Position numbers and translations under genes: made by a program. A stretch of 64,000 nt of DNA from positions 20,832,001-20,896,000 of the forward strand of contig OZ116712.1 of the NCBI GenBank assembly GCA_964199315.1. The letters run 5' to 3'. A model generated the notes under the pieces. It did not search any database, was not told the origin of the DNA, and was given only the letters and a program-made list of their open reading frames with translations. Source of the DNA: Orbicella franksi. Lineage: Eukaryota. Shown here in pieces: positions 1 to 64,000 of the stretch (its first letter is position 1; every line of letters begins with the position of its first letter).

Positions 1-3000
1 GTAAATTGTCTTTCACTGCACTGACAACATATCTACTTGTTGTTCGGCTGCACAGTATCACCTGGATCAAACATAAGAGCCCTTTGGACAAATTTTAGCC
101 TGACACGGAACTTACTGGCCTGTATTATTTTTTCCTTTAGAACAGGTATGTGAGGGTTTTTGAACTGTTTCGTATCTCGAAATAAGATTCAGGCCCAAAA
201 AGTGTATTGTAGAGAATTTCGCTACGATACTGTCGCAGTCCTTCGGTAGACTGAAGGGCCTCTGAAGGTATGCCAAAATGACCTATGACAATTCCCTTGG
301 AAAATGTGCACCAAATATAACTTTGTGACGGTTTTGGTTATTACTTCCTTCTTGAATTATTGTGAGCCGATGTGTATAAGGCCAATTTGTGATCGAGTAC
401 AGCTTTTTACTGAATGTATAGGAAATCGGGTAATCAAACTACAGTGGAACTTCGTCATGCGGATACACAACTTGGAGTACAGTTCTGTCGTGACAAAAAA
501 GCTGAATCTTACAGCTTAAAATGTAGATCCTCTAAGTGCTATTTCAAAGACATTTTGGGAAATCTAAGCTCGTTTTCGGCTGCCTGTTGATCTTTGAGAC
601 ATTAGTGATATCATGCGTTGAGTTTTAAGAACTGAACTGGTCATTAATCGAGTGCGATAAAGCCTTTGGCTTTCAACATAATAGAAAGGAAGGTAATTGA
701 ATGCTGTTTCAGGAGCTTCTTCGTTTTTCAGTGGCGAATGAGAATCTTGTCTGTAAAATAAATTCTTCTTGGCAACGATTAGGAGGTAAATAAAGCCGAG
801 AATTAAATACCCTGATTTTAGCCGATACTTGGCTTCGGCGTAAAGTCATTGGCATGATATTTCCACATGCAGTCACCTCGTCAAACTGCGAAACAATGAA
901 TTGAAGAAAACTGACTGTAAACGTTCCAATTCCATAAAAGCGTGTTCTTGCAAATATAAGTTCAAAGATGAGCATATTTTCCCTTGGTTTAATTTTTAGA
1001 TATTGTGAGTTTGTATGTCCTCTGTTTTCCTATTAAAGGAAACGAGAAGAAAAAGAATTCCAGCAGGAGCTGTATTTGCGTGAATTTTCACAATCCCACC
1101 CATTCGAATGTAATTTTGGCAAACCAGCTCAAGGTTGGCTGATTTTTGATCAAATTATACTGTGAAATAGATGGATCTCCGATGATTTACTAGACTAATG
1201 AGACTGCTCTAATGCTCGTGAACATGAAGCTACCGAGCAAATCATAGGTAAGAAAAACTCTCTCACGCATCGAGGTCATTAGTTTAAGAAGCTTGGTGTC
1301 TTATCAACTTTTTCGTAAATGTGGATGTTTGGAGATTGAGATATCAAGACTTCGTGACTTCGTATTCGATATAAAGCAATAACCACATTTACGTTAATGT
1401 AGCTTCAGGAAACCACATAAAAAGGATTAAATCAGTTGAAGTAGCTTGTAAGACTTCCTTGACGAAGAAGTTAAACGGCTGCAGAAGAGAGAATGTGGTT
1501 TCGGTGACGCCCAGCTCTTAGGACATAGAGACTCACTGAGCTGACCAATTGTCTTTTAGAACAATTTAAATTGCTTTAAAAATACCATAGTTGGTTAACA
1601 TGATTTATCCGAATCCACAAATTAGAAATAAAACGACACAGTCATTTGGCAATGCTATGGAGACCCCAAGGACTGCTTAGCTTGAAACATGCCTTTGATG
1701 AATTTCTTGACTGAAATCTATTTAGGGAGCTGTAAATGTTTCATTCGACAGGTGATAAATGGAAAAAAAAAAAAACATTTAACCAAAGCTGTGTGCGGCT
1801 TTTTTTTTTTTTCCCAAACTTAATTAAACGTTAACTTGTATTTCAAGGTTGTAATTCAGCTTGTCAAATAAAATTGCTTTCATCTCTGCTAGCACGCTAT
1901 GCATGCGTCTGAAGTTTAAACACATTGCAGGGTCGAGTTATTTATGGTTTTGTGGAAAGTTAAAATAAGTCCTCCCCACATTTCCCTTTATAACTAAAAT
2001 CGATAGCCTATAAACCGCAGACATAAAGGGAGCTAATTTTGTCTTTTCAACCAGATACGACGGTTCTGGTGACCTTTACAGGCATGCTTTGTTAAGCACA
2101 CCACGCAAGTGAACAAACATGCCTTATCTTTATAAGATCTGCTTTTGAAACAAAGCATTCACATACTTTTAAAGGTAAAAGACATCATGAGAAAATTGAG
2201 TAAGTAGAGTAGCTGCTTTCTTCTCATGTTTTCCCCTTGGGATAGTTTTTCTCGTATTTGAACAGAAATTGAGTATTCATGTATTATGCACCGTCGGAAT
2301 TGGTCAAAATATCCTGCAGTTTTCAACGAAACGTAATGAATCAGTAAAGAAGCATCTTTTAAGCGTTTTGAGGCATGGCTACCCAATTCAAGCTTTATAA
2401 ATATCGTTTTTTCTTTTTGAAGACGATCGCTTTTTGGACTAAACAAAAGCAACGAATCCGCGATTTCAGCATTAGTTAATTACCTAATGTACCTCATTTG
2501 CTGTAACTCGTCTATCTATCTTTGCCAATTCCCTACAGTTCCACTGAACCAGACTGATTGTAATTCGAAAATGGCCTGAATGTGAGCCGTGTGAACCTCT
2601 AGCAAAGTAGGAATGAATTACATATCAGCTTTTATTCCGAAAAGGTTCCATTTGGGGTTCAAATATGAATACAATAGGGCATATGTATTTTTGATCAAAA
2701 TAGTGATAGGCCATTGAATTGATGTGAAAGCTCAATGTTCCACTGAAGCCAAATGGGTGCAAACAGTTAACATGACTAATTTATCACGGAAAGCAATTTT
2801 ATAGTCAGAATATATACCATACTTAACTTAGACTTGCGAGGAAAAACAACTTTGTTTTCGAATTCATAGTCATGTCGCAGTATAGCTGGCACCTTTTTGA
2901 TATTTAGCTTGAATCATATGATGTCGTAAACATGGGTTAGGTGCGCTGATATTGGCTCACAATACTATACTGTGTTGTTTGGATGTTCAAAGTGTTTTAG

Positions 3001-5039
3001 TTGCCGCCCTTATTCCATTCCATCATGAAATGGACGAGAAACAAGCTTTTTACTGAATCTTTACTGCCCATGAATTGCTGATTAGGCAACTTCATCATTG
3101 GGTCTTTTCAAATGGGAGTCAACAGCATTTGTGAATTGTATCGTGCAGGAAAGCAAGTCTTGTCTTTTATTATTTCTTTTCTCTGGATGGGTTTCGTTAA
3201 AGGTGCAATATTACTAGTGAAAAATTAAACAAGAAAATACCAGTAAGGTAATTGCGTATCAGGAAGCAGTTTGCGTGCTTTTGAAGTAAGGACACGACTT
3301 TAAAAGGGTTAAGAGACGTGAAATATCGTGTTGCGTTAGAATGCTTTGGAACGTTTACAACCAGGGCCCATCTACAGCGTACCTTGAAAGTGAGACATTC
3401 TTATCTGAGCAAATCTGTTTCAGATTTCTCGTTTAAACAGTTTTACAGCTAAGTCGATCAGCACAGGTAAGTAACGAAACATTTCAATCAAGAATTCCTT
3501 GCAATAGCTTCTGTTCTGTGCACCCGATTGTTAAATCACAGTGAAAAGATCAGGCTATCAATGTTCCCTGGCGAATTTTCGCTCAGAGCCGGGTAGATTC
3601 GTCTTATTCCCTCAGAAACCATTTAGACAGTACCGGAATTAGATAACAAAGTCGTGATATCATTGAAGAGGTAAACTAAAGGGATGGAGAAAACTTTACA
3701 ATTGATCAGAACAATGGAAACCTTTCGGAAAACTTACAAAATCGAAAATCCCTACATAGCGGAAATTGACGTATTGAGATAACGTTTTATTTTAATGGAG
3801 TTCATTAACATTATCCTCTGGATAGAAGATTTTGGTATGAATACACATGTAGACATTCAGAAGAAATATAATAGTAATCAGAGTAGCGTACTAATCCTTC
3901 AAAGTAAATGCAAAAACAACCACGTATGAAAAACCGCGAATCAAGATTAACTTGGGAAAATACATCACTGACGGTCAATGTAACAATCCTTACTCTTTTC
4001 TAGCTCTAAAAAAAATCTTACAAAAACATCGCAAATATGATAGAACTCCATCGTCTTGTAGCAATGTCTGGCTTGAATAAGTCACCTACGCACGGTTCTT
4101 AAATTCACTGATTTAAGTCTACGACGCTTCGGCCCTGAGGTGGACGAATGACACTTGACAATAGGTAATGGTTGGGCCGTAATGGTTGTGTCATTTCTTT
4201 CAAAACACAGAGAATGAAAGCATTCACGTCCGATTTTCTCTGACCGCAAAGAAAGCCCCAACACGTCCATTACGCAATACTTGCTTGGAACGTCACGAAG
4301 GATGTGATAAGCCGCAGAAAAATACTAATTAGATCTGGATCTAAAGCTTGTACGTTTCTTTGAAGAAACACAAAAAGCTATTTTAGAGGAAATGTGGTAC
4401 AAATGTGGAATATTTTAAACCACAAACTAGGCATGACAGCTAGGCTTGATGACAATCATAATTCGCTTATTGCTCTAAATGAAATGAAACCCGCCCCCCC
4501 AATTAGTTGATTGAAAACACGACTCTGGTGATATACATTACACTGGTTGTCTCGGCGCCTCGCAGGCCATTATTTCATGTCTGTCACCGTAGAAGTCCTA
4601 TAATCATTTGGATCAGGCAATTGGAGGTTAACTTTAGGGAACAAAACAACTTTGAAATGAGAAATTGCGTTGACACCTTGGGTTTAAAGCGTATCTTTTA
4701 TCACCATGTGACTTTGGCGCCACTTAAACACCCCAGAATGCAGAGATAGAGAAAACCAGATATTTGCTTTTAGCACATAAATCACTGTCACCTGCCCACA
4801 TGATAAGAAACATGTATGTTAAATCATTGCTCATAAACGTCGACGCCGATTTACAACAGATAGAAATACACCTTTACCACACACATAGCCAAAACAATAA
4901 CTTGCGAATACAACACATCTTTACAAAGAAAAGTATTGTCCCAGCGAACACAAAAAAATCACATTAATCGAATCATCCATACCTGAGTGATCACTTACAA
5001 GAACGGAACCAGAGCTAAATTTATTTTGATGCTATCAGA

Positions 5040-5279
5040 GCCTGGTATCACATGGGCGTGTTGATTATTTGACTCACAGTAATTCAAGGCTATATATACT
5101 TTGAATAGAAACAGGGAAAACATAATTGAATGCATTCCTTTGTACGCTGAAAACTGACAGCTCGTCTCTCTGTTGGTGGTATCAGTGTTATAGACCAGAG
5201 ACTGAATGGGAGTAATTTTATAATCACAAGCGCTGTCTGTTTCTCTCTCTTCTCAGCGGACTCGGTTGACTGCGACAAA
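5040..5279 (+). promoter_or_regulatory. Candidate proximal promoter and 5' UTR of Otx
   Basis: GGGCGTG (KLF/SP-like) at about 5054, TGACTCA (AP-1-like) at about 5070 and TATATATA at about 5091, which is about 190 bp before the ATG. Motif matches only. Confidence 0.4.
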
Positions 5280-8200
5280 ATGGCGGGCTATTTTGGTCAT
5301 GTCGGAGGACATGTGCCTCCTTATTCAGTAGGTGGCCATGGATTGAGTCATCCTGCTCCAAATATCGATTTCTTCAGCCAAATGGCACCTCCACCATGCG
5401 GTAAGTTGTTTTGTAATAGACATTAAAGCCAATTACGAGCTTTATAGTTTGGTAAATGGAGGGCATGATGAGGTTGCCGTTGCTTCAGTTACAGCCGTCT
5501 ACTGTTGTTCCGGGCAACTTTGCTACGCCTAGGACGGTATATTAGTGGACATATTACATTCCATCTTTCTAGGCTCACTGGAACTGCTGAAATAATTGAG
5601 AGTTAGTAAGAAAACTTAGCTTTGCAAATTAAGAATTCCAAGTTCCCGAAGCGTGAAGGTCATGGGATCGAAAACGTCCTTGCAGATGAGGCGCAAATTT
5701 CATGAAAAGATGCGCCCTGAGATCTTTATGATTTCTTATTCACGTAAACTTATTTACCGACCATGCCAAAATTGTAGAAGTCCGACGGGCTGGGTTGCAG
5801 TTTTCGAGGTAATCCGCAACCTTGGGAATAGCGCAGCGACATTCGTTGGGGCACGTTGTAGCATGCTTATTTTGAAGGCTTTTTAACCTTTTGGTAACCT
5901 AAGAAAAGCAATTCAATTTGCTAATAGAAACAACGATTTACATGTACGGATTTTCACATAAAAGCATTGTTTAAACAGTTCTTGTTTGCTATATAATTAC
6001 ACATCGTTAGAGGCTTAATAAATCATCATTCCGTTTGCGGTAATGTGAATAAAATTGCAATGGACGACACTAGATGACAGAATTGAACCAGAAGGAGTTA
6101 CGCGGTAATAGTTTTAGTTTTGTCTACACACTTGTCTAATTTGTCGAAGAAGGCTCCACTAATTTATGACATTGAGTGCAATTATGTCTGGTCTGTTGAT
6201 AAAACAAACGTCCACATGCGTCAGGATCCACTTTTGATGTTTTGACACCACACTGTCGAAGTTTCTTGCCCTTCGTTCAATCATACTGCCAAGTGTGGTT
6301 TCCTTCAGCATTTTAGGTCATGTGTGGATCGTTAATGAGCCATTTTAATAACGATTCTAACAACTATTCGGTTAAACACGAGAATAAACTTTGTGTTCTA
6401 ATGATTACCTTGTCAAAACACTTCATTCCAGTTATGGCGCGACATCCGTCTTTAATTAGAGTCTTGTGGTTACTTCAGAGATCGTATGCGGGCAAACAAA
6501 ATCTCACATTTTTTTTTCTTTACAAGTCGTTACAGCATATGCAATGCACTTCTGATGCCATTCTATTTCTGTGAAAGCTCTCACATGTCATAAAATCGAA
6601 TGTGTTTACTTTTCAAATGTTCAGACGCCCATGCGGTGGCAATATGGTGGACGTAACTTCTCCCTGCATGGGAGCAAGATGTTGTTGGGTTGGTAGCCTG
6701 GGATGGTGTCCATGCAGTACAAGGTCTCAGAAAACGTTTAACAGCAGCAATAATTTTCATCTCAAATAGTATTGTACATGTAGGTGCAAGAGAGTTACAG
6801 GGAAAACAATTTGGACAAAAACTTGTAGATGCTGCTTGGACAAAAACCTGAAGTATGACGATTCAATCTAATTGCTCGTAGAGAATTCTCGTGGTTCTGT
6901 CTTCTGCATGTTTTTCTTTGCTCTCTGTGTGCAGTGGCTGGTTGGTTTGCCACGAAAAAAGAAATCTAAGTTACGACTATGCGGTGAAGGCTGTCGTCAA
7001 CTATGTTCTCGTGTTTGTTCTGTTTTTGTTTGTTGTTTGTTAAATGTGCTTGTAACTTTTGAATCTGTTAGGTTACCTTCTGCAGTGTAAAAATTATGAA
7101 ATGAAAGCTGCTGATGATTTGGACAAATTCAATCGAAATTGTGAAAGTCGGTCAGTGGATAGAAATCTAGAACAGAAACCTAACTTAACGGTGTATGAAA
7201 ATGAAGAAATTCCTTAATCCATTAAACTCTTTAATGGCAATAACATCAACTAAGAGATCGATCGTTCTAATCCAGTGGAAATATTTCTCAGTTACATGTG
7301 GACGTATGTGATATTGTCTAAAATCTGTACAATGCCTAAATTTGGGCCCCTCGTGAATTCGTCTAACAATTTATGTTTAAGTGTAAGTATTTTGGGTCCA
7401 GCTGTCGCTCTTAGCAGCAAGGAGATGTGTAGTCTGTAGCGTATGTTATATAAAAGAATTAAAGACATTTGTTGCTTGTTCAGTAGCATTGTCCAACTAT
7501 GTCCGTAATGTTGGCTTGGAATAATAACGAATACAGACAGTATTTGGCCTCCGAAGCCGCTTATAAACTACATTTCCAAAATCTCTCCTCAAAATTTAAA
7601 AGTTGCAAAGAACAGTCTCTGTTCGTTTGGGTGAAGGCAATGTGAGCAACTCAGTGCTAAACAAAATTCGGTATGGAATTATCTAATCCATACATTTTTC
7701 AGTGTTGTGAAAGTTTCAACTGCTAGGAAACGGGCGTTAGGGTCCGGAAGCTCGGCGATATAGTCCTGCTTGGCTAAGTATCAGACGTTGTGGGTAATAA
7801 CCACATATCTGGCGTTGGAGTTTACGGAAGGAATGAATGGCAACAGGGGCGAGGTCAACGTATTTGGCTGCTGCTAACATTGTTTACGGGTCTCAAATGC
7901 ATACTTTGGGTTTGTTTTATTACAGGAGAACATTTTTTCGTTTTAATCTCTTTAAGGCAACGAGAGACACTTCCTCTACTCCTCCACGTCGATGATATTT
8001 CGTTTCGTTTGGTGTTCTTGTCTACCTGGCGACATTTACACAGGAATTAGGCATATGTTGTTATGATATTTCCTTATTTCCTTGAAGAGCTTATGAACTA
8101 ACAGTTACACGAATTTAACGAGCATGCACGCAAAGATTAAAGAAATAGTTATGCATTACTGAATAAAGCTGACGGAAGTTAGAGCTACATTTGAAGGGCT

Positions 8201-11200
8201 GAAATTTTAAAACAAGTCTTACACTTTCACCTCGGAATTACAAAGTAAATTCAGAAATAAAGGGGACTTACAAATCTCAATTGCAAGTTATTGTGACATA
8301 CTGTAAGATGTTTCAGATACGTTATTTTACTTCAAAGTGATACTCGACTGGATTGTTTTCAGCTAAACTAACCATTTCAAGAGTTAACTTAGATAAAGAC
8401 AGTTTCTATTTCTCGCTTTACAGACTGAAAAAGATTTCGTTTCTGGTAATTCAGTAAGGCACACTGTAAATATACCCAAGTTATCGTGACTCAATTGACT
8501 TCAGACAAGTTCATTACGTGTTATGATTTGTTAGTGGAGTTTATCAAACCCCCCTTCACCATTGACTAAGATCATATCATTTCCTCTTTTCTGTGGTTAT
8601 CAAAACATTCTTTGTTTTTTAACTTAGCATGAAGTCTTTTCAGCCTACCCTAGTTTTCGTAAACATTATTATTGCTCCATGAACGCTTCTTGAATAAAAT
8701 GCAAAACCTGCGGGCGAAGAGTTAACAAACGGTGTGTTTTGACGCAATTTTCTCAGACACTCACAGAAGATGGAATATTGTCAAACAGTCCGTCGACGTT
8801 TTTGTGTGTGATTTTCCACTTGATACGAAGAACCAGATCGACAAAATTATAGATCACTGCATGTAGAATAAATTACGCCTAGAGGTACAGAATTGGTGAC
8901 TTTTATAATCAATTAGCCTGTGTTCCTTGGCCAGGGTGAAAGATGTTTGTACATAATGCCTGGCTACAACCTCGTGCAGATACTTCGTTCTACTTAACCA
9001 GTGGCTCAAGCATGCGCAGTAGAAACCAAGCCTACCAGTGAAAGTCAACAAGTATGTATTACTACGCATGTTTGAAATAGGGCGTATAATCGCGTGATGC
9101 GTGAAGTGTAACACGGGGAGTGTAACACAAAATCTCAGTAGGTAACAAGTTCTCAAACACAATACAGTCTGTTTGTATTGAATTATTCATGACGTTATTT
9201 CAGACGTGAAAAATAATATAAAGTTGAAGCAGGGAATAAGGATTACACTGAAGTGTATAACCCTGAAAATGTCCAGCCAAGGAACCAATCCCAAGGAAAT
9301 ATGAAATTGAAAAGCCATTCTATCGTTTTATAATTTTATTTCTCCAACTGAACCAGGAATTCAGTGCAGTCTTCTCCAATTCTTTTGATAAATTCTCTGT
9401 TTTGGTATAATTGGTAGGCGAGGCAAAGTTCGAGGCAAATCCCAGCTGGTCGTCAATGTTACCATGAGTTTAACGTTTCTTGTGGTTTTGGGTTAAGCCA
9501 TATGGTTAAGCGTCTAAGAATCTTTACCGCTCTACATGGATACTAATCTATCGCAAGTTCATATACCAAGGAAATATGTCTTCTCTCGAAGATGTATCAT
9601 GGCCGTACAGTCATTTCCAGTCCAAACTCATTGTAAACAGATGATTAAAACATAGCTGGACGGTTTCATTATTTTTTTTCTCATCTACCTAAAACAGCTC
9701 GGCAACAACACGCTGTGTAAAAGGGGTCTTTATGTATGATGACACAGAATGTGTACGTATAACTAATTTCAAACTTATATGACAAATGACTTTATCTCAC
9801 TTAGGTCCTCAAAGACACTGCCCTAGCGGTTAGTCTCCATTTAAAGGCAAATTGTTTCTCGTTTTACAAAGCATAACCAGTTGTTTAGCTGCTTAGATAT
9901 ATTTGGTCTTAACTCGTTTTGCGTATAGCAGTTGTTTATAGTGTTAACTGTCTTGGAAAATTACACAACGATACCTAAGAGCTTCTTTCAATCCAGTTTT
10001 CTGTTTTCTGACTTTTGATGTATTTTAGAGCTGTAAATTAAAGTAAGCATGTCCAGTTAAAACAAACAGCTTAAAATGTACTCTTGTCGTAAAATATTAT
10101 TAGTTTTTGTAGAGCTGTACAAGACAGAAAAAGTTGATTACCTATCACATTGGGTAGAACAATTATGCTTTCACGATCACTTTTTATCTTCTCATGACAT
10201 GACTGCTTGACTTTGTATTGATAAGACGCTGATCAGGTGTTAATTCTCAAAGGCTTAGTCTATCCTACTCTTATGCACTCCAAAGATCACTTCATAAATT
10301 CTCCTAAGTACTTGCTTACATTTGGTTTTAAATATACTAGTTCTAAGAATTTAATAGCATATCACTGAAGACTATTCTCTAGTTTATGGTTTTCTGAATA
10401 CTTATGAGGGAGTTGAATTAAAGATGTGTTTTCTGTTTTCTCCCAACACAGCTCATCCACGAAAACAGCGCCGAGAACGAACGACTTTCACTAAAGCTCA
10501 GCTTGAAATTCTTGAAGAGCTTTTCACCAAAACAAAATATCCTGACATCTTCATGAGAGAGGAGGTCGCCATGAAAATCAGTCTCCCAGAAAGCAGAGTG
10601 CAGGTAAATATTTCGTTCTGCTGTTAATGATACTTTCAAATTGTCATGATAAACGAAAACCTGTAGAGGGATGTAGCAATTAGAGAGAAAATCAATTTGA
10701 GCTCCATTTTAACTCTTCCAGCTGCGCGAGATTTGCATATTGTTCTCAGCACGCGTTGCCGACCTATGATAAACAACGTGCGGAATAGTGTCAACAAACG
10801 CGCGCGGTTGTCGCGACTCGCGCGCAAAGACAAGCACGACATGGCATAAGGCTTTGACTCTCAAGCATAGGCTGCTAGACTTAAAAATGTGACATGATGT
10901 CAAGAGGTTGTTCCAGGTGACGCCTCGATAAATCGAAGGTAATTGTTGGACCCGATTTATTATCACCCTTAGACAAGATCGTTAAACTATAGATGTTGTT
11001 GCAAGTTATTTCCCGTTGTTTTTTCATTGAAATATCGGAGAAAAGTAAAGTGCAAGAAATCAAGTGCAAGACATCATTTCATGTTGCTGTACACAAAATT
11101 ATCTTCAGACAAGCGATAACCTCTAAACAATAGATGATGAGGTTGAAAAATGCCACTACTCGAAATAGACAGGTGTGGTAAAGATGAGAGAAACAATTCG

Positions 11201-14200
11201 CAATTTTACTTTTATTCCTCTAGAGTAATAACCAAACACTAGCTACATTTGTGGAAAGAAAAAAGACTCAATAAATGGGGTTTCCTGCTTTGGAACCATT
11301 GTCTTAGCATAATGTTTTGCTTTTCCGTTAACCGTGAGCGTGTGAGAGCTTAAACTTCTCAACGAGAGAGAGTATTGGAAATCGCGACCTGTTTTAGTTG
11401 ATAACACTTCCCCTAGTTTATTCACTTTAATTTCTGTTAAACGACGTTTTATGTTTTGGATACTAAGATGATAATTCACAAGGAGATTTCTTCGGTACCT
11501 CTCGGTCATGATTTATGTTTTATCATGGTTGGAAATAAACACAAATTCCATTCGTGAAGTCATGGGAGGACGGCAGTTCGATAGCAAAGATTGTCCAACA
11601 CTTCAAATGGAAGTCCAAAATCTGAATTTGTTTACCTTTCACTCAGACAACGTAAATAGTTAGCTGAAGAAGACCATCCACAGTCGAGGGATATCCATGT
11701 CGTAATTGTATCATGATTTTGTGGAAGCCGTTGACTGATAAACCCCTAAATCATTTCATCTACAATTTATCATTTACACTTCGCTATAAGATAATGACTA
11801 TATACCCTAGTAAAACAAGTACAGTGATGTGAATCGTTCAAAGTTTGAAATGTAGATTGCCAATGTACTGTTGTGTTATCTTTGTTCCCCGATAAGCTGC
11901 ATTTTCTTTTTACTCTTACGATCATTCTTTTAATTCAATCCATGTTTTTTTTTATATATTGCGTGCTTTGAAATCGAAACATGGTAGTTAAAAGGTTACA
12001 TTTGGAATATTGGATGTACCACATTTCTGTTCCTCTTACATAACATTCAATTGTTCTATCTTTAGGTTTTCATGTTAGCTATTTCGCCAAGTTTCGTTGA
12101 CAGATTGTGAATCTAGAAAAATCTCTTACTGTCAAAGAAGTACTAATTTGGATCGTCTTTTAAGCCGAGAGAATGTTTTTCTCTACCCTACGTTTTCTTA
12201 AGTAAACTCTTCCTCTTCGAATACAAGCGTTTCGTTTCTGATATTAGTTGAAATGCAGAACTGTAGTCAAATATAAGTTTTCAGTTTCTGGCATATTATC
12301 TTTGCAGATCATCCGGACTACAAGATCATCTTTTACTTCATTTTCTCTGTTTTTAGCTACGTATTTTTCTGATATTACCTTCAATTATTTTTAACTGATT
12401 TGCCTAGAGATCAATATGTTTCTCTCTCATTTTGAGTACCATTTAGTTCATCTGTGAATTCATTTCGATTCTTCTCTAAAAATTAAGTTTTCTTTCAATG
12501 GGCAGAGGAGAGTCGGAAAAATGTTGCTATTCAAGTGTCGGTTCTTCTGTCGTTTACGGCTATCATTGTCCACCTCTGCCTTTTGATTTAAGTATGCGAA
12601 GTAACGTAAACAGTACGTTTTAGTAGGTTATTTTCGGGCGACCAGAGTCACTTCTGTTCTACAATAATGCAATTCATTCTAAGTAAGGGAGTAAATGAAA
12701 CATCACAAATTTGAACTGCGGATGAAAGATTTGAAGACATCAGAGATAATCGCAGTTATGTATGTACGTGACTTGGGAAGTTGCAAAGATCAACATTACG
12801 TCTGAAAAAATTCAAGCTATATTTTCACAACTACTTAAGTTGCGCACACAACTGTCCTGATCCTCAAGTTTTTAAACAATTCATTTTGCTTATTAATCAT
12901 TCAAAGATCAGCGTTACAAGGTCTTTACTGACAAATAGCGAAGGCTAATGGAGATGGAATACAGATAGCCTAACGAGACAAGCCCAGCATCATTTTGACA
13001 GTGAAAGAAGCCTCAGATAGTAGTCACACTATCGAAATACTTCGGGTTACAATTACAACAGAGAATGTTCTGAGTGTGGCTTAATTAAACTCTCGACGTT
13101 TAATGTAGACAAGGCGTTTTATATCTTGTACTCTAAAATTATGAAAACCTCATCAATACAATAAAGAAACTATGGCATCCTTTCTCAAGGCACTATGGAA
13201 TGGTCAAAGGAAAAACAAAAGGAAAAAAAACCCGAAACATATCGTCGCGGTTCTTGTACGAAAACATTTTCAAGTTGGAGTTATGTTTACTACAGGAGGC
13301 AGAGGCTTTGTCGAGGCAGGAATTACTGGAAAATGCTGAAAAAATTAAAGTATATATCTCCGAACTAGTTAGAGAAAAGTGGAAGAAACAAAAAAGATCG
13401 AATTTATGTAAAATCATCATTAGGTTTTTGCGTGTTCTTGAAATGTTTTAGGGTAAGGGTGGAGAAAAATCTCTTTAAATCCTAGTCTGATAAAAGGTTC
13501 TTGAGTACATTTTTACTTTTCCTGTTTGTTTGATTACTTCATTTTAGGCTTCACGACAAAGACACATTACGTAAAACGTTTTCAGATATTTTAGTAAGTA
13601 ATAGATTCCGAACCGATTCAACTAAAACTAAATGTCTGGAGTAGAACGTTGCAGCGTTTCAAGAAGACATTCCAAAACACTTTGGAAAACGAGAGGGTAA
13701 GAAGAGCGATGTTTTAAGATACTATTCTTCTAGTTTACCGAAAGGATTTGCAAAGTCAAAGCGAAAACTCAAGTGTTGCTATTCAGACTCCACTACATCA
13801 TGGGTGTATAGAGGGTACAATGTCCGTTCATGCAGATAACTTATGGTTTTTAAGATCATCTTTAATTTACTTAACAGTTGCCAGTGACATCTACGACTTT
13901 ATCTAAGTTATTCCTTATCACCGAAAGACCGCTGAAGATAACTTTCATCACGTGATTAACTGCCACGCCCTCTGAAAGAGTCGAGATTACATCGAGCGAC
14001 GCCTTGCCGATGCAATATCTATGTTCTCAGTTCCATCACAGAAACATGTCAAATTGTAGCGGCTCGATTCATCCACGGTATTTTTAGCTACCTTACTTAA
14101 AATAGGTCGTTTGTGGTCTTAATTTGTCCAGTGCTTCAAGTGAGAAAGAAACCATCGCCCTGTACTGGTTTTTGTGAAATAAAAGTTATATTTTGTGGAA

Positions 14201-16571
14201 TGTCAACTTACGATGCCAGAAAGAGCTGACAACGTAACTGCTAGAAAATGTAACACGGAATGTTAGAAGTATTTATCAGTTGATTACAGGTTATCGAAAA
14301 GTCTGGCAGTGTTAAATATTGTGCAAACAAAGAGAATGTTTCAGGAAATTTTCATGACATTTAGGAATGGAACTCGATCTATGCGCCATTACTGAAATAA
14401 GCTTAAAAGAAACAAGGACAACTTTATCAAGGGATCGACTGGTGTGGATTAGTTTCAACAAAAGACTTTGGCGATAAAAACTGTCTGGTCTTCTCAGTCA
14501 CGGAAATTCAAAGTCACGAACTTGTGTTCAAGTTGCAACTCGATTCTCAGTAAAAATTGCGAAATATTTGTCATGCTCAAAACATGCACAGAATTATAAA
14601 AGTCGCATCTTTCTCATTGCGCGAATGTGAGAGAGAAGCAAGAAGCATTATGATTTGTTTTTACACCAAATCTCTTATTTTTTTTTTTATCACTTAGGGT
14701 ACTCTATAAGGAGAAGGTATTTTAAAAAGAACTTCCTGTTGAAATGGAGGCAGACATTTTCATGTTGTAAACCGGAGTATGTTCTACTTTACATTTAAAT
14801 CACTATGAAATTAACGTTTTCTTATGTATTAAAAGTCAGCTTTTGTGCTTAATTCTGCATAGAGGTTAGCTTGTTGGTGACATGACGGACCAAGTAAAAG
14901 CTATTGATCAGACTTTCATGAAAATGTTATACAAGCTCTACCTTTAAGTCTGTGGATGAAACCCTAGGATGTGACCATTCAAATGAAAGCTACTGAGCAG
15001 TACTTTCATGTGGTACTGTTTACTATGCTGTGCAAGGTGGCTCTATCTTTTTTTTGTAAGTCTGTGGATGAAACCCTGGTATGTGACCATTCAAATGAAA
15101 GCTATTGAGCAGTACTTTCATGTGGTACTGTTTATTATGTTGTACAAGGTGATTCTATCTTTTCTTCTAAGTCTGTGGATGAAACCCTAGTGTGTTACCA
15201 TTCAAATGAAAGCTATTGAGCAGCACTTTCATGTGATACCGTTTGTCATGTTGTACAAGGTGGTTCTAACTCTTACGTGTGTGGACGAATGAAAACTCGT
15301 TGAACAACACTTCCCTTTGCCGTTAGTTATTAAAACTTCTGTTAATAATTTGAATCATTGTCGACTGTGACTAGTTTTTCACTTTTATATGTACCAGTAT
15401 TCCACGCAAAACCCGTCACTTAATGTATACAAAACAGGAGTAGCTAAACCTATCTCTTATCTTGCCCATTTTACTTTGAAATAAAACGTAAAGAAGATTA
15501 AGATAAAAATCGCTATAGTTTTTTTTTTCTCTGCTTCTTTGTTACATCAAGCTCGCGGTGGTGTAATGATTTAAAAAATGCGAATAAATTGCGGTAGAAG
15601 ATTGCGTAAATCGTCATTCCCATGGCCAGACAAAAACAATTTTAAAACTTTTAATCCCAGTCGGACGGTTGATACAAGCAGTGGGATAAATCCTGTATCA
15701 CCGGTCTGAACAAAGAAGGCTGTTAGAAGGATTATCCATAGAGGAACGAAGGCATACTCCAGAGTAAATCCGATCAAGATCTGATGAAATATCTCACGCG
15801 AGACTGACAAGTTACGTTGACAGGTGCAATATAGAGATGACTATCTCAAGGCAGTTTTCAGTTTGTTGTATAACTGAGGTTTGGATTGAATTTGTTAAAA
15901 CGACAACTAAAACAAAGTCAATCTTCAATTTTTTTGAAGTCTACCGTTGAATATTAAAAGTACACGTTTATCAGTGCAGTTAAAATAAAATGCAATTTCT
16001 TTGTGTAAGTAGCAATAGTCATATTTTAAGCGCAGTAAGATAATATCGATAAAGCAATCAAAGATTGGTTACGGTGAAATTAGTTTATGCTTCGCTAGCG
16101 GAGATCCTCCGAAGCTTATCCCAGCAATCATCATGACTGACTTTTGTTGTATTTTTACCGTTTTAGGTGTGGTTTAAGAACAGAAGAGCCAAGTGCCGTC
16201 AACTGGACAAAGCCGCCGAAAATAAACGAAAACTCGAGAAGAAATCCTCGCCTGGAACAGTTCCTCCTTCAAAAATCGAGCAAAAGAAATCAAGTCCTTC
16301 GCCTTACCAGCTGCCAAGCTGCAGTGCGAACATCAACAACATATGGCAGAACGGCCCAGCATCGACGCCACTAACACACAGTCAAAATTTCCCAACTCCT
16401 CCCGTGCTGACAAACAATTCTGGTCCGGTGTTCATGCCTCCCCCTCACCCTCCCCCTGCGCCTGCACCTCCGCCGTATTATCGACCAAACTCGGACTGTT
16501 CTTACATGTCGTCACCTTACATGCATATGAACAGGCCTGGCGAGCAGGCTTACCCCCCAACACATATGTAA
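5280..16571 (+). CDS. Otx: Orthodenticle/Otx homeobox transcription factor (PRD class, K50), 3 coding exons, 225 aa
   Basis: Exons 5280-5400 ([19 protein letters not shown]...PPPC, G|gtaag), 10452-10603 (cag|[51 protein letters not shown]|gt) and 16167-16571 (tag|[12 protein letters not shown]...THM*). Phases are 1 and 0 and the total of 678 nt is in frame. [11 protein letters not shown] and [11 protein letters not shown] are diagnostic for Otx. The intron at homeodomain codons 46/47 is the classic PRD-class position. Confidence 0.96.
12713..12862. repeat. Degenerate copy of an interspersed hairpin-type repeat in Otx intron 2
   Basis: Imperfect inverted segments (cgcagttatgtatgtacgtgacttg ... 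ttaagttgcgcacacaactg) resemble a common coral repeat. Recognised from recall, no search run. Confidence 0.35.
14895..15315 (+). repeat. Tandem satellite with a unit of about 112 bp, 3 good copies plus degenerate flanks
   Basis: tgtggatgaaacc recurs at 14951, 15063 and 15174. Each copy is followed by ...accattcaaatgaaagctaytgagcagyactttcatgtg. Confidence 0.9.
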
Positions 16572-18651
16572 CGACTGTTTAGGAACAAACGTCTGTATAT
16601 CTTGCTAAGAAGTCGTGCACAAGAGTCGTCTTCGCCGAAGGGAAGAGTAAGAACCGAGTTTCTCACGAAGATTGCCGAAGATGTCCGAACGTGACAAAGA
16701 GTACGCTAGACAAGCACATCGAACGTTTGGATTCGGCAAAACTCCCAAACGGGCAGTTCATGCTAACTTTAAGATGGAGTATTGTAAATAAGATTTTAAG
16801 CGCACAGCTGTCTCACTAGACGTGAGATTAGAACAACAACGATCGCTGTTAGAGTTCATTAATACAGAGTTTTATTGCTAAAGAAAGCAGGTTGGTCATT
16901 TATGAAACGAGGAGCTGCGTATCTATCATAGAGCATCTCAACGGCTCAAGAGTTACGCCGAATGCGAGTGGAGGAATGTGATAAGAAATGTAACAAGAAA
17001 AGGGTTGCTAGAAAGTTAGCAGGGAAGCATTGTCCTAAATACGAGTAGACTTTTCTAATGGTTGTCTTTTCATCTAAACACGTTCAAACTCTCAAAAGTC
17101 ACTAACGCTGAGAAATGCTTTGTCATACAATGGGCAAATTGTTTTCTAGCCAAATACTTTGTTTACACCAAACACGAAAAAGTGACGATGAAACAGCAGG
17201 AAAAAAAGGAAGATAACTGAGATTCGGAAAAGTGGATATGGTTCATGAACTGGCAACTGGCAAACTATAACGCAACCCTTTAAGTTTTGATTCCTTCCCA
17301 AACCCTTCTCGTTTCAAAAGTGACCAGCAAGACATATATTTTTTTCTTAATTTTTCACGTGCATCCTTGTTCACTTATGTTTATATAAATGGAGGCTTTC
17401 CTCCAATGCAGTTAGAGACGCTAGTACATTTGCATAAATCAAAGCACATAAACACATATCAACGCATAGTAACTTGTTCTCGAATTTCCTTAACACATAA
17501 TGAACTCAACGAACCAGTAATAAATTAGAATGAAGGGATATGCGGATTTTCATCACTTATCACTGTTCAACGTACAATTTCTTCTGACCGGTAGGCATGC
17601 ATTTGCTACGCTTTGTTATGTAACTAGTTGGAAGAATTTGATTGCTTAGCGTTATTCTTGTGTCGACATTCCTGACTTTGAATTGTAATTTTGGCAAATT
17701 AGAGGGAACACAGTTATTAACACATTTTGGATTGGTTTTGCCCGTTGTAGCAACCCGTTTTTTCAATAGCATTGCTGAAAAGAGTATACCTTCCCCATTT
17801 TAGGTATTCCCAACCCTCCCCTCCCACCCTCTCAAATTCACTATCCTGCTGTAGTATGACAGTCGTTTACAACAACAAGACATGTTTCGCTAACCCGGCC
17901 CATTATACACGGAGCTTGGGTAGGTAAGGGAAAATAGGTTGAAGTCGCCATGTTAAACTGGGATTATATTAAAATACTCTCTACCCCGTGAAAGCCGAGA
18001 AATCAAATGCGAATAAGGCCATCGGTTTAAATCTAAATGAATCAGACGCCTGGTAACTACTGATTAGAGCGCATGCGTTTTAAGATTGCTCATGATCACC
18101 ATCTGCTTACCAGTTACTCCGTAGGAATCACTGCTGACTGAAATTGCGCCAGCTATCGGAATGAGTCAGGCATTGTCAAACAAGAGCTTTTGCACTTACA
18201 TCACATTGTAAAGTCAAGGTATAACTGACGGAAGTCACTAGACGGATCGGATATCTCACTGATATTAGTTATTTACACGATGAAGGCCATCATTCACTGA
18301 AATACGTTTGTTGTTGTTCTGAAGCAAATTTTAAGATTCCAATTTTGATCAGAACTTTGCAGTAAAATTAACATTTTGAAAAAAAAAACTTTTAAGATTG
18401 CAATAACTATCCGATTTCGCTCCTTCCCTTCAACAGTGCTCTTGATCTTAAAAAAAAACACTAGCTTTTTTTTGGCCCGAACCCCACCTCCACAACCATC
18501 CACGTTGTCACAATTTGTTAATCTCGAACCCAGCGTCAAACGGAGGGAGATCTGGGTACAAATTTAACAATTTGTTACCTAGAGAACTTTGTTTTTTTTT
18601 TTGTCAGGAATCTGCGGTGTATCGCAGGCCCTACTTTTTTCTCTGTGTTTG

Positions 18652-19110
18652 GATACTTCCATCTAATTAAAACCGCAAAATAGGCCCTTTACCCAAGTTA
18701 GACAGCCAACCAAATAAGCCTTATTTCATTGTCCCTCGGAGCGGACAACCATCTGGTTTAAAATAAAATGATTTTTTTCCCGTCACTTCGTTTGTACGAG
18801 TAGAAACCCATCTAGGTGAGACTGCAGTATACGCTATATTTCATGTCTCCCAGAGTAGACACCCATCTAATTTAGACTACAATATAAGGCCCCTTTTATT
18901 GTGTCTAGGCAGACTCGTACTTCTCGGTCATAAGCAGGGACCCATCTCAGATTAGACTCAACTATAAGCCATAATGTACGCGTTTCTGACCAGACGTCCA
19001 TCTGATCAAGACTACAACAATGGCCCTCTTTTCTTGTGCCTAGACAACCATCAAAAATATTCCGCTGTTCTCCTTGTTCGAGAAGAGACCCATCTAAATA
19101 GGAACGCAAC
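18652..19110 (+). repeat. Degenerate array of RGACNNCCATCT-(N5-6)-AGACT motifs, spacing about 40-60 bp
   Basis: CCATCT at 18659, 18749, 18808, 18863, 18942, 18998 and 19089, plus CCATCA at 19048, all on one strand. Confidence 0.75.
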
Positions 19111-19892
19111 AAAGGTCTGTCCTTTTTCTCAGAAAAGGCCCACAATGCACACGCAATAAGTGGCGCAAGAACTTCTTTGGTCGCAAAAAGACGCAAGCCA
19201 GCAAAAAAGTGAAACTGACGTGTTTTGAGGTTTACCCGCAAGAGCTGTCGAAACGCAAGAAGTTGAAAATTACGCCGCAGGAGCCGGAAGCCGCAAGAAG
19301 CGCAAAAAGGTTACCAGATCCAGCAACACGATGTTTTCTTATCGGATCCCACAGTGACTGCCTACAAATGGCACATGACGCTCTTCAGTCGAATGTTGTG
19401 CTCTTGAACTATTAGATATTGACCAATTCTGGAATTAACATATACAAGCTGTCCGAGTACACAGTATTGCAATATTTGAATAGTGTACCATCTAATCTGG
19501 AATGAAAAATGGTTAGTTCTATCTTTAAATTCTGGGCATGGTTCTTTCATGATCATTTTGGCCGTGTTCGTTTCGAGATTTCTCAACACCGAATTTACCA
19601 GCTCGGCTGAATTACGATGGTGCTCCAGCACGTTTGCGAAATTTGCCCCAATTTGTAAAAGAGGCACGTTTGGACGGTTTTGCGCGCGTTTCACCTGAAG
19701 TGAGCATCAACGACCGCGATGAAAACAGTAACGGAATACTTCTCTAAATGAGCGGGCTAAAACCAAGTGACACGAGTACGGTAGCAGGCTTTGAACTTTA
19801 CCAAAGCGAGCACAAGATTATTTATGAGAGTATTAACAAGAGAATACCGATAAAAGTTAGATGCACCAAGTAATAAATAGTGATGTGTAATT

Positions 19893-22800
19893 TTAGGTGG
19901 TCTTGTTTCTGTTCTTTCTGTGAAAGGAATCCATTCTCTCCTGTTTCTCTCCGCGGCACAGCACACAGCTGTACTTGCTCTTAGTCCTGGCCAGTTGTGC
20001 ATAGGCTTTCTCGTCGATGCCATCACAATCTGTAAATGTAAAATTGTTTGCATGGGTGAAACCAGTAAGCTGATTTGGGGGAAGAAAGCTGCGACTTTCT
20101 TGTGACCGATTTTCAGATTTATCGTCAATTTTGTGTGAAGATTCAACGCCGAAATTCCAAGTTAGGCCTGGTAGACACATCTAACGAAGGGGAAAAGCGG
20201 TTCAATACGTAAATACATCTTTTTTGAAAAACTTCCTACCATGAGGCTGTAGAAGGTGAAGCGTCCCTATTAAGGCTGACGGACGAGACAGATATCGCGT
20301 TTGTACCTGGTCAGTGTTGTATTTTTTGTTCAGTAATAAGTCTTCTACCCATACAACTTCGATGGAAGATGCCACGAAAAACAATCGTTCACAAGCAATA
20401 TGAAAAGATGAAGTAAAAAGGAGATCTTCACGAACCAGTGTCATTAAAAAAGCTGTGTAAAGGTAACTTATCCAAACCTGTGTGGACCCAGCGATCACAC
20501 ATGTCACAGCACACCATAGGCAAGTCAGATTCGTCGTTTCGGTAGACTTTTAAACAAACTGGGCAGAAATTCCCAGCTCTGAATAACCTGTGAGACCAAA
20601 GTGTAAAATATCTAGTTTCACAGTTACTCGCAAATATACTCAAAAGGGCTTAAACTCTTTTTCTACAGTATAATAAATAATACTGCATGCAAGTTAGTGA
20701 TAATGCTTGACAAGTTCCATCCACGTGAGCTATGAGGGACGGACCATTATTTTTAGAGGAGAGGGCGGGGCGGGGGGAGGGAGGGGGGAGTAGGCAATTT
20801 CTAAAAAAAATAATTCCTGCATAGCAAAAACTGCTGAAGAAATAAATCGTGAAAGGGGAGCCATTAAGAAAAAAACATCGAGCAAGTGCTTTTTACTATC
20901 CAGGTCCTGTGTTTGACTTTTAAGAAAATACTTGCACAAGTCATTGTTGAACAAAAAAAATCATAGACAACCTAAAGGTGAGAAAACAACTCATGCCCCA
21001 GAAAATTGTTCACCCCCCTCAAAAAAATAATGGCCCGTCTCTAATCACAGTCCAGATAGTATACTGTAAACAGTTGCATTCTAACTGTTTCTGCTTTACC
21101 TTGAACACGCAGTGCACAGGGTTTGTAAAAACTGCACCTCGGATCCGTCACGCGGCTTGGTGTACTGTGGAGGGGAGAGTAAAGTCAATTAGAAAGGGAA
21201 CGGCAGTCAGGGAGAAGGAAGCAATGCAGGTCGGCCCAGATAACGGCTTTGAAGGAGTGCAACAAACCACTCCCTTACACAAAGGGCTGTTTCAAGAAAG
21301 ATTGTCCTACAAAAGCGTAAAAGCGTATGCGACAATGTCAAAAGGAACATTACTTGCAAAAAAATTTCGGACGATTTCACATTCGGACAAAAAAAGTGTC
21401 CGAAAATAAAACCGTCCGAAAAATTTACAGTACAGTAGAGTATAAAACTTCGAAATAGCTCCAAAGCTCTTAGGTTCCTTTATACCGGGCTTTATGGAGA
21501 GAACTCTCAGTTGTGACACTTTTTTTAAGAAACCACGACGGCGACGCCGAGGACAACGTGGATTAAAAAAATGATTTTATATTTTATCTACGAATCTCGC
21601 GGTACCCAAAAGTCATTTACTTTGTTTATCACTGTCAAAGCCATCACGAAACTGAATCTCGGACACATCGATAAATTCGAAATAAAAGTTCCTGAAATTA
21701 GCCATCGTGGTTCACGTTCTCCAGACAGCGCAGAGTTTGGTCATTTCATTTTGCTGTTTTGCAGAGGACGGCAATGGAATGTACAAAGAATTATAACGCA
21801 CGCGCACAGCCATTGTTCCGCTCATTAAACCTTTTGTTTAGCAACGTTGCCGTTGCCGTTGCCGTCGCGGCTTTCTTAAACTCCCTATTGCTTGACGTAC
21901 GTAACGACCTGATGGAATTTGTTATTTTCTCGTCGGTACATCTCTAAAACCTTGAGGGTGCAGTTAAACGATAATTTTGCCGGATGTTGTTTCAGTCTAA
22001 CTCGTGTTCTGTAGGAGTAAACAAATTTCGCTATGTTTCCGCAGCAAAGGATCTGAAATTGTTTTCCGAATTACGGGTAATGATGGTTCACGACAACACA
22101 CATCACCAATCTTAAAGTTGAGTAGGGAGGACACCTATGCCAATTTCTAATTAGTTCTCATCATCTTTGTTTGTTATCCAGCAAATTGAAATTACAGCTC
22201 TTTAAGATGTACAATGTAAATGAAAACGTTATTTTCTAGAAGATTCATTTCCTTATTCTCATCACCCTGCTGGTTGATAATGTATTGATAGTGTAAGGAG
22301 AAAATTAATGTTGATGAACAAACCTCGTGTTTCCATCTGGAAGTGTTTCCTTCACCTGGCGATCTCCTTAAGCACGAGGCGCACATACCACACATGTCAC
22401 AGGTCCAGCGACCTGGTACAAGAAAAATCACAAACTCTTTATTTAGAAAACAACACACAAAAATAACAACAACATAATTATCATTCACAAACAAGTGATA
22501 CCCATCAAAAGTAACCGTTTCATGAGAAATATTGAAGCACAAGGTATTCTTTTTTTGAGAAATCGACCTCAGAGTGATGTGAATGGTTTGCCTATATGTA
22601 TCTCATTCCCATGGTCAAAAGATTGTACACATAAGCAAAATGTCGACGATTCATTTGTTTACAATAACATTAAAAATTTACCAGCAAATTAAAGAGAAGA
22701 ATAAAGTACTAATTCGCTTATAGGGTGAAAGAAATTTCACACTTCAACCGTATGAAAAGTCGGTAAGTTTTTCGTCGAATATTTTGCCTCAAGTGTTAGA

Positions 22801-25800
22801 ATGATACTGAGCAAAGTCCTAGAAACCAATTTTGTTTTGCAGAAGTCGCAACAGTTTCTCAGAACAGGAAAGACGTTTTCGTAGCATTGTTACATGTAAG
22901 TTTGTAACCTTTTGCATTCAGTGAATTAAATGAAATTTATCACAATACCTTCAACACACTGGAGAGAGAATTACTTCTTAGCCTGCATAGCAAGCGTTCA
23001 GGTACGAAGGGATTTTTCCGCATTCTGGCCGCGCGCAAATTGGAGCTAGAGAAAAAAAATCGACAAGGGAGGGGGTGGTGGGGCGAGCGAGGGAACGTCA
23101 CTCCCTGCTTCGTCGAAGTTTTTGCTCCCGCTCCAATTTGCGCGCGGCCAGAATGCCGCGGAAAAGCTCTTCCGGTATGGGAACGCTTGCTAGATTATTT
23201 ACTTCTCAGTGGCCTTGCAGAAGAAAGCAAAGAAGGTCAAATCCAAGAGTATAGGTATTTTTCCAAGTGCACCGTGTCACTGATACTCACCTACAGGTAT
23301 TTGCTTTAATCCTACACAGAAACTGTGGTATCCACGATCACACTCGTCACAAAATAACATCTTATCCTGTAAACAAACAACTCTTCATTTGAGTACAAAC
23401 GAATAAATTCTGTGATAATTACAGCTTTGCGATTACTGTATACTACCCACAGTCAGGACAGACTAAACAGAGGGGAGATCTCATACAAAAGAGATCTTTT
23501 ACAGATTCGTCAGTGGCTCGTGGGAGGCTGGGGAAGGGACAACAGGGAGGGACGGGGGTATAGCAAAAAAGGACTTGCATAGATGCTGCATTGATTACCC
23601 GAATACCCGAATCAATTACATAATACACAACAAATGAAACCTACGTACACGTACATGTGTGTGTCTCGAGTTCCTTGTATCAGATTACAAACTACAGTCG
23701 AACCCTATAAAGCAGCCACCTATTAAACGGCCACCCCTTTTAGGCGGCCAGTAATCAAAGTCCCGATGAGGTTTTTCTATTGTTTTTACCTCTTTTAAGC
23801 GGCCACTATCCATTTCTCCAAGGGTGGCCGTTTAATAGGGGTGGAACTGTACGTAGCAACTATGGTTTTATTCCTCAATTAATATTTTGAGGACAATAAT
23901 AATTACCTCATCAAATGGATCTCTACAGATGATGCAAGTCTTGCACTCCATGCACTGCCAGGGATAAGTTTGGATCACAGCAACCAGCTGGGTGTTCATG
24001 TCCAGACATGATGGGTGACCTGTGCAAACATACAAGTAAATGACCTTGGTTTCTTGCCAGCGTATAGCTGGTTTTTACACAACTTAAAATTTCAAAACGG
24101 AAAAAAATGTAACAGTTATAAACAACACCACAAGAGGCAAAGTGCAGATCTATTTATTGACTATCACGTGTGCTTGTGAACATTAGGATTACATTACACT
24201 ACACAGATGGACATGCACAACACCATCATCTACATGCACATAAGTACATTTATTGTTTTCCAAGAGGGCACGGTAACAAATCCTGCAATCTGATTGGTTG
24301 TTAGCGTGGTCCAGATTTTCAAGTCCAATCTCTGACCACAGTCACGTAAGCCGCATACGATGTGTGTGTGGAAAAGGTCATCAATTATAACAGTGATTTG
24401 AGAGAGAAAGGAAAAAATGAATTGGTTATTTACTGTCTTAGGGTTGGTCTGTTTTGTGAAAAACTGTGACCTCAGACTTGAAAATGCACAGTTTTTCACC
24501 ATACAGACCTCCTAGCTGACAAATATAACGTAATATGCACATGATGGCATAGTGCCTACAACATTTTAGGTACAAAATTGGACATACCACTGTTTTCGCA
24601 TTGTGAGCAGTGTATAAGATCCTCCTGCAATCCTTTCTTGTTTGTATCAGGGCCTTTCAAGCATATACCACAAACAGCATCAGGGCGTTTTGGTGGCTGT
24701 GGAGATAAATGGTAATACATTAACATTGTATAAACACACTTATTACTGGAACCTAATTATCTTCAAAGAAGATCAGTTTGTGGGCTACTAGAATCTTTCA
24801 TTTACAAATGTTTCAATAAAATGGACCAAATCCGTCTTGTACTTAAAAATACTGCTGAGGACTGCAAATCCTCCTCTCTGGATGGAAACAAAACTCTCTG
24901 AAGTTACTTGATAACACATGGACAAATTGCAATGTCAATGTTGTTTTTATTGTGTGTGTTAAGAGTCTCTGCACATGCTACATGTATACCCAAGACTTCA
25001 ACATGAGGATGCTGACAAGGCTTCAAACATAGCTTGACTGTCTTGGACAGATAACAATCCTCACAAACGCTTAGATCAGGACTGCCATGGTTTGGACAAA
25101 AATTTCAGCACTATGCAGTCAGCACCTAAGGAGAAGCTTACTCTTTTCGTAAACAAGCATTGCATCTCTCAGGCTACCCCCAAAGACAGAAATATCTGAT
25201 AGCATTTATGTTGCACATACATTGTATCATTATGATTGCCCAATGACCAAAGACAAACAAATTACACTGTAGGGAGAGGAATTGATGTTAAGTGAGAAGA
25301 CCCCAGAGGTGGCGAGGGGGGGGGGGGGGACACTCCAATATAAAAAGGAGGGGGGTGCTCATCGGAAATTTTGAAAAGAACCCCTAACAGGTACCAAGAT
25401 CCTGTTTTCTGGGTGTGGCATTTTTTTTTCACCCTAAAGAGGTACCAATTCTAAAACAGTACATTATTTCCTGCTATAATTTTTTGGCAAAATACCCTAT
25501 AAGGTACCACAAAAGCTTTCCCTGTGGAGCTTTTGAGGCTCAACACTCTAAGAGGTACCAAAATTACTTTTTCAAGCCCTAAAAGGTACAACAAGCACCC
25601 CTGTCCTTTTTCTATGGTTCTCCCCCCCCCCCCCCCCCCCTCTCCAGAAGAAGACAAACATCTGCGGGAAACACACTGGTATGCATCTAGTTCATCTTGT
25701 ATGATTGTCTGGGTGAGGGTACCTGTAGTTCTATAAAAGAATTGTTGTTGGTAACTGATGTTTCGACAATTGGAAATCACCTTCAGAGTCAGGTGAATAG

Positions 25801-28724
25801 TGTGATGTGCATCTATAACATATGCAGCATACCTGTATTTGCACTTGTGCCAATAAACTTACTTTATATTTTCCAGGAGTTTTCTTTGCTGGAGGTTCTT
25901 CGGGTTCCTCCTCTGAGCTGCTTCCACTCACCTCGTCTCCTGTTGACTCCTGATTCATAATATAATGTGAAATTATAAAACATCATCAGATAAGTGTTCT
26001 CTTACTCTTAAAATGAGTGGGAGAGAAGAAATGATCACTGCATTTCCGTAGTAAGCTTCAACAGAATGCTCTGTTACCTGAGGTATGAAGCAATATGCAT
26101 TGGCAGTACACTGGAAGCAGTGGATGCCATAATTATAGTGAGTTTGCATACATAGATCAGCAACAAATGTAATGATTTATAAACATGCAAGTATGAGCAT
26201 ATGGTCTGCGATATTTTCTAAGCTACATGTATAAACAATTGCATAATATTAACTCAAGCCATAGAGGACCATTTGGAGTTGCAATCACAGATTTGGACCT
26301 TTTCAGATTAGCCTTTACACTAAAGAGAAAGTTAAGCTCAACCTACTGGCAGAGATATGTCATCAGATTCCTCAGATTCTTCTTGTTGTGGGGGTACATA
26401 TGGGGCAGGAGGCAGTGGTGGTTTTGGCATTTCCATCACAGTGCCCAGTGGAAAGTTGTTCAGTTCCTCTGGGCTGTACCTGTATTATCAACAGAAAAAA
26501 AAAATCAACATCTTCTTCTGCCTTCCTTTCAAAATGTTGAAAACAAATAGAAATGAAAAATATCTTGTATGCTGAGAATCATTGAGTGATAATTCATTTG
26601 ATAAAACTTAATCTGATCCTGTAGATTAGAGAAGCAGATTGACACAGATGCTGACATGTACCTACAGTTTTCATAGCATGAAGTGCTTCATAATATTATT
26701 TTCCCTTTACCTGACTGGAATACCCTTAGCAAATTTGCAAGACTAAAGGTTAACTCACAGGCTATGACTTGCTGGCTTGATTTTCCCCATATTGGATGAA
26801 AAATTGAGAGTGTGGATAAAAATCAGCACAATTTTTAAAACTCTGTTAAGTACCACAGATTTTACAGAACGAGTTGGTTTTTACACATGTACACATAAAG
26901 CAAAAAAGAAAAATAAAACAGCCTTTAAATTGGCTTGGGTGAATGAACAAACTAAACTAGTTATCTATACACATTTCAGAATTGAACTTACTGAAAATGC
27001 ATCAAAAAGTATTGTAAGACAAGGGCTGTCTGAAGCATTTACAACTAGAATTTCACACTTCATGTTCTAACAATCTACACTGATCTGCCACACCTTTATT
27101 GTATGTTCCTAGGGAAGCAGACACTTTTAAATCAATGGCCAGCCTTAATGCTAAACAGATTTATGTATAGTCAGTTGCAGAGAGAAATTACCTTTTGAAG
27201 TATTCCTGGAATTGTCCTGGTAGAAGAGAAACAGGATATAGACTTGGTTTGGTGCATTGCTTTGGTAATCTTGTCGTCTTATTGGATGGGACATGAATTA
27301 TCTACAATGACAAAAATGTTCACGCTTATATACATGTAGATGTTCAAGGAATTACTAGACTAGTTTCACCTAGTCTACATACGTACAACCTTAAGTAAAT
27401 AATTATAATAAACTTGGCCATGTTCAAACTTGCATGTAAGAGTATGCAAGAGCAAGTTAATAAGAGTGTGAGGATAGAGATAACTTGAATGTGAAAAAGA
27501 AGGTGGCAATAATGATATTTTAAATATCTGGTTCACAGGAGGCACTTATATGAAGGGTGGCAACTAATGCAAAGGCAAGGAAATACATACATGTAGTTGA
27601 ATGGTACACTCTGTAATGAAGCAAAAACAAAGCAATAGATGAGCAATACTTAAATGTAACTGTGAAGTCTAGGTTTCTAGGGATTTACAGAAGGTTTATC
27701 TTACTTGTGTCTGCATATCAAAGTATGAACACCTCTCTTCTCTTCTCTGCTGGGCCAGTTGTGCATTAAACTCAGCTGCATCTTTGATGGCTCGCTTAAT
27801 GTAGTTTGCCACTTTCCTCGTCTCCAGTGCTTTCTAAAATGGAAGATGAAAACAAATAGTTTGAGTTCTATACTCAATGTAAACTTACATGTAGGTTGGT
27901 ATAAGAAAACAATAACCTCTCATCATGCAGGTTATTACTAATCTACAGTAGCATAGAGGCATATTCATGAGATACAATGACATGGAATTTTTCATACTAA
28001 GCTAATGACGTACCGTACATAAATGTACAGCATTACACAGGTCTAAAGGTGGAGAGTCTGAGTTTCCAAATTATAGAAATGCTTCTGTGCAACATTTATG
28101 AATTTAATTACATCAAGCTTTTCTATATCAGGATGAAACCTGTGAGGGAGCTGCATAATTTACCATCATAATATTGTCATGGTAAATTATTATGTCCATG
28201 AACATGTGACAGTCTAGACAAAGAAAAAGGACATTAGTAGCTCTTTACACTGTCAGTACCTTCTCTTCTTCTGCTTTTTGAATGAGCCTTTGACGTTCTC
28301 TGATATGAGCAACTCTAATGTACTCCTTTAAAAAAATGAGATAAACTTACATGTAAAATGTGGTTACATCGTACCAGCAATTTTCGTTCTATTATTCATT
28401 ATTGCACTGCAAATAAAAGTACAGTAACAAGAAAACAACTCACATGTGGAAATATTCCCAATCTCTCCTGTCTTTGATTTAGTCATGACAACAATAGTTT
28501 ATATTAGTATTCTAATATGTAATTTTGCAGTCTCTATTGCTTCTTCAAAGTTTCACTACAACAAACGAAATGTATAAACAAGTTTCAAAATACAATTCAT
28601 CTATAGTTGGTGATGTACAGTAATTACAACTTTCTGTTACGGCTGTTTTGTACACACGTACTTAAATATTTATTTGTTTGCCTGTTAATCAATATTGCTT
28701 TTCAGGATTTTTTTATTTTTTGTT

Positions 28725-28776
<52 letters not shown>

Positions 28777-31198
28777 CAACAACAACAAACAAACAAGAAA
28801 TAAAATTAATGGAATTGTCACTTTATATCTCACCTGATATTTTTTCGGAAAGCCATCGATCATAAGTTGACAGATATCCTCTGTCTTGTATGCCACTAAT
28901 TCTATGTGTAAGAGGCAAATGATAATAATATTAACACTAGCCACCTTCTCTGAGTTCATGAAACTTAAAGGAGAACAATTTTGGGTCACATTTGTCTATA
29001 TTGGGCAGGGCAGGGTTCAATTGAAAATTTTAACTGGAAGATCAATTTGTACAAATATGTTGATGTCACTGTCTCAATTCTGATAGGCTAAAGGCACCCA
29101 GCTAATAATTTTTATTGGTGGCACTGTTTTGTTACATCATATCTCAGGATAGCATGTAAAGAAGTGACAGGGATTTAAAACTAGTCCCTGGTACTTATGG
29201 AGAACTCTGCGTTAGTGCAAAAGTACATTGTACGTAATGCATGGGTTTTCCCATGTTTTTAATATCAGTAGTTTCACAATATGTACAATCTACATATACA
29301 CAGAAGAAGAGGATTCCAAATAGTTTACAAGAATTATTTGTATATGTACCTTGAATTTCATCTGTGATAATCCCTTTTTCTTTGACATATAGTTTCTCGT
29401 CTTCTGCTATGATATGCTTTTCCAGATCTGAACATAAAAATATCAATGACTTCACGAGAGCCATGTCACAGGGAACAATAATATTATCTTATTTTAAAAA
29501 AATCACACACAACATTCTGTACATAGCTTCTCATTCCTTCTTCTACATGTACAGCAAGGCGCAATTTGTGCATTCCAGGGGAGGGGGGGGGGTACTCCCA
29601 GAAAAATTGGGTGGGGCTGTCCCGCCTGTTTCCAGAAACCCTTACCCTATTAATTTTATGACCAAAATCTGCTATTTCCCCTACCCTGCTTATGACCAGA
29701 CCAAAAATTTGATACCCTGTGAATGGCTGTTGTGGATGGCACAGTTGCCCTAAAAATAATTTATGAAGGGCTTTTGTTGATGGTCTTATTAATAATGATG
29801 AAAAAGTAGCTCCCTCTAAAAAACATACTTAATTCAAGACTTAAGAGCAAAAACCATACCCTAGTTTATGACCAAAATGGCTAAAAACCATACTGTTTGG
29901 GGCCACCCATATCTATTTAGTACCCCCCCCCCCCCCTGGTGTGTGCATTCAACACGGTACAGTAAATTAAACCCATAAAATACTTGAAAGAGTTGGGACA
30001 AGGACATTGCAAATGAAGACCACTGAGCACTTGCCTGGATATTTCTCTTCAAGACTTTCAATTTCTAAGAACTGACAAACTTGATGTCGGAGTACATAAA
30101 ACTCTCCTGTCCGGTCAGGGGGCCATTGGTATTCAAGCATTCTCTCAGCTGAAAAGGACTCTGGACCAGTTTCTGGGGTAGAGGGCTGGGGAGCTTGTTT
30201 GTCCACTGTTTCACTCGTGAGTTTGGCATTACATGTATTTTGATCATTTGTTAAATTCTCCTGTTGCTGTTCCTCTTGTGTTTCATTTTCTGTAGAGGCT
30301 TTTGGTTCCTTTGATACTGCTGTCTTTCTCTACAAAATTAATGAAATGACTAATGAGTAAATGAACAATTATATGGCTTCCTACAAGTGCATGTATCAGT
30401 ATGCTATATTAGAAAACAGCCCTAAGAAAATACACCCGCTGATTGGTTAAGAATCATGTTTGCATAACTTGATGGAAACATAGAATTAGCATGAGCTGTT
30501 GACGCACATGCAAAGAGAATTTACATTTTGATAATCAAAGTAAACAAGCTTTTTTCCTTTTTTCGTCATGGTGTTTTCTAAAACAAATAGAAAACATGTT
30601 TTCCGTGTTTCTATTGAGTTATAGAAACACTCGTGAAAGCTTGGGAGAACTAGAAAAAGCTGTGGAAACACTTGCCTGCGACTTGTGTTCCCACAGCATT
30701 TCTTGTTCTCCCAAACTTCCACTCATGTTTCTATAACTCAATAAAAACACTGTACATGTTTTCTATTTCTTAAATGACAACAAGTGACAGGATTATGAAA
30801 GGTTATGGATGGTTTTGATAGACACAGTACGTGTATAATTTTGAATATATCTATCTTTCCTAAAATGCATATCTTTAATTATTATATCCTTCATGGCAAG
30901 AGACACATCTTCCTACAAAAAATCGAATTTAAACCCCCAAGCTTTGTTCTATTCTAAAGGCCAAAAGGCAAAATTTCTGTCACTATGGAAGCCTCTCCTC
31001 TCCTTACTGTAAATGGTAATAATTTAATATATGGTAAGCCTCAAAGCAAGACTGGATATATTATGTATTAAGTGTTAGTTGTAATCTTACTTCTAGTAAT
31101 GTAATTTTTTTAACCTTGCATTTTGCAGTGAAAGTGATGTAAGTAATGTTTTGATAATAATAAAATGTTGGGAAAAAAATAAAAAATAAAAAAATAAA

Positions 31199-31246
<48 letters not shown>

Positions 31247-31719
31247 TTTGAATCTAGAAAATTTGATCAAGACTGTATGCTTCCAACCAGATTTTTAGAC
31301 AGGTTTCTTCTACTGCAGATCGCAGAACGCGACATCCATACATACAAGTCACTAAAATTGTACACCAATATTTTTCTCGTCTTGAGACTAACTTTGTGAG
31401 CACAGTATGAGTTTTTTTTTCCTTTTTTTCAAAGTGTGTTTTGGACAAATATGTCGTGGAGTGTAACTCAGACCTGTATTTGATCGATTTAAGATTTTTT
31501 TTGGCAACCACCACCGACCCCACGACGATAAAAAAGTCGGAAGAACTTTTGAGATTTCTCTGCTTTGAGCGGTCTAGGTACTTTGCGGTAATTGATTCAC
31601 TCATGCTAAGCGCTCGTTTGTTTACACTTTGTGATTGAAAAACATCCTCAAATACAAGTTAAATTACATTTGCTGAGCTACGATACTATTTCAAGACTAA
31701 AACAAACCTTTCGTGGCAT
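19893..31719 (-). CDS. PHF10: PHD finger protein 10 (BAF45A/SAYP-like PBAF subunit) with SAY domain, double PHD and an extra C-terminal PHD, 16 exons, 558 aa
   Basis: Minus-strand exons: 31719-31708 (MPRK, least certain), 30329-30035, 29427-29350, 28901-28834, 28325-28260, 27833-27705, 27301-27192, 26479-26347, 25949-25863, 24696-24588, 24019-23907, 23366-23291, 22412-22324, 21164-21100, 20587-20478, 20029-19893. All phases are compatible, 1677 nt in total. SAY motifs: [45 protein letters not shown]. Double PHD: CGICLKG...[17 protein letters not shown]...[11 protein letters not shown]...[16 protein letters not shown]. These closely match vertebrate PHF10 as recalled. Confidence 0.92.
20733..21044. 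mobile_element. MITE, PIF/Harbinger-like, in a PHF10 intron
   Basis: Terminal inverted repeats gggacggaccattatttt ... aaaataatggcccgtctc, flanked by tga and taa. No ORF. Confidence 0.7.
21524..21886. mobile_element. MITE with (GACGGC/GTTGCC)n subterminal repeats, left end truncated
   Basis: ttaagaaaccacgacggcgacg at the left is inverted to cgttgccgtcgcggctttcttaaactccct at the right. Confidence 0.7.
22979..23192. mobile_element. Hairpin-type MITE in a PHF10 intron
   Basis: tagcaagcgtt ... aacgcttgcta ends, with an internal inverted pair cattctggccgcgcgcaaattggagc / gctccaatttgcgcgcggccagaatg. Confidence 0.8.
23695..23849. mobile_element. Tc1/mariner-like MITE, 155 bp, TA target duplication
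   Basis: ta|cagtcgaacc...ctattaaacggccacc ... ggtggccgtttaatagggg tggaactg|ta. Confidence 0.8.
24255..24530. repeat. Interspersed repeat fragment (aatcctgcaatctgattgg family)
   Basis: Related CCAAT-containing repeat segments also occur at about 50215-50510. Family recognised from recall only. Confidence 0.4.
25302..25647. mobile_element. Non-autonomous element with poly-G and poly-C ends
   Basis: A long G tract at the left and a long C tract at the right, with internal ggtacc repeats. The subterminal sequence is related to 49025-49136. Confidence 0.7.
28732..28774. repeat. (TTA)n microsatellite
   Basis: About 14 consecutive TTA/TAT units. Confidence 0.95.
29575..29939. mobile_element. Non-autonomous element with ccaggg...ccctgg termini, poly-G/C ends and an imperfect 10-bp target duplication
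   Basis: Left flank tttgtgcatt (29565-29574) and right flank tgtgtgcatt (29940-29949), 9 of 10 identical. Confidence 0.75.
30415..30775. repeat. Interspersed repeat with an internal long hairpin
   Basis: tttctattgagttatagaaacac...ttgggagaac...gctgtggaaacac is inverted to gtgttcccacagc...gttctcccaa...gtttctataactcaataaaa. Confidence 0.65.
31199..31246. repeat. (TAA)n microsatellite
   Basis: About 15 consecutive TAA units. Confidence 0.95.
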
Positions 31720-31900
31720 CCTGAAGCGAAAATGTCTTCCACGTTTTGAACAAGCAGTCACGACAAAGCGGCCATTTGCAGGCGCGGTGACCAATTCAGA
31801 CTGTACCAGTTTCCCTCGTATTCTCTGCAACGAGGCCGAAAGGACGGGCATTCGTACAAAAGATTGCCAAATTGGAATCACGTTTTAGTGCCATTCCGTT
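31720..31900 (-). promoter_or_regulatory. CpG-rich promoter region of PHF10
   Basis: CpG density rises abruptly relative to the gene body. A YY1-like GCGGCCATTT lies at about 31768 and a CCAAT at 31791-31795. Confidence 0.45.
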
Positions 31901-32028
31901 GTTTTCCTTAAAGGGAGTTACGGAGAGCAGTCGTGTATCAAGGAAATACTTAAACTAGAGGTTAATTTAGAAAATACATTCTCAGTCGTACACACGTGAA
32001 TTCTCCGGGAACTGAGGTGAACTCTGAA

Positions 32029-32790
32029 AGGGGTGGCGAATGGTCCTTCAAAAACTCTGGGTCTCGCAAAATTTTAGGCGAATTTCACGGGTCTCACAGT
32101 CTCGTTTTTGTTAGCGGTTATGTGCGTCTCGCAGTCTAGATTTTTATACGAAGCTCTCTCGGAGTCTCGACTTTTTGCAAGGTTAAGGGCTTCGAAGTTC
32201 CGATTTGTTTGTTTGTTAGAGTAAATGACGTCTTCTCGTCACTTGATATTGAAGTTCAATAAAGCAACTTTCAAATCTCCGAGAAAAAGTTAATCCTAAC
32301 TTCTGCCAAATTGTCTGAATTCCACAGAAAGCTACAAACCTTACCGCGACGTCAGTTTGGCGCCAGAAACAATTATTTTGTTCTAGGATATCCTCGGCGT
32401 AGTGTGTTATAGTCGAATTTCCAGTTCCAGCTTGTTCGCAAAGGCTGGCTAAAAGGCTAAAAGGGGAATTAAGAAGCCACACGTAACCCACGGTAGCTCA
32501 TGATGAAACCCACGAAGTCGATGAACTTATCTGTTGTCCATTGAGGGATTGTGTAAAGGCACAAGTATTTACGACAAAAGGCTCCTTTGTAAGACTTCTG
32601 TACAAGCTCATTCTCGCTCATCATGTTCTTATAGCTCTCAACTAAATCTGGGGCTCGAATTTTAAGAGTCTGAGCCCCTCGCGCTCGTATTCAAAACACT
32701 TTGAAGTTTCGGTCTCGCAATCTAAAAAGTCAATATGTCTCGGACTCGCAAAGAAAAGCGCTGGTCTCGCATTTACCATTCACCACCCCT
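32029..32790. mobile_element. 762-bp non-autonomous TIR element between PHF10 and Gsc
   Basis: TIRs aggggtggcgaatggt / accattcaccacccct (15 of 16 match). TCTGAA flanks both sides directly. About 7 subterminal GTCTCG motifs. Confidence 0.75.
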
Positions 32791-35700
32791 TCTGAATTCA
32801 GCTGTATACGTCTGAATTCATCTGAAAATAGTTTGAGTTGAACCAAGACATGACTGTCTAAAGGAACCTGACTTTTTACGGCGTTTTACATTTGTATAAC
32901 TGCATAAAATGGTTTCATGAATAACTAAAATCACAATTTCTATGGTGAACAGTTGTCGACCCCCCACAACAGCTTGAATCAAATGACCTCCTCGAGAGAA
33001 ATAATCTCTTAACTCTTCAAGCAAACATTACAAACAATCACTTTGTCGCTCGTAGAAAGAAAACAAAGTAAATGCTGCAATGTGAGCCCAACAAATACGG
33101 AAAGATTACCTCTTACAAATCATCGAAACTAATTATAATAAACAAGCAATAAGCAGTTTGTTTATCCAGAAAAAAATTCTGTTTGCCAAGAGCTAAAGCA
33201 TTCTAGATTTCGTTTCAGTGTCCAGCTATTCTGGGCCAACAAACATAAGCAATCAATTCTAAAAACTCCCGGAGCGCCCTTAATTTTTACCCACGCGACG
33301 TTTTTCCAGCTCCGTCGCTCTCTGCTCTTTTGTTGTCCGTTCTGGTCTTTACCATTTATACGTCCAAAGAAAGCTGTTGGATTATTGTTTCCTTTTATTG
33401 TATTTCGGTAGACGAGAGAGAGACAATGTTTTGACCGACTCTTGGCCAAGCTTGAAAAGTTCATGATCCCTCATCAGTGTCGTTCAATATCATTTATGAG
33501 AATTTAGTGGTACCTCTGAGAAATGCAGTAACTCCCAGTTGATGGTTATCGTTATTCTCTTTACCGGAAGACAAGACAATGCATTGGCACTGTAAGAGGA
33601 TATTAAATCTTGATCACACTATGAAGCCCGAAGTCTTAATTTGATTATAAATAGGCACAGCGTTAGATTTCAACTCGAAAAATGAAGGGTTTTCAATGCA
33701 GAATTGCGCAAGTTTGACCTGCAAATCAATAAGTTAGCACCTATAGCTAATTGAGACATGCAGAACCAACGATTGCACTTGAATATGATCATTTTCATAA
33801 CATAAGGAGACCATGTGATTTTACACAGTGTTTTCACGCACGAGTCCTAAAAGCTCACACACACCACGCCTTACACAAGTGGCGGTTTTTCCGCTGGGGT
33901 AGAGTTGATGACTTTATAATTATGATATTGTTTAGTATTTCCTCTATAGTTGCAGCTCCTTTGGTGTGTACTGATTGAAAAGCAACAGAAACAACTTTTA
34001 ACGCTAAACCAGTATGCCCCAAAATATCAACACCAACCCGGATGGAAGTAAGAAAGCTCACTTCTTAGCGGAAATTTCTCCTATAAGCAGTTTATAAAGA
34101 AAGCCCAGAGGTTGCTGGTCAATAGAATTTATTTCCTATTGATAAGAATTTGTGACCAGAATTTCTCTCTTTGTTAAAAGCTCGTTTTAGGCAATTAGGT
34201 TAAAAATGCGGTGTGGCCATAAATTTTTGTTTTAAACAAACCTAAGAAGACTTTGAACGAAACCATGTTCAAAAATAGATCAGTGTAACCTTTTCTAACT
34301 TTACTATAGAATTATTGCTTCGGTCTCGTCCCCGATTATGGCTCCTGTTCACACCCAAGGCACCAAAGCTTCCGCGTTTAAATGAAAAGGTTGTTTTCTT
34401 GTACTGATGTAAAAATAACTTTTGTCGCCATTCGCAGATAACCTGTCACTGCCCTCCCAGCCTGTTATAACACGATTACTAATCTGTTATCTACCGCTCA
34501 TGGGGTTAACACCGATCGCACGCGAGAGGTGGTGGGAGGTCGCGGAGGTTTCAAAGAGTTTCACAACTTGTTTGAACTCTCTTGACAAGGGAACACTTTG
34601 TGGCAAGATCTTGTAAAATATTTCTCTTCCTGAGGGTTTAAGCTTACTTTAAAACTTGTTTAAGTACCAGGTCTTTGACTTAGTGAAGTTCTATCTCGAT
34701 TATGAAAGCATGAAAGTAAAGCTAGCTTTGTTGTATGGCGTGTAGCACGGCTGCTTTTTGCAGAATGATCTTCTAGGATCTTCTTTAGATTACACCGGCT
34801 ACATTGCGTTTAGTCAAGCGGACAAAATTACAATGGCAATTCAGCGAACACAGCACAGACTGCAGAAGAAATCAGCATTTCCCATTTTCTACTTTTCTCA
34901 AGCTATTTGGATCATATCTTTAAGAAATAACACTGCTACTAGTTAAGATGCCTCTGCAGTCTCTCGTTGTCTAGGACTGATAAACAAGACTGCCTGATGA
35001 ACCATCGCTGTCTGATGCGCATGTAGATATCGTTGATTTATTATTGAGCAGATCAGTGTTTGCGGAATACAAAGCTAAAATAACAGAGGCTTGGATCTAA
35101 AGTCGAATGGATCATCAAAAATAACAACCCGATCGAGGATCTTACTTAATGGCGAGATCATGTAGTTAGATCTTAAACACGGCAACGCGAAATGGCAAGG
35201 AGTGTCATAAGCTATATGGCATTATATTGTCTTGTGACTGATCAGCACAGGATCTTTTGTTCTGTCTGCTTTAGTTTTACCTTTGAACCTTCCTATTTTG
35301 TCATTCTGCAGGTTGGAACTCCATCAAATTGACTGAGTCAAGGCAATGTAAACCATAGGTACATATATTTTTACAATGTACCTAAGTATACATGCATTTA
35401 CATGTACACACATTCGTACGACACCACTCAAAAGAACAGTGTGAAGCCGCTCACGGGGGTGTTACAGTTTTCTTTCCGCTATACTTTGTGGTTTTTCACT
35501 TGCAGGCTGCCAGACTACAAAACTAAGGTGCTTTATCTCTTGTTCTAATAGTTCTAACCCAGAAATAAAATATTATAGCCGCATGTAATCTTTCTTTTGT
35601 TAGTCCTTTTCGATCAAGACCACAGTGTTTTAGTGACACGATAACCACAGAAAGGTGTTAACCAAAAAAATTTAATAAGCGGAACCCATGTTTTCTCGGA

Positions 35701-37399
35701 TGTCTTTCATCGTGCTGTGACAAGTTCGACTCTATAGATCGTAACGTTATATGTAGTGTTCTGCATTGTTTAAATATATCGGAAGCAGATTGAAAAAAGT
35801 AAAAAGAAGAAAAAGGGTACATGAGTCTAGCTTGGCGAGAGTTTATAGATAGATAAGATCAGACATTTTATGCCGTTTAACGCCGGAAAGACGGTTTGAT
35901 TTGCTGCAGGTTCTTGCACGATTCGCTCACTAAACTGGCGACTCTTCCAATATACGGTTCCTTACTGATTTAAGTGTCATCCCACGAGAGCTTTTGTTAT
36001 TATTTTCACAGAAAAAAACACCATTTAAAACGATGCAAACCACGTGAAGAAAGAGTCAGCAATTTCTTACGAATGGCAAGCTCACCAAAAGCGAAAACCT
36101 ATTTTCAGGTGAACAGTTCAGTTCACCTTCGTTGACTCATATTATGGAAATAAGAACTCTCATCACAACTCGACAAGACTAACTTGAATTGGGAATGAAC
36201 TGAGAAAAGACGCCGAAGAAAGAGCGAATTTATCTCATACCAGTTTTTCGCCATATTTCCATAACTAGAGCTGTTCTGCCCTACCGGATTACTGCTCCAA
36301 AGGTGAATGTCTGGCGGGGCAAACGCGTGCTGTAAGCCGCTTGGAACTGCACTGAAATAAAACGATTACAACGTTGTTGCTCGAAAAATTTAGTCGAAAA
36401 AAATTGTTAACACGAAACGTGGAAAAATTGAAAAATAGAAAAGGCTAGCAGGTCTCAGCACAGAATCGAAAGGATCGGAAAACAAATTAAAGATTAGGAA
36501 ATAGAGTAAACCAACAAAGCCCAAAAACAATGTTCATTAACTCCAGGTAAACAGGTCCAAGCAAACATACCCCCTTAAAGAGTCAAGAAATTAGAAACAC
36601 AAAACAACTTTATTAAACTAACACAACGCATTTGAGTTCCCCCACGTTGAAGTACAACAGAACTTTTAGATTTTAATAAAAAGCCGTCATTTATTAACAA
36701 GGAAACTTATACGCCTCAATGGTAAGGTAATTTTGTTTCATGAAGTCTCTAATTAAAGTTTGCATAGATTTTTCAATAACAACATTTGGATGTTAGGAAA
36801 AAGTTGATTTTCGGAACGTACAGTTCCTAAAGTAACTAAAGTACCGGAGACAGAATCAAGACAAAAGTAATTAAAGCGATAATTAAGTAATTACACGCCA
36901 ATTCAGTTCTCTCACACAGTTTGCAGATTAGACTGAAGTTTTACCGCCAAAGGAAAGCAAATCTCAAGCAAAGGTGTCAAAACAGCGAACTTCGATAATG
37001 TGTTCAAGAACTCCGTTAATTTCGCGCCTAAAATAAAAGCCTCTAGGCTAGAAAATAGCCTCAACTCAATATATAAACAGTTGTAATTCGTTTGTTGTAA
37101 ATGCGAGCGTGTGAAAGTTTGTTTGAAGAAAAGTAAAAAACATAAGGTGTTGAGGCAGCGTAAACTTGTATGGGAGTCCATTTGTGGAATGTAACTCAAC
37201 TCCTCTAGAGGTTGGCTGATAGTTTCATGAGAGTTTGCTGACACGTTTCTCGCAAGATTATCCGTGTATACATTTCAGCTGTCACTCCGTGGTCCTTATA
37301 CTTCAAGAGAATGTTTATCTAGAACAAAAGAGTTCAACTAAGGGTTACGTTCTGTGGTAGACATATTCTTAGCTATAAGTGAAGTGTGATGCTTGTTTC

Positions 37400-37908
37400 A
37401 TAGCCGGAAAAAAATAAAGGATTAATGCGTACTCACACCCGTGCTGCACTAACCTCTAAATCGTTGGGGCGGGGCTTAAAGTGATAGATCTGTCAATCAC
37501 TCTACCGATGCCTGCACGATTTGCGAATTACCCTTTCGCCAATTACTAAAAAGACGCTGTCAGTAAAGACCACAATTTCAAGCTAATTGACTCGGCTCCC
37601 TGTGTTATTTTAATCAAATTTCAATTACCAATCTGCCCTGTGATTGGTGGATTTCCGACGAGCTGTCCCCGGCCGCGGAGAGGCTGTTCGATTTAAACAA
37701 ACACCTCTTATGACGTAACGAATTAACACTGTAAGTAATTCGTAAATCCTTTTTGGATACAAAGCGGCTCGCAGATTGGGTCTATTAGTCAGTCAGTGTG
37801 ATTCGGTGACCCCGAGCGAGCGTACTTCTTCCGGCCGGTTGTTGAACAGTGTTTAAAAACACAGTGCTTAAGGATTTTTGGTTAGATTTAATTTCGGGTC
37901 AAGGGATT
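37400..37908 (+). promoter_or_regulatory. Goosecoid proximal promoter
   Basis: GC box GGGGCGGGGC at 37466-37475. CCAAT/ATTGG boxes at 37539, 37628, 37643 and 37775. TGACGTAA at 37711. Inr-like TCAGTCAGT at about 37789. The region is CpG-rich and directly upstream of the ATG. Confidence 0.6.
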
Positions 37909-40900
37909 ATGTCCGCCTTCAGATCCTCCTTTACAATCGAGAGCATTCTTTCGCGGCCGACCCATCAACGATGCATGCCGTATACCATTCCACACCCGTA
38001 CCCAATTATGCCTCTGGCTCCAGGCTATATCGGTACAGTAATATTGTCTCTTTACATTGTGTTTCATCTCAACAGGTAGATAGAATTCCCGGGCTGACTT
38101 TGCGCAGCGCTTACAGCAGACCGACATAAGTCGCTGACTGAGTACTGTGGCAGATTACAGCCAGAGAAAACGGCAGTCCCAACTCACGTGGTGCCGTTTG
38201 TAAGATCATTACATCGTATCAAGGACTTACTTGACGATTTGTTACTCCCCGAATCTCGCTAACACTTTAATTCGCTCTATCCTTCAAACTCTCACACGCG
38301 CAGATTAAGGTTTCAAAAGCTTAGCGAGGTCTCACAACAGATGCTGTGTGTGATACCAACAGAGAACCTAAGTGAAGATAAACAGGTCAAGTCGCCCTAC
38401 TTTGCCTCACTAATTTCACCGTTTGTGCGAATTTATTTTTCAGGATTTCCGCGATTTGGTGATCTTTTGCGCTCTCAGCCGAAGCGCAAGAGACGACATC
38501 GGACGATATTCACAGAAGAGCAACTTGAACTACTTGAGGGCACGTTTCAGAAAACACACTATCCTGACGTTCTCCTCCGAGAAGAACTAGCAATGAAGGT
38601 AGACTTAAGGGAAGAACGTGTCGAGGTGAGACATCATGATTTATTAACTGTTATGCAAGTAGATAAGCCGACATGTGCGTGCTTCAGTTGATGTCTCTAG
38701 TTTATCCTGCACAAACAGAATGTGTTGCTTTTGAATATTATTTCCACTTAATCTTTGACTCTGCCCTTTGAAATGGTAAGGAGTGTATTTTCCGCTATAT
38801 GACAACGATTCCTCTCGTTTATCGAAGTGTTTCATGTCAATGGGGGCAAATTCGCGGAAACGGGCCGTAAAAGCGATTTGTGCCTCTCACCGCTTCTAAC
38901 GGAGGAAACCAAAAAATGGCCCTTGACCAGGTAAACCTCGCGCAACGATTTACACTAATGGCAACAAACTGCTACCAATTTGCTTTAAAAAGAGCAAATA
39001 ATAAAATCGACGGCGCATATCGCCCTTAAAGATGCACTTTTTTTCCAAACAAAAATTCCCGCACACCAGCAAAATCTAAATTTGTTTTTGTATTGTACAA
39101 ACACGTCTCAGCTTACTTGATGCTATTGCTGGTTTCACTAAGGGCACCGCAGTGTAATCGTAATAATTGTGGGGTAAATACGATAGCATATTGCTGTCAA
39201 AACTCAGAAGATTAATGATTTCACTAGAATGCCCTTACAGAACCCTGGCACGTCCAGAATTTTGAGTGACAAGTACATTCCGATGCGTTCAAGCAACGCG
39301 CGGCCCGTCCCAAGATATCGTACCCCATCGTTGAACAATCTTGTGTTTTCAACGCGAAGAGGCTGTTGCAACGTCCGTTATGGTGTTGTGGGGAGAAAGG
39401 GATAGGAACAGGACCAGGTAGTGCTTTTCGTAATCGTGTCAGCTCGCACACCAGCAAGTGATAATATCTCTGGAGTTGTAGCGCCCGAGGTACAGGTACA
39501 AGACACTCTTTGACATGCTGAACTATGAATCTGGTAGCGTTGAACTTAGATTTCATAAATGTCCTTGTTTTTGTTGTCTTAGAAGCATGCTTTTAAAGAC
39601 TTTTCAATGACAAGTCAAACTGATTTTGAAAGAACGGAGTCTTCGACGCCACCTTGGCGCGCCGTTTGCATCCGTTCGTGTTCGTGTTACACCCATTCTC
39701 TGTGGGTTTCTATCAATGTGGAATGATTCTTTTCTTTATATATCTTTCGGTGATTATTTGTCGAGAGTTTTAAAAAATTCAGTTTATTTCGAGGAACAGC
39801 AAGAAGGTTCCACTGGTAAAACACCTCTGAGGTTCGAGATTAACACCGTTTTCACAGTCTGCATGTTGTGTTAACCAGATTTGCACTCGTGGCGACCGTA
39901 AGTCTTGAAGACGTGTGAATTCTCGCGCTTTATAAACCCCAGGCATCGAACGTGTAATTGAATCAAGAAAGTCATACCTAGGTTAAAAAACACCAGAGTA
40001 AACATAGAGAGACTTTTTTAATCAAAGGACCAACAGCTCGTAACTGCGTTTAAAATGGAGGCAAACTTGTAAATTGACGAATTCAAACGGGAATGCAGTG
40101 TTCAGTCTTCCAGTCACTTGCCATGAATTTCCATCTTCCAGTAATATTGTTTCAAGAAGCTAGAATTTTAGGTCTTTTTGTCAAAGTTTGCTATCGTGAT
40201 CAACAGTTTTTTGAAAGTAAAAACAGTTTTAGCAAACGTTCCTAAGGAGAACAGCAGACTCTTCATTTGAGTAGTTTTCCGGCCTTCGAAACAAAACATT
40301 AGCCACAGCTCTCTCGACACCTCTCACTTCTCTTTTTATCTAAAACTTTATCATTCGTCCTAAAAGCGTGGAAAAACGTCTGTCGTTAGGAAGGACATAG
40401 TCTAGTATGTTGTTTTTCGGCTTTGCGAATCAGAAAAGCTTTGAGAATAACCCAGTAAACAATGCTGAATTCCTCACCATAACCTGCATTCACTACGACA
40501 CTACCTACGGACCTCAGCCACCTCTTGCAGGCGATCGAGTGTTTGCGTAAATATCTCGTTCCTCGATGTTTGACATTACAGCGTTGTATATAAGCAGACA
40601 CGTATAAAGCTACGTCTTGTGACTTCCTTTCCTTCAAAAAATGTACAGCACTGGGAAACGGTGAATAAAGCTTTGATCTGGAGGTAAACTTCCATCACTA
40701 AGGGTCAAGATTTCTTCTTCCGAATGTTTGCAGGGGAATCATAGAGACATCCATATTTGTAGATTGGTTGGCATACATTGTTATTAAATTTATCCAGAGT
40801 TAACAACTATTTTAAAGAGTCTATAAGCATTTGTTAACAGCAGCAGAAAAGCTTTAGCCATGTAAACGTCTGCGTTCTTAGTAATTAACTATCACTTGTT

Positions 40901-43900
40901 AGGTTCAGTTGGTTTGCCATTCTAGAATGGGGCGATCGATGTACTAACCATCGAGTCACTCCGCTGTTTACTTCTCGACCATGAGTTGTTATAGTTTTCA
41001 TGCACTTCCATTTAAATTCTTTGGCAAGAAATTCCTGCAGAATGCTGTTTCGGAAACGGATACAAAACACTAGATTCTTCAAGATTTGTGGCTCTCTTCA
41101 GTTCGCATCGTTAGTGAAGGAATCGATTGGTAGGTTCATTATCAAACTTACCGATGTACTAAATGGTCTAGATCGGATTTGGTTTGTGTTCTCGTTCGTT
41201 TGGATTCCTTAAGAGATTTTTAAATTGGAAATTATACAAGCCGATTTTACCAGCTCCCTGTTGTGTATCAGTGAAAGAATCAGTACAGTTCACACCACAT
41301 TAATTATCCACCCACAAACACGGCGCGACATGAAGACAACTGAACACTCGGTTCTCTGGGATATAAAATAAATTGTGGTTTCAAATTCAAGTAAGAAGGA
41401 ACGATATGCTCATTTTAACACTTAGATGCTGGGGTTTAAACGCTTCAGTGTTTCAATGTATTCATTTAGGGGTTATATATAAACGTTCACGCGAGATTTG
41501 ACAGAATAGAGAACGCGACATGAAATGCTTAATCCAAAACGTGCGGCTGGTAGTAAGGGTGATAATGATTTTTTCTAGTTTGTACCAATGCTCTGAGATT
41601 CTAACCATATGTATTAAAATCGCAGGGTTTTTTTTTTGTTGGTTTGTTTCGACAATTTTCAAACAGTATGAAAGAAATTTACGAAGCATTTATAGGGTCT
41701 GTTAACTCGGTTTCTTTAATAGTTAGTGATGTGCACTCCGCAGATTTGCAATTTATCTGAGGAATGTTCGTGTCGTGTTCAACTACAAATGCTCTGAGAT
41801 TCTAACCATATGTATTAAAACCGCAGGGGTTTTTTTTGTTTGTTTCGACAATTTTCATAACGATATGAAAGAAGTTCACGAAGCCTTTATAGGGTCTGTT
41901 AACCTCGGTTTCTTTAATAGTTAGTGATATGCACTTCGCAGATTTGCAATTTATCTGAGGAATGTTTGTGTTGTGTTCACCTTTGTCAAGCTTAAAGTTT
42001 ATGTTCGCTACATTGAGGAACCACTGAAAGGTGCTTGTTGCAGTTTCTTCTAATGTTAATAAAATACGAACAGACCTTGCTCTATACATTTTCGTTTAAA
42101 TTATTTCATTTTCGGTTCTCTCCGGAAAGGACCCCAGATCTTTAAATTGTTTCACGGATGTTTCTATGTTGCAGTTAGATATCTAAGTTACATGCTAACT
42201 ACCTTTTCAACTTGCATTTACAGTTAGACTTTCTCGTTCTCCAAAGTCTTTTTTAATCATTGTTTGCAGTCATTTTGAGCTTGCTTATAAAGGCAATTAA
42301 TTATATCATTTTGTGTTCAACTTTCGTTCAGGTTGGTGATATTTCTTGAATTCTGCGTTCAAACAGATGCTCATTCGATCGGGGTCTGCATCAGAAGACA
42401 CATTTGTTGTCATAATTTTAGCAGCAGTTGCCTTACGGAACAAGCAGGAGACTATTTCAAAATTTAGATACATGAGTTAATTTTCATTTCTTTCATCTAT
42501 TCCACATGATATTCTATAAGGTCTTTGGGAAATAACGATGTTAACACTCAAGTATTACTCAGAAAATGGATTACAGTAAGTGGTCAAATTCCTGACTTTG
42601 CAACCGAGATGAGTCTGACTGACTGACTTGCACTACTGAAACTTAAGCATGACAAACATAATTCGACGCACAGAAAAACGAAACAAAAAAGATAATCAAA
42701 AATTATAGAAAACTGTCTCGACAGCTTGTAATAAATAAACATAGAGCTTCCACAATTTCTCTGGACTCGTACATTTCAAAGGAAAGTTACTGAGTTTTTT
42801 GTTTTCCTTGTAGATGCATTTGTTACCAACTCGGTTACAAGCCAAATGTCTATATAACGAAGAAACATTTCTAGAAAAATTATCATAGTCCAGTTATTTA
42901 TTTCCCAACATCAAAACGTTTTTCGCCCTCTTGTAAGAAGTGTCATGAATAGAGCATTTGTTTGATAATATATAACAAGCTGCAAGAGTGCCAACAGCTA
43001 GTGAGAACTTTTTATAATTTAATTTATGTTTTTTATTATTATTGCATCAATTTATGGCAATGGTAACTTTCAGAAAACGTCATGCTTGGCCTAGAAATAT
43101 GTGTAAAATATTCCAAAGGAGAGACAGAAAATATTTGAATACTGAAGTTTCAGAAAACTTGCTTCCCAAATTTTTTTGCTCAAAATTCCACATTGTCGAA
43201 TATGTGCAAAGAATTTTCACCGCTCAAGTGGATCAGAAAATATTTCATGAGATGGTTTATAACTGATACTTTTTTATCTTTTGCATAATCATTTTGATTC
43301 GGTGATTAGAGGGGTCTTAAAACCCAGCATCAATATTATCCGCTTTCTGTAGTCTTTTCTCGTACCAGTGACCCCAAAATTTCAAATGTAAGTACATAAC
43401 TGCTTGGTTTGCGGTGCATTTAATCCGCTTAAAGGTCTTCCAACATTAGCAGAGGTTTATATTACTAAGGCTTTGCTAGAGTTTACAACACAAAAAGCTA
43501 AATCTGAACTTAAAATTAAAATTTCAAGCTATTATGTTTGTAATTTTGTGTTTACAAATTCCAAAAAAAAAAAAAAAAAATTGAGGGGAAAACCCGGCTA
43601 TATTTATGCCCAGAGATTTATACGAACTGAAGGTAGACAGGACGATCTGCACCGACCAGCGATGGTCATCATAGGAAAAGAAATCGCTCACCAGTTTAGA
43701 ATGACAAAGTTTCATTATCAAGTTATAACCCATTTTTTTTTCCTTTAGGTGTGGTTCAAGAACCGAAGGGCGAAATGGAGAAAACAAAAGAGGGAAAATC
43801 AAGAATCTAAGAAGAAGACTCAAGATTTAACGACAACGAAAACCACTGAAGATTTACGAATACAAAGCTCTCCAGCAAAGGACAAAGGAAACGACAGGGA

Positions 43901-44048
43901 AAATTCGTGTGGCATACATGCACACAAAATCTTGGAGCTATCGAAAGAAGCAAACGTAGTTCAAGAGACTTTCACTGACACATCAAGACTCAACTCAAAA
44001 GGGCGGCCAGTGACATTGCATTCTCCTACAGTGAGCAGCAAAGTTTAG
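37909..44048 (+). CDS. Gsc: Goosecoid homeobox transcription factor (PRD class, K50, N-terminal eh1 motif), 3 exons, 201 aa
   Basis: Exons 37909-38032 ([14 protein letters not shown]..., eh1 motif FTIESIL), 38444-38625 ([48 protein letters not shown]|gt) and 43749-44048 ([16 protein letters not shown]...KV*). The total of 606 nt is in frame. [25 protein letters not shown] and the eh1 motif are diagnostic for Gsc. Confidence 0.96.
41587..41978 (+). repeat. Direct tandem duplication of about 201 bp in Gsc intron 2
   Basis: atgctctgagattctaaccatatgtattaaaa starts at 41588 and 41789. The two copies align through tgaggaatgtt..tgt..tgttca. Confidence 0.93.
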
Positions 44049-45273
44049 ATTTCCTTGTATATATGTAGATAAATACCGTATTCCAAGTCTGACTGTATAT
44101 TATTTGCGAATAGGAATGCAGATTTATTTATTTCGGAATTTCAAATCGGTGTGAATGAGATAACTAAATAAGGAATCATTGTTTTATTATATATCTTAGG
44201 TGTAAAATCGTGTACAAAAAAAAAAATAACGCTGGATTTGAAACTATTCTGCTCTTGTTACTGAATGCAATACATTTTAGTTTGAATCGCTTTGCCTGTT
44301 AACTTTTCTATCGTTAAAGAAAAGGAAACACTTTTTAACAAAAGCAAGTACTTTTTAACATCTTTCCCAACGAATGCGTTTTGTTCAATTGACACATTTC
44401 CTCGAAGTACTGTTATAGTTCATTCTTAAATGTCTTGAATTTTACAGCCCGTCTTTATCCGTAGAAAGCAAGCATATCTAAAGTCATTCAATAAAGAGTG
44501 AAAACACCTGGAACTGTAGTGTCGTTATCAAAAGACTCAAGGACGGGACTGTAAAATAATAATAATGTTAGTGGCCTTGACCGACTGTGCAGTTTGACTG
44601 CTGAAATGTTTCGGGATCCCCTGATCAGCGCCCTTAGCCCGGACTAACCAATCAAATTTCAATGACACCTGACTCCCGCACTACGTCTCTCCCTCTAGAT
44701 GTATATAAATTAGCATAAATAGCTTCAGTAGTGTAGCTTGGGAAAATTGTTTGGACAGCCTGATTTATATGCTAAAGGTAATCTGTTTACCAGCGAGGGA
44801 CTTGCCTCCTCATGGAGGGGAAAAAGGAATTGCTCTGCTAAAACCTGACGATCTACTAGATTTGTCGAATTGTACTTGTTGAATTTAATGGCCTTTCATT
44901 AGGGATTTTAGCATTCGCTATCAGGGACCATGGTTTCCATATGGTGGAGACAAGGTGGCGACTTTGAGTTCCAAATAAAATTAAATTAAGCTCAATTTGA
45001 AGCAGACCCTATTAAGTTAATTATGGCTTGAAAAAAACATTACCATTAGTAGACAGTCAGCTGGTCATGTTTTATTGCAAATCCTCGACATATTTTTGCC
45101 AGGTGCTGATAGGCCACAATCAGGTTTACATCTTCTTATATTGCCTCAGGGAGAAGTTTCGTCTGGTTACGGACCTCCGTGCCATCGCTGAAGTGTCTCC
45201 TCGGTTATTTATGATGCATGCCATACTAGTTTTACCTCAACTGCTCAAAATTTAATCTGCTATTGTTGCTGTT

Positions 45274-45404
45274 CTGCAATGGACTAGCATCCCATCCGGG
45301 GGGGTGGGTGGTGGGAGTAGAAATATTCCAAGTCGCTTCATGCTACAGAAACTGGGATAAGCTCCGGCTCTAGGGACCACTCGCCTGAAACAATCTTTAC
45401 CTTT
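45274..45404 (+). mobile_element. 3' fragment of a probable tRNA-derived SINE
   Basis: atggactagcatcccatcc...gagtagaaat...gtcgcttcatgctacagaaac...taagctccggc...tttaccttt matches the recalled 3' region and tail of anthozoan SINE2 families. No Pol III head is present. Confidence 0.6.
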
Positions 45405-48400
45405 GTATTGCATGATCTCCCTTCTACCTTTCGCTAAGAAAAGCACACTCATACAGTCGATGAGACACCATGCCGAAGGAGTTTCAAAATCTACATATAT
45501 TGCACTATTGTTTACCTCATCCTCAAACACACGAGCTAAAAATAACTCTAACAGGCGTAGTTTAAACACCATGAAGCTGGGATAAGACGCCATAAGAGCT
45601 GATGAAAGCTCAACTAACGACCAATTTCAGAACATTAAAGAAATTATAAATCATCAATTTAGACATTTCGGCTACCATCAGTCTTATTTTTGCAGTTTCT
45701 TGTTCCTAATTGCTAATTGATAAACCATCCTAGGGAAAGAAAGTCGGACATCCATGAAAGTGGTTTTTGTTTTATAACTCAGAGTTCGACTAGAGTATAT
45801 ATGGGTAAAACACTAAGGGGCTCCACTGTCAAGAGGCGCCCATAAATTGCCGGGGTATCAGAGCAGATACCAAGGGGTGCCTACAACGAGTAACCGAGAA
45901 AAGTAATCAGTTTAAATTCAGCCGAATATTGCCTCTGACTGATGATACAATTCCTCAGTTATTAGAACAGACTTAACCAGACTGAAACTTAAACAATACT
46001 TGTCCTTGGCACTAAAAAGGTCAATATACTAAAATTAACTCCGTTCTCTGCTCTATTTTCTTTTAGCTTTTTTTTTGTCCTGGAATGTGTCTATCAAAGA
46101 TTATCCTAAAGTATTGAAATATAATGATTATTCATTGCTCAGGCTCTTGCTGATAGTTTCAAGCTTTCACACGGTTTTATCGTGTTCTTCCTTCTCTGAA
46201 CCTTCATTACGTCTCTGTCTCTTCCTGATTGAAGCATGTAAGATTATAAGCTTAAGTTACCATCTTTATAGCGCCCCTCTCCCAGAAATGAAGCATCGCG
46301 AGGCTTATAGAATCGAACTTACGACCCTTGTGGCACAGAAGTGCAATCACTCCACAGATGATTCACTTTAAATAAACTGCTGAGAAGGATTATCTGACTG
46401 CTGCGAAAAGATTATCGGATTCTTTAATAAAATAGTTTTCCTCTTGCTGTGAAAATCTACAAGTCCTCCAGTAACTTATTCATGGCCATTAACATAATCT
46501 TTGACAAGTCAAGATTAATGATTTGAAATCGTGTATGTAATCACAAGTTACGTGGTACAGATCAAATGCAAAGAAAACATTCTCAGAAGTTTTACTCTCA
46601 AAACCATGGCCTTTTGCTCACGTCTTAAATTATCAGTGATCAACACAGCGAATCCTCATTAATGCGAATCTATTTGCTACATTGATTTGCCGACAATTAC
46701 ACGACCTCTGTGTCTAGATACATAAATATCTCTTTGAATCACCGGCCATCTATGGTCAGGTTAAACTTTATTTCGTCGTTTTAAGCAGCTAATTAGGGGA
46801 ATTATAAAGACAGGTAATACAGGGCAAACTCATTTGGCGCTTTCCCAAGAAGAGTGCAAAGCCCTACAAATTCTTGCCAACAAATTAAGCCTTAAAGGTT
46901 AAGTATAAAAACAATCTCTTGTTTACATACTTTACCCAACAGAGGAAAAGAACTTTGTTTACACTTTTTTCGTATCACGTGAGAGGAGAGCCCAAGTCAG
47001 CACGAAAAAGTGGGAAAGGCCTTAACAACAAACGCAAATGTTTCGTTTCGCTTGAGTTAAAATCCTCTGAAACGATTTTGCAGTCTCGATGAAAGAAAAT
47101 GGTTTTCTTAACCCTCCCCAGAACATATGGTCGACGCATTCGATTCAAGGCCAAAGGTAAAAGTAATCACGTTAACTTGGGCACGCCCTCCAGCTAGTAC
47201 CTGATATCTCTGTTATATGTGTTTTGCTTCGTTTGCCATGGCTTCCATAGATTCGTTTGTTTACTTTTCCAGCCATATTTTGCTGTGATTGAATTTGGGT
47301 TCGTAGATTTATGTTGTGAACAAGAGCGTTAGGCTGTAAATCCAAGCTGTAAAATCAATGAGGGCAGATCAACTTTTGGTTAAAACAGAAATTGAAATAA
47401 TGGGTGGTGTTTAAGCGATATGACATTTATCGGCATCTCGATGATATCACAAGTCCGTGTCAACCAATATTTGCTCTAGTCTCCATTTCCTTCACGTTAA
47501 CGCCAAAAAGCGAGAATGATGTTATGAAAAGGCAGCAAAACACTATATTATTTTTCTGCTTCCGGCAAGGATAAACATGTTTGCATGCATGCTGTAAATG
47601 AATGCTCTACAGTAAACGACATTTCTCACAGGTCAGAAAGGAGGTCTCGGTGTTTTGAGGATGTGGAGAGATTATGGTGGCTTACAACGTGAAAATTACT
47701 TCGTCAGGTCTTCAGAGGGCAGAAGGGCAGAAGGCGCAAGGGGCAAAACATGGACCATCATAGCTTCACACCCAGCTCTTGAACTTTCCTCTACGGGCGC
47801 CAAACAGCCTCCGTTTTGACGAAATCTTCGACTGATAAGACACTCAACCGCTACAGAGAATTAGCATGTCTTAACTGATAGCTATCTCCGGAAGGAGATA
47901 GTTCAGTAAATGTACAAATTGTTTGCTAGGTGGTCCCAGCGATCTGCCATTGCCTACTTACTGAAACGCGTTGAGAAAGGCCCGAAACAAAATAGCTTAA
48001 ATTAAAATTAAATTTCCTTGCAGAATTGACACAGTGGCACGGAAGAGTTCTGGGTAGGCGTACTCGACACATAAACAGAGACACCGCCTTTCGTAACTCC
48101 CGACCGGTTAGGCTTTCACGAAACCAGCCGGTAGTGATGAAAGGCGACTCCATCCTGCAATGCTGTGATTCTCACGAATGTCTAAATACTTTCAACGAGA
48201 AAGTTACGGATATTTTGGGCTCGAATCAAACTAAACTACGGCTGCGTTAAACCTATTTGTAGGGGTTTAACCTGATCTGATGGCACAGTCGAAAGTGTTG
48301 ACTACACATTATTAATACTTGTTAACAAATAGGGTTTAAAGAGGGTTAAGTACAGCATAACTAATGCTGAACTAAAGGTCAAAGCAAAAACAATCTCCAA

Positions 48401-49024
48401 AATTTAACATTTTTACTGCCACATAGAAAACAACCAAAGTACCGGATAAACTGGGTTAGTCACGAAGATCAGATGTAGCTTGCTTCGAAAAAGGAATTTG
48501 TCCTTTTCTTGGGCATTATATTTTTTAGAAATGAAATATCGAAAAGGCGCTAAGAACTGTACAGGCGATGTACGATAATCGTGAAAGTTATCGGTGTAAT
48601 CTTTACCGGAAATGTTTTCTCGCGTGTGGCTTACTGCACGACAGTTTGCGTTCCTGACAAGTAAATTTGTCTTGAAACGACGACATTGATTAATGTTTTC
48701 CGGGAATAAACAAACGCGATAAGGAAAAGAAGGAAAACATCAGGAAAAGATGAATGTTTACCAATGATCTTGCGATATACTCAGTGAGAGAACATGTGTC
48801 ACGAGAAAGTGTAGTCGATGACAGGGTACGGACACTTGTTTTCAAAAGACCTGCTATAAACAATAGCTGTCAAAAAATCTTTTAGGGTGCACTCGAAGAA
48901 ATAACGTTAAAAAACGCTCTCAATTCCGTTTTTAGGCTCGATTTTCCACCGGTCTCTGGAGTCCGGTCTAAAAGTGCGGGCTTCTTTCCTGAACAGCGGC
49001 TGGTGATCGAATTTTAACTGGTAT

Positions 49025-49136
49025 CTTTTAGGGGTCAAATAAAGCTGAGCCACGCCCAAATTGGTCTCCCGTAGGGGTTAAATTCAAATTCTATGACGAG
49101 CATCTCCGACCTTTTCATATGGGAGTACCCCCCCGG
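49025..49136 (-). repeat. Fragment of the poly-G-ended repeat family
   Basis: The reverse complement ccgggggggtactcccatatgaaaagg...gctcgtc...aattt...aacccc aligns with the left end of 25302-25647. Confidence 0.55.
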
Positions 49137-49507
49137 AATAAACAGTAGCCTTAAAAACTGTAACGCTTGTTGCAAGATTCACAGTGTACTATTTCACTTA
49201 CATCATACGTCATAAAAACGTTTTGTAAAATTGCTCTCAATTCAATCAGATTAACATGATTTCGGGGAGACAGGCTCTTTTTTGTCAAGACGCCAAGAGT
49301 GAACCATTTTGTTATCCAATTAATATCTTCCAATCAGAAAAACCATGAACACTCCATTTATGGGCAAGTCACAAAGTCGCCATAAGGTGACGTCATGTTG
49401 CTTAGCAACCAAGTTGACAGCAACCACAGGCAGGGCATATTCTCGGAGGTAAAATGATAGTTATTTCCCCCACCGAAGGGATAACGTTTTACATATCAGA
49501 CTCCTCC

Positions 49508-52130
49508 TTAGGTATATACCACCCCCTTGCATGATCCTTTGGTTTCCTCAGAAGGCAATAACTTTTCTCTTTCTCCAACCACATGTACATTAACAGGTTT
49601 AACCCAATTCAGCGAAAACATAATGAGAGCGGCAAGGACCGCCACGCCGCCAGTGACATAAAACGATACGCTGTAGCGTTTTGACCCGTCAAAAATCCAC
49701 CCAGCCATGGGTGGACCTAACGTTTTTGGAAACGCCATTAAACAGTACAACGCGCCAATAGCATGCCCAACCTTTTGAACGCCGACGAGGTCTCGCGTGA
49801 TAACGGGCAGTAACATCTCGTAACAACCGTCGAACAAACCAAACGCGAACGCGTACACGCTTATCCACTCGTATTTCGTTGCCACGGTTACAGCAGACGT
49901 GGAGATCCCGATGAAGAGTACTGCCCCTGGGCAGACTAGAAGGCGTTTGAAGCGAGGATAATCACAAAATGTACCGAAGACTAAACTTCCTAACACGCCT
50001 CCAATTGACATGTAACCCGTCAACAATGAGGCTTTGGTACTGCTGACTCCTTTATCTTCTGCAAAGCAAACCTGAAGAAAAGATTAAAGGTGTTGATGAG
50101 GATTCATATTTTTACAAGCAACAACGTGTTCACGTTTTGTGGCGGCTACGCTTCTACCTGGTTTCTAAAACTGGTGTGGCTCCGGCCAACCGCAAAGATA
50201 TATGGTTTATTGACCAAGCGTTAGGTCAAAATGGCTGGATATTGGCCAAGTCCTTTTCTTTTTTGACGTGTGTATGGACCGAAAAGAAGTCGAGGTCCAT
50301 AAAAACGCAAAAAAGAACGAGGTCAATATCTAATCCAGCTATCAAGACCAAACAAGCTTGGTCAATAAAAGATTTATTGTATGGAAAAAAACTCTATTTT
50401 CTTCTGGGACACAGCGGGTAATCCCGAGCGGGTATCCTGCCCACTCAGGAAGCCAATCACAACGCAGGATTCAGTTCATCTTACCCGCCCAAGTAGCTAA
50501 CCATATAGCAAGTATTTTTAACCAATAAAAGAGGGCCAATAGCTATTCTACATTGAAGCAAGAGTAAACTTTACGACGAAAAGTTCATTAGCCACATCTT
50601 GATAGATTTCTGTTACTCGTCACCAGCGAAATGATTGGCCCAATATTGTTACCTTAGAGACATTGTCTGTACACCCTTAGTTCGAAAAATCGGAATTCCA
50701 CTGTAAATCGCTAATCCAGTGAATCGAGTAATCGTTAGATGCTTTTTCGCGTCAGCCACCAACTCCCCCTACCACCCCTCCCGCATTACTCCACGCTCTT
50801 GCATTCCTGCTTCCTTTCAGCCTAGCTTTTCAACCTAACATTGTAGCTCATCTTTGACACAACAAGACACTATGTATGGACAGACGAACAAAGCAACTCA
50901 CCAGATGAACAAAAGGTACAAGAAATACCACCATAAAGGTGCACTGCGCTGCCACCCAGATGACGTAGAATCTGTTGCTAAATATACTAAAGTCGAATTT
51001 CATTGAAGCTTGATTTCTCCCTGTTGCCATGGTTACAGGCGAAAAGGTCAACGCGCTTAAAAGCATCAGACTCTGCAGACCCACGAGAATTCGAAACGTC
51101 GTTGACATGCCAAATTTGGTCGAGAGGAACTCTATCACCGGGCCATAGACGAGGGCCCCCGAGGCAGCGCCTGCTAGAGCTATCCCCGAAGCAAGGGCCA
51201 GGCGCCTTCTGAAGTACTTCGTGAGAATCACAATCGAGGGGAATAAGCCAAGGCTTGCTCCCAGTCCCCAAACTACGCCGTAGGTCGCATATAGAGGCTG
51301 AAGCGTTGTTACAAAGGAGCTGGCGAGAAGGCCTGAGGCTGAGACAAACGACCCAATGATGACGACTATTCGGCTCCCATAACGCTCAGCGAGGGAGGTT
51401 GCAACGGCAGCGAAGAGATACATCGTGCTGGAAGCTAGTGAGGCCACCCAAGCTATCAAATAAAATTAAATATCTCTAGTTATGAATATTGCACAAAACT
51501 ATAGGAGCACTATATGAGTAGTTTTTGCATTTGAGTAGCAAGTGAAGTAAAAACACCTTATTTTACAACAGTACTTAAACAAGTCTTAAATTCGTAGAAT
51601 GTCTTTTTCAAGCTATATGAACAGTCTTGAGTACAATGATCGGTGACGAATTTCCCATAACAATATCAACACAGCGAAAACAAGTGTCGTGAGAAGAGAA
51701 TATCGTCAACAAAGAGATTTTGGCTTAATGCAACACTAGATTCTCAAAATTAAAATCAGAAGAAATGTATGAAGATAAGCAGGGAGATTTAAGGTCCTAA
51801 TCTGGGGACGAAACTGAAACAAGTGTTTTTTTTTTAACTACCACTAACACAATCTTGAATCATGTCTGTCTATGTGTTACCTGTTTCTCCCCTTGGTGTA
51901 GAATACTCTTCCATCAAAGCAGCGTACAGCACCCCTGCGGAGTTTTGTTGTCCAACAGTCAAGAAATTGACCACACAAACACCTAGACAAACAACCCATG
52001 CCCACCCCCCATCGGAAGGGTGATGGTCTTCATTCAGCTCCGTCGCTTCAGGCCTGGGTTGAGATTCCTCTGCATCTGTTCCTTGTATGTTCAAAACCTC
52101 GGAGACATCTTCTTGACCATCACTCGTCAT
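49508..52130 (-). CDS. MFS transporter of the SLC16/monocarboxylate transporter family, MCT10/MCT8-like, 3 exons, 454 aa
   Basis: Exons 52130-51881 (PSDGGWAWVVC, the family N-terminal motif), 51452-50902 (YFRRRLALASGIALAG, the TM4-5 loop signature) and 50071-49508 (GLFDGCY..., LGPPMAGWIFD). Splice sites are GT-AG with phases 1 and 0, 1365 nt in total. TM1 GQQNSAGVLY resembles MCT8/10 rather than MCT1. The exact paralog cannot be assigned. Confidence 0.92.
50215..50510. repeat. Interspersed repeat in intron 2 of the MCT gene
   Basis: ggtcaataaaagatttatt...gcgggtaatcccgagcggg...agccaatcacaacgcaggattc...agctaaccatata, a family recognised from recall. Confidence 0.5.
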
Positions 52131-52954
52131 CTTTAATGAGATATTTTCTTGCTTGAAGTTTGCGAGTTTGTCAATAAATTGCTGCCACTAAGATCAGTAA
52201 CAGTAACATACGGTATATCAACAAAAACAGGAAAGTTCTTTGTGTGTAAAGGAATTGTTTAAAGGACATACGGCAAAGTTCCAATGGTTACGACCCTCGT
52301 ACTTTTGGATTCGTTTTATTATTTAATTTTTTTTTTCATTCTTTACTTTTAGCGGGGTGGAGGTGGGGGCAATACTTCTGGGTAGCTAAATGGGTACCAT
52401 ACCTATCCAACATAATAAAATGAGGGTGTTCTATGTGTAACTAAGAGTGGAAAATGCAAAACGTTGTTGAAGAAAACTATTTTACTATTTTATTATTTTG
52501 CCTTTCCTGCAATATACCCCACGGGCAACCCCGCTTCCCACCCCCCCAGGCATTTGAACTTTTGAAGTGGCCAAAAAAATCTGCAGGTCATATGTGCCTT
52601 TAATACCACGAGAAACCACTAACTTTAATCACAGGCGGCACAAGCTAAGTCCAGCGGTGAGATGATTATCTTACGTAATAGCGGTCATGTTTGAATGAGA
52701 ATATTCACGATCGGTCTTAAGAAGTAAGAAATACTGTCAAGTTGTCAATAAAAATTTCTCTCCTTACTTCCGAAGAGTATCGCTTGTTGGCTGACCGCTT
52801 ACTTCGAAGAAACGAGACCATTTTAGCGGGATATCGCTGACTATGTTTCCCCACTCCTAAGAGACGTTTTTTCTCTTGGGAGTGGAATTTTTTTCCCTTT
52901 CTTCCGGTGGGTCAGTTTGACTCGGCCCCGACTACACTACACTTTTCCTTTTTT

Positions 52955-53345
52955 AAAAGAATATTTTCATAAGAATATCGAGGCTGAAATTTAAGAATAA
53001 GCCCGAAAAGAATATAATTTTACATGTTTTTAAATAAACGGTATAAAATTATTCCTTTCTCTAGACGGCAAAACTGGCCAAAAAAAAAGCACCAGCCGTA
53101 TGTCTGATACTAATGACGTTTCTGCAAGAAGTTATGTAGACCTATGTGCGTCTTATCAAGTTTTGATGCCTGCAGGCTGGTTCCAAAATTACTTTAGCAC
53201 CATCCAGACACCAAATACTTTCGAAAACAGAAATGTTATACTCTATAATCTAAGAATATTCAAGAGAACATTTTCAGCCTAAAATCGGCAGAAAAATAAG
53301 AACATTCAGCCTTGGCCGGAACAACAATATTCTTATAAAGAAAAA
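52955..53345. repeat. Interspersed repeat with aagaat...aggctgaaa inverted motifs
   Basis: aagaatatcgaggctgaaat near 52971 is inverted to ttcagcct near 53273 and 53305; the region ends in aatattcttata. Confidence 0.45.
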
Positions 53346-53379
53346 CCAATATTAATCTTATTAAAAAAAAAGAGTGCAA

Positions 53380-53783
53380 TGCGTCTTCGTGTGAAAAAGC
53401 ATACTTTGTGATGCGTTTTCGCCTATCGTCCTCACTAAAACGAACGAAAACGATGTTGAAAACGGAGGCTTTCGAAAACTTTCAAAAGTAGAGCCTTTTG
53501 ACAACGCTCCGTTTCCGCTGCTAGTGTGGATAGGTGAAAAGGGAGGGCTTTGAAAACGATGCCGAGAAAAGCGACATATACTGCCGCCTCCATCAGCGTT
53601 TTCCGACGTTCTAGTATGGACGAAAGGCGAAAACGTCTCAAAAGTATACGTTTTCAAATGAAAACGAATTAGTGTGCACAGGTTGAAAACAAAACAAAAA
53701 CGCTGGCGTGGTCGAAAATATTTTGACTCGTTTTCGTTGAGACGAAAACGGATACTTTTAAAAACGCATTAGTGTGGTCGGGT
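53380..53783. mobile_element. PIF/Harbinger-like non-autonomous element, partial
   Basis: Recurring tagtgtgga-like and gaaaacg motifs at about 53522, 53612, 53670 and 53770, ending aaaacgcattagtgtggtcggg. Confidence 0.55.
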
Positions 53784-56700
53784 GAAGTTCCAAAGCGGTG
53801 TGTTAATTAATTTAGGGCACAGAAATTTGCATAATCGAACGTCACGCAATTCTCAAGCGTTATTTCTTGCTCCAAAAATTCTCAACAAAATAGACTGAAA
53901 ACATTGTCGTCAAACTCGTAATACATGAAACACTAAACAACATTGATGAAACATTTCGCAGTTTTGTTATGTTATCTAGTATAATATTACTGCAGCCAAT
54001 TAAAGTGGATAATACGAGTATGATAAGGTCGCAATCGCTTAACCTTTTTTTACAGCGATCGATCGTAGTGATCATATATCATAAAGAAACCATCCTTAAA
54101 ATATCATTCATTTACAGGTGTTTTGCTTTTTTTAATAACAACTTCCCGTTAGATATACATGACTTTCACAACAACACCGAACGGAATATGGCTCAATTCC
54201 GTGATTCAATTCAACTTCAATGCGTAAAAGCCGGTACTTTAATATCAACTTACCTTCAGAACTGAGACGTTCGATCGTGTCTTCTTCTCTTGCAGATGGG
54301 AGTAAAATGTTCTGAATCCCTTACAGCCCCTTCGCCAAAGAACTTCAAGCGAACAAGGGTTACCTCACATTGAGAAATACACATGCAATTTCTTTCTGCC
54401 TCCGTCCGGGCCGGTCCATCGATCAATAACTCATTCACTAATCAAGTGATTTTCCTCTAACTCTACCCCGGGTACGACGGGATTTTGCTCGCGGGCGATT
54501 TTTCACAAGAGGCAAAACCACATTTTTGACGAATATGTGCCCCACAGCAAATTCAATTTTAAGCGTGTAACTTGTTAGATCTGAAGATATTTTTAATTAA
54601 ACAGAACATTAAATTTTAAGGTGTAAATCAGCCCCGTACCACCCCTCCCAGTTTTCTTCTCGCTCTTCGTCAGCTGATGTGGATCACAAAACAAAAGAAT
54701 TTCTGTTTTCTTTTAATCAAAATGGACAAATGATTTCAGATTCTCCGACAGACTACTTTGGAATATAACTAGTTCTGTGGAAATACGTTGTGCCTGGTGG
54801 AGGAGAGGACACGTGAGCGTACGAAAAACGATTCTGAAAAACAAAAAAACAAAAAAACAAAAACAAAAACAAAAAAACAAAAAACAGGGAAACACTGAAC
54901 GACCCTTCTTGCACTCACTGTCACACAACACCACGCTCTCGTGCTCAAGAACCCTTGCAAGCAGGCTCAGGTTTGGGCCGCACGTGCGAGTGGCGACACT
55001 GCGACTGAGCGTGCCGAAGAGCGGCCCCAGCACTCGTGCCCATTTCACTCGCCAGTGCCCGTGTCCCTCTTGGAATATGTTCCCTCGCTTCTCGCTTCAG
55101 TATAAATTATTACTGGAGCTTGATATAATTCAATCCCTTCCACGCCTTGACTATGAGCCGAACGCAAGCTCCTAGAACGCTATTGGAAAGGTAAAATTGA
55201 ATGCGCATGATTCCGTTTAACCAATCACAGCTCATCACAACATAAATGTCAGTTTCCTTAATCACGGGTTAAGGTTGAAAGAAGAAGAGAAAAGCAGGCA
55301 TTTTTTTTTTTCCTTTTCTTTTCTCTTTATTTCCTTCAGGACGTTGATGTATACGCTTCTGCCTAACCAGACGAAACTCAGACAGCGACAATGGCTTTGC
55401 TTGTTCGAGGTTTGTCATCTTTCCTTTCTCAGTGAAGGAACCTGCTGACGGCGGGGGTGTTGCCACTGGAATGAACTCCATTTGCAAATTAAGTTGATTT
55501 TGAAAACTTGGATTTCAAAGGAAACTGTATATAAAATCTGATAATGTGAGCCTCGAGGCATTTCTAGACCTGCCAAAATGGAATCATTATCCACATCAAT
55601 CCGCGCCATCTTTATTTCATTGCCGGTTTCTTAAATTTCTTGAGTCCTGTATAGGACACCATTCTTGTAAGGATTCCAATTCAGAAGTCTGCTATGTTTT
55701 TTGGCGCGCCACGATGCCAGAAACAGCAAGTCTTCCGGCGTCTCCAAGGACCTCCAAGCTAGAACTATCGAAACTGACTTGATACAAGATGCACGTCTGT
55801 CACATATTATGATCACATGACCGGTAAAAGATGCTAACACAATGACACAATCATTTGATTACATTATTATTTTGCTGTATCGCAAGTGTTCAAGCCTAAC
55901 AGGTAAGCAAGTCACATTTCTTTCATCACTTAAGTTTGTAAGAAAGTGTAAGAATTCAAGTGGCGCATCTTCGTTGAGAAAAAAGGAACAAAAAGCAGTG
56001 CAATATAGCAATGCCAATGAATAGATAAATTTGCATGATTGGCTGGGTTTAAACGGGAAGGCGAATAACGTCTTACGTGCATATTTACTATGAGATGTGT
56101 AACAGGTTAAAAACAAAGAGAATAAGACGAATTTAACTTAAGATAGCAGATATAAACGTTTAATATCTCTACGAAGCACAGAACAGAGCAGTTCGGCGTC
56201 TCTGACAAATATCGCGTCCGAATCAGTAAAACACGGGACATACAAAACGGACTAAATTATTGTCTTTTACTCAATGTGGCGATAAATCATCAGAGAATGA
56301 AAAGGAATCATCTCTTGATAATTTTAAATTCTTATTTGGAGATGCGTTCGTCTGTGGATTTACCTCAATGTTAAACCTCTGCAGCGAGCTATATTTAAAA
56401 ATTATCTTCCCAGCTGGACGCTAAATCCAAACACTTTGGAATAAGTTAAGCCCTACTGTAGTTACAAGTTGCGGCTTAGTATGCGGCAAGAATCAAAATT
56501 AAGAGAGTAAGAAAGAAAATTACGAGTGGTCCGTAGGAAGACATCCGAAATGAGGGTTCAGGCAATGTTTATTTACGCGCGATTCACGGTTATTACGAAT
56601 TTTGCATGACGCTGAAAACAATGTTGATGCAAATTATACTACGTGTAGCTTGCTGGTGGCGTGAAGTTGTTTTTTTAAGACTCTACAGGGAAAAAAAAAA

Positions 56701-57509
56701 CCTTGTTAAATAACAAGCATTGCTGCTCGATTTTTTACAAGTCTCAAATACGTGCGGGTTTTTTAATCTCATTCACAGCGTCCACTGTTTATTTTAACAT
56801 CATCTACCTTTGCATGCAAATTTCTTTCCTGAGGAACAGAGATATATGAAAAGTACATGTCAAATCGATGACGGTTTGTAGAATTTATAGAGTGTTAATT
56901 ATTTCTTGAAAGCTGCGTTATATTTTTAAAATATCTATTCCGGCTTTTAAGAGGAAAAATAGCACTCGATGTAATCTGACATTAGAAGAATAAATCGAAA
57001 AGGACTTTTTAATCCCAGACTTAGTGACATTTAGAATTCAATCCTTCTATGTAAATTCAAAGTTTTTGCCCAAATGTTACGTTGTCTCATTCAGAATCAC
57101 CAAGGATACTTAAAAGAATGAGATATATCTACACTATCACCCGGGTAACTGCTGTGAGCAGAAAAGAGGCTCGCTTTTATTGCAAAAGTGGTAACATCGA
57201 TAAAAACAAAAACGATGATCTTTCCAGTAAACACTATTTTTCGTGAGCGGAACTTTGCGCTGAAGAAATTATACCATATAGGGCAAGAACAGCGAGGCGG
57301 GAATCGGAGAGGAGAGACTCCATTTTCTAGATCACTGCTGCGGATGCGAGGTTTGGTTAAAATATAAGACCAATCTCTTGTTTAAATATTAAATTTTTAC
57401 TACAGAACTGTAGGGTTGTAATGCTTCGAAAATGAAGTACGCTCAACCTCACAAGGTTTCGTTCATCTCCCAATGCAGTGAAAAAATTAAAATCGATGAG
57501 ACGTCGATA

Positions 57510-62792
<5,283 letters not shown>

Positions 62793-63519
62793 CTAAGAAA
62801 CAGGCAAAGAACAGATAGAGCCCAGTTATTCCCAACACAACAGCAACCCAAGAACCTGGGCACGAATTTAAAATTTTCCGCGCTTTCGATCGCGTGACTA
62901 AGCCAGCGATGCAAGCGCTGGGATAAAATTATTGTTCATTTGGAATTCTTACAGGGAGCACGACTGGGTGAGTACCATACACGAAATTTTTCCCGTATTT
63001 AGCTAAGTTACGCTTCTGATTATAACAAAAAGCTGTACTACTGTATTTTGTGAAGCAGTATTAAACGAATCTTAGGAAATAAGGTTCGTTCGTTTTAGAA
63101 GGAAACACTATTGTTCTTTGTAATCATTAAAATGGACTACAGTTCCTTTGTTGTAGCACGCGATCCGTCTAATCATTTTTCCTCGGTTATTGTAACTGTA
63201 ATTTGAATGTCTCTTACGCGTTATTGTACTTTATAAAACTGTTTGGAAGTTCGAATTTGCAAACCCGAGCAGGTAGACTGTCGCACGATTTCAAGGGCGC
63301 ATTTTTATGCTCTTGCACTGTTCTGTGTTTATCATGTTTAGCGTACAATTCTCCAACTAATAAAGGCCAAAATATTAATCGCAATCATTGCTGTTCTTGT
63401 GTTACATATTACTTCTTCACTCATGTTTTTTTGAGTTAGAAATGTACATCTCAAACTCATAATTCATCAAGTTTAAACAAAGGAAATCATGACCGTGACA
63501 GTGCTTGGATATCTGATCT

Positions 63520-63735
63520 TAATTAGGATAGATTTTTACGACTTTATTTCTCCGTTTTCTCCTTAGTTTTAGTTTCGATTGAGAAGATTAATCAAACACT
63601 CAAGGCAGTGTTTGACCACAATTCCAAACACCTCGAAGTTCGTCAAAACTACTCCGCTACGCGTCGTATGTTCACCTCTCTTCTCGGTGTTTCGAAGTGT
63701 CGTCAAACACGGTCTTGAGTGTTTGACATATTACA
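63520..63735. repeat. Interspersed repeat with an internal hairpin
   Basis: tcaaacactcaaggcagtgtttgaccac...aaacacc is inverted to ggtgtttc...gtcaaacacggtcttgagtgtttga. Confidence 0.6.
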
Positions 63736-64000
63736 TACAAGACAGAAAAAAAAAAGCCGGATTACGAAAAAGAATCGCGTTTCAGCTGGTTGCTTGTTGG
63801 TCCAAAAGGAAAGCGTGACTGACCATAAACACTATGAAGAAAAAATGAACCAATATTCAAAACCACTTAACGAACGTTCTCCTGAAACACCAGCAAAGAG
63901 AATTTTCATAATATGAATCCATCAGTGTTAAGCTCGAATTGGGGAATGGGTGCGGGATTGCAGGCTCGGGAGTAGATATAAAGGGTGGTTCATACCAGGA

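Follow-up and report, generated by a model that had tools for sequence, protein, structure and literature searches.

A stony-coral locus with OtxA, PHF10 and Goosecoid: probably an anthozoan Otx tandem cluster beside Gsc

In this work, an Otx gene, a PHF10 gene and a Goosecoid (Gsc) gene were found next to each other in the window, the 64,000-nucleotide stretch of Orbicella franksi DNA that was analysed. The Otx gene, an OtxA orthologue, is encoded on the plus strand by three exons. Exon 1 (5280..5400, 121 nt) begins with ATG, ends in phase 1 and is followed by the donor GTAAGT; exon 2 (10452..10603, 152 nt) covers homeodomain codons 1-46 (Pfam PF00046, E 6e-14), and exon 3 (16167..16571, 405 nt) contains homeodomain codons 47-60, the C-terminal region and the stop. 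The exon 2/3 junction follows ...RVQ and exon 3 opens with VWFKNRRAK, so that homeodomain position 50 is lysine (K50). The introns are 5051 and 5563 nt and the protein has 225 aa. The N-terminus encoded by exon 1 is that of Actinia OTX2-like and of the Logan transcript ORF P0313, a spliced ORF from public assembled contigs of close relatives that also matches the splice junctions. Exon 3 showed 49% identity to Nematostella OtxA, the sole named match of that search. The K50 paired-like homeodomain of Otx-type sequence, with its Pfam homeodomain match, places the gene in the Otx family. Moreover, the N- and C-terminal regions can be aligned with Actinia OTX2-like, and in the tree the window Otx forms an OtxA clade with Nematostella OtxA, Actinia OTX2-like and Exaiptasia OTX (support 94/95).

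The Gsc gene is also on the plus strand. Its exon 1 (37909..38032, 124 nt) begins with ATG, ends in phase 1 and encodes an eh1-like motif, FTIESIL. Exon 2 (38444..38625, 182 nt) covers homeodomain codons 1-46, with a Pfam match and named goosecoid matches in Exaiptasia, Lingula and molluscs, and exon 3 (43749..44048, 300 nt) contains homeodomain codons 47-60 (K50), the C-terminus and the stop. The introns are 411 and 5123 nt, the protein has 201 aa, and the junctions were matched by the spliced ORFs P0140 and P0143 from public assembled contigs of close relatives. The best named matches overall were goosecoid of Exaiptasia, Acropora, Montipora, Lingula and molluscs. The K50 paired-like homeodomain together with the N-terminal eh1/GEH repressor motif FTIESIL assigns the gene to the Goosecoid family. 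The initial annotation had given both genes a K50 homeodomain, an intron at homeodomain codons 46/47 and a short phase-1 first exon, and all of this was confirmed in Otx and in Gsc. Its intron size of about 5 kb holds for both Otx introns and for Gsc intron 2, but not for Gsc intron 1.

Between the two homeobox genes, a PHF10/BAF45a-like gene is encoded on the minus strand (19893..31719) by 16 coding exons that form one open frame of 558 aa. Coding exon 1 (31708-31719) encodes MPRK, the SAY-domain exon lies at 30035-30329, the exons for the tandem PHD fingers fall within 23291-24696, and exons between 19893 and 22412 encode an additional C-terminal PHD finger. Every acceptor is AG and every donor is GT, except for the GC donor of the SAY-domain exon. 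This exon matches named PHF10 of vertebrates, amphioxus, Lingula, Pecten, Acanthaster and Limulus, and the tandem PHD exons share 62-82% identity with amphioxus. An N-terminal SAY domain followed by tandem PHD fingers (with a PHD Pfam match) is the PHF10/BAF45a pattern, from which the coral protein differs by its extra C-terminal finger. The PHF10 ATG is preceded, at a distance of about 45 nt, by a motif (31763..31782, minus strand) that is kept in two other corals and has the core AAATGGC, which we take to be YY1-like. It lies in a CpG-rich patch where the CpG observed/expected ratio is 1.13, compared with 0.53 in the gene body, and is a probable PHF10 core promoter. The PHF10 start was set by comparison with the other corals and not by RNA reads, because no reads were placed from two raw poly-A RNA runs of the same species label, and the Logan contigs of two metatranscriptomes gave sparse, patchy cover with zero splice joints.

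Otx and Gsc are on the same strand, as had been noted, and the distance from the Otx stop to the Gsc ATG was measured as 21,338 bp (21.3 kb in the initial annotation). That antisense PHF10 is the only gene between them was also confirmed; it is tail-to-tail with Otx (3.3 kb stop to stop) and head-to-head with Gsc (6.2 kb ATG to ATG). Since their starts are 6.2 kb apart, PHF10 and Gsc do not have a common promoter. By a rough estimate, the chance that two given genes lie within 21 kb of each other on this 21.5-Mb chromosome is ~0.2%. On the far side of Gsc, an MFS transporter gene (49508..52130, minus strand, PF07690), by our reading monocarboxylate-transporter-like, is followed by the 3' exons of a giant WD40-repeat gene (58249..62076, minus strand) convergent with Gsc. 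The same giant WD40 gene neighbours Gsc in Nematostella and Actinia. An Rfam scan of the whole window matched zero families, and Tandem Repeats Finder gave no array at 18652-19110 in the Otx-PHF10 spacer. The window has 35 TAATCC (K50) sites against 30.5 expected, which is no enrichment signal; two of them fall in the conserved block upstream of Gsc.

The locus had been described as a cluster of two K50 genes. Both genes are real, but the number is an undercount, because four more Otx-type K50 homeobox genes (P1-P4) are located within 80 kb to the left, on the minus strand of C15:20,761,000-20,812,000. Five Otx genes, which belong to a head-patterning family, then the chromatin gene PHF10 and then Gsc are thus contained within 115 kb, and the orientation of the Otx array is (-,-,-,-,+), with P1-P4 minus and OtxA plus. 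In the tree, the Otx genes were distributed among three hexacoral orthology groups, namely OtxA (94/95), P4 with Nv otx5 (100/99) and P1-P3 with Nv OTX (94/97), so every Nematostella Otx gene has an orthologue group in the coral array. The tree and the layout, with three paralogue groups in tandem and the OtxA member divergently transcribed, show that the Otx genes arose via tandem duplication. The array comprises one OtxA orthologue, one orthologue of a second Nematostella Otx and a coral-specific triplicated group orthologous to the third.

C15 also carries a cluster of four Six-class homeodomains (7.306, 7.341, 7.389 and 7.423 Mb) and NK2-type homeodomains at 17.007 and 17.023 Mb, in addition to Otx/Gsc at 20.76-20.88 Mb. 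All four members of the Six-NK2-Otx-Gsc ancestral linkage group, reported at chromosome scale by Zimmermann et al. (2023; PMC10719294, Supplementary Note), are therefore on one chromosome. Otx and Gsc share a chromosome in Nematostella and amphioxus too (PMC10719294 supplement), and the earlier statement that human OTX2 and GSC are both on chromosome 14 is correct (14q22.3 and 14q32.13; PMC2211742). On the other hand, the suggested link to the Hbn-Rx-Otp cluster was not supported. On C1, Otp (44.340 Mb), Rx (44.352 Mb) and Hbn (44.373 Mb) form an intact cluster within 33 kb that is unlinked to Otx/Gsc on C15, and in Nematostella the two groups are likewise separated (chr8 vs chr2).

The gene order extends beyond one genus, since Otx-PHF10-Gsc was found in two other coral lineages with unalignable PHF10 introns, from which alone the depth of divergence of these comparators was judged. 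The Tara Pacific coral scaffolds L014-L019 contain the same trio with 15.9 kb from the Otx stop to the Gsc ATG, and in the ENA contig ERZ25073751:ctg102092 a distance of 23.7 kb separates PHF10 from Gsc, which are again head-to-head. In one coral, an additional 17 kb with a sulfotransferase ORF lies between PHF10 and Gsc. The locus-tag numbering of Gsc (G034542) and the P4 orthologue (G034546) on one Oculina contig suggests the same order there as well. In Actinia, OtxA (229.6-233.0 kb) and Gsc (378.3-384.8 kb) are on one scaffold, 145 kb apart, and the order WD40 - Gsc - Otx is that of the coral, Gsc being flanked by the WD40 gene on the side away from OtxA. Rearrangements have occurred, since Actinia and the coral differ in how the genes are oriented relative to the WD40 gene. 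In Nematostella, 16 Mb of one chromosome separate Otx from Gsc. PHF10 was not found within 10 kb of Gsc in Actinia or Nematostella, nor within 10 kb of OtxA in Actinia; it gave no usable anchor in the anemones, because no full-length cnidarian PHF10 was found among the representative proteins searched. The Otx gene of the octocoral Dendronephthya has another Otx within 10 kb instead of PHF10 or Gsc, and in Lingula PHF10 and Gsc are on separate scaffolds. The trio is thus kept in stony corals and absent in the 10-kb flanks tested elsewhere, which is not the pattern of deep target-bystander synteny, and among the genomes testable a PHF10 between OtxA and Gsc is limited to stony corals.

Conserved non-coding elements (CNEs) between Otx and Gsc were looked for and are present. 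In the comparison of diverged corals they are located in the interval from the PHF10 start to Gsc and in Gsc intron 2. An element with paired GATA-like motifs (34407..34587), 3.4 kb upstream of Gsc, was found in 3/3 corals. Directly upstream of Gsc there is a block (36477..37908, plus strand) with ~72% identity among corals and with CCAAT-, CRE- and TCF-like motifs; its core, ~37590-37820, is also found in Actinia (85% over 110 nt) and Nematostella. Gsc intron 2 contains further blocks (38626-39271, 39613-39701, 39820-40005 and 41259-41431, spanning 38626..41431, plus strand), in which the segment 39164-39242 is alignable to Actinia too. In the PHF10 gene body, on the other hand, blastn between diverged corals aligned only exons and no intronic CNE, at a resolution that leaves room for enhancers smaller than a hit. 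The lone non-exon match is 56 nt in opposite orientation and is probably a repeat.

These elements bear directly on the proposal that PHF10 is a trapped bystander carrying shared enhancers. If the locus were such a genomic regulatory block, PHF10 would contain enhancers of Otx and/or Gsc, and the three genes would be inseparable. The order and orientation kept in at least three corals with unalignable PHF10 introns, and a housekeeping gene flanked by a developmental gene on both sides, are what this would predict. Microsynteny in stony corals may be high overall, so conserved order alone would not show constraint. The CNEs are not spread throughout PHF10 and instead cluster at Gsc. Furthermore, the insertion of 17 kb and a sulfotransferase ORF is tolerated in one coral, where the -3.4 kb element goes with Gsc and remains on its side, 4.4 kb from the Gsc ATG, and the Gsc promoter element persists in the anemones, where no PHF10 was found within 10 kb of Gsc. 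Judged from the conserved sequence, no support was found for a regulatory block, and it is the least probable of the explanations considered. PHF10 reads best as an ordinary housekeeping gene with its own CpG-rich promoter and without conserved elements in its introns.

It is instead fairly probable that the locus is the known anthozoan Otx tandem cluster lying beside Gsc, within the known Six-NK2-Otx-Gsc linkage group. The closeness of Otx and Gsc, with Gsc between the giant WD40 gene and the Otx cluster, is probably at least as old as the hexacoral ancestor, and the corals and Actinia together point to an old hexacoral proximity within the published linkage group. The Nematostella lineage would later have moved the two genes 16 Mb apart. 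The same 16 Mb, as well as the absence of PHF10 from the vicinity of Gsc in the two anemones and of OtxA in Actinia, would agree with a neutral juxtaposition, in which intrachromosomal shuffling on the stony-coral stem joined the Otx cluster, PHF10 and Gsc and slow genome evolution preserved the result. However, the Actinia order WD40 - Gsc - Otx within 150 kb would then be a chance proximity, with a likelihood of about 2%, and we regard this explanation as improbable, though somewhat less so than the regulatory block. A deeper origin, in which Otx and Gsc are ancient tandem K50 duplicates whose adjacency predates the cnidarian-bilaterian split and corals are nearest the original, is also unlikely, yet ranks ahead of the juxtaposition. 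K50, the 46/47 intron and the phase-1 first intron are common to both genes, which are adjacent in corals, 145 kb apart in Actinia and on one chromosome in Nematostella, amphioxus and human. On the other hand, the 46/47 intron is widespread among PRD-class genes, the first introns interrupt the two genes 5 and 15 codons ahead of the homeodomain and so are not one shared site, megabases separate the genes in Nematostella and human, and the octocoral Otx has another Otx beside it. A shade more doubtful is the full scenario in which stony corals keep the near-original state of these duplicates while anemones, bilaterians and others stretched it to megabases on one chromosome. If that were true, no living model of a primordial K50 homeobox pair would be better than the compact coral locus.

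Under the preferred reading of an Otx cluster beside Gsc, Gsc would have its own compact candidate regulatory domain, which reaches from about -3.4 kb to +3.5 kb and contains a promoter module that hexacorals have conserved. Otx and Gsc proteins both read TAATCY sites (PMC6679436), and because of this any functional tie between them would be in trans. Old homeobox neighbourhoods are few beyond the Hox, ParaHox and NK clusters, and the spacings of 21 kb in the coral and 145 kb in a single anemone narrow the published chromosome-scale linkage to near-adjacency in hexacorals. The locus lets one ask whether two factors competing at shared DNA sites used to be neighbours. The negative result is of value too, as the trapped-bystander reading of PHF10 is without backing from conserved non-coding sequence. 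The Gsc promoter module common to corals and two anemones is a candidate for reporter assays. A literature search found no publication naming both PHF10 and goosecoid.

By comparison with known systems, the Otx-Ehbp1 genomic regulatory block (Irimia et al., 2012; PMC3514665) likewise has Otx beside a broadly expressed non-homeobox gene, whereas the coral neighbour is PHF10 and intronic CNEs were not found. Ehbp1 was rejected as a bystander here, as no bMERB or NT-C2 match was obtained on C15, and the Otx-Ehbp1 pairing was reported as lost in N. vectensis (Irimia et al., 2012; PMC3514665). The Homeobrain-Rx-Orthopedia genes (Mazza et al., 2010; PMC2938728) are PRD-class, have the 46/47 intron and are clustered in cnidarians, as are Otx/Gsc, but they are Q50 and on another chromosome, whereas Otx and Gsc are K50. 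The published Six-NK2-Otx-Gsc linkage is on the megabase scale, in contrast to 21 kb between coral Otx and Gsc. The Nematostella OtxA/OtxB/OtxC cluster (Mazza et al., 2007, as cited in PMC2938728 and PMC10719294) likewise consists of tandem paralogues in the orientation (-,-,+), with the layout OtxC(-), OtxB(-), OtxA(+) according to the coordinates and orientations in the PMC10719294 supplement. The coral array differs from it in having five genes, with the group of one paralogue triplicated, and in that PHF10 and Gsc come after its OtxA within 21 kb, whereas Nematostella has its Gsc 16 Mb away.

Otx (plus strand; exons 5280-5400, 10452-10603 and 16167-16571; 225 aa) and Gsc (plus strand; 37909-38032, 38444-38625 and 43749-44048; 201 aa) lie in the window at 20,832,001-20,896,000 of C15 (OZ116712.1), a 21.47-Mb contig of the 497-Mb Orbicella franksi assembly, and 21,338 bp separate the Otx stop from the Gsc ATG. 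The splice junctions of both genes are matched by close relatives' spliced ORFs from assembled contigs (P0313, P0140, P0143). The models bear out the spacing of about 21.3 kb in the initial annotation, as well as the features ascribed to both genes: a first exon ending in phase 1, an intron between homeodomain codons 46 and 47, and K at homeodomain position 50. The introns of about 5 kb do not extend to Gsc intron 1, which measures 411 nt. The top named protein matches for the window genes are from stony corals, the closest being Oculina patagonica, with only 58% identity in the Gsc C-terminal exon. The gene between Otx and Gsc was rightly named PHF10, since its SAY-domain exon matches named PHF10 of vertebrates, amphioxus, Lingula, Pecten, Acanthaster and Limulus, and its tandem PHD exons share 62-82% identity with those of amphioxus. 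The complete PHF10 model (minus strand, 31719 to 19893) has 16 exons, 558 aa and one GC donor. This donor, in intron 2 (AG/GCAAGT, 30033-30034), is GT at the same site in two other corals. At the C-terminus, four extra exons (19893-22412) add a linker rich in Cys and a third PHD finger, with a Pfam PHD hit on one of these exons (E 3e-5); the first of the four is also matched by Limulus PHF10 and two representatives (P0069, P0095). Intron 1 contains a repeat of ~375 nt with an internal inverted segment (30400-30780), for which 2,751 candidate matches were obtained assembly-wide at first look; among the 40 scored, on many contigs, full-length matches were 86-88% identical, and the repeat resembles a young MITE-like family.

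The genes PHF10 and Gsc stand head-to-head, with starts 6.2 kb apart. The CpG observed/expected ratio is 1.13 and 1.05 at the PHF10 and Gsc starts, respectively, and 0.53 in the PHF10 body. Given this gap and the separate CpG-rich patch at each start, the two genes have no bidirectional promoter in common. The head-to-head orientation claimed for the pair stands. Two other corals conserve coding exon 1 of PHF10 (MPRK followed by a GT donor) as well as a motif upstream of it whose core is AAATGGC. On six scaffolds from Tara Pacific coral metagenomes (L014-L019), Gsc exons 1-2, the entire PHF10 and exon 3 of Otx follow the order and orientation of the window, with the Gsc ATG 15.9 kb from the Otx stop. 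In another coral, the PHF10-Gsc side was examined on a 3.26-Mb ENA contig (ERZ25073751:ctg102092), where the two genes are head-to-head and 23.7 kb apart, with an intronless sulfotransferase ORF (PF00685; 5287-6543 of the extracted stretch L013) and ~17 kb of additional sequence separating the start of PHF10 from Gsc. Because the PHF10 introns of both comparator corals fail to align with those of the window by blastn, both lineages are judged deeply diverged from O. franksi. Furthermore, OtxA and Gsc are on a single chromosome-scale contig in Montipora foliosa, and the locus tags of Gsc (G034542) and the P4 orthologue (G034546) on one Oculina contig fit the window's gene order as indirect evidence.

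Conserved non-coding sequence was searched by blastn of the window against the two diverged corals. The blocks concentrate around Gsc: a 1.4-kb block directly 5' of the gene (36477-37908), an element at -3.4 kb (34407-34587) with an 80-nt core carrying paired GATA-like motifs (~34.44-34.52 kb), and four blocks in Gsc intron 2. Within the upstream block, the core (~37590-37820) carries CCAAT-, CRE- and TCF-like motifs; it matches Actinia at 85% identity over 110 nt and is alignable to Nematostella too. In the coral that has 17 kb inserted, the -3.4 kb element remains on the Gsc side, and for this reason the conserved elements are assigned to Gsc as its own putative regulatory domain, which is compact and conserved across hexacorals. 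The initial annotation raised PHF10 as a possible trapped bystander with shared enhancers. In the same comparison, nothing aligned inside PHF10 beyond the exons or in the Otx-PHF10 spacer past the Otx 3' end, so the gene gives no sign of enhancer cargo at this level of conservation. Ehbp1, the known Otx bystander, is not on C15 by searches for its bMERB and NT-C2 domains. TAATCY sites are common targets of Gsc and Otx (PMC6679436); this is a relationship in trans that does not require linkage, and TAATCC sites are not enriched in the window.

The Otx-PHF10-Gsc microsynteny holds in other coral lineages, and it is absent beyond stony corals in Nematostella, Actinia, Dendronephthya and Lingula. 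Nematostella Gsc, at chr2:2.77 Mb, is 16 Mb off the Otx cluster (PMC10719294 supplement). The 10 kb upstream of it contain neither a called gene nor a PHF10 or Otx match. One 620-kb scaffold of Actinia tenebrosa (WAHB01000013.1) has OtxA at 229.6-233.0 kb and Gsc at 378.3-384.8 kb, 145 kb apart, and the 10 kb around each gene lack PHF10. Dendronephthya, an octocoral, has two Otx genes tail-to-tail and no PHF10 within 10 kb of the one examined, and in Lingula Gsc and PHF10 are on separate scaffolds. Downstream of Gsc in the window, a giant WD40-repeat gene, whose 3' exons are at 58.2-62.1 kb, is convergent with Gsc, as in Nematostella, and the same gene flanks Gsc in Actinia. Two MFS transporter genes form an inverted pair ~19 kb apart (49508-52130, minus; window-equivalent 70884-74470, plus), with a block of ~80 residues almost identical between the copies; they read as monocarboxylate-transporter-like. 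O. franksi (21 kb) and Actinia (145 kb) have WD40, Gsc and the Otx cluster in one common order, which suggests that Gsc was already near the Otx cluster in the hexacoral ancestor and that Nematostella then separated them. Inversions have occurred, since Actinia and the coral differ in gene orientation. We hypothesize that the closeness of Otx and Gsc goes back far among hexacorals, within a still older linkage group, and that the position of PHF10 is a stony-coral feature with no apparent regulatory meaning. Both the Otx cluster and the linkage at chromosome scale are already published; our literature search found no paper naming PHF10 together with goosecoid, and none describing Otx and Gsc in tight adjacency in corals.

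A homeodomain scan of the entire assembly and a six-frame reading of the 80 kb left of the window revealed four additional K50 genes of the Otx type, all on the minus strand (P1-P4; homeobox exons at C15:20,762,479, 20,774,865, 20,786,276 and 20,811,835). The second and third exons are intact with proper splice sites in all four, and the first exon was mapped for P4 only. Together with the window Otx and Gsc, there are therefore six K50 homeobox genes (five Otx and Gsc) inside ~115 kb. In a maximum-likelihood tree, the Otx genes form three hexacoral orthology groups: the window Otx with Nematostella OtxA (support 94/95), P4 with a second Nematostella Otx (100/99), and the third Nematostella Otx with P1-P3, a triplication specific to corals (94/97). 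An open frame at C15:20,760,157-20,760,489 (minus; window-equivalent -71844 to -71512) resembles the C-terminal part of P1 exon 3 without the homeodomain end and is probably a partial duplicate left from array expansion. The array, built by tandem duplication, represents an expanded form of the anthozoan Otx cluster already known (Mazza 2007, as cited in PMC2938728). Its orientation from P1-P4 to OtxA (-,-,-,-,+) mirrors the (-,-,+) order of Nematostella OtxC, OtxB and OtxA at chr2:18.74-18.80 Mb (PMC10719294 supplement).

The locus had also been raised as a possible relic of the ancestral PRD cluster, known as Homeobrain-Rx-Orthopedia in cnidarians and protostomes. This cluster is intact in O. 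franksi on another contig, C1 (Otp(+) - Rx(+) - Hbn(-), 33 kb, C1:44,340,000-44,374,000), and in Nematostella it is on chr8, whereas Otx and Gsc are on chr2, so the two loci occupy different chromosomes in both species and the proposed linkage was not upheld. On a further contig, about eleven PRD-type homeobox first halves with the 46/47-intron pattern occur in 133 kb (C9:9,287,000-9,420,000). The homeodomain scan of C15 gave a four-gene Six-class cluster (C15:7,306,000-7,423,000) and a homeobox cluster of at least eight genes (C15:16,972,000-17,060,000), in which the two homeodomains read are NK2-type. With Six and NK2 on C15 and Hbn-Rx-Otp on C1, the locus is part of the Six-NK2-Otx-Gsc linkage group, not of the cluster formed by Hbn, Rx and Otp. 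The human genes are indeed both on chromosome 14, OTX2 at 14q22.3 and GSC at 14q32.13 (PMC2211742), in agreement with this linkage. The Six-NK2-Otx-Gsc linkage was described for Nematostella chr2 and amphioxus (Zimmermann et al., 2023; PMC10719294 supplement), and C15 likewise carries Six, NK2, Otx and Gsc genes.

Follow-up and report, generated by a model that had tools for sequence, protein, structure and literature searches.

The question raised by this locus is where the PHF10 protein of the coral Orbicella franksi ends, and where its last domains come from. PBAF is anchored to chromatin marks by way of PHF10, which we take to be BAF45a of the SMARCG family, a reader subunit of PBAF-type SWI/SNF remodellers. 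To our knowledge, functional work has been confined to the two-finger vertebrate and fly proteins. In the window, which is the whole stretch of 64,000 nucleotides that was analysed, a sequence-only reading had noticed four in-frame exons (A to D) behind the double PHD finger (DPF) of a presumed PHF10 gene, and had proposed that they encode a KMT2A-like Cys4 linker and a third PHD finger (PHD3). It offered two origins for the addition, namely an ancestral three-finger state lost in vertebrates and a lineage-specific fusion.

The coral gene was modelled as 16 coding exons encoding 571 residues, with a SAY domain, the DPF, a Cys4 zinc knuckle and a C4HC3 PHD3 (Table 1). The SAY domain, the DPF and the NCBI naming agreed that the gene is PHF10, as had been proposed. 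The SAY domain lies in exons 2-8, and the jackhmmer E value was 1e-104 for P0159, the NCBI entry "PHD finger protein 10-like isoform X4 [Orbicella faveolata]". Mouse and bird PHF10 matched the same SAY profile with an E value of about 1e-104, and the DPF with about 1e-38. The full-length matches were named PHF10, and the near-identical Orbicella protein is called PHF10-like by NCBI. The spliced model was 98.6% identical to P0159 overall, and tblastn with P0159 recovered the extra exons; eight residue differences were observed, every one N-terminal of the fingers, which showed none. The peptide that the sequence-only reading gave for the four exons was exactly the minus-strand translation, and it extends the PHF10 frame beyond the DPF. 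The introns around these exons all begin with GT and end with AG, with compatible phases (1/0, 0/2, 2/1, 1/stop). The DPF is completed only within exon A, whose first 8 codons belong to it. Reading through the exon B donor leads to ...CSR and then a stop. In exon C, the order is C-x2-C, cage Tyr, cage Met, C-x2-C, cage Trp and His, and exon D also encodes a conserved RGE..ER...FH tail.

Table 1. Parts of the coral PHF10 gene, with positions given within the window.
Feature	Position	Strand	Content
Exon 1, coding part	30676..30726	-	ATG at 30726; GC donor; matches P0159 N-terminus
Exon 2	30035..30329	-	Acidic/polar N-terminal region and SAY start (EYQWPPD...); GC donor
Exons 3-9	25863..29427	-	Remainder of SAY domain, acidic linker
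Exons 3-6	29427-29350, 28901-28834, 28325-28260, 27833-27705	-	
Exons 7-9	27301-27192, 26479-26347, 25949-25863	-	
Exons 10-12	23291..24696 (24696-24588, 24019-23907, 23366-23291)	-	Double PHD finger (DPF)
Exon A	22324..22412	-	PHD2 last CxxC (GRWTCDMC), knuckle first CxxC (GMCASC), PG..W.HE motif, to WKHE
Exon B	21100..21164	-	YTKPRDG to LCTACS; knuckle second CxxC
Exon C	20478..20587	-	LFRAGNFC to CDRWVHT; PHD3 first half
Exon D	19893..20029	-	DCDGIDEK to TAA 19895-19893; PHD3 second half (C ... C-x2-C)
3' UTR, at least to 19000	19000..19892	-	Unbroken RNA contigs from exon D (X1 record 1, X8 record 8)

The proposed Cys4 linker and further PHD finger were both recovered. In alignment A1, which covers all three fingers in 35 sequences from animals, choanoflagellates, fungi and plants (five of them from plants), the four knuckle cysteines were invariant (35/35), and the eight ligands of the C4HC3 pattern of PHD3 were invariant as well, with a single exception, a His at the final position. 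Pfam detected three PHD stretches in P0159. Among the single exon peptides, that of exon C matched the Pfam PHD family at 24.5 bits (cut-off 24), and none of the others matched Pfam, because these pieces were too short. The AF2 model had a mean pLDDT of 90.6, with 88-95 across PHD3, and a pTM of 0.76. Compared with the DPF structures of DPF3, MOZ, MORF and DPF2, it gave a TM by target of 0.78-0.90 and an rmsd of 1.5-2.3 Å at 41-47% identity, and the fold match to the DPF of DPF3/MOZ/MORF had a TM by target of 0.86 at 44% identity. The arrangement of the fingers is uncertain, with a TM of only 0.63 between our model and the near-identical AFDB entry. The coral protein continues for 125 residues after the DPF and terminates 20 residues after PHD3; no bromodomain follows this finger. 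The identity of the tail was 90-96% with other scleractinians, 61-81% with other cnidarians and 62% with an ichthyosporean, so a chance resemblance was excluded.

Transcription across the extra exons was followed in Logan contigs (X1 and X8) and raw polyA reads (X23) from three studies. Taken together, this RNA contained all six joints between PHD1 and the final exon (24586/24017, 23906/23365, 23289/22410, 22324/21164, 21098/20585 and 20478/20029). Thus, the RNA-seq check suggested along with the sequence-only reading found every joint up to the last exon spliced. In X23, each joint was covered by 3-6 raw polyA reads, except 24586/24017 with only one. An 828-nt contig (X8 record 12) matches PHD1a, PHD1b/2a, exon A and exon B; by the record numbering, exactly the PHD2b exon fits between these pieces. 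All four extra exons were confirmed as part of the PHF10 gene, and they form its true 3' end. That they represent a separate downstream gene or a read-through chimera outside the PHF10 protein is hardly credible. The introns among them are long (0.45-1.2 kb) and repeat-bearing, and nothing else speaks for such an artefact, whereas split reads and contigs connect PHD2b to exon A and beyond in three studies, and the last CxxC of PHD2 depends on exon A. Moreover, the intronless gene P0047 (locus L001) encodes all parts in a single frame, and transcriptome-derived choanoflagellate proteins likewise carry everything in one frame. It also appears unlikely that three fingers mark only a minor isoform, the main product stopping after the knuckle by retention of the exon B/C intron, as in ecdysozoan PHF10. 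Records 12 and 10 of X8 extend from exons B and C into this intron, no spliced B-C contig was present in X8, and Nematostella isoform X2 (P0177) stops early, past the first knuckle CxxC. However, X1 contains a spliced B-C contig with a depth of 43, and X23 provided 6 split reads for B-C versus 3-5 at the adjacent joints. In addition, repeats in the B/C intron inflate the depth, and PHD3 is strongly constrained, with 0 differences from the Orbicella model versus eight in the N-terminal part. Because of the X8 contigs, an isoform lacking PHD3 may be common in some samples.

An exhaustive phmmer search returned 194 matches, one of which (P0023, 3256 aa, with SprB repeats) was a composition artefact and was set aside. 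The SAY domain, DPF, knuckle and PHD3 occurred in the same order in cnidarians, sponges, choanoflagellates, one ichthyosporean and early-branching fungi. The named carriers of PHD3 were animals (Orbicella, Acropora, Actinostola, Hydra, Sycon and Halichondria), unicellular holozoans (Didymoeca, Diaphanoeca, Bicosta, two species of Salpingoeca, and Amoebidium), fungi (Clydaea, Chytriomyces, Gonapodya, Spizellomyces, Racocetra and Bifiguratus) and a plant (Stephania), and the three-finger cassette was also found in plant TPF-like proteins. A word search with the tail, limited by the words used, detected 27 proteins, exclusively cnidarian or holozoan. The survey of domain architecture thus found three fingers in cnidarians, sponges, choanoflagellates, an ichthyosporean, fungi and plants, and two in the sampled bilaterians. 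We put the probability at about 85% that SMARCG proteins had the PHD-PHD-knuckle-PHD cassette ancestrally, and that it is neither a coral invention nor a capture from KMT2A.

PHD3 was absent from 10/10 named bilaterians in gene models and AFDB rows, a sample outside which xenacoelomorphs, placozoans and ctenophores lie. In the protein tree, all tail-less proteins fell in one clade, which includes the ten named bilaterians. The mouse and Callorhinchus proteins have 20 residues beyond the DPF, in agreement with the earlier statement that vertebrate PHF10 ends soon after it. The knuckle was kept in chelicerates and a priapulid (Ixodes, Tachypleus, spiders and Priapulus), and the ecdysozoan C-termini stop a few basic residues past the second knuckle CxxC; in deuterostomes and a scallop, the knuckle was gone too. 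The loss of PHD3 covers all sampled Bilateria, and the truncation was stepwise, because Ecdysozoa retain the knuckle. The deletion of PHD3 in bilaterians probably occurred at the border equivalent to coral exon B/C. The data favour the ancestral three-finger state envisaged by the sequence-only reading, but not the restriction of its loss to vertebrates.

The other origin that had been offered, a lineage-specific fusion, would mean that PHD2-linker-PHD3 of KMT2A/Trithorax was joined to the PHF10 terminus in a cnidarian or coral ancestor; it proved extremely improbable. Its basis is the best match among solved structures: MLL1 PHD3 (2kyu, 3lqh/3lqi/3lqj) is the nearest solved finger of coral PHD3, with an E value of 2e-11, followed by DIDO1 with 9e-7. 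2kyu was also the best single-finger fold match, with 40% identity in the fold alignment and a TM by target of 0.67. The linker between PHD2 and PHD3, which had been likened to that of KMT2A, was compared with KMT2-like SET proteins rather than with full-length human KMT2A, and the SET proteins P0081 and P0106 showed a Cys4 linker pattern like that of coral. However, the same arrangement lies behind SAY in sponges, choanoflagellates, Amoebidium and fungi, and the tail tree tracks organismal groups, with MLL1 PHD3 apart. In the finger tree, the holozoan PHF10 tails, including coral, formed one clade (89/88), the fungal tails another (95/94), and five of six plant tails a third (99/92). The holozoan clade adjoins the fungal and plant SMARCG clades, and MLL1 PHD3 was placed elsewhere, among SET proteins. 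The backbone of this tree had a support of 14/0, so a common origin of the SMARCG and KMT2 cassettes is hypothetical. In the trees, P0041 grouped with Hydra, and the long branch of P0047 lay close to the demosponges. An AU test rejected a grouping of the animal tails with MLL1 PHD3, chosen after the tree had been seen (p 0.0006). Furthermore, an aromatic residue at the position of MLL1 Tyr1581 never occurred in SMARCG tails, but it was present in most SET-protein fingers. The expected grouping of the third finger with KMT2 PHD3 was thus contradicted by tree and AU test, and the fusion was also at odds with the distribution. Judging from the sequences, the cassette of KMT2-type methyltransferases is a paralogous one, and this would account for the rank of MLL1 PHD3 as the closest among solved structures. 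The KMT2A-like label holds for this resemblance, and not for the origin.

The aromatic cage of MLL1 PHD3 consists of Tyr1576, Tyr1581, Met1585 and Trp1594 (PMC8022399). The Tyr, Met and Trp of coral PHD3 aligned with, and were identical to, Y1576, M1585 and W1594, and these positions were conserved in 33/35, 35/35 and 35/35 sequences, respectively. Tyr1581 was replaced by Ser in coral and by S/T/D/E and others across the family, never by an aromatic residue, which suggests a shallower cage than that of MLL1. The three cage residues that had been noted as retained are thus identical, and the fourth residue of the MLL1 cage is not shared. A methyl-lysine cage requires two to four aromatic residues, with Trp invariable (PMC3241642), and reading of methylated H3K4 by coral PHD3 is plausible from the residues present. 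In the proposed mechanism, the DPF would read acylated H3K14, as in DPF3/MOZ, while PHD3 would read methylated H3K4 with a cage in which Trp and Met are invariant and Tyr is nearly so. Two marks at a time would thereby guide non-bilaterian PBAF to active promoters. For this combination of DPF on acylated H3K14 and PHD3 on methylated H3K4, we see roughly an even chance. It is possible, though less likely than not, that PHD3 is real and ancestral and yet no reader of H3K4me2/3. Its ligand would then be unmodified H3, a different histone surface or a partner other than a histone, or the finger would brace the DPF in PBAF. One wall of the MLL1 cage is absent, the knuckle and PHD3 were predicted with high confidence as a single unit with the DPF, and bilaterians do without the finger. 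Moreover, fingers of this cassette vary in ligand; according to the titles of structure entries, MLL3 PHD6 binds H4 and MLL4 PHD2/3 binds ASXL2. On the other hand, Trp and Met are invariant, and Tyr nearly so, in animals, fungi and plants alike, and the peaks of plant TPF coincide with H3K4me3 (PMC9561266), which argues for the reading of methylated H3K4.

In the reviews, metazoan SMARCG subunits have two fingers (PMC8538644, PMC9170682), and our literature search found no work on PHF10 with a third PHD finger; a review of PHF10-DPF evolution mentioned no third finger, cnidarians or MLL. The SMARCG family, including the plant triple-PHD TPF proteins, has been described (PMC9170682), which lowers the novelty. 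The gene models are public, and the advance is incremental, with no new kind of system. It consists in the observation that a third finger resembling MLL1 PHD3, with a conserved candidate methyl-lysine cage, persists in early-branching animals and their unicellular relatives, that bilaterian PHF10 is a stepwise truncation, and that animal, fungal and plant SMARCG proteins hold one common cassette. We tentatively suggest, as a view more likely to be wrong than right, that DPF-knuckle-PHD3 may be one ancient two-mark reader for acylated H3K14 and methylated H3K4, present in SMARCG and, as a paralogous copy, in KMT2. PBAF would then be targeted to H3K4me promoters via PHF10 in non-bilaterians, and the loss of the two final exons on the bilaterian stem, with the knuckle lost later in deuterostomes, would have rewired PBAF recruitment. 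Under the same suggestion, SAY would predate animals, contrary to the published view. The three observations provide a testable model for a change in remodeller targeting during animal evolution, and natural three-, two-and-a-half- and two-finger versions are open to comparison.

Among the known systems, vertebrate PHF10/BAF45a and Drosophila SAYP, which has two PHD fingers, are orthologous to coral PHF10 and share its domain order. Vertebrate PHF10 stops shortly past the DPF, whereas the coral protein continues with the knuckle and PHD3; the extra coral tail is a difference in architecture from vertebrate PHF10, not in orthology. Ecdysozoan PHF10 has SAY, the DPF and the Cys4 knuckle with its PG..QW.HE and LC..C motifs, and PHD3 is gone. 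KMT2A is a methyltransferase with a bromodomain after PHD3, whereas the coral host of the cassette is a presumed remodeller subunit without a bromodomain. MLL1 PHD3 binds the Cyp33 RRM, and a similar interaction of the coral finger is conjecture. The non-Dikarya fungal Rsc7/Swp82 homologues, annotated as Rsc7/Swp82-domain protein or as PHF10 (Clydaea), follow the coral order of SAY-like stretch, DPF, knuckle and PHD3, but differ in an N-terminal CRC_subunit domain (seen in the chytrid protein), a longer linker and tails that form their own clade. In plants, TPF1 and TPF2 (TRIPLE PHD FINGERS) are SMARCG subunits of a MINU-type SWI/SNF complex (PMC9170682, PMC9561266), and proteins of the P0044 type are probably TPF orthologues, given their architecture and an Arabidopsis AFDB match. 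Plant TPF has no SAY and ends in a C-terminal Tudor-like domain, which is plant-specific (PMC9170682) and has no counterpart in the coral protein; the loop ahead of the cage Met is one residue shorter in TPF-like proteins. Nevertheless, these proteins show the same PHD-PHD-knuckle-PHD cassette as coral PHF10 and share its invariant Cys/His and its Tyr/Met/Trp.

The PHF10 gene was shown to be an orthologue of PHF10 with three zinc modules after the SAY domain, expressed and conserved. Peptide look-ups and boundary read-outs gave 16 coding exons on the minus strand, from an ATG at 30726 to a TAA at 19895-19893; every acceptor was AG, and the donors were GT except two GC after exons 1 and 2. Both GC donors (30676 and 30035) read CAG/GCAAGT, and these GC-AG borders were identical in P0159, the PHF10-like isoform X4 of Orbicella faveolata. 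The sequence-only reading had placed four extra in-frame exons (A to D) after the double PHD finger (DPF); the joined frame was open and its translation was the peptide quoted there. Exon A is needed to complete PHD2, which by itself speaks against the extra exons forming a gene of their own downstream. Over 554 residues, the spliced model lacking exon 1 was 98.6% identical to P0159, and all eight differences lay before residue 300 of the model; the fingers are thus identical, and P0159 was taken as the reference for the protein. Pfam found three PHD stretches in P0159, and full-length homologues carry the name PHF10 from corals to mammals.

Coordinates of PHF10 coding exons and of neighbouring features
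Feature	Position	Strand	Content
Exon 1	30726-30676	-	protein start
Exons 2-9	30329-25863	-	SAY domain and acidic linker
Exons 10-12	24696-24588, 24019-23907, 23366-23291	-	double PHD finger
Exon A	22412-22324	-	PHD2 last CxxC and linker first CxxC
Exon B	21164-21100	-	linker second CxxC
Exon C	20587-20478	-	PHD3 first half
Exon D	20029-19893	-	PHD3 second half and stop
High-depth intronic stretches	21364-21954, 23728-23924, 24122-24318		look like dispersed-repeat copies
Inverted repeat	about 23016-23165		intron between PHD2b and exon A
ORF of Otx-like gene	16167-16571	+	homeodomain end and Pro-rich tail

The stretch 19000-24900 was compared with RNA runs whose label was coral metagenome or whose coral organism was given as a code: the contig sets X1 and X8 and a pair of raw polyA runs. 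Six joints fell at the predicted bases (24586/24017, 23906/23365, 23289/22410, 22324/21164, 21098/20585 and 20478/20029), all with CT..AC ends, that is, GT..AG on the minus strand, and were supported by contigs and 1 to 6 split reads of the raw run X23. X8 record 12 lay on PHD1a, PHD1b/2a, exon A and exon B, and the record numbering left exactly the PHD2b exon between. The condition named in the sequence-only reading, transcripts stopping or splicing out before 22412, therefore did not refute it. X8 contigs entered the B/C intron (21100-20587), record 12 from exon B to 20971 and record 10 from exon C to 20831, and no spliced B/C contig was kept among the X8 contigs on 19000-24900; the spliced form was present in X1 and in X23 raw reads. 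If the exon B donor is read through, ...CSR is followed by an immediate TAA, so that the protein would end right after the Cys4 knuckle, resembling the ecdysozoan PHF10 C-terminus. Because of these unspliced contigs and this stop, a knuckle-only isoform is possible in the coral, and the B/C intron may be subject to regulated retention. An annotated short cnidarian isoform, P0177 (Nematostella vectensis PHF10 isoform X2), ends in 15 unrelated Pro-rich residues directly after the first knuckle CxxC; Actinostola, a relative of Nematostella, has the full tail.

In three intronic stretches the RNA word depth exceeded that of the exons by a factor of 10 to 100; it went up to 6133 in X1 and was about 145 on each strand in the raw X23 reads. 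These stretches also had many loose ends and fixed differences, and look like dispersed-repeat copies transcribed elsewhere. The near-perfect inverted repeat, with arms of about 32 bases each (ttccgcattctggccgcgcgcaaattggagc and its complement), resembles a hairpin element of the MITE type, and X8 showed an 'opposite strands' joint at 23059/23119. The Otx-like ORF is a last exon convergent with PHF10. Since X1 record 1 (3898 nt) ran from exon D past 19000 and about 2.8 kb further, the 3' ends of the two genes may overlap.

The third finger was compared with MLL1. Against solved structures, exon C alone (36 residues) best matched MLL1 PHD3 (E 4e-8; next KMT2C, 2e-3), as did the whole tail (2e-11; then DIDO1, 9e-7, and Pygo2, 4e-5). 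The MLL1 PHD3 cage consists of Tyr1576, Tyr1581, Met1585 and Trp1594 (PMC8022399), and the aligned coral residues were Tyr, Ser, Met and Trp. In an alignment of 35 cassette sequences from animals, choanoflagellates, fungi and plants, the four knuckle Cys were invariant (35/35), as were the eight PHD3 ligands apart from a single His in the final position; cage Met and cage Trp were each kept in 35/35, and cage Tyr in 33/35 (one Trp and one Phe in the others). The Tyr1581 position held S, T, D, E, N and similar residues and was never aromatic, unlike most SET-protein fingers, which keep Tyr or Phe there. An AlphaFold2 model on this alignment (residues 338-571; mean pLDDT 90.6, pTM 0.76) matched in its first half the DPF structures of DPF3, MOZ, MORF and DPF2 (TM by target up to 0.90), and the best single-finger match of its tail was MLL PHD3. 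No solved structure spanned the whole module, and the inter-finger orientation is uncertain because a near-identical AFDB entry superposed at a TM of only 0.63. The sequence matches to solved MLL1 PHD3 and the cage alignment indicated that the proposed MLL1 likeness is real, minus one cage wall. The finger did not group with KMT2 PHD3. In a tree of linker plus PHD3 (54 rows, 120 columns), holozoan PHF10 tails instead formed one clade (89/88), fungal tails another (95/94) and five of the six plant tails a third (99/92), while human MLL1 PHD3 lay elsewhere among SET proteins, with an unresolved backbone. Constraining animal tails with MLL1 PHD3, a grouping named after the tree was seen, cost 53 log-likelihood units and was rejected (p-AU 0.0006).

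An exhaustive phmmer search with exon C over 1.84 billion representatives gave 194 matches at E up to 1e-3, and SAY, DPF and tail profiles were run over all 265 fetched proteins, many of which had the order SAY, DPF, knuckle, PHD3. By source names, three-finger carriers occurred in Cnidaria (Orbicella, Acropora, Actinostola, Hydra), sponges (Sycon, Halichondria), choanoflagellates (Didymoeca, Diaphanoeca, Bicosta, two Salpingoeca species), Ichthyosporea (Amoebidium), chytrids and relatives (Clydaea, Chytriomyces, Gonapodya, Spizellomyces), and Glomeromycota and Mucoromycota (Racocetra, Cetraspora, Bifiguratus). SAY is published as occurring in metazoan PHF10 only (PMC9170682). Upstream of the fingers, the coral SAY profile gave matches at E 1e-22 to 1e-52 in proteins of choanoflagellates and weaker ones, at E 1e-5 to 1e-18, in Rsc7/Swp82-PHD proteins of fungi; among these SAY-like matches were P0034, P0024, P0136, P0129 and P0056. 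P0047 (L001:1001-2593) is a PHF10-like gene without introns, whose 530 residues comprise SAY, DPF, a longer linker and PHD3. It adjoins a UCH (Peptidase_C12) gene on a 760-kb ENA metagenome contig, and its protein formed a long branch near demosponges.

In a SAY-plus-DPF tree of 36 rows, all tail-less proteins but two fell in one clade (SH-aLRT 91) with all ten named bilaterians (mouse, Callorhinchus, Branchiostoma, two hemichordates, Ixodes, Tachypleus, a spider, Priapulus and Pecten). One exception was the Nematostella isoform that diverges beyond the first CxxC of the knuckle, the other a Corticium model stopping 7 residues after the DPF. In chelicerates and Priapulus the whole knuckle was kept, and its second CxxC was followed by no more than a few basic residues, an end point that corresponds to the exon B/C border of the coral; in deuterostomes and the scallop the knuckle was missing too. 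In an AFDB search, entries named PHF10 aligned only to model residues 1-109 up to 1-157, and several entries unnamed or called only "PHD-type" aligned through about 220. Most simply, the ancestral protein had three fingers, PHD3 disappeared either in the stem of Bilateria or early on and more than once, and loss of the knuckle came later. The suggestion of an ancestral state lost in vertebrates was thus favoured as to ancestry, but the loss of PHD3 spans all ten named bilaterians.

Judging from its family and from structure titles, the coral DPF would read the H3 tail with acylated K14, as DPF3 and MOZ do. H3K4me3 is read by PHD fingers that combine an invariable Trp with at least one further aromatic (PMC3241642), and plant TPF proteins, which have the cassette in common, occupy H3K4me3-rich 5' ends (PMC9561266). 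Because of this cage rule and this occupancy, we rate the chance that PHD3 reads methyl-H3K4 at about 0.5, the chief rival being that the finger binds another ligand or has a structural role.

The kind of protein is already known and the gene models are public. New, as far as searched, are a PHF10 with three fingers in non-bilaterian animals and unicellular holozoans, the stepwise truncation of bilaterian PHF10, the SAY-like matches outside animals and the specific likeness of the third finger to MLL1 PHD3; a review of PHF10-DPF evolution (PMC8538644) nowhere mentions a third finger. Hernandez-Garcia et al. (2022; PMC9170682) brought together under SMARCG the DPF/PHF10 proteins, fungal Swp82/Rsc7 and plant TPF1/2, the last named after their three fingers, and gave the metazoan subunits as '2x tandem PHD' from a sampling without cnidarians or choanoflagellates. 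Among the proteins fetched here, a chytrid carrier additionally had the Rsc7/Swp82 CRC domain, and the same PHD-PHD-knuckle-PHD block, without SAY, was found in plant proteins (Stephania and others) and in several KMT2-like SET-domain proteins.
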